Positions 1 to 64,000 of a stretch of 64,000 nt of DNA are shown here, in pieces (within the stretch, counting starts at the first letter, position 1; every line of letters starts with the position of its first letter). The position numbers were made by a program, and so were the translations under genes. Source of the stretch: Auanema rhodensis (Eukaryota; Animalia; Nematoda); assembly GCA_964057225.1 (NCBI GenBank), contig OZ059898.1, positions 9,672,001 through 9,736,000 on the forward strand, written 5' to 3'. The notes beneath the pieces are model-generated. The model saw nothing but the letters and a program-made list of their open reading frames with translations. It searched no databases and was not told the origin of the DNA.

Positions 1-15
1 AAGTCAAGTTCTACT
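1..15 (-). other. End of the 5' flank of a further tRNA cassette lying just left of the window
   Basis: The window opens with aagtcaagttctact, which elsewhere occurs only ~37-51 bp beyond a tRNA 5' end. Confidence 0.85.
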
Positions 16-758
16 GATTTGAAGAGAATTGTAAGTTTTAGAAAATAATTAAAAATTAGTTCTCTCTACTATTAACTGATTGTCGGCTAAAATATGGTAA
101 CAATTTTCATAAAAAGTTTCCATGATTAGGATTAAACAAAAAAAAGAATTAAAGAGAAACACTTTTTGTTTACTAATTTGATTATAATACTTGAAATTCC
201 AAAAACAGTTGAATAAAATTGAGAAAGCGACAAAAACAGTTGAACGATTTGAAGAGAATTGTAAGTTTTAGAAAAGAATTAAAGTTCAGCTATCTCTACT
301 ATTAACTGATTATCGGCTGAAATATGGTGACAGTTTTTTTTTAAAAGTTTCCATGATTAAGATTAAACAAAGAAAAAAAATCAAAGAGAAACACTTCTTG
401 TTTACTAATTTGATTATAACACTTAAAATTCCAACAAAAGTAAAGTAAAACTGTCAAAGCGAGTAAAACTGTTGAACAATTTGAAGACAATTGTAAGTTG
501 AAGAAAAAAATTAAAGTTCAGCTATCTCTACTATTAACTGATTATCGGCTGAAATATGGTGACAGTTTTTTTTTAAAAGTTTCCATGATTAAGATTAAAC
601 AAAGAAAAAAATCAAAGAGAAACACTTCTTGTTTACTAATTTGATTATAACACTTGAAAATCCAACAAAAGTAAAATAAAACTGTGAAAGCGGGTAAAAC
701 TGTTGAACTTAAACAGTCTTTATAAAATATAAATGATATATTTTTATAAAAGTGAAGT

Positions 759-804
759 TGCATCGGCGTGGCAGGCGAGCATTCTACCACTGAACCACCG
801 ATGC
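759..804 (-). pseudogene. tRNA-Gly(GCC) delta-25 copy (lacks most of the 3' anticodon stem, the variable loop and the T-arm/B-box)
   Basis: 46 bp: tgcatcggc^gtggcaggcgagcattctaccactgaaccaccgatgc, missing cgggaatcgaacccgggtcgcccgc. Confidence 0.9.
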
Positions 805-1357
805 TTCGAAAATGTTAGATTGTTTCCGAAAAATTATGAAAAGTCAAGTTCTACTGATTTGAAGAGAATTGTAAGTTTTAGAAAATAATTAAAAATTAGT
901 TCTCTCTACTATTAACTGATTGTCGGCTAAAATATGGTAACAGTTTTTATTGAAAGTTTCCATGATTAAGATTAAACAAAGAAAAAAATCAAAGAGAAAC
1001 ACTTCTTGTTTACTTACTTGATTATAATACTTGAAATTCCAAAAACAGTAAAATAAAATTGAGAAAGCGACAAAAACAGTTGAACGATTTGAAGACAATT
1101 GTAAGTTTAAGAAAAGAATTAAAGTTTAGCTTTGTCTACTATTAACTGATTATCGGCTGAAATATGGTGACAGTTTTTTTTTAAAAGTTTCCATGATTAA
1201 GATTAAACAAAGAAAAAAAAATCAAAGAGAAACACTTCTTGTTTACTAATTTGATTATAACACTTGAAAATCCAACCAAAGTAAAAAAAAACTGTGAAAG
1301 CGGGTAAAACTGTTGAACTAAAACAGTCTTTATAAAATATAAGTGATATTTTTTTAT

Positions 1358-1361
1358 AAAA
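1358..1361 (-). terminator. Pol III T4 terminator 7 nt downstream of the tRNA 3' end (representative; present in every cassette)
   Basis: Minus strand reads ...CGATGCA ACTTCAC TTTT ATAAAAA...; further T4 runs follow within the 3' flank. Confidence 0.75.
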
Positions 1362-1368
1362 GTGAAGT

Positions 1369-1439
1369 TGCATCGGCCGGGAATCGAACACGGGTCGCCC
1401 GCGTGGCAGGCGAGCATTCTACCACTGAACCACCGATGC
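1369..1439 (-). tRNA. tRNA-Gly(GCC), T-stem variant (G52>T, mismatch with C62)
   Basis: Full 71-nt cloverleaf; plus strand gaacacggg instead of gaacccggg (position 1390). Confidence 0.88.
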
Positions 1440-2233
1440 TTCGAAAATGTTAGATTGTTTCCGAAAAATTATGAAAAGTCAAGTTCTACTGATTTGAAGA
1501 GAATTGTAAGTTTTAGAAAATAATTAAAAATTAGTTCTCTCTACTATTAACTGATTGTCGGCTAAAATATGGTAACAATTTTCATAAAAAGTTTCCATGA
1601 TTAGGATTAAACAAAAAAAAGAATTAAAGAGAAACACTTTTTGTTTACTTATTTGATTATAATACTTGAAATTCCAAAAACAGTTGAATAAAATTGAGAA
1701 AGCGACAAAAACAGTTGAACGATTTGAAGAGAATTGTAAGTTTTAGAAAAGAATTAAAGTTCAGCTATCTCTACTATTAACTGATTATCGGCTGAAATAT
1801 GGTGACAGTTTTTTTTTAAAAGTTTCCATGATTAAGATTAAACAAAGAAAAAAAATCAAAGAGAAACACTTCTTGTTTACTAATTTGATTATAACACTTA
1901 AAATTCCAACAAAAGTAAAGTAAAACTGTCAAAGCGAGTAAAACTGTTGAACAATTTGAAGACAATTGTAAGTTTAAGAAAAGAATTAAAGTTCAGCTAT
2001 CTCTACTATTAACTGATTATCGGCTGAAATATAGTAACAGTTTTTATTAAAAGTTTCCATGATTAAGATTAAACAAAGAAAAAAAATCAAAGAGAAACAC
2101 TTCTTGTTTACTAATTTGATTATAACACTTGAAAATCCAACAAAAGTAAAATAAAACTGTGAAAGCGGGTAAAACTGTTGAACTTAAACAGTCTTTATAA
2201 AATATAAATGATATATTTTTATAAAAGTGAAGT

Positions 2234-2279
2234 TGCATCGGCGTGGCAGGCGAGCATTCTACCACTGAACCACCGATGC
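2234..2279 (-). pseudogene. tRNA-Gly(GCC) delta-25 copy
   Basis: Same 25-bp deletion junction tgcatcggcgtggc. Confidence 0.9.
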
Positions 2280-2843
2280 TTCGAAAATGTTAGATTGTTT
2301 CCGAAAAATTATGAAAAGTCAAGTTCTACTGATTTGAAGAGAATTGTAAGTTTTAGAAAATAATTAAAAATTAGTTCTCTCTACTATTAACTGATTGTCG
2401 GCTAAAATATGGTAACAGTTTTTATTGAAAGTTTCCATGATTAAGATTAAACAAAGAAAAAAATCAAAGAGAAACACTTCTTGTTTACTTACTTGATTAT
2501 AATACTTGAAATTCCAAAAACAGTAAAATAAAATTGAGAAAGCGACAAAAACAGTTGAACGATTTGAAGACAATTGTAAGTTTAAGAAAAGAATTAAAGT
2601 TTAGCTTTGTCTACTATTAACTGATTATCGGCTGAAATATGGTGACAGTTTTTTTTTAAAAGTTTCCATGATTAAGATTAAACAAAGAAAAAAAAATCAA
2701 AGAGAAACACTTCTTGTTTACTAATTTGATTATAACACTTGAAAATCCAACCAAAGTAAAAAAAAACTGTGAAAGCGGGTAAAACTGTTGAACTAAAACA
2801 GTCTTTATAAAATATAAATGATATTTTTTTATAAAAGTGAAGT

Positions 2844-2914
2844 TGCATCGGCCGGGAATCGAACACGGGTCGCCCGCGTGGCAGGCGAGCATTCTACCAC
2901 TGAACCACCGATGC
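2844..2914 (-). tRNA. tRNA-Gly(GCC), T-stem variant G52>T
   Basis: Full length; gaacacggg. Confidence 0.88.
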
Positions 2915-3709
2915 TTCGAAAATGTTAGATTGTTTCCGAAAAATTATGAAAAGTCAAGTTCTACTGATTTGAAGAGAATTGTAAGTTTTAGAAAATAATT
3001 AAAAATTAGTTCTCTCTACTATTAACTGATTGTCGGCTAAAATATGGTAACAATTTTCATAAAAAGTTTCCATGATTAGGATTAAACAAAAAAAAGAATT
3101 AAAGAGAAACACTTTTTGTTTACTAATTTGATTATAATACTTGAAATTCCAAAAACAGTTGAATAAAATTGAGAAAGCGACAAAAACAGTTGAACGATTT
3201 GAAGAGAATTGTAAGTTTTAGAAAAGAATTAAAGTTCAGCTATCTCTACTATTAACTGATTATCGGCTGAAATATGGTGACAGTTTTTTTTTAAAAGTTT
3301 CCATGATTAAGATTAAACAAAGAAAAAAAATCAAAGAGAAACACTTCTTGTTTACTAATTTGATTATAACACTTAAAATTCCAACAAAAGTAAAGTAAAA
3401 CTGTCAAAGCGAGTAAAACTGTTGAACAATTTGAAGACAATTGTAAGTTGAAGAAAAAAATTAAAGTTCAGCTATCTCTACTATTAACTGATTATCGGCT
3501 GAAATATGGTGACAGTTTTTTTTTAAAAGTTTCCATGATTAAGATTAAACAAAGAAAAAAAATCAAAGAGAAACACTTCTTGTTTACTAATTTGATTATA
3601 ACACTTGAAATTCCAACAAAAGTAAAATAAAACTGTGAAAGCGGGTAAAACTGTTAAACTAAAACAGTCTTAATAAAATATAAATGATATTTTTTTATAA
3701 AAGTGAAGT

Positions 3710-3780
3710 TGCATCGGCCGGGAATCGAACCCGGGTCGCCCGCGTGGCAGGCGAGCATTCTACCACTGAACCACCGATGC
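3710..3780 (-). tRNA. tRNA-Gly(GCC), intact
   Basis: Minus strand GCATCGG TG GTTC AGTGGTA GAAT G CTCGC CTGCCAC GCGGG CGAC CCGGG TTCGATT CCCGG CCGATGC A; A box TGGTTCAGTGG, B box GGTTCGATTCC, anticodon GCC, no encoded CCA. Confidence 0.97.
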
Positions 3781-4805
3781 TTCGAAAATGTTAGATTGTT
3801 ACCGAAAAATCATGAAAAGTCAAGTTCTACTGATTTGAAGAGAATTGTAAGTTTCAGAAAATAATTAAAAATAAGTTTTCTCTACTATTAACTGATTATC
3901 GGCTGAAATAAGGTAACAGTTTTTATTGAAAGTTTCCATGATTAAGATTAAACAAAAAAAAAGGATCAAAAAGAAACACTTCTTGTTTACTTACTTGATT
4001 ATAATACTTGAAATTCCAAAAACAGTAGAACAAAATAGAGAAAACGACAAAAACAGTTGAACGATTTGAAGACAATTGTAAGTTTTAGAAAATAATTAAA
4101 AATTAGTTCTCTCTACTATTAACTGATTGTCGGCTAAAATATGGTAACAGTTTTTATAAAAAGGTTCCATGATTAGGATTAAACAAAGAAAAAAATCAAA
4201 GAGAAACACTTCTTGTTTACTTACTTGATTATAATACTTGAAATTCCAAAAACAGTGAAATAAAATTGAGAAAGCGACATAAACAGTTGAACGATTTGAA
4301 GACAATTGTAAGTTGAAGAAAAAAATTAACGTTTAGCTCTCTCTACTATTAACTGATTATCGGCTAAAATAAGGTAACAGTTTTTATTGAAAGTTTCCAT
4401 GATTAAGATTAAACAAAGAAAAAAATCAAAGAGAAACACTTCTTGTTTACTTACTTGATTATAATACTTGAAATTCCAAAAACAGTAAAATAAAATTGAG
4501 AAAGCGACAAAAACAGTTGAACGATTTGAAGACAATTGTAAGTTTAAGAAAAGAATTAAAGTTTAGCTTTGTCTACTATTAACTGATTATCGGCTGAAAT
4601 ATGATGACAGTTTTTTTTTAAAAGTTTCCATGATTAAGATTAAACAAAGAAAAAAAAATCAAAGAGAAACACTTCTTGTTTACTAATTTGATTATAACAC
4701 TTGAAAATCCAACCAAAGTAAAAAAAAACTGTGAAAGCGGGTAAAACTGTTGAACTAAAACAGTCTTTATAAAATATAAATGATATTTTTTTATAAAAGT
4801 GAAGT

Positions 4806-4876
4806 TGCATCGGCCGGGAATCGAACACGGGTCGCCCGCGTGGCAGGCGAGCATTCTACCACTGAACCACCGATGC
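4806..4876 (-). tRNA. tRNA-Gly(GCC), T-stem variant G52>T
   Basis: Full length; gaacacggg. Confidence 0.88.
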
Positions 4877-6591
4877 TTCGAAAATGTTAGATTGTTTCCG
4901 AAAAATTATGAAAAGTCAAGTTCTACTGATTTGAAGAGAATTGTAAGTTTTAGAAAATAATTAAAAATTAGTTCTCTCTACTATTAACTGATTGTCGGCT
5001 AAAATATGGTAACAGTTTTTATAAAAAGTTTCCATGATTAGGATTAAACAAAAAAAGAATTAAAGAGAAACACTTTTTGTTTACTTATTTGATTATAATA
5101 CTTGAAATTCCAAAAACAGTAGAATAAAATTGAGAAAGCGACAAAAACAGTTGAACGATTTGAAGAGAATTGTAAGTTTTAGAAAAGAATTAAAGTTCAG
5201 CTATCTCTACTATTAACTGATTATCGGCTAAAATAAGGTAACAGTTTTTATTGAAAGTTTCCATGATTGAGATTAAACAAAGAAAAAAATCAAAGAGAAA
5301 CACTTCTTGTTTACTTACTTGATTATAATACTTGAAATTCCAAAAACAGTAAAATAAAATTGAGAAAGCGACAAAAACAGTTGAACGATTTGAAGACAAT
5401 TGTAAGTTTAAGAAAAGAATTAAAGTTTAGCTTTGTCTACTATTAACTGATTATCGGCTGAAATATGGTGACAGTTTTTTTTTAAAAGTTTCCATGATTA
5501 AGATTAAACAAAGAAAAAAAAATCAAAGAGAAACACTTCTTGTTTACTAATTTGATCATAACACTTGAAATGCCAACAAAAGTAAAGTAAAACTGTTTAA
5601 GCGAGTAAAACTGTTGAACAATTTGAAGACAATTGTAAGTTGAAGAAAAAAATTAAAGTTTTGCTCTCTCTACTATTAACTGAATGTCGGCTGAAATATG
5701 GTAACAGTTTTTATCAAAAGTTTCCATGATTAAGATTAAACAAAGAAAAAAAATCAAAAAGAAACACTTCTTGTTTACTTACTTGATTATAATACTTGAA
5801 ATTCCAAAAACAGTAGAATAAAATAGAGAAAACGACAAAAACAGTTGAACGATTTGAAGACAATTGTAAGTTTTAGAAAATAATTAAAAATTAGTTCTCT
5901 CTACTATTAACTGATTGTCGGCTAAAATATGGTAACAGTTTTTATAAAAAGGTTCCATGATGAGGACTAAACAAAAAAAAGAATCAAAAAGAAACACTTC
6001 TTGTTTACTTACTTGATTATAATACTTGAAATTCAAAAAAAAGTGAAAAACAATTGAGAAAGCGACATAAACAGTTGAACGATTTGAAGAGAATTGTAAG
6101 TTTCAGAAAAGAATTAAAGTTCAGCTATCTCTACTATTAACTGATTATCGGCTAAAATAAGGTAACAGTTTTTATTGAAAGTTTCCATGATTAAGATTAA
6201 ACAAAGAAAAAAATCAAAGAGAAACACTTCTTGTTTACTTACTTGATTATAATACTTGAAATTTCAAAAACAGTAAAATAAAATTGAGAAAGCGACAAAA
6301 ACAGTTGAACGATTTGAAGACAATTGTAAGTTTAAGAAAAGAATTAAAGTTCAGCTATCTCTACTTTCAACTGATTAACGGCTAAAATATAGTAACAGTT
6401 TTTATTAAAAGTTTCCATGATTAAGATTAAACAAAGAAAAAAAATCAAAGAGAAACACTTCTTGTTTACTAATTTGATTATAACACTTGAAAATCCAACA
6501 AAAGTAAAATAAAACTGTGAAAGCGGGTAAAACTGTTGAACTTAAACAGTCTTTATAAAATATAAATGATATATTTTTATAAAAGTGAAGT

Positions 6592-6637
6592 TGCATCGGC
6601 GTGGCAGGCGAGCATTCTACCACTGAACCACCGATGC
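6592..6637 (-). pseudogene. tRNA-Gly(GCC) delta-25 copy
   Basis: Deletion junction tgcatcggcgtggc. Confidence 0.9.
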
Positions 6638-7662
6638 TTCGAAAATGTTAGATTGTTTCCGAAAAATTATGAAAAGTCAAGTTCTACTGATTTGAAGAGA
6701 ATTGTAAGTTTTAGAAAATAATTAAAAATTAGTTCTCTCTACTATTAACTGATTGTCGGCTAAAATATGGTAACAGTTTTTATCAAACGTTTCCATGATT
6801 AAGATTAAACAAAGAAAAAAAATCAAAAAGAAACACTTCTTGTTTACTTACTTGATTATAATACTTGAAATTCCAAAAACAGTAGAATAAAATAGAGAAA
6901 ACGACAAAAACAGTTGAACGATTTGAAGACAATTGTAAGTTTTAGAAAATAATTAAAAATTAGTTCTCTCTACTATTAACTGATTGTCGGCTAAAATATG
7001 GTAACAGTTTTTATAAAAAGGTTCCATGATTAGGACTAAACAAAAAAAAGAATCAAAAAGAAACACTTCTTGTTTACTTACTTGATTATAATACTTGAAA
7101 TTCAAAAAAAAGTAAAAAACAATTGAGAAAGCGACATAAACAGTTGAACGATTTAAAGAGAATTGTAAGTTTCAGAAAAGAATTAAAGTTCAGCTATCTC
7201 TACTATTAACTGATTATCGGCTAAAATAAGGTAACAGTTTTTATTGAAAGTTTCCATGATTAAGATTAAACAAAGAAAAAAATCAAAGAGAAACACTTCT
7301 TGTTTACTTACTTGATTATAATACTTGAAATTTCAAAAACAGTAAAATAAAATTGGGAAAGCGACAAAAACAGTTGAACGATTTGAAGACAATTGTAAGT
7401 TTAAGAAAAGAATTAAAGTTTAGCTTTGTCTACTATTAACTGATTATCGGCTGAAATATGGTGACAGTTTTTTTTTAAAAGTTTCCATGATTAAGATTAA
7501 ACAAAGAAAAAAAAATTAAAGAGAAACATTTCTTGTTTACTAATTTGATTATAACACTTGAAAATCCAACAAAAGTAAAAAAAAACTGTGAAAGCGGGTA
7601 AAACTGTTGAACTAAAACAGTCTTTATAAAATATAAATGATATTTTTTTATAAAAGTGAAGT

Positions 7663-7733
7663 TGCATCGGCCGGGAATCGAACCCGGGTCGCCCGCGTGG
7701 CAGGCGAGCATTCTACCACTGAACCACCGATGC
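7663..7733 (-). tRNA. tRNA-Gly(GCC), intact
   Basis: Identical to the 71-nt consensus. Confidence 0.97.
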
Positions 7734-9452
7734 TTCGAAAATGTTAGATTGTTTCCGAAAAATTATGAAAAGTCAAGTTCTACTGATTTGAAGAGAATTG
7801 TAAGTTTTAGAAAATAATTAAAAATTAGTTCTCTCTACTATTAACTGATTGTCGGCTAAAATATGGTAACAGTTTTTATAAAAAGTTTCCATGATTAGGA
7901 TTAAACAAAAAAAAAGAATTAAAGAGAAACACTTTTTGTTTACTTATTTGATTATAATACTTGAAATTCCAAAAACAGTAGAATAAAATTGAGAAAGCGA
8001 CAAAAACAGTTGAACGATTTGAAGAGAATTGTAAGTTTTAGAAAAGAATTAAAGTTTAGCTTTGTCTACTATTAACTGATTATCAGCTGAAATATGGTGA
8101 CAGTTTTTTTTTAAAAGTTTCCATGATTAAGATTAAACAAAGAAAAAAAATCAAAGAGAAACACTTCTTGTTTACTTACTTGATTATAATACTTGAAATT
8201 TCAAAAACAGTAAAATAAAATTGGGAAAGCGACAAAAACAGTTGAACGATTTGAAGACAATTGTAAGTTTAAGAAAAGAATTAAAGTTTAGCTTTGTCTA
8301 CTATTAACTGATTATCGGCTGAAATATGGTGACAGTTTTTTTTTAAAAGTTTCCATGATTAAGATTAAACAAAGAAAAAAAATCAAAGAGAAACACTTCT
8401 TGTTTACTAATTTGATCATAACACTTGAAATGCCAACAAAAGTAAAGTAAAACTGTTAAAGCGAGTAAAACTGTTGAACAATATGAAGACAATTGTAAGT
8501 TTTAGAAAATAATTAAAAATTAGTTCTCTCTACTATTAACTGATTGTCGGCTAAAATATGGTAACAGTTTTAATAAAAAGTTTCCATGATTAGGATTAAA
8601 CAAAAAAAAGAATTAAAGAGAAACACTTTTTGTTTACTTATTTGATTATAATACTTGAAATTCCAAAAACAGTAGAATAAAATAGAGAAAACGACAAAAA
8701 CAGTTGAACGATTTGAAGACAATTGTAAGTTTTAGAAAATAATTAAAAATTAGTTCTCTCTACTATTAACTGATTGTCGGCTAAAATATGGTAACAGTTT
8801 TTATAAAAAGGTTCCATGATTAGGACTAAACAAAAAAAAGAATCAAAAAGAAACACTTCTTGTTTACTTACTTGATTATAATACTTGAAATTCAAAAAAA
8901 AGTAAAAAACAATTGAGAAAGCGACATAAACAGTTGAACGATTTGAAGAGAATTGTAAGTTTCAGAAAAGAATTAAAGTTCAGCTATCTCTACTTTTAAC
9001 TGATTAACGACTAAAATAAGGTAACAGTTTTTATTGAAAATTTCCGTGATTGAGATTAAACAAAGAAAAAAAAATCAAAGAGAAACACTTCTTGTTTACT
9101 TATTTGATTATAATACTTGAAATTCCAAAAACAATAAAATAAAACTGTTAAAGCGAGTAAAACTGTTGAACGATTTGAAGACAATTGTAAGTTGAAGAAA
9201 AAAATTAAAGTTCAGCTATCTCTACTTTCAACTGATTAACGGCTAAAATATAATAACAGTTTTTATTAAAAGTTTCCATGATTAAGATTAAACAAAGAAA
9301 AAAAATCAAAGAGAAACACTTCTTGTTTACTAATTTGATTATAACACTTGAAAATCCAACAAAAGTAAAATGAAACTGTGAAAGCGGGTAAAACTGTTGA
9401 ACTAAAACAGTCTTTATAAAATATAAATGATATATTTTTATAAAAGTGAAGT

Positions 9453-9498
9453 TGCATCGGCGTGGCAGGCGAGCATTCTACCACTGAACCACCGATGC
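9453..9498 (-). pseudogene. tRNA-Gly(GCC) delta-25 copy
   Basis: Deletion junction tgcatcggcgtggc. Confidence 0.9.
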
Positions 9499-11213
9499 TT
9501 CGAAAATGTTAGATTGTTTCCGAAAAATTATGAAAAGTCAAGTTCTACTGATTTGAAGAGAATTGTAAGTTTTAGAAAATAATTAAAAATTAGTTCTCTC
9601 TACTATTAACTGATTGTCGGCTAAAATATGGTAACAGTTTTTATCAAAAGTTTCCATGATTAAGATTAAACAAAGAAAAAAAATCAAAAAGAAACACTTC
9701 TTGTTTACTTACTTGATTATAATACTTGAAATTCCAAAAACAGTAGAATAAAATAGAGAAAACGACAAAAACAGTTGAACGATTTGAAGACAATTGTAAG
9801 TTTTAGAAAATAATTAAAAATTAGTTCACTCTACTATTAACTGATTGTCGGCTAAAATATGGTAACAGTTTTTATAAAAAGGTTTCATGATTAGGACTAA
9901 ACAAAAAAAAGAATCAAAAAGAAACACTTCTTGTTTACTTACTTGATTATAATACTTGAAATTCAAAAAAAAGTAAAAAACAATTGAGAAAGCGACATAA
10001 ACAGTTGAACGATTTGAAGAGAATTGTAAGTTTCAGAAAAGAATTAAAGTTCAGCTATCTCTACTTTTAACTGATTAACGGCTAAAATAAGGTAACAGTT
10101 TTTATTGAAAGTTTCCGTGATTGAGATTAAACAAAGAAAAAAAAATCAAAGAGAAACACTTCTTGTTTACTTATTTGATTATAACACTTGAAATTCCAAC
10201 AAAAGTAAAGTAAAACTGTTAAAGCGAGTAAAACTGTTGAACGATTTGAAGACAATTGTAAGTTTTAGAAAATAATTAAAAATTAGTTCTCTCTACTATT
10301 AACTGATTGTCGGCTAAAATATGGTAACAGTTTTTATAAAAAGTTTCCATGATTAGGATTAAACAAAAAAAAGAATTAAAGAGAAACACTTTTTGTTTAC
10401 TTATTTGATTATAATACTTGAAATTCCAAAAACAGTAGAATAAAATTGAGAAAGCGACAAAAACAGTTGAACGATTTGAAGAGAATTGTAAGTTTCAGAA
10501 AATAATTAAAAATTAGTTCTCTCTACTATTAACTGATTGTCGGCTAAAATATGGTAACAGTTTTTATAAAAAGTTTCCATGATTAGGATTAAACAAAAAA
10601 AAGAATTAAAGAGAAACACTTTTTGTTTACTTATTTGATTATAATACTTGAAATTCCAAAAACAGTAGAATAAAATTGAGAAAGCGACAAAAACAGTTGA
10701 ACGATTTGAAGAGAATTGTAAGTTTTAGAAAAGAATTAAAGTTCAGCTTTCTCTACTATTAACTGATTATCGGCTAAAATAAGGTAACAGTTTTTATTGA
10801 AAGTTTCCATGATTAAGATTAAACAAAGAAAAAAATCAAAGAGAAACACTTCTTGTTTACTTATTTGATTATAACACTTGAAATTCCAACAAAAGTAAAG
10901 TAAAACTGTTAAAGCGAGTAAAACTGTTGAACGATTTGAAGACAATTGTAAGTTTTAGAAAATAATTAAAGTTCAGCTATCTCTACTTTCAACTGATTAA
11001 CGGCTAAAATATAATAACAGTTTTTATTAAAAGTTTCCATGATTAAGATTAAACAAAGAAAAAAAATCAAAGAGAAACACTTCTTGTTTACTAATTTGAT
11101 TATAACACTTGAAAATCCAACAAAAGTAAAATGAAACTGTGAAAGCGGGTAAAACTGTTGAACTAAAACAGTCTTTATAAAATATAAATGATATATTTTT
11201 ATAAAAGTGAAGT

Positions 11214-11259
11214 TGCATCGGCGTGGCAGGCGAGCATTCTACCACTGAACCACCGATGC
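11214..11259 (-). pseudogene. tRNA-Gly(GCC) delta-25 copy
   Basis: Deletion junction tgcatcggcgtggc. Confidence 0.9.
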
Positions 11260-14200
11260 TTCGAAAATGTTAGATTGTTTCCGAAAAATTATGAAAAGTC
11301 AAGTTCTACTGATTTGAAGAGAATTGTAAGTTTTAGAAAATAATTAAAAATTAGTTCTCTCTACTATTAACTGATTGTCGGCTAAAATATGGTAACAGTT
11401 TTTATCAAAAGTTTCCATGATTAAGATTAAACAAAGAAAAAAAATCAAAAAGAAACACTTCTTGTTTACTTACTTGATTATAATACTTGAAATTCCAAAA
11501 ACAGTAGAATAAAATAGAGAAAACGACAAAAACAGTTGAACGATTTGAAGACAATTGTAAGTTTTAGAAAATAATTAAAAATTAGTTCACTCTACTATTA
11601 ACTGATTGTCGGCTAAAATATGGTAACAGTTTTTATAAAAAGGTTTCATGATTAGGACTAAACAAAAAAAAGAATCAAAAAGAAACACTTCTTGTTTACT
11701 TACTTGATTATAATACTTGAAATTCAGAAAAAAGTAAAAAACAATTGAGAAAGCGACATAAACAGTTGAACGATTTGAAGAGAATTGTAAGTTTCAGAAA
11801 AGAATTAAAGTTCAGCTATCTCTACTTTTAACTGATTAACGGCTAAAATAAGGTAACAGTTTTTATTGAAAGTTTCCGTGATTGAGATTAAACAAAGAAA
11901 AAAAAATCAAAGAGAAACACTTCTTGTTTACTTATTTGATTATAACACTTGAAATTCCAACAAAAGTAAAGTGAAACTGTTAAAGCGAGTAAAACTGTTG
12001 AACGATTTGAAGACAATTGTAAGTTTTAGAAAATAATTAAAAATTAGTTCTCTCTACTATTAACTGATTGTCGGCTAAAATATGGTAACAGTTTTTATAA
12101 AAAGTTTCCATGATTAGGATTAAACAAAAAAAAGAATTAAAGAGAAACACTTTTTGTTTACTTATTTGATTATAATACTTGAAATTCCAAAAACAGTAGA
12201 ATAAAATTGAGAAAGCGACAAAAACAGTTGAACGATTTGAAGAGAATTGTATGTTTTAGAAAAGAATTAAAGTTCAGCTATCTCTACTATTAACTGATTA
12301 TCGGCTAAAATAAGGTAACAGTTTTTATTGAAAGTTTCCATGATTGAGATTAAACAAAGAAAAAAAAATCAAAGAGAAACACTTCTTGTTTACTTATTTG
12401 ATTATAATACTTGAAATTCCAAAAACAGTAAAATAAAACTGTTAAAGCGAGTAAAACTGTTGAACGATTTGAAGACAATTGTAAGTTTAAGAAAAGAATT
12501 AAAGTTTAGCTTTGTCTACTATTAACTGATTATCGGCTGAAATATGGTGACAGTTTTTTTTCAAAAGTTTCCATGATTAAGATTAAACAAAGAAAAAAAA
12601 TCAAAGAGAAACACTTCTTGTTTACTAATTTGATCATAACACTTGAAATGCCAACAAAAGTAAAGTAAAACTGTTAAAGCGAGTAAAACTGTTGAACAAT
12701 TTGAAGACAATTGTAAGTTGAAGAAAAAAATTAAAGATTAGCTCTCTCTACTATTAACTGAATGTCGGCTAAAATATGGTAACAGTTTTTATCAAAAGTT
12801 TCCATGATTAAGATTAAACAAAGAAAAAAAATCAAAAAGAAACACTTCTTGTTTACTTACTTGATTATAATACTTGAAATTCCAAAAACAGTAGAATAAA
12901 ATAGAGAAAACGACAAAAACAGTTGAACGATTTGAAGACAATTGTAAGTTTTAGAAAATAATTAAAAATTAGTTCTCTCTACTATTAACTGATTGTCGGC
13001 TAAAATATGGTAACAGTTTTTATAAAAAGGTTCCATGATTAGGATTAAACAAAAAAAAGAATTAAAGAGAAACACTTTTTGTTTACTTATTTGATTATAA
13101 TACTTGAAATTCCAAAAAAAGTAAAAAACAATTGAGAAAGCGACATAAACAGTTGAACGATTTGAAGAGAATTGTAAGTTTCAGAAAAGAATTAAAGTTC
13201 AGCTTTCTCTACTATTAACTGATTATCGGCTAAAATAAGGTAACAGTTTTTATTGAAAGTTTCCATGATTAAGATTAAACAAAGAAAAAAATCAAAGAGA
13301 AACACTTCTTGTTTACTTACTTGATTATAATACTTGAAATTTCAAAAACAGTAAAATAAAATTGAGAAAGCGACAAAAACAGTTGAACGATTTGAAGACA
13401 ATTGTAAGTTTAAGATAAGAATTAAAGTTTAGCTTTGTCTACTATTAACTGTTTATCGGCTGAAATATGGTGACAGTTTTTTTTTAAAAGTTTCCATGAT
13501 TAAGATTAAACAAAGAAAAAAAAATCAAAGAGAAACACTTCTTGTTTACTAATTTGATTATAACACTTGAAAATATAACAAAAGTAAAGTAAAACTGTTA
13601 AAGCGAGTAAAACTGTTGAACAATTTGAAGACAATTGTAAGTTGAAGAAAAAAATTAAAGTTTAGCTCTCTCTACTATTAACTGAATGTCGGCTAAAATA
13701 TGGTAACAGTTTTTATCAAAAGTTTCCATGATTAAGATTAAACAAAGAAAAAAAATCAAAAAGAAACACTTCTTGTTTACTTACTTGATTATAATACTTG
13801 AAATTCCAAAAACAGTAGAATAAAATAGAGAAAACGACAAAAACAGTTGAACGATTTGAAGACAATTGTAAGTTTTAGAAAATAATTAAAAATTAGTTCT
13901 CTCTACTATTAACTGATTGTCGGCTAAAATATGGTAACAGTTTTTATAAAAAGGTTCCATGATTAGGATTAAACAAAAAAAAGAATTAAAGAGAAACACT
14001 TTTTGTTTACTTATTTGATTATAATACTTGAAATTCCAAAAAAAGTAAAAAACAATTGAGAAAGCGACATAAACAGTTGAACGATTTGAAGAGAATTGTA
14101 AGTTTCAGAAAAGAATTAAAGTTCAGCTATCTTTACTTTTAACTGATTAACGGCTAAAATAAGGTAACAGTTTTTATTGAAAGTTTCCGTGATTGAGATT

Positions 14201-14595
14201 AAAGAAAGAAAAAAAAATCAAAGAGAAACACTTCTTGTTTACTTATTTGATTATAACACTTGAAATTCCAACAAAAGTAAAGTAAAACTGTTAAAGCGAG
14301 TAAAACTGTTGAACGATTTGAAGACAATTGTAAGTTGAAGAAAAAAATTAAAGTTCAGCTATCTCTACTTTCAACTGATTAACGGCTAAAATATAGTAAC
14401 AGTTTTCATTAAAAGTTTCCATGATTAAGATTAAACAAAGAAAAAAAATCAGAGAGAAACACTTCTTGTATACTAATTTGATTATAACACTTGAAAATCC
14501 AACAAAAGTAAAATAAAACTGTGAAAGCGGGTAAAACTGTTGAACTAAAACAGTCTTTATAAAATATAAATGATATATTTTTATAAAAGTGAAGT

Positions 14596-14641
14596 TGCAT
14601 CGGCGTGGCAGGCGAGCATTCTACCACTGAACCACCGATGC
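14596..14641 (-). pseudogene. tRNA-Gly(GCC) delta-25 copy
   Basis: Deletion junction tgcatcggcgtggc. Confidence 0.9.
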
Positions 14642-15438
14642 TTCGAAAATGTTAGATTGTTTCCGAAAAATTATGAAAAGTCAAGTTCTACTGATTTGAA
14701 GAGAATTGTAAGTTTTAGAAAATAATTAAAAATTAGTTCTCTCTACTATTAACTGATTGTCGGCTAAAATATGGTAACAGTTTTTATAAAAAGTTTCCAT
14801 GATTAGGATTAAACAAAGAAAAAAAAATCAAAGAGAAACACTTCTTGTTTACTTATTTGATTATAATACTTGAAATTCCAAAAACAGTAAAATAAAACTG
14901 TTAAAGCGAGTAAAACTGTTGAACGATTTGAAGACAATTGTAAGTTTAAGAAAAGAATTAAAGTTTAGCTCTCTCTACTATTAACTGATTATCGGCTAAA
15001 ATATAGTAACAGTTTTTATTAAAAGTTTCCATGATTAAGATTAAACAAAGAAAAAAAATCAAAGAGAAACACTTCTTGTTTACTTATTTGATTATAACAC
15101 TTGAAATTCCAAAAACAGTAAAATAAAATTGAGAAAGCGACAAAAACAGTTGAACGATTTGAAGACAATTGTAAGTTTAAGAAAAGAATTAAAGTTTAGC
15201 TTTGTCTACTATTAACTGATTATCGGCTGAAATATGGTGACAGTTTTTTTTTAAAAGTTTCCATGATTAAGATTAAACAAAGAAAAAAAAATCAAAGAGA
15301 AACACTTCTTGTTTACTAATTTGATTATAACACTTGAAAATCCAACAAAAGTAAAAAAAAACTGTGAAAGCGGGTAAAACTGTTGAACTATAACAGTCTT
15401 TATAAAATATAAATGATATTTTTTTATAAAAGTGAAGT

Positions 15439-15509
15439 TGCATCGGCCGGGAATCGAACCCGGGTCGCCCGCGTGGCAGGCGAGCATTCTACCACTGAAC
15501 CACCGATGC
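15439..15509 (-). tRNA. tRNA-Gly(GCC), intact
   Basis: Identical to the 71-nt consensus. Confidence 0.97.
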
Positions 15510-18500
15510 TTCGAAAATGTTAGATTGTTTCCGAAAAATTATGAAAAGTCAAGTTCTACTGATTTGAAGAGAATTGTAAGTTTTAGAAAATAATTAAAAA
15601 TTAGTTCTCTCTACTATTAACTGATTGTCGGCTAAAATATGGTAACAGTTTTAATAAAAAGTTTCCATGATTAGGATTAAACAAAAAAAAGAATTAAAGA
15701 GAAACACTTTTTGTTTACTTATTTGATTATAATACTTGAAATTCCAAAAACAGTAGAATAAAATTGAGAAAGCGACAAAAACAGTTGAACGATTTGAAGA
15801 GAATTGTAAGTTTTAGAAAAGAATTAAAGTTCAGCTATCTCTACTATTAACTGATTATCGGCTAAAATAAGGTAACAGTTTTTATTGAAAGTTTCCATGA
15901 TTGAGATTAAACAAAGAAAAAAATCAAAGAGAAACACTTCTTGTTTACTAATTTGATCATAACACTTGAAATGCCAACAAAAGTAAAGTAAAACTGTTAA
16001 AGCGAGTAAAACTGTTGAACGATTTGAAGACAATTGTAAGTTGAAGAAAAAAATTAAAGTTTAGCTCTCTCTACTATTAACTGATTATCGGCTAAAATAT
16101 AGTAACAGTTTTTATTAAAAGTTTCCATGATTAAGATTAAACAAAGAAAAAAATCAAAGAAAAACACTTCTTGTTTACTAATTTGATCATAACACTTGAA
16201 ATGCCAACAAAAGTAAAGTAAAACTGTTAAAGCGAGTAAAACTGTTGAACAATTTGAAGACAATTGTAAGTTGAAGAAAAAAATTAAAGTTTAGCTCTCT
16301 CTACTATTAACTGAATGTCGGCTAAAATATGGTAACAGTTTTTATCAAAAGTTTCCATGATTAAGATTAAACAAAGAAAAAAAATCAAAAAGAAACACTT
16401 CTTGTTTACTTACTTGATTATAATACTTGAAATTCCAAAAACAGTAAAATAAAATTGAGAAAGCGACAAAAACAGTTGAACGATTTGAAGACAATTGTAA
16501 GTTTAAGAAAAGAATTAAAGTTTAGCTTTGTCTACTATTAACTGATTATCGGCTGAAATATGGTGACAGTTTTTTTTTTAAAGTTTTCATGATTAGGATT
16601 AAACAAAAAAAAGAATCAAAAAGAAACACTTCTTGTTTACTTATTTGATTATAACACTTGAAATTCCAACAAAAGTAAAGTAAAACTGTTGAAGCGAGTA
16701 AAACTGTTGAACGATTTGAAGACAATTGTAAGTTGAAGAAAAAAATTAAAGTTTAGCTCTCTCTACTATTAACCGATTATCGGCTAAAATATAGTAACAG
16801 TTTTTATTAAAAGTTTCCATGATTAAGATTAAACAAAGAAAAAAAATCAAAGAAAAACACTTCTTGTTTACTAATTTGATCATAACACTTGAAATGCCAA
16901 CAAAAGTAAAGTAAAACTGTTAAAGCGAGTAAAACTGTTGAACAATTTGAAGACAATTGTAAGTTGAAGAAAAAAATTAAAGTTTAGCTCTCTCTACTAT
17001 TAACTGAATGTCGGCTAAAATATGGTAACAGTTTTAATAAAAAGTTTCCATGATTAGGATTAAACAAAAAAAAGAATTAAAGAGAAACACTTTTTGTTTA
17101 CTTATTTGATTATAATACTTGAAATTCCAAAAACAGTAAAATAAAATTGAGAAAGCGACAAAAACAGTTGAACGATTTGAAGACAATTGTAAGTTTAAGA
17201 AAAGAATTAAAGTTTAGCTTTGTCTACTATTAACTGATTATCGGCTGAAATATGGTGACAGTTTTTTTTTAAAAGTTTTCATGATTAGGATTAAACAAAA
17301 AAAAGAATCAAAAAGAAACACTTCTTGTTTACTAATTTGATCATAACACTTGAAATGCCAACAAAAGTAAAGTAAAACTGTTAAAGCGAGTAAAACTGTT
17401 GAACGATTTGAAGACAATTGTAAGTTGAAGAAAAAAATTAAAGTTTAGCTCTCTCTACTATTAACTGATTATCGGCTAAAATATAGTAACAGTTTTTATT
17501 AAAAGTTTCCATGATTAAGATTAAACAAAGAAAAAAAATCAAAGAAAAACACTTCTTGTTTACTAATTTGATCATAACACTTGAAATGCCAACAAAAGTG
17601 AAGTAAAACTGTTAAAGCGAGTAAAACTGTTGAACAATTTGAAGACAATTGTAAGTTGAAGAAAAAAATTAAAGTTTAGCTCTCTCTACTATTAACTGAA
17701 TGTCGGCTAAAATATGGTAACAGTTTTTATCAAAAGTTTCCATGATTAAGATTAAACAAAGAAAAAAAATCAAAAAGAAACACTTCTTGTTTACTTACTT
17801 GATTATAATACTTGAAATTCCAAAAACAGTAGAATAAAATAGAGAAAACGACAAGAACAGTTGAACGATTTGAAGACAATTGTAAGTTTTAGAAAATAAT
17901 TAAAAATTAGTTCTCTCTACTATTAACTGATTGTCGGCTAAAATATGGTAACAGTTTTTATAAAAAGGTTCCATGATTAGGACTAAACAAAAAAAAATCA
18001 AAAAGAAACACTTCTTGTTTACTTACTTGATTATAATACTTAAAATTCAAAAAAAAGTAAAAAACAATTGAGAAAGCGACATAAACAGTTGAACGATTTG
18101 AAGAGAATTGTAAGTTTCAGAAAAGAATTAAAGTTCAGCTATCTCTACTTTTAACTGATTACCGGCTAAAATAAGGTAACAGTTTTTATTGAAAGTTTCC
18201 GTGATTGAGATTAAACAAAGAAAAAAAAATCAAAGAGAAACACTTCTTGTTTACTTATTTGATTATAACACTTGAAATTCCAACAAAAGTAAAGTAAAAC
18301 TGTTAAAGCGAGTAAAACTGTTGAACGATTTGAAGACAATTGTAAGTTGAAGAAAAAAATTAAAGTTCAGCTATCTCTACTTTCAACTGATTAACGGCTA
18401 AAATATAGTAACAGTTTTTATTAAAAGTTTCCATGATTAAGATTAAACAAAGAAAAAAATCAAAGAGAAACACTTCTTGTATACTTACTTGATTATAATA

Positions 18501-18838
18501 CTTGAAATTTCAAAAACAGTAAAATAAAATTGAGAAAGCGACAAAAACAGTTGAACGATTTGAAGACAATTGTAAGTTTAAGATAAGAATTAAAGTTTAG
18601 CTTTGTCTACTATTAACTGTTTATCGGCTGAAATATGGTGACAGTTTTTTTTTAAAAGTTTCCATGATTAAGATTAAACAAAGAAAAAAAATCAAAGAGA
18701 AACACTTCTTGTTTACTAATTTGATTATAACACTTGAAAATATAACAAAAGTAAAAAAAAACTGTGAAAGCGGGTAAAACTGTTGAACTAAAACAGTCTT
18801 TATAAAATATAAATGATATATTTTTATAAAAGTGAAGT

Positions 18839-18884
18839 TGCATCGGCGTGGCAGGCGAGCATTCTACCACTGAACCACCGATGC
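18839..18884 (-). pseudogene. tRNA-Gly(GCC) delta-25 copy
   Basis: Deletion junction tgcatcggcgtggc. Confidence 0.9.
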
Positions 18885-20830
18885 TTCGAAAATGTTAGAT
18901 TGTTTCCGAAAAATTAGGAAAAGTCAAGTTCTACTGATTTGAAGAGAATTGTAAGTTTTAGAAAATAATTAAAAATTAGTTCTCTCTACTATTAACTGAT
19001 TGTCGGCTAAAATATGGTAACAGTTTTTATAAAAAGTTTCCATGATTAGGATTAAACAAAAAAAAGAATTAAAGAGAAACACTTTTTGTTTACTTATTTG
19101 ATTATAATACTTGAAATTCCAAAAACAGTAGAATAAAATTGAGAAAGCGACAAAAACAGTTGAACGATTTGAAGAGAATTGTATGTTTTAGAAAAGAATT
19201 AAAGTTCAGCTATCTCTACTATTAACTGATTATCGGCTAAAATAAGGTAACAGTTTTTATTGAAAGTTTCCATGATTGAGATTAAACAAAGAAAAAAAAA
19301 TCAAAGAGAAACACTTCTTGTTTACTTATTTGATTATAATACTTGAAATTCCAAAAACAGTAAAATAAAACTGTTAAAGCGAGTAAAACTGTTGAACGAT
19401 TTGAAGAGAATTGTAAGTTTTAGAAAATAATTAAAAATTAGTTCTCTCTACTATTAACTGATTGTCGGCTAAAATATGGTAACAGTTTTTATAAAAAGTT
19501 TCCATGATTAGGATTAAACAAAAAAAAGAATTAAAGAGAAACACTTTTTGTTTACTTATTTGATTATAATACTTGAAATTCCAAAAACAGTAGAATAAAA
19601 TTGAGAAAGCGACAAAAACAGTTGAACGATTTGAAGAGAATTGTCAGTTTTAGAAAAGAATTAAAGTTCAGCTATCTCTACTATTAACTGACTATCGGCT
19701 AAAATAAGGTAACAGTTTTTATTGAAAGTTTCCATGATTAAGATTAAACAAAAAAAAGAATCAAAAAGAAACACTTTTTGTTTACTTATTTGATTATAAT
19801 ACTTGAAATTCCAAAAACAGTAGAATAAAATTGAGAAAGCGACAAAAACAGTTGAACGATTTGAAGACAATTGTAAGTTTTAGAAAATAATTAAAAATTA
19901 GTTCTCTCTACTATTAACTGATTGTCGGCTAAAATATGGTAACAGTTTTTATAAAAAGTTTCCATGATTAGGATTAAACAAAAAAAAGAATCAAAAAGAA
20001 ACACTTCTTGTTTACTCATTTGATTATAACACTTGAAATTCCAACAAAAGTGAAGTAAAACTGTTAAAGCGAGTAAAACTGTTGAACGATTTGAAGACAA
20101 TTGTAAGTTGAAGAAAAAAATTAAAGTTTAGCTCTCTCTACTATTAACTGATTATCGGCTAAAATATAGTAACAGTTTTTATTAAAAGTTTCCATGATTA
20201 AGATTAAACAAAGAAAAAAAATCAAAGAAAAACACTTCTTGTTTACTAATTTGATCATAACACTTGAAATTCCAAAAACAGTAGAATAAAATAGAGAAAA
20301 CGACAAAAACAGTTGAACGATTTGAAGACAATTGTAAGTTTTAGAAAATAATTAAAAATTAGTTCTCTCTACTATTAACTGATTGTCGGCTAAAATATGG
20401 TAACAGTTTTTATAAAAAGGTTCCATGATTAGGACTAAACAAAAAAAAGAATTAAAGAGAAACACTTTTTGTTTACTTATTTGATTATAATACTTGAAAT
20501 TCCAACAAAAGTAAAGTAAAACTGTTGAAGCGAGTAAAACTGTTGAACGATTTGAAGACAATTGTAAGTTGAAGAAAAAAATTAAAGTTTAGCTCTCTCT
20601 ACTATTAACTGATTATCGGCTAAAATATAGTAACAGTTTTTATTAAAAGTTTCCATGATTAAGATTAAACAAAGAAAAAAAAATCAAAGAGAAACACTTC
20701 TTGTTTACTAATTTGATTATAACACTTGAAAATATAACAAAAGTAAAAAAAAACTGTGAAAGCGGGTAAAACTGTTGAACTAAAACAGTCTTTATAAAAT
20801 ATAAATGATATTTTTTTATAAAAGTGAAGT

Positions 20831-20901
20831 TGCATCGGCCGGGAATCGAACCCGGGTCGCCCGCGTGGCAGGCGAGCATTCTACCACTGAACCACCGATG
20901 C
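20831..20901 (-). tRNA. tRNA-Gly(GCC), intact
   Basis: Identical to the 71-nt consensus. Confidence 0.97.
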
Positions 20902-22390
20902 TTCGAAAATGTTAGATTGTTTCCGAAAAATTATGAAAAGTCAAGTTCTACTGATTTGAAGAGAATTGTAAGTTTTAGAAAATAATTAAAAATTAGTTCT
21001 CTCTACTATTAACTGATTGTCGGCTAAAATATGGTAACAGTTTTAATAAAAAGTTTCCATGATTAGGATTAAACAAAAAAAAGAATTAAAGAGAAACACT
21101 TTTTGTTTACTTATTTGATTATAATACTTGAAATTCCAAAAACAGTAGAATAAAATTGAGAAAGCGACAAAAACAGTTGAACGATTTGAAGAGAATTGTA
21201 TGTTTTAGAAAAGAATTAAAGTTCAGCTATCTCTACTATTAACTGATTATCGGCTAAAATAAGGTAACAGTTTTTATTGAAAGTTTCCATGATTGAGATT
21301 AAACAAAGAAAAAAAAATCAAAGAGAAACACTTCTTGTTTACTTATTTGATTATAATACTTGAAATTCCAAAAACAGTAAAATAAAACTGTTAAAGCGAG
21401 TAAAACTGTTGAACGATTTGAAGACAATTGTAAGTTTAAGAAAAGAATTAAAGTTTAGCTTTGTCTACTATGAACTGATTATCGGCTGAAATATGGTGAC
21501 AGTTTTTTTCTAAAAGTTTCCATGATTAAGATTAAACAAAGAAAAAAAAATCAAAGAGAAACACTTCTTGTTTACTAATTTGATCATAACACTTGAAATG
21601 CCAACAAAAGTAAAGTAAAACTGTTAAAGCGAGTAAAACTGTTGAACAATTTGAAGACAATTGTAAGTTGAAGAAAAAAATTAAAGTTTAGCTCTCTCTA
21701 CTATTAACTGAATGTCGGCTAAAATATGGTAACAGTTTTTATCAAAAGTTTCCATGATTAAGATTAAACAAAGAAAAAAAATCAAAAAGAAACACTTCTT
21801 GTTTACTTACTTGATTATAATACTTGAAATTCCAAAAACAGTAGAATAAAATAGAGAAAACGACAAAAACAGTTGAACGATTTGAAGACAATTGTAAGTT
21901 TTAGAAAATAATTAAAAATTAGTTCTCTCTACTATTAACTGATTGTCGGCTAAAATATGGTAACAGTTTTTATCAAAAGTTTCCATGATTAGGACTAAAC
22001 AAAAAAAAGAATTAAAGAGAAACACTTTTTGTTTACTTATTTGATTATAATACTTGAAATTCCAACAAAAGTAAAGTAAAACTGTTGAAGCGAGTAAAAC
22101 TGTTGAACGATTTGAAGACAATTGTAAGTTGAAGAAAAAAATTAAAGTTTAGCTCTCTCTACTATTAACTGATTATCGGCTAAAATATAGTAACAGTTTT
22201 TATTAAAAGTTTCCATGATTAAGATTAAACAAAGAAAAAAAAATCAAAGAGAAACACTTCTTGTTTACTAATTTGATTATAACACTTGAAAATATAACAA
22301 AAGTAAAAAAAAACTGTAAAAGCGGGTAAAACTGTTGAACTAAAACAGTCTTTATAAAATATAAATGATATTTTTTTATAAAAGTGAAGT

Positions 22391-22461
22391 TGCATCGGCC
22401 GGGAATCGAACCCGGGTCGCCCGCGTGGCAGGCGAGCATTCTACCACTGAACCACCGATGC
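22391..22461 (-). tRNA. tRNA-Gly(GCC), intact
   Basis: Identical to the 71-nt consensus. Confidence 0.97.
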
Positions 22462-24178
22462 TTCGAAAATGTTAGATTGTTTCCGAAAAATTATGAAAAG
22501 TCAAGTTCTACTGATTTGAAGAGAATTGTAAGTTTTAGAAAATAATTAAAAATTAGTTCTCTCTACTATTAACTGATTGTCGGCTAAAATATGGTAACAG
22601 TTTTAATAAAAAGTTTCCATGATTAGGATTAAACAAAAAAAAGAATTAAAGAGAAACACTTTTTGTTTACTTATTTGATTATAATACTTGAAATTCCAAA
22701 AACAGTAGAATAAAATTGAGAAAGCGACAAAAACAGTTGAACGATTTGAAGAGAATTGTATGTTTTAGAAAAGAATTAAAGTTCAGCTATCTCTACTATT
22801 AACTGATTATCGGCTAAAATAAGGTAACAGTTTTTATTGAAAGTTTCCATGATTGAGATTAAACAAAGAAAAAAAAATCAAAGAGAAACACTTCTTGTTT
22901 ACTTATTTGATTATAATACTTGAAATTCCAAAAACAGTAAAATAAAACTGTTAAAGCGAGTAAAACTGTTGAACGATTTGAAGACAATTGTAAGTTTAAG
23001 AAAAGAATTAAAGTTTAGCTTTGTCTACTATTAACTGATTATCGGCTGAAATATGGTGACAGTTTTTTTTTAAAAGTTTCCATGATTAAGATTAAACAAA
23101 GAAAAAAAATCAAAGAGAAACACTTCTTGTTTACTAATTTGATCATAACACTTGAAATGCCAACAAAAGTAAAGTAAAACTGTTAAAGCGAGTAAAACTG
23201 TTGAACAATTTGAAGACAATTGTAAGTTGAAGAAAAAAATTAAAGTTTAGCTCTCTCTACTATTAACTGAATGTCGGCTAAAATATGGTAACAGTTTTTA
23301 TCAAAAGTTTCCATGATTAAGATTAAACAAAGAAAAAAAATCAAAAAGAAACACTTCTTGTTTACTTACTTGATTATAATACTTGAAATTCCAAAAACAG
23401 TAGAATAAAATAGAGAAAACGACAAAAACAGTTGAACGATTTGAAGACAATTGTAAGTTTTAGAAAATAATTAAAAATTAGTTCTCTCTACTATTAACTG
23501 ATTGTCGGCTAAAATATGGTAACAGTTTTTATAAAAAGGTTCCATGATTAGGACTAAACAAAAAAAAATCAAAAAGAAACACTTCTTGTTTACTTACTTG
23601 ATTATAATACTTGAAATTCAAAAAAAAGTAAAAAACAATTGAGAAAGCGACATAAACAGTTGAACGATTTGAAGAGAATTGTAAGTTTCAGAAAAGAATT
23701 AAAGTTCAGCTATCTTTACTTTTAACTGATTAACGGCTAAAATAAGGTAACAGTTTTTATTGAAAGTTTCCGTGATTGAGATTAAACAAAGAAAAAAAAA
23801 TCAAAGAGAAACACTTCTTGTTTACTTATTTGATTATAACACTTGAAATTCCAACAAAAGTAAAGTAAAACTGTTAAAGCGAGTAAAACTGTTGAACGAT
23901 TTAAAGACAATTGTAAGTTGAAGAAAAAAATTAAAGTTCAGCTATCTCTACTTTCAACTGATTAACGGCTAAAATATAGTAACAGTTTTCATTAAAAGTT
24001 TCCATGATTAAGATTAAACAAAGAAAAAAAATCAGAGAGAAACACTTCTTGTATACTAATTTGATTATAACACTTGAAAATCCAACAAAAGTAAAATAAA
24101 ACTGTGAAAGCGGGTAAAACTGTTGAACTAAAACAGTCTTTATAAAATATAAATGATATATTTTTATAAAAGTGAAGT

Positions 24179-24224
24179 TGCATCGGCGTGGCAGGCGAGC
24201 ATTCTACCACTGAACCACCGATGC
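24179..24224 (-). pseudogene. tRNA-Gly(GCC) delta-25 copy
   Basis: Deletion junction tgcatcggcgtggc. Confidence 0.9.
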
Positions 24225-25021
24225 TTCGAAAATGTTAGATTGTTTCCGAAAAATTATGAAAAGTCAAGTTCTACTGATTTGAAGAGAATTGTAAGTTTTA
24301 GAAAATAATTAAAAATTAGTTCTCTCTACTATTAACTGATTGTCGGCTAAAATATGGTAACAGTTTTTATAAAAAGTTTCCATGATTAGGATTAAACAAA
24401 GAAAAAAAAATCAAAGAGAAACACTTCTTGTTTACTTATTTGATTATAATACTTGAAATTCCAAAAACAGTAAAATAAAACTGTTAAAGCGAGTAAAACT
24501 GTTGAACGATTTGAAGACAATTGTAAGTTTAAGAAAAGAATTAAAGTTTAGCTCTCTCTACTATTAACTGATTATCGGCTAAAATATAGTAACAGTTTTT
24601 ATTAAAAGTTTCCATGATTAAGATTAAACAAAGAAAAAAAATCAAAGAGAAACACTTCTTGTTTACTTATTTGATTATAACACTTGAAATTCCAAAAACA
24701 GTAAAATAAAATTGAGAAAGCGACAAAAACAGTTGAACGATTTGAAGACAATTGTAAGTTTAAGAAAAGAATTAAAGTTTAGCTTTGTCTACTATTAACT
24801 GATTATCGGCTGAAATATGGTGACAGTTTTTTTTTAAAAGTTTCCATGATTAAGATTAAACAAAGAAAAAAAAATCAAAGAGAAACACTTCTTGTTTACT
24901 AATTTGATTATAACACTTGAAAATCCAACAAAAGTAAAAAAAAACTGTGAAAGCGGGTAAAACTGTTGAACTATAACAGTCTTTATAAAATATAAATGAT
25001 ATTTTTTTATAAAAGTGAAGT

Positions 25022-25092
25022 TGCATCGGCCGGGAATCGAACCCGGGTCGCCCGCGTGGCAGGCGAGCATTCTACCACTGAACCACCGATGC
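25022..25092 (-). tRNA. tRNA-Gly(GCC), intact
   Basis: Identical to the 71-nt consensus. Confidence 0.97.
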
Positions 25093-26581
25093 TTCGAAAA
25101 TGTTAGATTGTTTCCGAAAAATTATGAAAAGTCAAGTTCTACTGATTTGAAGAGAATTGTAAGTTTTAGAAAATAATTAAAAATTAGTTCTCTCTACTAT
25201 TAACTGATTGTCGGCTAAAATATGGTAACAGTTTTAATAAAAAGTTTCCATGATTAGGATTAAACAAAAAAAAGAATTAAAGAGAAACACTTTTTGTTTA
25301 CTTATTTGATTATAATACTTGAAATTCCAAAAACAGTAGAATAAAATTGAGAAAGCGACAAAAACAGTTGAACGATTTGAAGAGAATTGTATGTTTTAGA
25401 AAAGAATTAAAGTTCAGCTATCTCTACTATTAACTGATTATCGGCTAAAATAAGGTAACAGTTTTTATTGAAAGTTTCCATGATTGAGATTAAACAAAGA
25501 AAAAAAAATCAAAGAGAAACACTTCTTGTTTACTTATTTGATTATAATACTTGAAATTCCAAAAACAGTAAAATAAAACTGTTAAAGCGAGTAAAACTGT
25601 TGAACGATTTGAAGACAATTGTAAGTTTAAGAAAAGAATTAAAGTTTAGCTTTGTCTACTATTAACTGATTATCGGCTGAAATATGGTGACAGTTTTTTT
25701 TTAAAAGTTTCCATGATTAAGATTAAACAAAGAAAAAAAAATCAAAGAGAAACACTTCTTGTTTACTAATTTGATCATAACACTTGAAATGCCAACAAAA
25801 GTAAAGTAAAACTGTTAAAGCGAGTAAAACTGTTGAACAATTTGAAGACAATTGTAAGTTGAAGAAAAAAATTAAAGTTTAGCTCTCTCTACTATTAACT
25901 GAATGTCGGCTAAAATATGGTAACAGTTTTTATCAAAAGTTTCCATGATTAAGATTAAACAAAGAAAAAAAATCAAAAAGAAACACTTCTTGTTTACTTA
26001 CTTGATTATAATACTTGAAATTCCAAAAACAGTAGAATAAAATAGAGAAAACGACAAAAACAGTTGAACGATTTGAAGACAATTGTAAGTTTTAGAAAAT
26101 AATTAAAAATTAGTTCTCTCTACTATTAACTGATTGTCGGCTAAAATATGGTAACAGTTTTTATAAAAAGGTTCCATGATTAGGACTAAACAAAAAAAAG
26201 AATTAAAGAGAAACACTTTTTGTTTACTTATTTGATTATAATACTTGAAATTCCAACAAAAGTAAAGTAAAACTGTTGAAGCGAGTAAAACTGTTGAACG
26301 ATTTGAAGACAATTGTAAGTTGAAGAAAAAAATTAAAGTTTAGCTCTCTCTACTATTAACTGATTATCGGCTAAAATATAGTAACAGTTTTTATTAAAAG
26401 TTTCCATGATTAAGATTAAACAAAGAAAAAAAAATCAAAGAGAAACACTTCTTGTTTACTAATTTGATTATAACACTTGAAAATATAACAAAAGTAAAAA
26501 AAAACTGTGAAAGCGGGTAAAACTGTTGAACTAAAACAGTCTTTATAAAATATAAATGATATTTTTTTATAAAAGTGAAGT

Positions 26582-26652
26582 TGCATCGGCCGGGAATCGA
26601 ACCCGGGTCGCCCGCGTGGCAGGCGAGCATTCTACCACTGAACCACCGATGT
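26582..26652 (-). tRNA. tRNA-Gly(GCC), G1>A variant (A1-C72 mismatch; possibly defective)
   Basis: Plus strand ends ccgatgt instead of ccgatgc (position 26652). Confidence 0.8.
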
Positions 26653-28142
26653 TTCGAAAAAGTTAGATTGTTTCCGAAAAATTATGAAAAGTCAAGTTCT
26701 ACTGATTTGAAGAGAATTGTAAGTTTTAGAAAATAATTAAAAATTAGTTCTCTCTACTATTAACTGATTGTCGGCTAAAATATGGTAACAGTTTTAATAA
26801 AAAGTTTCCATGATTAGGATTAAACAAAAAAAAAGAATTAAAGAGAAACACTTTTTGTTTACTTATTTGATTATAATACTTGAAATTCCAAAAACAGTAG
26901 AATAAAATTGAGAAAGCGACAAAAACAGTTGAACGATTTGAAGAGAATTGTATGTTTTAGAAAAGAATTAAAGTTCAGCTATCTCTACTATTAACTGATT
27001 ATCGGCTAAAATAAGGTAACAGTTTTTATTGAAAGTTTCCATGATTGAGATTAAACAAAGAAAAAAAAATCAAAGAGAAACACTTCTTGTTTACTTATTT
27101 GATTATAATACTTGAAATTCCAAAAACAGTAAAATAAAACTGTTAAAGCGAGTAAAACTGTTGAACGATTTGAAGACAATTGTAAGTTTAAGAAAAGAAT
27201 TAAAGTTTAGCTTTGTCTACTATTAACTGATTATCGGCTGAAATATGGTGACAGTTTTTTTTTAAAAGTTTCCATGATTAAGATTAAACAAAGAAAAAAA
27301 AATCAAAGAGAAACACTTCTTGTTTACTAATTTGATCATAACACTTGAAATGCCAACAAAAGTAAAGTAAAACTGTTAAAGCGAGTAAAACTGTTGAACA
27401 ATTTGAAGACAATTGTAAGTTGAAGAAAAAAATTAAAGTTTAGCTCTCTCTACTATTAACTGAATGTCGGCTAAAATATGGTAACAGTTTTTATCAAAAG
27501 TTTCCATGATTAAGATTAAACAAAAAAAAGAATTAAAGAGAAACACTTTTTGTTTACTTATTTGATTATAATACTTGAAATTCCAAAAAAAGTAAAAAAC
27601 AATTGAGAAAGCGACATAAACAGTTGAACGATTTGAAGAGAATTGTAAGTTTCAGAAAAGAATTAAAGTTCAGCTTTCTCTACTATTAACTGATTATCGG
27701 CTAAAATAAGGTAACAGTTTTTATTGAAAGTTTCCATGATTAAGATTAAACAAAGAAAAAAATCAAAGAGAAACACTTCTTGTTTACTTACTTGATTATA
27801 ACACTTGAAATTCCAACAAAAGTAAAGTAAAACTGTTAAAGCGAGTAAAACAGTTGAACGATTTGAAGACAATTGTAAGTTTAAGATAAGAATTAAAGTT
27901 TAGCTTTGTCTACTATTAACTGTTTATCGGCTGAAATATGGTGACAGTTTTTTTTTAAAAGTTTCCATGATTAAGATTAAACAAAGAAAAAAAAATCAAA
28001 GAGAAACACTTCTTGTTTACTAATTTGATTATAACACTTGAAAATATAACAAAAGTAAAAAAAAACTGTGAAAGCGGGTAAAACTGTTGAACTAAAACAG
28101 TCTTTATAAAATATAAATGATATTTTTTTATAAAAGTGAAGT

Positions 28143-28213
28143 TGCATCGGCCGGGAATCGAACCCGGGTCGCCCGCGTGGCAGGCGAGCATTCTACCACT
28201 GAACCACCGATGC
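28143..28213 (-). tRNA. tRNA-Gly(GCC), intact
   Basis: Identical to the 71-nt consensus. Confidence 0.97.
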
Positions 28214-30161
28214 TTCGAAAATGTTAGATTGTTTCCGAAAAATTATGAAAAGTCAAGTTCTACTGATTTGAAGAGAATTGTAAGTTTTAGAAAATAATTA
28301 AAAATTAGTTCTCTCTACTATTAACTGATTGTCGGCTAAAATATGGTAACAGTTTTAATAAAAAGTTTCCATGATTAGGATTAAACAAAAAAAAGAATTA
28401 AAGAGAAACACTTTTTGTTTACTTATTTGATTATAATACTTGAAATTCCAAAAACAGTAGAATAAAATTGAGAAAGCGACAAAAACAGTTGAACGATTTG
28501 AAGAGAATTGTATGTTTTAGAAAAGAATTAAAGTTCAGCTATCTCTACTATTAACTGATTATCGGCTAAAATAAGGTAACAGTTTTTATTGAAAGTTTCC
28601 ATGATTGAGATTAAACAAAGAAAAAAAAATCAAAGAGAAACACTTCTTGTTTACTTATTTGATTATAATACTTGAAATTCCAAAAACAGTAAAATAAAAC
28701 TGTTAAAGCGAGTAAAACTGTTGAACGATTTGAAGACAATTGTAAGTTTAAGAAAAGAATTAAAGTTTAGCTTTGTCTACTATTAACTGATTATCGGCTG
28801 AAATATGGTGACAGTTTTTTTTTAAAAGTTTTCATGATTAGGATTAAACAAAAAAAAGAATCAAAAAGAAACACTTCTTGTTTACTTATTTGATTATAAC
28901 ACTTGAAATTCCAACAAAAGTAAAGTAAAACTGTTAAAGCGAGTAAAACTGTTGAACGATTTGAAGACAATTGTAAGTTTAAGAAAAGAATTAAAGTTTA
29001 GCTTTGTCTACTATTAACTGATTATCGGCTGAAATATGGTGACAGTTTTTTTTTAAAAGTTTCCATGATTAAGATTAAACAAAGAAAAAAAAATCAAAGA
29101 GAAACACTTCTTGTTTACTAATTTGATCATAACACTTGAAATGCCAACAAAAGTAAAGTAAAACTGTTAAAGCGAGTAAAACTGTTGAACAATTTGAAGA
29201 CAATTGTAAGTTGAAGAAAAAAATTAAAGTTTAGCTCTCTCTACTATTAACTGAATGTCGGCTAAAATATGGTAACAGTTTTTATCAAAAGTTTCCATGA
29301 TTAAGATTAAACAAAGAAAAAAAATCAAAAAGAAACACTTCTTGTTTACTTACTTGATTATAATACTTGAAATTCCAAAAACAGTAGAATAAAATAGAGA
29401 AAACGACAAAAACAGTTGAACGATTTGAAGACAATTGTAAGTTTTAGAAAATAATTAAAAAATAGTTCTCTCTACTATTAACTGATTGTCGGCTAAAATA
29501 TGGTAACAGTTTTTATAAAAAGGTTCCATGATTAGGACTAAACAAAAAAAATCAAAAAGAAACACTTCTTGTTTACTTACTTGATTATAATACTTGAAAT
29601 TCAAAAAAAAGTAAAAAACAATTGAGAAAGCGACATAAACAGTTGAACGATTTGAAGAGAATTGTAAGTTTCAGAAAAGAATTAAAGTTCAGCTATCTTT
29701 ACTTTTAACTGATTAACGGCTAAAATAAGGTAACAGTTTTTATTGAAAGTTTCCGTGATTGAGATTAAACAAAGAAAAAAAAATCAAAGAGAAACACTTC
29801 TTGTTTACTTATTTGATTATAACACTTAAAATTCCAACAAAAGTAAAGTAAAACTGTTAAAGCGAGTAAAACTGTTGAACGATTTAAAGACAATTGTAAG
29901 TTGAAGAAAAAAATTAAAGTTCAGCTATCTCTACTTTCAACTGATTAACGGCTAAAATATAGTAACAGTTTTCATTAAAAGTTTCCATGATTAAGATTAA
30001 ACAAAGAAAAAAAATCAGAGAGAAACACTTCTTGTATACTAATTTGATTATAACACTTGAAAATCCAACAAAAGTAAAATAAAACTGTGAAAGCGGGTAA
30101 AACTGTTGAACTAAAACAGTCTTTATAAAATATAAATGATATATTTTTATAAAAGTGAAGT

Positions 30162-30207
30162 TGCATCGGCGTGGCAGGCGAGCATTCTACCACTGAACCA
30201 CCGATGC
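30162..30207 (-). pseudogene. tRNA-Gly(GCC) delta-25 copy
   Basis: Deletion junction tgcatcggcgtggc. Confidence 0.9.
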
Positions 30208-31004
30208 TTCGAAAATGTTAGATTGTTTCCGAAAAATTATGAAAAGTCAAGTTCTACTGATTTGAAGAGAATTGTAAGTTTTAGAAAATAATTAAAAATT
30301 AGTTCTCTCTACTATTAACTGATTGTCGGCTAAAATATGGTAACAGTTTTTATAAAAAGTTTCCATGATTAGGATTAAACAAAGAAAAAAAAATCAAAGA
30401 GAAACACTTCTTGTTTACTTATTTGATTATAATACTTGAAATTCCAAAAACAGTAAAATAAAACTGTTAAAGCGAGTAAAACTGTTGAACGATTTGAAGA
30501 CAATTGTAAGTTTAAGAAAAGAATTAAAGTTTAGCTCTCTCTACTATTAACTGATTATCGGCTAAAATATAATAACAGTTTTTATTAAAAGTTTCCATGA
30601 TTAAGATTAAACAAAGAAAAAAAATCAAAGAGAAACACTTCTTGTTTACTTATTTGATTATAACACTTGAAATTCCAAAAACAGTAAAATAAAATTGAGA
30701 AAGCGACAAAAACAGTTGAACGATTTGAAGACAATTGTAAGTTTAAGAAAAGAATTAAAGTTTAGCTTTGTCTACTATTAACTGATTATCGGCTGAAATA
30801 TGGTGACAGTTTTTTTTTAAAAGTTTCCATGATTAAGATTAAACAAAGAAAAAAAAATCATAGAGAAACACTTCTTGTTTACTAATTTGATTATAACACT
30901 TGAAAATCCAACAAAAGTAAAAAAAAACTGTGAAAGCGGGTAAAACTGTTGAACTATAACAGTCTTTATAAAATATAAATGATATTTTTTTATAAAAGTG
31001 AAGT

Positions 31005-31075
31005 TGCATCGGCCGGGAATCGAACCCGGGTCGCCCGCGTGGCAGGCGAGCATTCTACCACTGAACCACCGATGC
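31005..31075 (-). tRNA. tRNA-Gly(GCC), intact
   Basis: Identical to the 71-nt consensus. Confidence 0.97.
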
Positions 31076-34000
31076 TTCGAAAATGTTAGATTGTTTCCGA
31101 AAAATTATGAAAAGTCAAGTTCTACTGATTTGAAGAGAATTGTAAGTTTTAGAAAATAATTAAAAATTAGTTCTCTCTACTATTAACTGATTGTCGGCTA
31201 AAATATGGTAACAGTTTTAATAAAAAGTTTCCATGATTAGGATTAAACAAAAAAAAGAATTAAAGAGAAACACTTTTTGTTTACTTATTTGATTATAATA
31301 CTTGAAATTCCAAAAACAGTAGAATAAAATTGAGAAAGCGACAAAAACAGTTGAACGATTTGAAGAGAATTGTAAGTTTTAGAAAAGAATTAAAGTTCAG
31401 CTATCTCTACTATTAACTGATTATCGGCTAAAATAAGGTAACAGTTTTTATTGAAAGTTTCCATGATTGAGATTAAACAAAGAAAAAAATCAAAGAGAAA
31501 CACTTCTTGTTTACTAATTTGATCATAACACTTGAAATGCCAACAAAAGTAAAGTAAAACTGTTAAAGCGAGTAAAACTGTTGAACGATTTGAAGACAAT
31601 TGTAAGTTGAAGAAAAAAATTAAAGTTTAGCTCTCTCTACTATTAACTGATTATCGGCTAAAATATAGTAACAGTTTTTATTAAAAGTTTCCATGATTAA
31701 GATTAAACAAAGAAAAAAAATCAAAGAAAAACACTTCTTGTTTACTAATTTGATCATAACACTTGAAATGCCAACAAAAGTAAAGTAAAACTGTTAAAGC
31801 GAGTAAAACTGTTGAACAATTTGAAGACAATTGTAAGTTGAAGAAAAAAATTAAAGTTTAGCTCTCTCTACTATTAACTGAATGTCGGCTAAAATATGGT
31901 AACAGTTTTTATCAAAAGTTTCCATGATTAAGATTAAACAAAGAAAAAAAATCAAAAAGAAACACTTCTTGTTTACTTACTTGATTATAATACTTGAAAT
32001 TCCAAAAACAGTAAAATAAAATTGAGAAAGCGACAAAAACAGTTGAACGATTTGAAGACAATTGTAAGTTTAAGAAAAGAATTAAAGTTTAGCTTTGTCT
32101 ACTATTAACTGATTATCGGCTGAAATATGGTGACAGTTTTTTTTTTAAAGTTTTCATGATTAGGATTAAACAAAAAAAAGAATCAAAAAGAAACACTTCT
32201 TGTTTACTTATTTGATTATAACACTTGAAATTCCAACAAAAGTAAAGTAAAACTGTTGAAGCGAGTAAAACTGTTGAACGATTTGAAGACAATTGTAAGT
32301 TGAAGAAAAAAATTAAAGTTTAGCTCTCTCTACTATTAACTGATTATCGGCTAAAATATAGTAACAGTTTTTATTAAAAGTTTCCATGATTAAGATTAAA
32401 CAAAGAAAAAAAATCAAAGAAAAACACTTCTTGTTTACTAATTTGATCATAACACTTGAAATGCCAACAAAAGTAAAGTAAAACTGTTAAAGCGAGTAAA
32501 ACTGTTGAACAATTTGAAGACAATTGTAAGTTGAAGAAAAAAATTAAAGTTTAGCTCTCTCTACTATTAACTGAATGTCGGCTAAAATATGGTAACAGTT
32601 TTAATAAAAAGTTTCCATGATTAGGATTAAACAAAAAAAAGAATTAAAGAGAAACACTTTTTGTTTACTTATTTGATTATAATACTTGAAATTCCAAAAA
32701 CAGTAAAATAAAATTGAGAAAGCGACAAAAACAGTTGAACGATTTGAAGACAATTGTAAGTTTAAGAAAAGAATTAAAGTTTAGCTTTGTCTACTATTAA
32801 CTGATTATCGGCTGAAATATGGTGACAGTTTTTTTTTAAAAGTTTTCATGATTAGGATTAAACAAAAAAAAGAATCAAAAAGAAACACTTCTTGTTTACT
32901 TATTTGATTATAACACTTGAAATTCCAACAAAAGTAAAGTAAAACTGTTAAAGCGAGTAAAACTGTTGAACGATTTGAAGACAATTGTAAGTTGAAGAAA
33001 AAAATTAAAGTTTAGCTCTCTCTACTATTAACTGATTATCGGCTAAAATATAGTAACAGTTTTTATTAAAAGTTTCCATGATTAAGATTAAACAAAGAAA
33101 AAAAATCAAAGAAAAACACTTCTTGTTTACTAATTTGATCATAACACTTGAAATGCCAACAAAAGTAAAGTAAAACTGTTAAAGCGAGTAAAACTGTTGA
33201 ACAATTTGAAGACAATTGTAAGTTGAAGAAAAAAATTAAAGTTTAGCTCTCTCTACTATTAACTGAATGTCGGCTAAAATATGGTAACAGTTTTTATCAA
33301 AAGTTTCCATGATTAAGATTAAACAAAGAAAAAAAATCAAAAAGAAACACTTCTTGTTTACTTACTTGATTATAATACTTGAAATTCCAAAAACAGTAGA
33401 ATAAAATAGAGAAAACGACAAGAACAGTTGAACGATTTGAAGACAATTGTAAGTTTTAGAAAATAATTAAAAATTAGTTCTCTCTACTATTAACTGATTG
33501 TCGGCTAAAATATGGTAACAGTTTTTATAAAAAGGTTCCATGATTAGGACTAAACAAAAAAAAATCAAAAAGAAACACTTCTTGTTTACTTACTTGATTA
33601 TAATACTTAAAATTCAAAAAAAAGTAAAAAACAATTGAGAAAGCGACATAAACAGTTGAACGATTTGAAGAGAATTGTAAGTTTCAGAAAAGAATTAAAG
33701 TTCAGCTATCTCTACTTTTAACTGATTACCGGCTAAAATAAGGTAACAGTTTTTATTGAAAGTTTCCGTGATTGAGATTAAACAAAGAAAAAAAAATCAA
33801 AGAGAAACACTTCTTGTTTACTTATTTGATTATAACACTTGAAATTCCAACAAAAGTAAAGTAAAACTGTTAAAGCGAGTAAAACTGTTGAACGATTTGA
33901 AGACAATTGTAAGTTGAAGAAAAAAATTAAAGTTCAGCTATCTCTACTTTCAACTGATTAACGGCTAAAATATAGTAACAGTTTTTATTAAAAGTTTCCA

Positions 34001-34173
34001 TGATTAAGATTAAACAAAGAAAAAAATCAGAGAGAAACACTTCTTGTATACTTATTTGATTATAACACTTGAAAATCCAACAAAAGTAAAATAAAACTGT
34101 GAAAGCGGGTAAAACTGTTGAAATAAAACAGTCTTTATAAAATATAAATGATATATTTTTATAAAAGTGAAGT

Positions 34174-34219
34174 TGCATCGGCGTGGCAGGCGAGCATTCT
34201 ACCACTGAACCACCGATGC
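34174..34219 (-). pseudogene. tRNA-Gly(GCC) delta-25 copy (last one in the window)
   Basis: Deletion junction tgcatcggcgtggc. Confidence 0.9.
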
Positions 34220-37200
34220 TTCGAAAATGTTAGATTGTTTCCGAAAAATTAGGAAAAGTCAAGTTCTACTGATTTGAAGAGAATTGTAAGTTTTAGAAAA
34301 TAATTAAAAATTAGTTCTCTCTACTATTAACTGATTGTCGGCTAAAATATGGTAACAGTTTTTATAAAAAGTTTCCATGATTAGGATTAAACAAAAAAAA
34401 GAATTAAAGAGAAACACTTTTTGTTTACTTATTTGATTATAATACTTGAAATTCCAAAAACAGTAGAATAAAATTGAGAAAGCGACAAAAACAGTTGAAC
34501 GATTTGAAGAGAATTGTCAGTTTTAGAAAAGAATTAAAGTTCAGCTATCTCTACTATTAACTGACTATTGGCTAAAATAAGGTAACAGTTTTCATTGAAA
34601 GTTTCCATGATTAAGATTAAACAAAAAAAAGAATCAAAAAGAAACACTTTTTGTTTACTTATTTGATTATAATACTTGAAATTCCAAAAACAGTAGAATA
34701 AAATTGAGAAAGCGACAAAAACAGTTGAACGATTTGAAGACAATTATAAGTTTTAGAAAATAATTAAAAATTAGTTCTCTCTACTATTAACTGATTGTCG
34801 GCTAAAATATGGTAACAGTTTTTATAAAAAGTTTCCATGATTAGGATTAAACAAAAAAAAGAATCAAAAAGAAACACTTCTTGTTTACTTATTTGATTAT
34901 AACACTTGAAATTCCAACAAAAGTAAAGTAAAACTGTTAAAGCGAGTAAAACTGTTGAACGATTTGAAGACAATTGTAAGTTGAAGAAAAAAATTAAAGT
35001 TTAGCTCTCTCTACTATTAACTGATTATCGGCTAAAATATAGTAACAGTTTTTATTAAAAGTTTCCATGATTAAGATTAAACAAAGAAAAAAAATCAAAG
35101 AAAAACACTTCTTGTTTACTAATTTGATCATAACACTTGAAATGCCAACAAAAGTAAAGTAAAACTGTTAAAGCGAGTAAAACTGTTGAACAATTTGAAG
35201 ACAATTGTAAGTTGAAGAAAAAAATTAAAGTTTAGCTCTCTCTACTATTAACTGAATGTCGGCTAAAATATGGTAACAGTTTTTATCAAAAGTTTCCATG
35301 ATTAAGATTAAACAAAGAAAAAAAATCAAAAAGAAACACTTCTTGTTTACTTACTTGATTATAATACTTGAAATTCCAAAAACAGTAGAATAAAATAGAG
35401 AAAACGACAAAAACAGTTGAACGATTTGAAGACAATTGTAAGTTTTAGAAAATAATTAAAAATTAGTTCTCTCTACTATTAACTGATTGTCGGCTAAAAT
35501 ATGGTAACAGTTTTTATAAAAAGTTTCCATGATTAGGATTAAACAAAAAAAAGAATTAAAGAGAAACACTTTTTGTTTACTTATTTGATTATAATACTTG
35601 AAATTCCAAAAACAGTAGAATAAAATTGAGAAAGCGACAAAAACAGTTGAACGATTTGAAGAGAATTGTCAGTTTTAGAAAAGAATTAAAGTTCAGCTAT
35701 CTCTACTATTAACTGACTATCGGCTAAAATAAGGTAACAGTTTTTATTGAAAGTTTCCATGATTAAGATTAAACAAAGAAAAAAATCAGAGAGAAACACT
35801 TCTTGTTTACTTACTTGATTATAATACTTGAAATTCCAAAAACAGTAAAATAAAATTGAGAAAGCGACAAAAACAGTTGAACGATTTGAAGACAATTGTA
35901 AGTTTAAGAAAAGAATTAAAGTTTAGCTTTGTCTACTATTAACTGAATGTCGGCTAAAATATGGTAACAGTTTTTATCAAAAGTTTCCATGATTAAGATT
36001 AAACAAAGAAAAAAAATCAAAAAGAAACACTTCTTGTTTACTTACTTGATTATAATACTTGAAATTCCAAAAACAGTAGAATAAAATTGAGAAAGCGACA
36101 AAAACAGTTGAACGATTTGAAGAGAATTGTAAGTTTTAGAAAAGAATTAAAGTTCAGCTATCTCTACTATTAACTGACTATCGGCTAAAATAAGGTAACA
36201 GTTTTTATTGAAAGTTTCCATGGTTAAGATTAAACAAAGAAAAAAATCAGAGAGAAACACTTCTTGTTTACTTACTTGATTATAATACTTGAAATGCCAA
36301 CAAAAGTAAAGTAAAACTGTTAAAGCGAGTAAAACTGTTGAACAATTTGAAGACAATTGTAAGTTGAAGAAAAAAATTAAAGTTTAGCTTTGTCTACTAT
36401 TAACTGAATGTCGGCTAAAATATGGTAACAGTTTTTATCAAAAGTTTCCATGATTAAGATTAAACAAAGAAAAAAATCAGAGAGAAACACTTCTTGTTTA
36501 CTTACTTGATTATAATACTTGAAATTCCAAAAACAGTAAAATAAAATTGAGAAAGCGACAAAAACAGTTGAACGATTTGAAGACAATTGTAAGTTTTAGA
36601 AAATAATTAAAAATTAGTTCTCTCTACTATTAACTGATTGTCGGCTAAAATATAGTAACAGTTTTTATTAAAAGTTTCCATGATTAAGATTAAACAAAGA
36701 AAAAAATCAGAGAGAAACACTTCTTGTTTACTTACTTGATTATAATACTTGAAATTCCAAAAACAGTAGAATAAAATTGAGAAAGCGACAAAAACAGTTG
36801 AACGATTTGAAGAGAATTGTAAGTTGAAGAAAAAAATTAAAGTTTAGCTCTCTCTACTATTAACTGAATGTCGGCTAAAATATAGTAACAGTTTTTATTA
36901 AAAGTTTCCATGATTAAGATTAAACAAAGAAAAAAATCAGAGAGAAACACTTCTTGTTTACTTACTTGATTATAATACTTGAAATTCCAAAAACAGTAAA
37001 ATAAAATTGAGAAAGCGACAAAAACAGTTGAACGATTTGAAGACAATTGTAAGTTTTAGAAAATAATTAAAAATTAGTTCTCTCTACTATTAACTGATTG
37101 TCGGCTAAAATATGGTAACAGTTTTTATAAAAAGGTTCCATGATTAGGACTAAACAAAAAAAAGAATCAAAAAGAAACACTTCTTGTTTACTTACTTGAT

Positions 37201-37775
37201 TATAATACTTGAAATTCCAAAAACAGTAGAATAAAATAGAGAAAACGACAAAAACAGTTGAACGATTTGAAGACAATTGTAAGTTTTAGAAAATAATTAA
37301 AAATTAGTTCTCTCTACTATTAACTGATTGTCGGCTAAAATATGGTAACAGTTTTTATAAAAAGGTTCCATGATTAGGACTAAACAAAAAAAAGAATCAA
37401 AAAGAAACACTTCTTGTTTACTTACTTGATTATAATACTTGAAATTCAAAAAAAAGTAAAAAACAATTGAGAAAGCGACATAAACAGTTGAACGATTTGA
37501 AGAGAATTGTAAGTTTCAGAAAAGAATTAAAGTTCAGCTATCTCTACTTTTAACTGATTAACGGCTAAAATAAGGTAACAGTTTTTATTGAAAGTTTCCG
37601 TGATTGAGATTAAACAAAGAAAAAAAAATCAAAGAGAAACACTTCTTGTTTACTTATTTGATTATAACACTTGAAAATCCAACAAAAGTAAAATAAAACT
37701 GTGAAAGCGGGTAAAACTGTTGAACTAAAACAGTCTTCATAAAATATAAATGATATATTTTTATAAAAGTGAAGT

Positions 37776-37846
37776 TGCATCGGCCGGGAATCGAACCCGG
37801 GTCGCCCGCGTGGCAGGCGAGCATTCTACCACTGAACCACCGATGC
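37776..37846 (-). tRNA. tRNA-Gly(GCC), intact
   Basis: Identical to the 71-nt consensus. Confidence 0.97.
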
Positions 37847-40800
37847 TTCGAAAATGTTAGATTGTTTCCGAAAAATTATGAAAAGTCAAGTTCTACTGAT
37901 TTGAAGAGAATTGTAAGTTTTAGAAAATAATTAAAAATTAGTTCTCTCTACTATTTACTGATTGTCAGCTAAAATATGGTAACAGTTTTTATAAAAAGTT
38001 TCCATGATTAGGATTAAACAAAAAAAAGAATTAAAGAGAAACACTTTTTGTTTACTTATTTGATTATAATACTTGAATTTCCAAAAACAGTAGAATAAAA
38101 TTGAGAAAGCGACAAAAACAGTTGAACGATTTGAAGAGAATTGTAAGTTTTAGAAAAGAATTAAAGTTCAGCTATCTCTACTATTAACTGATTAACGGCT
38201 AAAATAAGGTAACAGTTTTTATTGAAAGTTTCCGTGATTGAGATAACACAAAGAAAAAAAAATCAAAGAGAAACACTTCCTTCTTGTTTACTTATTTGAT
38301 TATAACACTTGAAATTCCAACAAAACTAAAGTAAAACTGTTAAAGCGAGTAAAACTGTTGAACGATTTGAAGACAATTGTAAGTTTAAGAAAAGAATTAA
38401 AGTTTAGCTTTGTCTACTATTAACTGATTATCGGCTGAAATATGGTGACAGTTTTTTTTTAAAAGTTTTCATGATTAGGATTAAACAAAAAAAAGAATCA
38501 AAAAGAAACACTTCTTGTTTACTTATTTGATTATAATACTTGAAATTCCAAAAACAGTAGAATAAAATTGAGAAAGCGACAAAAACAGTTGAACGATTTG
38601 AAGAGAATTGTAAGTTTTAGAAAATAATTAAAAATTAGTTCTCTCTACTATTAACTGATTGTCGGCTAAAATATGGTAACAGTTTTTATAAAAAGTTTCC
38701 ATGATTAGGATTAAACAAAAAAAAGAATTAAAGAGAAACACTTTTTGTTTACTTATTTGATTATAATACTTGAAATTCCAAAAACAGTAGAATAAAATTG
38801 AGAAAGCGACAAAAACAGTTGAACGATATGAAGAGAATTGTCAGTTTTAGAAAAGAATTAAAGTTCAGCTATCTCTACTATTAACTGACTATCGGCTAAA
38901 ATAAGGTAACAGTTTTTATTGAAAGTTTCCATGATTAAGATTAAACAAAGAAAAAAATCAGAGAGAAACACTTCTTGTTTACTTACTTGATTATAATACT
39001 TGAAATTCCAAAAACAGTAAAATAAAATTGAGAAAGCGACAAAAACAGTTGAACGATTTGAAGACAATTGTAAGTTTTAGAAAAGAATTAAAGTTCAGCT
39101 ATCTCTACTATTAACTGACTATCGGCTAAAATAAGGTAACAGTTTTTATTGAAAGTTTCCATGATTAAGATTAAACAAAGAAAAAAATCAGAGAGAAACA
39201 CTTCTTGTTTACTTACTTGATTATAATACTTGAAATGCCAACAAAAGTAAAGTAAAACTGTTAAAGCGAGTAAAACTGTTGAACAATTTGAAGACAATTG
39301 TAAGTTTAAGAAAAGAATTAAAGTTTAGCTTTGTCTACTATTAACTGAATGTCGGCTAAAATATGGTAACAGTTTTTATCAAAAGTTTCCATGATTAAGA
39401 TTAAACAAAGAAAAAAAATCAAAAAGAAACACTTCTTGTTTACTTACTTGATTATAATACTTGAAATTCCAAAAACAGTAGAATAAAATTGAGAAAGCGA
39501 CAAAAACAGTTGAACGATTTGAAGAGAATTGTAAGTTGAAGAAAAAATTAAAGTTTAGCTCTCTCTACTATTAACTGAATGTCGGCTAAAATATAGTAAC
39601 AGTTTTTATTAAAAGTTTCCATGATTAAGATTAAACAAAGAAAAAAAATCAAAGAAAAACACTTCTTGTTTACTAATTTGATCATAACACTTGAAATGCC
39701 AACAAAAGTAAAGTAAAACTGTTAAAGCGAGTAAAACTGTTGAACAATTTGAAGACAATTGTAAGTTGAAGAAAAAAATTAAAGTTTAGCTCTCTCTACT
39801 ATTAACTGAATGTCGGCTAAAATATGGTAACAGTTTTTATCAAAAGTTTCCATGATTAAGATTGAACAAAGAAAAAAAATCAAAAAGAAACACTTCTTGT
39901 TTACTTACTTGATTATAATACTTGAAATTCCAAAAACAGTAGAATAAAATAGAGAAAACGACAAAAACAGTTGAACGATTTGAAGACAATTGTAAGTTTT
40001 AGAAAATAATTAAAAATTAGTTCTCTCTACTATTAACTGATTGTCGGCTAAAATATGGTAACAGTTTTTATAAAAAGGTTCCATGATTAGGACTAAATAA
40101 AAAAAAGAATCAAAAAGAAACACTTCTTGTTTACTTACTTGATTATAATACTTGAAATTCAAAAAAAAGTAAAAAACAATTGAGAAAGCGACATAAACAG
40201 TTGAAAGATTTGAAGAGAATTGTAAGTTTCAGAAAAGAATTAAAGTTCAGCTATCTCTACTTTTAACTGATTAACGGCTAAAATAAGGTAACAGTTTTTA
40301 TTGAAAGTTTCCGTGATTGAGATTAAACAAAAAAAAAATCAAAGAGAAACACTTCTTGTTTACTTACTTGATTATAATACTTGAAATTCCAAAAACAGTA
40401 GAATAAAATAGAGAAAACGACAAAAACAGTTGAACGATTTGAAGACAATTGTAAGTTTTAGAAAATAATTAAAAATTAGTTCTCTCTACTATTAACTGAT
40501 TGTCGGCTAAAATATGGTAACAGTTTTTATAAAAAGTTTCCATGATTAGGATTAAACAAAAAAAAGAATTAAAGAGAAACACTTTTTGTTTACTTATTTG
40601 ATTATAATACTTGAATTTCCAAAAACAGTAGAATAAAATTGAGAAAGCGACAAAAACAGTTGAACGATTTGAAGAGAATTGTAAGTTTTAGAAAAGAATT
40701 AAAGTTCAGCTATCTCTACTATTAACTGATTAACGGCTAAAATAAGGTAACAGTTTTTATTGAAAGTTTCCGTGATTGAGATAACACAAAGAAAAAAAAA

Positions 40801-43486
40801 TCAAAGAGAAACACTTCCTTCTTGTTTACTTATTTGATTATAACACTTGAAATTCCAACAAAAGTAAAGTAAAACTGTTAAAGCGAGTAAAACTGTTGAA
40901 CGATTTGAAGACAATTGTAAGTTTAAGAAAAGAATTAAAGTTTAGCTTTGTCTACTATTAACTGATTATCGGCTGAAATATGGTGACAGTTTTTTTTTAA
41001 AAGTTTTCATGATTAGGATTAAACAAAAAAAAGAATCAAAAAGAAACACTTCTTGTTTACTTATTTGATTATAATACTTGAAATTCCAAAAACAGTAGAA
41101 TAAAACTGTTAAAGCGAGTAAAACTGTTGAACAATTTGAAGACAATTGTAAGTTGAAGAAAAAAATTAAAGTTTAGCTCTCTCTACTATTAACTGAATGT
41201 CGGCTAAAATATGGTAACAGTTTTTATCAAAAGTTTCCATGATTAAGATTAAACAAAGAAAAAAAATCAAAAAGAAACACTTCTTGTTTACTTACTTGAT
41301 TATAATACTTGAAATTCCAAAAACAGTAGAATAAAATTGAGAAAGCGACAAAAACAGTTGAACGATTTGAAGAGAATTGTCAGTTTTAGAAAAGAATTAA
41401 AGTTCAGCTATCTCTACTATTAACTGACTATCGGCTAAAATAAGGTAACAGTTTTTATTGAAAGTTTCCATGATTAAGATTAAACAAAGAAAAAAATCAG
41501 AGAGAAACACTTCTTGTTTACTTACTTGATTATAATACTTGAAATTCCAAAAACAGTAAAATAAAATTGAGAAAGCGACAAAAACAGTTGAACGATTTGA
41601 AGACAATTGTAAGTTTAAGAAAAGAATTAAAGTTTAGCTTTGTCTACTATTAACTGAATGTCGGCTAAAATATGGTAACAGTTTTTATCAAAAGTTTCCA
41701 TGATTAAGATTAAACAAAGAAAAAAAATCAAAAAGAAACACTTCTTGTTTACTTACTTGATTATAATACTTGAAATTCCAAAAACAGTAGAATAAAATTG
41801 AGAAAGCGACAAAAACAGTTGAACGATTTGAAGAGAATTGTAAGTTTTAGAAAAGAATTAAAGTTCAGCTATCTCTACTATTAACTGACTATCGGCTAAA
41901 ATAAGGTAACAGTTTTTATTGAAAGTTTCCATGGTTAAGATTAAACAAAGAAAAAAATCAGAGAGAAACACTTCTTGTTTACTTACTTGATTATAATACT
42001 TGAAATGCCAACAAAAGTAAAGTAAAACTGTTAAAGCGAGTAAAACTGTTGAACAATTTGAAGACAATTGTAAGTTGAAGAAAAAAATTAAAGTTTAGCT
42101 TTGTCTACTATTAACTGAATGTCGGCTAAAATATGGTAACAGTTTTTATCAAAAGTTTCCATGATTAAGATTAAACAAAGAAAAAAATCAGAGAGAAACA
42201 CTTCTTGTTTACTTACTTGATTATAATACTTGAAATTCCAAAAACAGTAAAATAAAATTGAGAAAGCGACAAAAACAGTTGAACGATTTGAAGACAATTG
42301 TAAGTTTTAGAAAATAATTAAAAATTAGTTCTCTCTACTATTAACTGATTGTCGGCTAAAATATAGTAACAGTTTTTATTAAAAGTTTCCATGATTAAGA
42401 TTAAACAAAGAAAAAAATCAGAGAGAAACACTTCTTGTTTACTTACTTGATTATAATACTTGAAATTCCAAAAACAGTAGAATAAAATTGAGAAAGCGAC
42501 AAAAACAGTTGAACGATTTGAAGAGAATTGTAAGTTGAAGAAAAAAATTAAAGTTTAGCTCTCTCTACTATTAACTGAATGTCGGCTAAAATATAGTAAC
42601 AGTTTTTATTAAAAGTTTCCATGATTAAGATTAAACAAAGAAAAAAATCAGAGAGAAACACTTCTTGTTTACTTACTTGATTATAATACTTGAAATTCCA
42701 AAAACAGTAAAATAAAATTGAGAAAGCGACAAAAACAGTTGAACGATTTGAAGACAATTGTAAGTTTTAGAAAATAATTAAAAATTAGTTCTCTCTACTA
42801 TTAACTGATTGTCGGCTAAAATATGGTAACAGTTTTTATAAAAAGGTTCCATGATTAGGACTAAACAAAAAAAAGAATCAAAAAGAAACACTTCTTGTTT
42901 ACTTACTTGATTATAATACTTGAAATTCCAAAAACAGTAGAATAAAATAGAGAAAACGACAAAAACAGTTGAACGATTTGAAGACAATTGTAAGTTTTAG
43001 AAAATAATTAAAAATTAGTTCTCTCTACTATTAACTGATTGTCGGCTAAAATATGGTAACAGTTTTTATAAAAAGGTTCCATGATTAGGACTTAACAAAA
43101 AAAAGAATCAAAAAGAAACACTTCTTGTTTACTTACTTGATTATAATACTTGAAATTCAAAAAAAAGTAAAAAACAATTGAGAAAGCGACATAAACAGTT
43201 GAACGATTTGAAGAGAATTGTAAGTTTCAGAAAAGAATTAAAGTTCAGCTATCTCTACTTTTAACTGATTAACGGCTAAAATAAGGTAACAGTTTTTATT
43301 GAAAGTTTCCGTGATTGAGATTAAACAAAGAAAAAAAAATCAAAGAGAAACACTTCTTGTTTACTTATTTGATTATAACACTTGAAAATCCAACAAAAGT
43401 AAAATAAAACTGTGAAAGCGGGTAAAACTGTTGAACTAAAACAGTCTTCATAAAATATAAATGATATATTTTTATAAAAGTGAAGT

Positions 43487-43557
43487 TGCATCGGCCGGGA
43501 ATCGAACCCGGGTCGCCCGCGTGGCAGGCGAGCATTCTACCACTGAACCACCGATGC
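43487..43557 (-). tRNA. tRNA-Gly(GCC), intact
   Basis: Identical to the 71-nt consensus. Confidence 0.97.
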
Positions 43558-46500
43558 TTCGAAAATGTTAGATTGTTTCCGAAAAATTATGAAAAGTCAA
43601 GTTCTACTGATTTGAAGAGAATTGTAAGTTTTAGAAAATAATTAAAAATTAGTTCTCTCTACTATTTACTGATTGTCAGCTAAAATATGGTAACAGTTTT
43701 TATAAAAAGTTTCCATGATTAGGATTAAACAAAAAAAAGAATTAAAGAGAAACACTTTTTGTTTACTTATTTGATTATAATACTTGAATTTCCAAAAACA
43801 GTAGAATAAAATTGAGAAAGCGACAAAAACAGTTGAACGATTTGAAGAGAATTGTAAGTTTTAGAAAAGAATTAAAGTTCAGCTATCTCTACTATTAACT
43901 GATTAACGGCTAAAATAAGGTAACAGTTTTTATTGAAAGTTTCCGTGATTGAGATAACACAAAGAAAAAAAAATCAAAGAGAAACACTTCCTTCTTGTTT
44001 ACTTATTTGATTATAACACTTGAAATTCCAACAAAACTAAAGTAAAACTGTTAAAGCGAGTAAAACTGTTGAACGATTTGGAGACAATTGTAAGTTTAAG
44101 AAAAGAATTAAAGTTTAGCTTTGTCTACTATTAACTGATTATCGGCTGAAATATGGTGACAGTTTTTTTTTAAAAGTTTTCATGATTAGGATTAAACAAA
44201 AAAAAGAATCAAAAAGAAACACTTCTTGTTTACTTATTTGATTATAATACTTGAAATTCCAAAAACAGTAGAATAAAATTGAGAAAGCGACAAAAACAGT
44301 TGAACGATTTGAAGAGAATTGTAAGTTTTAGAAAATAATTAAAAATTAGTTCTCTCTACTATTAACTGATTGTCGGCTAAAATATGGTAACAGTTTTTAT
44401 AAAAAGTTTCCATGATTAGGATTAAACAAAAAAAAGAATTAAAGAGAAACACTTTTTGTTTACTTATTTGATTATAATACTTGAAATTCCAAAAACAGTA
44501 GAATAAAATTGAGAAAGCGACAAAAACAGTTGAACGATTTGAAGAGAATTGTAAGTTTTAGAAAATAATTAAAAATTAGTTCTCTCTACTATTAACTGAT
44601 TGTCGGCTAAAATATGGTAACAGTTTTTATAAAAAGGTTCCATGATTAGGACTAAACAAAAAAAAGAATCAAAAAGAAACACTTCTTGTTTACTTACTTG
44701 ATTATAATACTTGAAATTCCAAAAACAGTAAAATAAAATTGAGAAAGCGACAAAAACAGTTGAACGATTTGAAGACAATTGTAAGTTTTAGAAAAGAATT
44801 AAAGTTCAGCTATCTCTACTATTAACTGACTATCGGCTAAAATAAGGTAACAGTTTTTATTGAAAGTTTCCATGATTAAGATTAAACAAAGAAAAAAATC
44901 AGAGAGAAACACTTCTTGTTTACTTACTTGATTATAATACTTGAAATGCCAACAAAAGTAAAGTAAAACTGTTAAAGCGAGTAAAACTGTTGAACAATTT
45001 GAAGACAATTGTAAGTTTAAGAAAAGAATTAAAGTTTAGCTTTGTCTACTATTAACTGAATGTCGGCTAAAATATGGTAACAGTTTTTATCAAAAGTTTC
45101 CATGATTAAGATTAAACAAAGAAAAAAAATCAAAAAGAAACACTTCTTGTTTACTTACTTGATTATAATACTTGAAATTCCAAAAACAGTAGAATAAAAT
45201 TGAGAAAGCGACAAAAACAGTTGAACGATTTGAAGAGAATTGTAAGTTGAAGAAAAAATTAAAGTTTAGCTCTCTCTACTATTAACTGAATGTCGGCTAA
45301 AATATAGTAACAGTTTTTATTAAAAGTTTCCATGATTAAGATTAAACAAAGAAAAAAAATCAAAGAAAAACACTTCTTGTTTACTAATTTGATCATAACA
45401 CTTGAAATGCCAACAAAAGTAAAGTAAAACTGTTAAAGCGAGTAAAACTGTTGAACAATTTGAAGACAATTGTAAGTTGAAGAAAAAAATTAAAGTTTAG
45501 CTCTCTCTACTATTAACTGAATGTCGGCTAAAATATGGTAACAGTTTTTATCAAAAGTTTCCATGATTAAGATTGAACAAAGAAAAAAAATCAAAAAGAA
45601 ACACTTCTTGTTTACTTACTTGATTATAATACTTGAAATTCCAAAAACAGTAGAATAAAATAGAGAAAACGACAAAAACAGTTGAACGATTTGAAGACAA
45701 TTGTAAGTTTTAGAAAATAATTAAAAATTAGTTCTCTCTACTATTAACTGATTGTCGGCTAAAATATGGTAACAGTTTTTATAAAAAGGTTCCATGATTA
45801 GGACTAAACAAAAAAAAGAATCAAAAAGAAACACTTCTTGTTTACTTACTTGATTATAATACTTGAAATTCAAAAAAAAGTAAAAAACAATTGAGAAAGC
45901 GACATAAACAGTTGAAAGATTTGAAGAGAATTGTAAGTTTCAGAAAAGAATTAAAGTTCAGCTATCTCTACTTTTAACTGATTAACGGCTAAAATAAGGT
46001 AACAGTTTTTATTGAAAGTTTCCGTGATTGAGATTAAACAAAAAAAAAAATCAAAGAGAAACACTTCTTGTTTACTTACTTGATTATAATACTTGAAATT
46101 CCAAAAACAGTAGAATAAAATAGAGAAAACGACAAAAACAGTTGAACGATTTGAAGACAATTGTAAGTTTTAGAAAATAATTAAAAATTAGTTCTCTCTA
46201 CTATTAACTGATTGTCGGCTAAAATATGGTAACAGTTTTTATAAAAAGTTTCCATGATTAGGATTAAACAAAAAAAAGAATTAAAGAGAAACACTTTTTG
46301 TTTACTTATTTGATTATAATACTTGAATTTCCAAAAACAGTAGAATAAAATTGAGAAAGCGACAAAAACAGTTGAACGATTTGAAGAGAATTGTAAGTTT
46401 TAGAAAAGAATTAAAGTTCAGCTATCTCTACTATTAACTGATTAACGGCTAAAATAAGGTAACAGTTTTTATTGAAAGTTTCCGTGATTGAGATAACACA

Positions 46501-47354
46501 AAGAAAAAAAAATCAAAGAGAAACACTTCCTTCTTGTTTACTTATTTGATTATAACACTTGAAATTCCAACAAAAGTAAAGTAAAACTGTTAAAGCGAGT
46601 AAAACTGTTGAACGATTTGAAGACAATTGTAAGTTTAAGAAAAGAATTAAAGTTTAGCTTTGTCTACTATTAACTGATTATCGGCTGAAATATGGTGACA
46701 GTTTTTTTTTAAAAGTTTTCATGATTAGGATTAAACAAAAAAAAGAATCAAAAAGAAACACTTCTTGTTTACTTATTTGATTATAATACTTGAAATTCCA
46801 AAAACAGTAGAATAAAATTGAGAAAGCGACAAAAACAGTTGAACGATTTGAAGAGAATTGTAAGTTTTAGAAAATAATTAAAAATTAGTTCTCTCTACTA
46901 TTAACTGATTGTCGGCTAAAATATGGTAACAGTTTTTATAAAAAGTTTCCATGATTAGGATTAAACAAAAAAAGAATTAAAGAGAAACACTTTTTGTTTA
47001 CTTATTTGATTATAATACTTGAAATTCCAAAAACAGTAGAATAAAATTGAGAAAGCGACAAAAACAGTTGAACGATTTGAAGAGAATTGTAAGTTTTAGA
47101 AAAGAATTAAAGTTCAGCTTTCTCTACTATTAACTGATTATCGGCTAAAATAAGGTAACAGTTTTTATTGAAAGTTTCCATGATTAAGATTAAACAAAAA
47201 AAAAAATCAAAGAGAAACACTTCTTGTTTACTAATTTGATTATAACACTTGAAAATCCAACAAAAGTAAAAAAAAAACTGTGAAAGCGGGTAAAACTGTT
47301 GAACTATAACAGTCTTTATAAAATATAAATGATATTTTTTTATAAAAGTGAAGT

Positions 47355-47425
47355 TGCATCGGCCGGGAATCGAACCCGGGTCGCCCGCGTGGCAGGCGAG
47401 CATTCTACCACTGAACCACCGATGC
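47355..47425 (-). tRNA. tRNA-Gly(GCC), intact
   Basis: Identical to the 71-nt consensus. Confidence 0.97.
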
Positions 47426-49832
47426 TTCGAAAATGTTAGATTGTTTCCGAAAAATTATGAAAAGTCAAGTTCTACTGATTTGAAGAGAATTGTAAGTTTT
47501 AGAAAATAATTAAAAATTAGTTCTCTCTACTATTAACTGATTGTCGGCTAAAATATGGTAACAGTTTTAATAAAAAGTTTCCATGATTAGGATTAAACAA
47601 AAAAAAAGAATTAAAGAGAAACACTTTTTGTTTACTTACTTGATTATAATACTTGAAATTCAAAAAAAAGTAAAAAACAATTGAGAAAGCGACATAAACA
47701 GTTGAACGATTTGAAGAGAATTGTAAGTTTCAGAAAAGAATTAAAGTTCAGCTATCTCTACTATTAACTGATTATCGGCTAAAATAAGGTAACAGTTTTT
47801 ATTGAAAGTTTCCATGATTGAGATTAAACAAAGAAAAAAATCAAAGAGAAACACTTCTTGTTTACTAATTTGATCATAACACTTGAAATGCCAACAAAAG
47901 TAAAGTAAAACTGTTAAAGCGAGTAAAACTGTTGAACGATTTGAAGACAATTGTAAGTTGAAGAAAAAAATTAAAGTTTAGCTCTCTCTACTATTAACTG
48001 ATTATCGGCTAAAATATAGTAACAGTTTTTATTAAAAGTTTCCATGATTAAGATTAAACAAAGAAAAAAAATCAAAGAAAAACACTTCTTGTTTACTAAT
48101 TTGATCATAACACTTGAAATGCCAACAAAAGTAAAGTAAAACTGTTAAAGCGAGTAAAACTGTTGAACAATTTGAAGACAATTGTAAGTTGAAGAAAAAA
48201 ATTAAAGTTTAGCTCTCTCTACTATTAACTGAATGTCGGCTAAAATATGGTAACAGTTTTTATCAAAAGTTTCCATGATTAAGATTAAACAAAGAAAAAA
48301 AATCAAAAAGAAACACTTCTTGTTTACTTACTTGATTATAATACTTGAAATTCCAAAAACAGTAAAATAAAATTGAGAAAGCGACAAAAACAGTTGAACG
48401 ATTTGAAGACAATTGTAAGTTTAAGAAAAGAATTAAAGTTTAGCTTTGTCTACTATTAACTGATTATCGGCTGAAATATGGTGACAGTTTTTTTTTAAAA
48501 GTTTTCATGATTAGGATTAAACAAAAAAAAGAATCAAAAAGAAACACTTCTTGTTTACTTATTTGATTATAACACTTGAAATTCCAACAAAAGTAAAGTA
48601 AAACTGTTAAAGCGAGTAAAACTGTTGAACGATTTGAAGACAATTGTAAGTTGAAGAAAAAAATTAAAGTTTAGCTCTCTCTACTATTAACTGATTATCG
48701 GCTAAAATATAGTAACAGTTTTTATTAAAAGTTTCCATGATTAAGATTAAACAAAGAAAAAAAATCAAAGAAAAACACTTCTTGTTTACTAATTTGATCA
48801 TAACACTTGAAATGCCAACAAAAGTAAAGTAAAACTGTTAAAGCGAGTAAAACTGTTGAACAATTTGAAGACAATTGTAAGTTGAAGAAAAAAATTAAAG
48901 TTTAGCTCTCTCTACTATTAACTGAATGTCGGCTAAAATATGGTAACAGTTTTAATAAAAAGTTTCCATGATTAGGATTAAACAAAAAAAAGAATTAAAG
49001 AGAAACACTTTTTGTTTACTTATTTGATTATAATACTTGAAATTCCAAAAACAGTAAAATAAAATTGAGAAAGCGACAAAAACAGTTGAACGATTTGAAG
49101 ACAATTGTAAGTTTAAGAAAAGAATTAAAGTTTAGCTTTGTCTACTATTAACTGATTATCGGCTGAAATATGGTGACAGTTTTTTTTTAAAAGTTTTCAT
49201 GATTAGGATTAAACAAAAAAAAGAATCAAAAAGAAACACTTCTTGTTTACTTATTTGATTATAATACTTGAAATTTCAAAAACAGTAGAATAAAATTGAG
49301 AAAGCGACAAAAACAGTTGAACGATTTGAAGAGAATTGTAAGTTTTAGAAAATAATTAAAAATTAGTTCTCTCTACTATTAACTGATTGTCGGCTAAAAT
49401 ATGGTAACAGTTTTTATAAAAAGTTTCCATGATTAGGATTAAACAAAAAAAGAATTAAAGAGAAACACTTTTTGTTTACTTATTTGATTATAATACTTGA
49501 AATTCCAAAAACAGTAGAATAAAATTGAGAAAGCGACAAAAACAGTTGAACGATTTGAAGAGAATTGTAAGTTTTAGAAAAGAATTAAAGTTCAGCTTTC
49601 TCTACTATTAACTGATTATCGGCTAAAATAAGGTAACAGTTTTTATTGAAAGTTTCCATGATTAAGATTAAACAAAAAAAAAAATCAAAGAGAAACACTT
49701 CTTGTTTACTAATTTGATTATAACACTTGAAAATCCAACAAAAGTAAAAAAAAAACTGTGAAAGCGGGTAAAACTGTTGAACTATAACAGTCTTTATAAA
49801 ATATAAATGATATTTTTTTATAAAAGTGAAGT

Positions 49833-49903
49833 TGCATCGGCCGGGAATCGAACCCGGGTCGCCCGCGTGGCAGGCGAGCATTCTACCACTGAACCACCGA
49901 TGC
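49833..49903 (-). tRNA. tRNA-Gly(GCC), intact
   Basis: Identical to the 71-nt consensus. Confidence 0.97.
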
Positions 49904-52900
49904 TTCGAAAATGTTAGATTGTTTCCGAAAAATTATGAAAAGTCAAGTTCTACTGATTTGAAGAGAATTGTAAGTTTTAGAAAATAATTAAAAATTAGTT
50001 CTCTCTACTATTAACTGATTGTCGGCTAAAATATGGTAACAGTTTTAATAAAAAGTTTCCATGATTAGGATTAAACAAAAAAAAAGAATTAAAGAGAAAC
50101 ACTTTTTGTTTACTTACTTGATTATAATACTTGAAATTCAAAAAAAAGTAAAAAACAATTGAGAAAGCGACATAAACAGTTGAACGATTTGAAGAGAATT
50201 GTAAGTTTCAGAAAAGAATTAAAGTTCAGCTATCTCTACTATTAACTGATTATCGGCTAAAATAAGGTAACAGTTTTTATTGAAAGTTTCCATGATTGAG
50301 ATTAAACAAAGAAAAAAATCAAAGAGAAACACTTCTTGTTTACTAATTTGATCATAACACTTGAAATGCCAACAAAAGTAAAGTAAAACTGTTAAAGCGA
50401 GTAAAACTGTTGAACGATTTGAAGACAATTGTAAGTTGAAGAAAAAAATTAAAGTTTAGCTCTCTCTACTATTAACTGATTATCGGCTAAAATATAGTAA
50501 CAGTTTTTATTAAAAGTTTCCATGATTAAGATTAAACAAAGAAAAAAAATCAAAGAAAAACACTTCTTGTTTACTAATTTGATCATAACACTTGAAATGC
50601 CAACAAAAGTAAAGTAAAACTGTTAAAGCGAGTAAAACTGTTGAACAATTTGAAGACAATTGTAAGTTGAAGAAAAAAATTAAAGTTTAGCTCTCTCTAC
50701 TATTAACTGAATGTCGGCTAAAATATGGTAACAGTTTTTATCAAAAGTTTCCATGATTAAGATTAAACAAAGAAAAAAAATCAAAAAGAAACACTTCTTG
50801 TTTACTTACTTGATTATAATACTTGAAATTCCAAAAACAGTAAAATAAAATTGAGAAAGCGACAAAAACAGTTGAACGATTTGAAGACAATTGTAAGTTT
50901 AAGAAAAGAATTAAAGTTTAGCTTTGTCTACTATTAACTGATTATCGGCTGAAATATGGTGACAGTTTTTTTTTAAAAGTTTTCATGATTAGGATTAAAC
51001 AAAAAAAAGAATCAAAAAGAAACACTTCTTGTTTACTTATTTGATTATAACACTTGAAATTCCAACAAAAGTAAAGTAAAACTGTTAAAGCGAGTAAAAC
51101 TGTTGAACGATTTGAAGACAATTGTAAGTTGAAGAAAAAAATTAAAGTTTAGCTCTCTCTACTATTAACTGATTATCGGCTAAAATATAGTAACAGTTTT
51201 TATTAAAAGTTTCCATGATTAAGATTAAACAAAGAAAAAAAATCAAAGAAAAACACTTCTTGTTTACTTATTTGATTATAACACTTGAAATTCCAACAAA
51301 AGTAAAGTAAAACTGTTAAAGCGAGTAAAACTGTTGAACGATTTGAAGACAATTGTAAGTTTTAGAAAAGAATTAAAGTTCAGCTTTCTCTACTATTAAC
51401 TGATTATCGGCTAAAATAAGGTAACAGTTTTTATTGAAAGTTTCCATGATTAAGATTAAACAAAGAAAAAAAATCAAAGAAAAACACTTCTTGTTTACTA
51501 ATTTGATCATAACACTTGAAATGCCAACAAAAGTAAAGTAAAACTGTTAAAGCGAGTAAAACTGTTGAACAATTTGAAGACAATTGTAAGTTGAAGAAAA
51601 AAATTAAAGTTTAGCTCTCTCTACTATTAACTGAATGTCGGCTAAAATATGGTAACAGTTTTAATAAAAAGTTTCCATGATTAGGATTAAACAAAAAAAA
51701 GAATTAAAGAGAAACACTTTTTGTTTACTTATTTGATTATAATACTTGAAATTCCAAAAACAGTAAAATAAAATTGAGAAAGCGACAAAAACAGTTGAAC
51801 GATTTGAAGACAATTGTAAGTTTAAGAAAAGAATTAAAGTTTAGCTTTGTCTACTATTAACTGATTATCGGCTGAAATATGGTGACAGTTTTTTTTTAAA
51901 AGTTTTCATGATTAGGATTAAACAAAAAAAAGAATCAAAAAGAAACACTTCTTGTTTACTTATTTGATTATAATACTTGAAATTTCAAAAACAGTAGAAT
52001 AAAATTGAGAAAGCGACAAAAACAGTTGAACGATTTGAAGAGAATTGTAAGTTTTAGAAAAGAATTAAAGTTTAGCTCTCTCTACTATTAACTGACTATC
52101 GGCTAAAATAAGGTAACAGTTTTTATTGAAAGTTTCCATGATTGAGATTAAACAAAGAAAAAAATCAAAGAGAAACACTTCTTGTTTACTAATTTGATCA
52201 TAACACTTGAAATGCCAACAAAAGTAAAGTAAAACTGTTAAAGCGAGTAAAACTGTTGAACGATTTGAAGACAATTGTAAGTTGAAGAAAAAAATTAAAG
52301 TTTAGCTCTCTCTACTATTAACTGATTATCGGCTAAAATATAGTAACAGTTTTTATTAAAAGTTTCCATGATTAAGATTAAACAAAGAAAAAAAATCAAA
52401 GAAAAACACTTCTTGTTTACTAATTTGATCATAACACTTGAAATGCCAACAAAAGTAAAGTAAAACTGTTAAAGCGAGTAAAACTGTTGAACAATTTGAA
52501 GACAATTGTAAGTTGAAGAAAAAAATTAAAGTTTAGCTCTCTCTACTATTAACTGAATGTCGGCTAAAATATGGTAACAGTTTTTATCAAAAGTTTCCAT
52601 GATTAAGATTAAACAAAGAAAAAAAATCAAAAAGAAACACTTCTTGTTTACTTACTTGATTATAATACTTGAAATTCCAAAAACAGTAAAATAAAATTGA
52701 GAAAGCGACAAAAACAGTTGAACGATTTGAAGACAATTGTAAGTTTAAGAAAAGAATTAAAGTTTAGCTTTGTCTACTATTAACTGATTATCGGCTGAAA
52801 TATGGTGACAGTTTTTTTTTAAAAGTTTTCATGATTAGGATTAAACAAAAAAAAGAATCAAAAAGAAACACTTCTTGTTTACTTATTTGATTATAACACT

Positions 52901-54620
52901 TGAAATTCCAACAAAAGTAAAGTAAAACTGTTAAAGCGAGTAAAACTGTTGAACGATTTGAAGACAATTGTCAGTTGAAGAAAAAAATTAAAGTTTAGCT
53001 CTCTCTACTATTAACTGATTATCGGCTAAAATATAGTAACAGTTTTTATTAAAAGTTTCCATGATTAAGATTAAACAAGGAAAAAAAATCAAAGAAAAAC
53101 ACTTCTTGTTTACTAATTTGATCATAACACTTGAAATGCCAACAAAAGTAAAGTAAAACTGTTAAAGCGAGTAAAACTGTTGAACAATTTGAAGACAATT
53201 GTAAGTTGAAGAAAAAAATTAAAGTTTAGCTCTCTCTACTATTACCTGAATGTCGGCTAAAATATGGTAACAGTTTTAATAAAAAGTTTCCATGATTAGG
53301 ATTAAACAAAAAAAAGAATTAAAGAGAAACACTTTTTGTTTACTTATTTGATTATAATACTTGAAATTCCAAAAACAGTAAAATAAAATTGAGAAAGCGA
53401 CAAAAACAGTTGAACGATTTGAAGACAATTGTAAGTTTAAGAAAAGAATTAAAGTTTAGCTTTGTCTACTATTAACTGATTATCGGCTGAAATATGGTGA
53501 CAGTTTTTTTTTAAAAGTTTTCATGATTAGGATTAAACAAAAAAAAGAATCAAAAAGAAACACTTCTTGTTTACTTATTTGATTATAATACTTGAAATTT
53601 CAAAAACAGTAGAATAAAATTGAGAAAGCGACAAAAACAGTTGAACGATTTGAAGAGAATTGTAAGTTTTAGAAAAGAATTAAAGTTTAGCTCTCTCTAC
53701 TATTAACTGATTATCGGCTAAAATATAGTAACAGTTTTTATTAAAAGTTTCCATGATTAAGATTAAACAAAGAAAAAAAATCAAAGAAAAACACTTCTTG
53801 TTTACTAATTTGATCATAACACTTGAAATGCCAACAAAAGTAAAGTAAAACTGTTAAAGCGAGTAAAACTGTTGAACAATTTGAAGACAATTGTAAGTTG
53901 AAGAAAAAAATTAAAGTTTAGCTCTCTCTACTATTAACTGAATGTCGGCTAAAATATGGTAACAGTTTTTATCAAAAGTTTCCATGATTAAGATTAAACA
54001 AAGAAAAAAAATCAAAAAGAAACACTTCTTGTTTACTTACTTGATTATAATACTTGAAATTCCAAAAACAGTAGAATAAAATAGAGAAAACGACAAAAAC
54101 AGTTGAACGATTTGAAGACAATTGTAAGTTTTAGAAAATAATTAAAAATTAGTTCTCTCTACTATTAACTGATTGTCGGCTAAAATATGGTAACAGTTTT
54201 TATAAAAAGGTTCCATGATTAGGACTAAACAAAAAAAAGAATCAAAAAGAAACACTTCTTGTTTACTTACTTGATTATAATACTTGAAATTCAAAAAAAA
54301 GTAAAAAACAATTGAGAAAGCGACATAAACAGTTGAACGATTTGAAGAGAATTGTAAGTTTCAGAAAAGAATTAAAGTTCAGCTATCTCTACTTTTAACT
54401 GATTAACGGCTAAAATAAGGTAACAGTTTTTATTGAAAGTTTCCGTGATTGAGATTAAACAAAGAAAAAAAAATCAAAGAGAAACACTTCTTGTTTACTT
54501 ATTTGATTATAACACTTGAAAATCCAACAAAAGTAAAATAAAACTGTGAAAGCGGGTAAAACTGTTGAACTAAAACAGTCTTTATAAAATATAAATGATA
54601 TATTTTTATAAAAGTGAAGT

Positions 54621-54691
54621 TGCATCGGCCGGGAATCGAACCCGGGTCACCCGCGTGGCAGGCGAGCATTCTACCACTGAACCACCGATGC
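54621..54691 (-). tRNA. tRNA-Gly(GCC), variable-loop variant (CGAC>TGAC)
   Basis: Plus strand gggtcacccgc (position 54649); stems intact. Confidence 0.94.
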
Positions 54692-55719
54692 TTCGAAAAT
54701 GTTAGATTGTTTCCGAAAAATTATGAAAAGTCAAGTTCTACTGATTTGAAGAGAATTGTAAGTTTTAGAAAATAATTAAAAATTAGTTCTCTCTACTATT
54801 AACTGATTAACGGCTAAAATAAGGTAACAGTTTTTATTGAAAGTTTCCGTGATTGAGATAACACAAAGAAAAAAAAATCAAAGAGAAACACTTCCTTCTT
54901 GTTTACTTATTTGATTATAACACTTGAAATTCCAACAAAAGTAAAGTAAAACTGTTAAAGCGAGTAAAACTGTTGAACGATTTGAAGAGAATTGTAAGTT
55001 TTAGAAAAGAATTAAAGTTTAGCTTTGTCTACTATTAACTGATTATCGGCTGAAATATGGTGACAGTTTTTTTTTAAAAGTTTTCATGATTAGGATTAAA
55101 CAAAAAAAAGAATCAAAAAGAAACACTTCTTGTTTACTTATTTGATTATAATACTTGAAATTCCAAAAACAGTAGAATAAAATTGAGAAAGCGACAAAAA
55201 CAGTTGAACGATTTGAAGAGAATTGTAAGTTTTAGAAAATAATTAAAAATTAGTTCTCTCTACTACTAACTGATTGTCGGCTAAAATATGGTAACAGTTT
55301 TTATAAAAAGTTTCCATGATTAGGATTAAACAAAAAAAGAATTAAAGAGAAACACTTTTTGTTTACTTATTTGATTATAATACTTGAAATTCCAAAAACA
55401 GTAGAATAAAATTGAGAAAGCGACAAAAACAGTTGAACGATTTGAAGAGAATTGTAAGTTTTAGAAAAGAATTAAAGTTCAGCTTTCTCTACTATTAACT
55501 GATTATCGGCTAAAATAAGGTAACAGTTTTTATTGAAAGTTTCCATGATTAAGATTAAACAAAGAAAAAAATCAAAGAGAAACACTTCTTGTTTACTAAT
55601 TTGATTATAACACTTGAAAATCCAACAAAAGTAAAAAAAAAACTGTGAAAGCGGGTAAAACTGTTGAACTATAACAGTCTTTATAAAATATAAATGATAT
55701 TTTTTTATAAAAGTGAAGT

Positions 55720-55790
55720 TGCATCGGCCGGGAATCGAACCCGGGTCGCCCGCGTGGCAGGCGAGCATTCTACCACTGAACCACCGATGC
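55720..55790 (-). tRNA. tRNA-Gly(GCC), intact
   Basis: Identical to the 71-nt consensus. Confidence 0.97.
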
Positions 55791-56353
55791 TTCGAAAATG
55801 TTAGATTGTTTCCGAAAAATTATGAAAAGTCAAGTTCTACTGATTTGAAGAGAATTGTAAGTTTTAGAAAATAATTAAAAATTAGTTCTCTCTACTATTA
55901 ACTGATTGTCGGCTAAAATATGGTAACAGTTTTTATAAAAAGGTTCCATGATTAGGACTAAACAAAAAAAAGAATCAAAAAGAAACACTTCTTGTTTACT
56001 TACTTGATTATAATACTTGAAATTCAAAAAAAAGTAAAAAACAATTGAGAAAGCGACATAAACAGTTGAACGATTTGAAGAGAATTGTAAGTTTCAGAAA
56101 AGAATTAAAGTTCAGCTATCTCTACTTTTAACTGATTAACGGCTAAAATAAGGTAACAGTTTTTATTGAAAGTTTCCGTGATTGAGATTAAACAAAGAAA
56201 AAAAAATCAAAGAGAAACACTTCTTGTTTACTTATTTGATTATAACACTTGAAAATCCAACAAAAGTAAAATAAAACTGTGAAAGCGGGTAAAACTGTTG
56301 AACTAAAACAGTCTTTATAAAATATAAATGATATATTTTTATAAAAGTGAAGT

Positions 56354-56424
56354 TGCATCGGCCGGGAATCGAACCCGGGTCACCCGCGTGGCAGGCGAGC
56401 ATTCTACCACTGAACCACCGATGC
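56354..56424 (-). tRNA. tRNA-Gly(GCC), variable-loop variant (CGAC>TGAC)
   Basis: Plus strand gggtcacccgc (position 56382). Confidence 0.94.
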
Positions 56425-57452
56425 TTCGAAAATGTTAGATTGTTTCCGAAAAATTATGAAAAGTCAAGTTCTACTGATTTGAAGAGAATTGTAAGTTTTA
56501 GAAAATAATTAAAAATTAGTTCTCTCTACTATTAACTGATTAACGGCTAAAATAAGGTAACAGTTTTTATTGAAAGTTTCCGTGATTGAGATAACACAAA
56601 GAAAAAAAAATCAAAGAGAAACACTTCCTTCTTGTTTACTTATTTGATTATAACACTTGAAATTCCAACAAAAGTAAAGTAAAACTGTTAAAGCGAGTAA
56701 AACTGTTGAACGATTTGAAGAGAATTGTAAGTTTTAGAAAAGAATTAAAGTTTAGCTTTGTCTACTATTAACTGATTATCGGCTGAAATATGGTGACAGT
56801 TTTTTTTTAAAAGTTTTCATGATTAGGATTAAACAAAAAAAAGAATCAAAAAGAAACACTTCTTGTTTACTTATTTGATTATAATACTTGAAATTCCAAA
56901 AACAGTAGAATAAAATTGAGAAAGCGACAAAAACAGTTGAACGATTTGAAGAGAATTGTAAGTTTTAGAAAATAATTAAAAATTAGTTCTCTCTACTACT
57001 AACTGATTGTCGGCTAAAATATGGTAACAGTTTTTATAAAAAGTTTCCATGATTAGGATTAAACAAAAAAAGAATTAAAGAGAAACACTTTTTGTTTACT
57101 TATTTGATTATAATACTTGAAATTCCAAAAACAGTAGAATAAAATTGAGAAAGCGACAAAAACAGTTGAACGATTTGAAGAGAATTGTAAGTTTTAGAAA
57201 AGAATTAAAGTTCAGCTTTCTCTACTATTAACTGATTATCGGCTAAAATAAGGTAACAGTTTTTATTGAAAGTTTCCATGATTAAGATTAAACAAAGAAA
57301 AAAATCAAAGAGAAACACTTCTTGTTTACTAATTTGATTATAACACTTGAAAATCCAACAAAAGTAAAAAAAAAACTGTGAAAGCGGGTAAAACTGTTGA
57401 ACTATAACAGTCTTTATAAAATATAAATGATATTTTTTTATAAAAGTGAAGT

Positions 57453-57523
57453 TGCATCGGCCGGGAATCGAACCCGGGTCGCCCGCGTGGCAGGCGAGCA
57501 TTCTACCACTGAACCACCGATGC
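57453..57523 (-). tRNA. tRNA-Gly(GCC), intact
   Basis: Identical to the 71-nt consensus. Confidence 0.97.
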
Positions 57524-58087
57524 TTCGAAAATGTTAGATTGTTTCCGAAAAATTATGAAAAGTCAAGTTCTACTGATTTGAAGAGAATTGTAAGTTTTAG
57601 AAAATAATTAAAAATTAGTTCTCTCTACTATTAACTGATTGTCGGCTAAAATATGGTAACAGTTTTAATAAAAAGTTTCCATGATTAGGATTAAACAAAA
57701 AAAAAGAATTAAAGAGAAACACTTTTTGTTTACTTACTTGATTATAATACTTGAAATTCAAAAAAAAGTAAAAAACAATTGAGAAAGCGACATAAACAGT
57801 TGAACGATTTGAAGAGAATTGTAAGTTTCAGAAAAGAATTAAAGTTCAGCTATCTCTACTTTTAACTGATTAACGGCTAAAATAAGGTAACAGTTTTTAT
57901 TGAAAGTTTCCGTGATTGAGATTAAACAAAGAAAAAAAAATCAAAGAGAAACACTTCTTGTTTACTTATTTGATTATAACACTTGAAAATCCAACAAAAG
58001 TAAAATAAAACTGTGAAAGCGGGTAAAACTGTTGAACTAAAACAGTCTTTATAAAATATAAATGATATATTTTTATAAAAGTGAAGT

Positions 58088-58158
58088 TGCATCGGCCGGG
58101 AATCGAACCCGGGTCGCCCGCGTGGCAGGCGAGCATTCTACCACTGAACCACCGATGC
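58088..58158 (-). tRNA. tRNA-Gly(GCC), intact
   Basis: Identical to the 71-nt consensus. Confidence 0.97.
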
Positions 58159-59619
58159 TTCGAAAATGTTAGATTGTTTCCGAAAAATTATGAAAAGTCA
58201 AGTTCTACTGATTTGAAGAGAATTGTAAGTTTTAGAAAATAATTAAAAATTAGTTCTCTCTACTATTTACTGATTGTCAGCTATAATATGGTAACAGTTT
58301 TTATAAAAAGTTTCCATGATTAGGATTAAACAAAAAAAAGAATTAAAGAGAAACACTTTTTGTTTACTTATTTGATTATAATACTTGAATTTCCAAAAAC
58401 AGTAGAATAAAATTGAGAAAGCGACAAAAACAGTTGAACGATTTGAAGAGAATTGTAAGTTTTAGAAAAGAATTAAAGTTCAGCTATCTCTACTATTAAC
58501 TGATTAACGGCTAAAATAAGGTAACAGTTTTTATTGAAAGTTTCCGTGATTGAGATAACACAAAGAAAAAAAAATCAAAGAGAAACACTTCCTTCTTGTT
58601 TACTTATTTGATTATAACACTTGAAATTCCAACAAAAGTAAAGTAAAACTGTTAAAGCGAGTAAAACTGTTGAACGATTTGAAGAGAATTGTAAGTTTTA
58701 GAAAAGAATTAAAGTTTAGCTTTGTCTACTATTAACTGATTATCGGCTGAAATATGGTGACAGTTTTTTTTTAAAAGTTTTCATGATTAGGATTAAACAA
58801 AAAAAAGAATCAAAAAGAAACACTTCTTGTTTACTTATTTGATTATAATACTTGAAATTCCAAAAACAGTAGAATAAAATTGAGAAAGCGACAAAAACAG
58901 TTGAACGATTTGAAGAGAATTGTAAGTTTTAGAAAATAATTAAAGTTCAGCTATCTCTACTTTTAACTGATTAACGGCTAAAATAAGGTAACAGTTTTTA
59001 TTGAAAGTTTCCGTGATTGAGATTAAACAAAGAAAAAAAATCAAAGAAAAACACTTCTTGTTTACTAATTTGATCATAACACTTGAAATGCCAACAAAAG
59101 TAAAGTAAAACTGTTAAAGCGAGTAAAACTGTTGAACAATTTGAAGACAATTGTAAGTTTAAGAAAAGAATTAAAGTTTAGCTTTGTCTACTATTAACTG
59201 AATGTCGGCTAAAATATGGTAACAGTTTTTATCAAAAGTTTCCATGATTAAGATTAAACAAAGAAAAAAAATCAAAAAGAAACACTTCTTGTTTACTTAC
59301 TTGATTATAATACTTGAAATTCCAAAAACAGTAGAATAAAATTGAGAAAGCGACAAAAACAGTTGAACGATTTGAAGAGAATTGTAAGTTGAAGAAAAAA
59401 TTAAAGTTTAGCTCTCTCTACTATTAACTGAATGTCGGCTAAAATATAGTAACAGTTTTTATTAAAAGTTTCCATGATTAGGACTAAACAAAAAAAAGAA
59501 TCAAAAAGAAACACTTCTTGTTTACTTACTTGATTATAATACTTGAAATTCAAAAAAAAGTAAAAAACAATTGAGAAAGCGACATAAACAGTTGAACGAT
59601 TTGAAGAGAATTGTAAGTT

Positions 59620-62600
59620 TTAGAAAAGAATTAAAGTTCAGCTATCTCTACTATTAACTGACTATCGGCTAAAATAAGGTAACAGTTTTTATTGAAAGTT
59701 TCCATGGTTAAGATTAAACAAAGAAAAAAATCAGAGAGAAACACTTCTTGTTTACTTACTTGATTATAATACTTGAAATGCCAACAAAAGTAAAGTAAAA
59801 CTGTTAAAGCGAGTAAAACTGTTGAACAATTTGAAGACAATTGTAAGTTGAAGAAAAAAATTAAAGTTTAGCTTTGTCTACTATTAACTGAATGTCGGCT
59901 AAAATATGGTAACAGTTTTTATCAAAAGTTTCCATGATTAAGATTAAACAAAGAAAAAAATCAGAGAGAAACACTTCTTGTTTACTTACTTGATTATAAT
60001 ACTTGAAATTCCAAAAACAGTAAAATAAAATTGAGAAAGCGACAAAAACAGTTGAACGATTTGAAGACAATTGTAAGTTTTAGAAAATAATTAAAAATTA
60101 GTTCTCTCTACTATTAACTGATTGTCGGCTAAAATATAGTAACAGTTTTTATTAAAAGTTTCCATGATTAAGATTAAACAAAGAAAAAAATCAGAGAGAA
60201 ACACTTCTTGTTTACTTACTTGATTATAATACTTGAAATTCCAAAAACAGTAGAATAAAATTGAGAAAGCGACAAAAACAGTTGAACGATTTGAAGAGAA
60301 TTGTAAGTTGAAGAAAAAAATTAAAGTTTAGCTCTCTCTACTATTAACTGAATGTCGGCTAAAATATAGTAACAGTTTTTATTAAAAGTTTCCATGATTA
60401 AGATTAAACAAAGAAAAAAATCAGAGAGAAACACTTCTTGTTTACTTACTTGATTATAATACTTGAAATTCCAAAAACAGTAAAATAAAATTGAGAAAGC
60501 GACAAAAACAGTTGAACGATTTGAAGACAATTGTAAGTTTTAGAAAATAATTAAAAATTAGTTCTCTCTACTATTAACTGATTGTCGGCTAAAATATGGT
60601 AACAGTTTTTATAAAAAGGTTCCATGATTAGGACTAAACAAAAAAAAGAATCAAAAAGAAACACTTCTTGTTTACTTACTTGATTATAATACTTGAAATT
60701 CCAAAAACAGTAGAATAAAATAGAGAAAACGACAAAAACAGTTGAACGATTTGAAGACAATTGTAAGTTTTAGAAAATAATTAAAAATTAGTTCTCTCTA
60801 CTATTAACTGATTGTCGGCTAAAATATGGTAACAGTTTTTATAAAAAGGTTCCATGATTAGGACTAAACAAAAAAAAGAATCAAAAAGAAACACTTCTTG
60901 TTTACTTACTTGATTATAATACTTGAAATTCAAAAAAAAGTAAAAAACAATTGAGAAAGCGACATAAACAGTTGAACGATTTGAAGAGAATTGTAAGTTT
61001 CAGAAAAGAATTAAAGTTCAGCTATCTCTACTTTTAACTGATTAACGGCTAAAATAAGGTAACAGTTTTTATTGAAAGTTTCCGTGATTGAGATTAAACA
61101 AAGAAAAAAAAATCAAAGAGAAACACTTCTTGTTTACTTATTTGATTATAACACTTGAAAATCCAACAAAAGTAAAATAAAACTGTGAAAGCGGGTAAAA
61201 CTGTTGAACTAAAACAGTCTTCATAAAATATAAATGATATATTTTTATAAAAGTGAAGTTGCATCGGCCGGGAATCGAACCCGGGTCGCCCGCGTGGCAG
61301 GCGAGCATTCTACCACTGAACCACCGATGCTTCGAAAATGTTAGATTGTTTCCGAAAAATTATGAAAAGTCAAGTTCTACTGATTTGAAGAGAATTGTAA
61401 GTTTTAGAAAATAATTAAAAATTAGTTCTCTCTACTATTTACTGATTGTCAGCTAAAATATGGTAACAGTTTTTATAAAAAGTTTCCATGATTAGGATTA
61501 AACAAAAAAAAGAATTAAAGAGAAACACTTTTTGTTTACTTATTTGATTATAATACTTGAATTTCCAAAAACAGTAGAATAAAATTGAGAAAGCGACAAA
61601 AACAGTTGAACGATTTGAAGAGAATTGTAAGTTTTAGAAAAGAATTAAAGTTCAGCTATCTCTACTATTAACTGATTAACGGCTAAAATAAGGTAACAGT
61701 TTTTATTGAAAGTTTCCGTGATTGAGATAACACAAAGAAAAAAAAATCAAAGAGAAACACTTCCTTCTTGTTTACTTATTTGATTATAACACTTGAAATT
61801 CCAACAAAACTAAAGTAAAACTGTTAAAGCGAGTAAAACTGTTGAACGATTTGGAGACAATTGTAAGTTTAAGAAAAGAATTAAAGTTTAGCTTTGTCTA
61901 CTATTAACTGATTATCGGCTGAAATATGGTGACAGTTTTTTTTTAAAAGTTTTCATGATTAGGATTAAACAAAAAAAAGAATCAAAAAGAAACACTTCTT
62001 GTTTACTTATTTGATTATAATACTTGAAATTCCAAAAACAGTAGAATAAAATTGAGAAAGCGACAAAAACAGTTGAACGATTTGAAGAGAATTGTAAGTT
62101 TTAGAAAATAATTAAAAATTAGTTCTCTCTACTATTAACTGATTGTCGGCTAAAATATGGTAACAGTTTTTATAAAAAGTTTCCATGATTAGGATTAAAC
62201 AAAAAAAAGAATTAAAGAGAAACACTTTTTGTTTACTTATTTGATTATAATACTTGAAATTCCAAAAACAGTAGAATAAAATTGAGAAAGCGACAAAAAC
62301 AGTTGAACGATTTGAAGAGAATTGTAAGTTTTAGAAAATAATTAAAAATTAGTTCTCTCTACTATTAACTGATTGTCGGCTAAAATATGGTAACAGTTTT
62401 TATAAAAAGGTTCCATGATTAGGACTAAACAAAAAAAAGAATCAAAAAGAAACACTTCTTGTTTACTTACTTGATTATAATACTTGAAATTCCAAAAACA
62501 GTAAAATAAAATTGAGAAAGCGACAAAAACAGTTGAACGATTTGAAGACAATTGTAAGTTTTAGAAAAGAATTAAAGTTCAGCTATCTCTACTATTAACT

Positions 62601-64000
62601 GACTATCGGCTAAAATAAGGTAACAGTTTTTATTGAAAGTTTCCATGATTAAGATTAAACAAAGAAAAAAATCAGAGAGAAACACTTCTTGTTTACTTAC
62701 TTGATTATAATACTTGAAATGCCAACAAAAGTAAAGTAAAACTGTTAAAGCGAGTAAAACTGTTGAACAATTTGAAGACAATTGTAAGTTTAAGAAAAGA
62801 ATTAAAGTTTAGCTTTGTCTACTATTAACTGAATGTCGGCTAAAATATGGTAACAGTTTTTATCAAAAGTTTCCATGATTAAGATTAAACAAAGAAAAAA
62901 AATCAAAAAGAAACACTTCTTGTTTACTTACTTGATTATAATACTTGAAATTCCAAAAACAGTAGAATAAAATTGAGAAAGCGACAAAAACAGTTGAACG
63001 ATTTGAAGAGAATTGTAAGTTGAAGAAAAAATTAAAGTTTAGCTCTCTCTACTATTAACTGAATGTCGGCTAAAATATAGTAACAGTTTTTATTAAAAGT
63101 TTCCATGATTAAGATTAAACAAAGAAAAAAAATCAAAGAAAAACACTTCTTGTTTACTAATTTGATCATAACACTTGAAATGCCAACAAAAGTAAAGTAA
63201 AACTGTTAAAGCGAGTAAAACTGTTGAACAATTTGAAGACAATTGTAAGTTGAAGAAAAAAATTAAAGTTTAGCTCTCTCTACTATTAACTGAATGTCGG
63301 CTAAAATATGGTAACAGTTTTTATCAAAAGTTTCCATGATTAAGATTGAACAAAGAAAAAAAATCAAAAAGAAACACTTCTTGTTTACTTACTTGATTAT
63401 AATACTTGAAATTCCAAAAACAGTAGAATAAAATAGAGAAAACGACAAAAACAGTTGAACGATTTGAAGACAATTGTAAGTTTTAGAAAATAATTAAAAA
63501 TTAGTTCTCTCTACTATTAACTGATTGTCGGCTAAAATATGGTAACAGTTTTTATAAAAAGGTTCCATGATTAGGACTAAACAAAAAAAAGAATCAAAAA
63601 GAAACACTTCTTGTTTACTTACTTGATTATAATACTTGAAATTCAAAAAAAAGTAAAAAACAATTGAGAAAGCGACATAAACAGTTGAAAGATTTGAAGA
63701 GAATTGTAAGTTTCAGAAAAGAATTAAAGTTCAGCTATCTCTACTTTTAACTGATTAACGGCTAAAATAAGGTAACAGTTTTTATTGAAAGTTTCCGTGA
63801 TTGAGATTAAACAAAAAAAAAAATCAAAGAGAAACACTTCTTGTTTACTTACTTGATTATAATACTTGAAATTCCAAAAACAGTAGAATAAAATAGAGAA
63901 AACGACAAAAACAGTTGAACGATTTGAAGACAATTGTAAGTTTTAGAAAATAATTAAAAATTAGTTCTCTCTACTATTAACTGATTGTCGGCTAAAATAT
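59620..64000. repeat. Non-adjacent copy of ~41850-46230 (offset 17773 bp)
   Basis: ORF pairs 41858/59631, 44569/62342 and 45951/63724 and tRNAs 43487/61260 are offset by 17773; private variant ttggagacaa at ~44080 and ~61853. Confidence 0.88.
61260..61330 (-). tRNA. tRNA-Gly(GCC), intact
   Basis: Identical to the 71-nt consensus. Confidence 0.97.

Follow-up and report, generated by a model that had tools for sequence, protein, structure and literature searches.

A tRNA-Gly(GCC) cassette at one fixed site of a chromosome-specific satellite array in Auanema rhodensis

The satellite array and its tRNA-Gly(GCC) cassettes

The window, i.e., the whole stretch of 64,000 nucleotides of Auanema rhodensis DNA analysed here (contig OZ059898.1, hereafter C6), is positioned 45% along C6 (21.64 Mb) and forms part of a satellite array of ~1 Mb. 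Its G+C content is 26% overall and remains at 0.25–0.28 all along. TRF returned periods of 229–233 and 460–464 bp over the entire window, and 79–96% of each 4-kb bin was covered by the monomer consensus. Monomers of types A, B, D, E, F, H and L were mapped in the window; the TRF periods, the monomer map and the repeating strings of monomer types identify this DNA as a satellite with higher-order repeats. Pairwise diversity was 0.03–0.055 inside monomer types and 0.107 across all monomers. A 264-kb portion of C6 contained 987 monomer matches, whilst a monomer 26-mer gave 2,880 matches which, among those listed, were located on C6 only, with none before C6:9,534,697. The original prediction had called for a TRF run and for a search for the monomer without tRNAs. 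By TRF, every spacer in the window was filled by 230–232-bp satellite (87–92% match), and the monomer does occur without tRNAs, in a 63-kb stretch at C6:9,534,643–9,597,951 that is made up of other monomer types than the cassette-bearing part. The assembly also holds TTAGGC arrays and SL1-like genes, which are marks of nematodes.

As the original prediction had claimed, 32 co-oriented tRNA-Gly(GCC) cassettes sit at one monomer position in the window, all on the minus strand; 22 are full-length and 10 carry an identical 25-bp deletion. ARAGORN identified 22 tRNA-Gly(GCC) genes, all on the minus strand, which scored 57–67.7 bits with the Rfam tRNA model RF00005 (cut-off 29), and the count of 32 was obtained by searching with the 39-nt 5' half of the tRNA. 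A cloverleaf with a GCC anticodon and a covariance-model match, as expected of a eukaryotic nuclear tRNA-Gly(GCC) gene (Pol III type 2), was found in 22/32 copies, the 10 deleted ones lacking it. The features are listed below by window position; unless other evidence is added, full-length cassettes were identified by ARAGORN and Rfam and deleted cassettes by the 5'-half search.

1–64000, no strand: AT-rich satellite of ~231 bp, unbroken save for 32 cassettes (TRF, G+C, monomer consensus)
709–855, minus: deleted cassette, 147 bp; tRNA remnant 759–804 (also hairpin fold, no T arm)
1319–1490, minus: cassette; tRNA 1369–1439, G50T, a T-stem/B-box mutation (Rfam 57 bits; cloverleaf lost in minimum-energy fold)
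2184–2330, minus: deleted cassette; remnant 2234–2279
2794–2965, minus: cassette; tRNA 2844–2914, G50T
3660–3831, minus: cassette; canonical tRNA 3710–3780 (Rfam 66.6 bits)
4756–4927, minus: cassette; tRNA 4806–4876, G50T
6542–6688, minus: deleted cassette; remnant 6592–6637
7613–7784, minus: cassette; canonical tRNA 7663–7733
9403–9549, minus: deleted cassette; remnant 9453–9498
11164–11310, minus: deleted cassette; remnant 11214–11259
14546–14692, minus: deleted cassette; remnant 14596–14641
15389–15560, minus: cassette; canonical tRNA 15439–15509
18789–18935, minus: deleted cassette; remnant 18839–18884
20781–20952, minus: cassette; canonical tRNA 20831–20901
22341–22512, minus: cassette; canonical tRNA 22391–22461
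24129–24275, minus: deleted cassette; remnant 24179–24224
24972–25143, minus: cassette; canonical tRNA 25022–25092
26532–26703, minus: cassette; tRNA 26582–26652, G1A, first acceptor pair broken (Rfam 60.4 bits)
28093–28264, minus: cassette; canonical tRNA 28143–28213
30112–30258, minus: deleted cassette; remnant 30162–30207
30955–31126, minus: cassette; canonical tRNA 31005–31075
34124–34270, minus: deleted cassette; remnant 34174–34219
37726–37897, minus: cassette; canonical tRNA 37776–37846 (also minimum-energy cloverleaf)
41826–64000, no strand: tandem block duplication of ~17.6 kb, first copy and start of second, with several cassettes (offset identity)
43437–43608, minus: cassette; canonical tRNA 43487–43557
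47305–47476, minus: cassette; canonical tRNA 47355–47425
49783–49954, minus: cassette; canonical tRNA 49833–49903
54571–54742, minus: cassette; tRNA 54621–54691, C43T in the variable loop, structure kept (Rfam 67.7 bits; also fold)
55670–55841, minus: cassette; canonical tRNA 55720–55790
56304–56475, minus: cassette; tRNA 56354–56424, C43T
57403–57574, minus: cassette; canonical tRNA 57453–57523
58038–58209, minus: cassette; canonical tRNA 58088–58158
61210–61381, minus: cassette; canonical tRNA 61260–61330

The cassette measures 172 bp (51 nt upstream, the 71-nt tRNA and 50 nt downstream) and its deleted form 147 bp; the 174 nt originally proposed was close, but the last 2 nt belong to the monomer. 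With the 25-bp deletion, both T arm and B box are lost. An A box, a B box and a downstream T4 run occur together in 19/32 copies in the window and in 74/110 copies in the 264 kb, so that the earlier statement that most genes keep these elements holds for a majority, but not for nearly all. In minimum-energy folds, a canonical copy forms a cloverleaf and a G50T copy does not; the variable-loop variant C43T retains the structure, and a deleted copy folds as a hairpin without T arm. Cassettes account for ~8% of the window sequence (hand calculation) and form islands of 66% G+C inside 26% G+C DNA.

The 31 intervals between cassettes in the window (635, 840, 635, 866, 1096, 1761 ... 3172 bp) span 634–5,711 bp and correspond to 2–24 whole monomers. 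All 31 monomer numbers of the original prediction were reproduced exactly, including its 25-bp correction after deleted copies. Both junctions were common to 110/110 cassettes in the 264 kb, within 1–2 mismatches, as was the orientation relative to the monomer. Spacers of less than two monomers were found in 0/96 intervals, where random placement would give ~27 (hand estimate). Given the junctions, the orientation and the absence of short spacers, the fixed-site pattern is not a matter of chance. On the 5' side of the tRNA, the adjoining monomer is of type A in 87/110 cassettes, and on the 3' side it is of type B or D in 107/110. The shared junctions and whole-monomer spacing bear out the view that a single isoacceptor gene is carried in a single fixed cassette.

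Copies, origin and spread of the cassette

The 5' flank of the cassette has 619 matches in the assembly, and all those listed are on C6. The array holds ~610 copies, with ~428 of ~606 (~70%) encoding the canonical tRNA. The mature sequence is that of the organism's ordinary genes, as a search with the 71-mer recovered 15 dispersed genes identical over 71/71 nt on C3, C4 and at C6:6.63 Mb. No similarity of the cassette flanks to the monomer was detected above shuffled controls (p 0.17–0.48), and neither a target-site duplication nor a tail was found at the cassette junctions. Pairwise diversity of the cassette was 0.009 in the tRNA and 0.011–0.028 in the flanks; by this lower diversity, the cassette appears young relative to the monomers. 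The satellite is probably older than the tRNA capture, with the cassette a putative foreign fragment. Since no locus was found from which the flanks could derive, we infer one non-homologous capture event from the uniform junctions only.

The original prediction had described a tRNA locus with an expanding satellite spacer. The data point rather to a chromosome-specific satellite, cassette-free over 63 kb, that would have captured a foreign fragment once. In the mechanism proposed here, this 172-bp piece, with its native tRNA-Gly(GCC) gene, would have inserted where a B/D-type monomer adjoins an A-type one, without target-site duplication. Not being self-mobile, the cassette would then have been copied passively together with neighbouring monomers, by the unequal exchange and block duplication that also build the higher-order repeats of the satellite, resulting in ~610 cassettes 2 to 24 whole monomers apart.

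Shared defects hold one position from one higher-order unit to the next, with G50T and a flank variant of 2 mismatches both reappearing at 4,443 or 4,905 bp, and the type string of a three-cassette unit occurs in five repeats at the same two distances. Blocks of 4.4–17.8 kb are 99.85–100% identical, and those of 7–9 kb to ~17.6 kb are 99.97–100% identical. Copies of the ~17.6-kb block are 99.97–99.99% identical at offsets of 17,773 and 17,542 bp, with offset-identity runs at C6:9,713,826–9,723,271 and 9,723,464–9,730,874, and identical 461-mers lie 17,773 bp apart in the window. Since spacers differ in length by integral numbers of monomers as well as by tandem units within them (e.g., BFH trimers, at offsets of 693–695 bp), tRNA copy number changes by satellite-style recombination, as had been proposed for tRNA dosage. 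Taken together, the data establish a single junction, the anatomy of the cassette, its block-wise spread and the existence of cassette-free satellite.

An insertion site that is the same in every copy would also be expected of a mobile tRNA-derived (SINE-like) element that had inserted many times, independently and site-specifically, into one satellite motif. The cassette, however, is an intact gene with unique flanks and lacks a target-site duplication, poly-A tail or element body; its variants are passed on in step with higher-order units and blocks, and all copies listed fall in one array region of C6. We consider such repeated insertion highly improbable. With neither duplication nor tail, one junction in 110/110 copies and inheritance in blocks, the cassette does not belong among tRNA-derived SINEs or retroposons.

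Misassembled repeats might likewise produce variable spacing. The near-identical blocks of 7–9 kb to ~17.6 kb pose a placement problem even for HiFi reads, and as the largest are near HiFi read length, exact copy numbers could be misassembled. Nevertheless, spacers differ in monomer-type composition as well as number, monomers are ~10% different and hence offer unique anchors for reads, and most HiFi reads are reported to map uniquely in the repeat blocks of this species (Gonzalez de la Rosa et al., bioRxiv 10.64898/2026.08.27.747507). An assembly artefact is thus barely credible as the source of the spacing.

Probable germline setting, selection and predicted transcription competence

The preprint describes a germline assembly of Auanema rhodense of 180.9 Mb, very probably the same as that used here, with 19,554 tRNA loci (Gonzalez de la Rosa et al., bioRxiv 10.64898/2026.08.27.747507). 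According to its text, central repeat blocks differ for every autosome, are kept in the germline and are eliminated from body cells, with a long-read depth of 29-fold for eliminated vs 236-fold for retained DNA, i.e., ~8-fold lower. Internal break sites are SFE palindromes flanking the central repeat block (chromosome 5 site, 16,502,174). Amongst the eliminated tandem repeats, some consist of arrayed ncRNA genes (5S, several tRNA loci and U2), and ncRNA density in eliminated repeats is <20% per 10 kb. C6 is probably chromosome 5 and, judging from the preprint's general description, the window probably lies in a central repeat block that is discarded from body cells.

Variable sites numbered 10 in the 71 nt of the tRNA vs ~17 in the 103 nt of the flanks (Fisher p 0.83; p 0.44 when corrected for G+C). 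Amongst the 10 tRNA sites, six break stems and two are in the T loop, with no compensatory change (hand assignment on the Rfam structure line), and broken copies have been amplified, with the deletion present in 15 copies and G50T in 16. Singleton variants were in excess in the tRNA (6/10 vs 3/17 in the flanks, p 0.04), which also has the lowest diversity of the cassette despite its 66% G+C; either mild constraint or gene conversion might account for these two features. Clear purifying selection on the array tRNA was not found with the 26 variable sites, which give low power. From these comparisons, we infer that the array is neutral. In canonical copies, promoter elements for Pol III inside the gene and the T4 terminator are retained, and these copies are therefore predicted to be transcribable in germ cells. 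On the best reading, the cassette is predicted to be a transcription-competent passenger gene. We hold it to be probable that, as a whole, the array stems from one capture by a chromosome-specific satellite followed by passive block copying, the cassettes being mainly passengers under weak or no copy-level selection.

It is also conceivable, although rather unlikely, that the array serves as a germline tRNA supply, with ~590 copies active in germ cells or early embryos that would raise dosage ~40-fold relative to the 15 dispersed genes and would be removed from body cells by elimination, an arrangement comparable to the oocyte-type 5S genes of Xenopus. The identity of the array tRNA to the dispersed genes, the predominance of canonical copies, the promoter boxes and T4 run intact in 74/110 copies, the cloverleaf fold of the canonical copy and the singleton excess are consistent with such a supply, as is the richness of eliminated DNA in 5S, tRNA and U2 arrays (bioRxiv 10.64898/2026.08.27.747507). 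Against this, the tRNA has the same variable-site density as its flanks, structure-breaking variants and a promoter-less deletion have been amplified to 15–16 copies, and a 63-kb satellite stretch persists without any cassette. The authors of the preprint themselves favour accumulation under weak selection (bioRxiv 10.64898/2026.08.27.747507).

A role in chromatin, with the G+C-rich tDNA islands binding TFIIIC/Pol III and acting as barriers or as condensin or pairing landmarks in the satellite, would fit the G+C contrast between cassettes and satellite and the chromosome specificity of the repeat, and in their discussion the authors of the preprint speculate that chromosome-specific central repeats help homologue pairing (bioRxiv 10.64898/2026.08.27.747507). 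However, the cassettes are irregularly scattered, absent from 63 kb and not at domain edges, and copies without a B box are tolerated, making this very unlikely. For a tDNA barrier, position alone argues against the idea, as cassettes are spread throughout the array. Rhabditid nematodes have holocentric chromosomes, and a regional centromere is therefore not expected. The centromeric function originally suggested fits poorly with this, with the probable germline restriction of the block and with the spread of cassettes through the array instead of at its edges; a centromere or barrier role is unsupported.

Comparison with known arrays and biological meaning

Xenopus oocyte-type 5S arrays comprise thousands of Pol III gene repeats, with a linked pseudogene and a spacer that is AT-rich, internally repetitive and variable in length. 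Their expression is proven and is limited to oocytes through transcription control, not DNA loss. The present array is similar in having a repeated Pol III gene and an AT-rich spacer of variable length. In Xenopus, however, the spacer is part of the gene unit and has no gene-free satellite form, whereas the satellite described here also exists gene-free. Entamoeba tRNA-STR arrays consist of regular units with several tRNA species, and in Schizosaccharomyces pombe, tDNAs mark the borders of heterochromatin at regional centromeres. The tRNA genes of Entamoeba are likewise tied to tandem repeats and those of S. pombe to heterochromatin, but here one isoacceptor is scattered inside the satellite of a holocentric nematode.

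With intervals of 634–5,711 bp and 2–24 monomers, the array does not conform to a regular tandem tRNA array of the Arabidopsis, Entamoeba or human 1q23.3 type. The Arabidopsis chromosome 1 array has 27 Ser-Tyr-Tyr units (PMC2886086) and the human 1q23.3 tRNA VNTR has 7.3-kb units (PMC4041453). Both resemble the present array in tandem tRNA multiplication by unequal exchange and variable copy number, but each is built of one regular gene-containing unit, whereas here the gene is an optional insert in an independent satellite. Arrays of tRNA genes in the eliminated repeats of Auanema rhodense are already known in outline; the main text of the preprint sets out the anatomy of none of them, and the fixed junction, whole-monomer spacing, presumed single capture, linked host monomers, shared deletions and cassette-free part are absent from it (bioRxiv 10.64898/2026.08.27.747507).

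The array would constitute a clean natural record of a satellite capturing a gene once and then multiplying it, complete with linked host monomers, a 635-bp minimal unit and block duplications up to ~17.6 kb. If its copies are silent passengers, it would be an ordinary, tidy by-product of satellite turnover in weakly selected DNA. What purpose germline-only DNA serves in animals that shed some of their genome is a general question, and here what is probably such DNA holds a gene of known function ~600 times. Transcription of the ~590 tRNA-Gly(GCC) genes of the satellite in germ cells or early embryos, by which elimination would come to switch the dosage of a Pol III gene, is doubtful; were it true, a 40-fold germline-only tRNA gene set would be physically lost from body cells at the ~12-cell stage, and the variant copies of the array would be built-in expression reporters. 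As the cassette has its own leader and trailer and part of the copies are marked by G50T, C43T or the 25-bp deletion, germline RNA or Pol III data could show whether eliminated satellite DNA is transcribed.

tRNA-Gly(GCC) cassettes within and beyond the window

Using ARAGORN, 22 tRNA-Gly(GCC) genes were predicted in the window, every one of them on the minus strand, and the same 22 were recovered by the Rfam tRNA model with scores of 57-67.7 bits (cut-off 29). When the initial 39 nt of the tRNA served as query, 32 copies were identified. In 10 of these 32, nucleotide 39 is joined straight to the last 7 nt, reflecting a single identical 25-bp deletion in which the T arm and B box are lost. The window thus contains 16 canonical cassettes (i.e., with a tRNA identical to the dispersed genes), three with G50T in the T stem, two with C43T, one with G1A and the 10 deleted copies; 19/32 retain an A box together with a B box and the T4 run. 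The 31 copy-to-copy intervals (635, 840, 635, 866, 1096 ... 3172 bp) exactly reproduced the numbers of monomers between cassettes listed in the original prediction. By TRF, every spacer in the window was shown to be filled by a 229-233-bp repeat, and G+C is uniformly 25-28%. The cassette, an insert at one junction between satellite monomers, comprises a 5' flank of 51 nt, the gene of 71 nt and a 3' flank of 50 nt; its length is thus 172 bp, two bases of the predicted 174 bp belonging to the monomer.

A contiguous stretch of 264 kb on contig C6 (9,532,001-9,796,000) was analyzed, while the array at 9.80-10.67 Mb is known from genome-wide match lists alone. The 264-kb stretch yielded 110 cassettes and 987 monomer matches. 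The main features of the array and its outlier are as follows.

Features of the satellite array on C6
C6:9,426,290-9,426,745: outlying array scrap, consisting of a cassette, one hybrid monomer and the next 5' flank
C6:9,534,643-9,597,951: 63 kb of the same satellite with zero cassettes
C6:9,597,952-9,607,185, minus strand: Bel/Pao-type retrovirus-like element of 9.2 kb, where the satellite lacks cassettes
C6:9,608,086-9,608,939: exact duplicate of the first 854 bp of the Bel/Pao element plus flank
C6:9,616,150-9,640,704: segment in which array orientation flips four times
C6:9,622,086-9,626,775 and 9,629,235-9,633,934: palindrome arms of 4.7 kb, 97.5% identical
C6:9,713,826-9,748,416: ~17.6-kb tandem duplicate (window 41,826-64,000 and beyond)

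Across the genome, a conserved 26-mer of the monomer had 2,880 matches and, among the matches listed, none lay before C6:9,534,697. Given that this 26-mer recovered 83% of monomers in the 264-kb stretch, the scaled estimate is ~3,460 monomers, or ~0.8 Mb. The cassette 5' flank occurred 619 times and, among the matches listed, always on C6. The full tRNA was found 607 times at ≤3 mismatches, with 444 exact copies. Outside the array, exact copies comprised 15 dispersed genes on C3, C4 and at C6:6.63 Mb, as well as one in the outlying fragment at C6:9.426 Mb; within the array, ~428 of ~606 copies are canonical. The 25-bp deletion was present in 15 copies genome-wide, all at 9.669-9.781 Mb. Searches of the monomer for another RNA family or ribozyme gave matches at chance level only. 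An ordinary cluster of 10 tRNA-Gly(GCC) genes, including triplets spaced 376-381 bp apart, was observed at C4:17,549,715-17,592,957; its genes have the same sequence as the array gene and were absent among the flank-pattern matches listed (0-2 mismatches).

Proposed capture of the cassette by the satellite

The original prediction proposed a tRNA locus whose spacer expands as a satellite, together with a genome-wide check for the monomer without tRNAs. That check was positive: as 63 kb of the array lack any cassette, the satellite exists without the gene. This stretch is built of monomer types (i.e., satellite subfamilies) C, G, I and J, which are rare where cassettes occur. The proposed order is consequently reversed, the satellite having preceded the gene.

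Both junctions were common to 110/110 cassettes of the 264-kb stretch within 1-2 mismatches, and the orientation of the cassette relative to the monomer was constant in all 110, inverted segments included. Derivation of the flanks from the monomer was considered and rejected, given that local alignments revealed no flank-monomer similarity above that of shuffled controls. Furthermore, no duplicated sequence was found at the cassette junctions. With uniform junctions and orientation, flanks unlike the monomer and junctions free of duplication, the sequence suggests that a gene fragment was captured once, by a non-homologous event, and that the cassette did not originate as a mobile element. As regards the source of the flanks, the 15 dispersed genes were not among the flank-pattern matches listed at 0-2 mismatches. 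The copy at C6:9.426 Mb was rejected as a source, as it is an array piece caught between retroelements: it is bordered by two retroelement ends, one of them 57 nt and the other 1 nt upstream of a tRNA position, and the right-hand element carries a Bel/Pao-type gag domain.

The 9.2-kb Bel/Pao element encodes gag-like DUF1759, A17 protease, reverse transcriptase and integrase zinc-binding domains, as well as a separate phlebovirus-G2-type envelope ORF, and has terminal repeats of 138 bp. Its insertion point is monomer position 131, which the 854-bp duplicate again follows. Within the terminal repeat (at ~C6:9,597,995, with a second occurrence at the opposite end of the element), an 18-nt stretch matches the first 18 nt of the local tRNA-Gly(GCC) at 17/18 positions; this stretch runs antisense to the ORFs of the element and lies off the expected location of a primer-binding site. 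At the centre of the palindrome lies a Ty3/gypsy-type pol fragment (reverse transcriptase, RNase H and integrase), with cassettes at mirror positions in the two arms. The use of retroelement insertion sites as a sign of Pol III activity was dropped, as there were too few events in 264 kb.

Chromosomal setting and comparison with known systems

The assembly comprises 180,911,798 bp in 112 contigs, with C6 accounting for 21,638,500 bp; the window corresponds to C6:9,672,001-9,736,000. In a 2026 preprint, Gonzalez de la Rosa et al. describe a germline assembly of 180.9 Mb for Auanema rhodense APS4, with 61% of the genome lost from body cells, including one central and two terminal repeat blocks per autosome, with the central-block repeats being autosome-specific (bioRxiv 10.64898/2026.08.27.747507). 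The same source reports 19,554 tRNA loci in the assembly, arrays of 5S, several tRNA loci and U2 among the eliminated tandem repeats, and a chromosome 5 break site at 16,502,174 (bioRxiv 10.64898/2026.08.27.747507). We infer that C6 corresponds to chromosome 5 and that the window lies within its central eliminated block.

TTAGGC repeat arrays gave 83 matches in the genome vs. none for the control; many short internal arrays, on both strands, were observed in a 0.6-Mb stretch (C8:26.31-26.93 Mb) and on the small contigs C72 and C104. At C3:6.74-7.10 Mb, SL1-like spliced-leader RNA genes form a large tandem array with spacings in multiples of ~252 bp; they score 54-62 bits, under the Rfam SL1 cut-off of 75 bits. 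Together, the TTAGGC and SL1-like arrays identify the genome as that of a nematode, and an insect source, initially suggested by the tRNA sequence, was accordingly rejected.

Xenopus oocyte 5S DNA has an AT-rich, variable and internally repetitive spacer, as does the Auanema array, and a germline link that the latter probably shares. The tandem tRNA arrays of Arabidopsis (PMC2886086) and of human 1q23.3 (PMC4041453) are likewise described as having grown by unequal exchange; unlike the A. rhodense array, each has a constant unit. Our literature searches for tRNA genes inside satellites revealed no described case of an optional cassette besides the brief statement in the Auanema preprint. The nearest prior description is that preprint, in which tRNA arrays are stated to be among the eliminated repeats, the main text giving no anatomy (bioRxiv 10.64898/2026.08.27.747507).

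Spread of the cassette and variation among its copies

The monomer located 5' of the tRNA was of type A in 87/110 cassettes, vs. an 18.5% share of this type among monomers, and that located 3' was of type B or D in 107/110. As cassettes are never separated by fewer than two monomers and are linked to A and B/D, the smallest unit is a cassette plus A plus B/D, i.e., 635 bp. Pairwise diversity was 0.009 for the tRNA, the lowest of all cassette parts, and 0.011-0.028 for the flanks, with values for monomers of 0.03-0.055 within types and 0.107 overall. The lower diversity of the cassette than that within monomer types indicates a cassette lineage of more recent origin than the monomer subfamilies.

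In register with higher-order units, steps of 4,443 or 4,905 bp separate successive occurrences of G50T and of a flank variant with two mismatches. Near-identical blocks in the array (99.85-100%) range from 1.7 kb to ~17.6 kb. In the largest, window 41,826-58,874 pairs with a downstream copy at 99.97-99.99% identity, with offsets of 17,773 and 17,542 bp that reflect one monomer-sized indel; as its size is close to HiFi read length, its copy number needs to be treated with caution. Spacers are also altered internally, for example by the gain or loss of BFH trimers (of monomer types B, F and H). Variants in register, duplicated blocks and internal spacer changes together uphold the original suggestion that tRNA number and density track satellite recombination.

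Judged by sequence, the canonical array copies have the features required for Pol III transcription. Among the 110 copies, 10 sites were variable in the 71 nt of the tRNA vs. ~17 in the 103 nt of the flanks (Fisher p 0.83). In the monomer, G/C columns had 1.65 times the diversity of A/T columns; after G+C adjustment, 10/26 variable sites were obtained for the tRNA vs. 47% expected (p 0.44). When the variant positions were assigned by hand against the Rfam structure line, six of the ten tRNA changes were stem-breaking, two fell in the T loop and two in the variable loop, with no compensatory change among them. G50T abolishes the cloverleaf in the predicted minimum-energy fold, yet is present in 16 copies, and the promoter-less 25-bp deletion was itself amplified to its 15 copies. 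Pointing the other way, singletons accounted for 6/10 tRNA variants vs. 3/17 flank variants (p 0.04), and the tRNA is the least diverse part of the cassette; this signal is weak among the 110 copies. How frequent a variant becomes in a tandem array mostly depends on which block got copied, and we conclude from these sequence comparisons that selection at the level of the individual copy is probably weak or absent.
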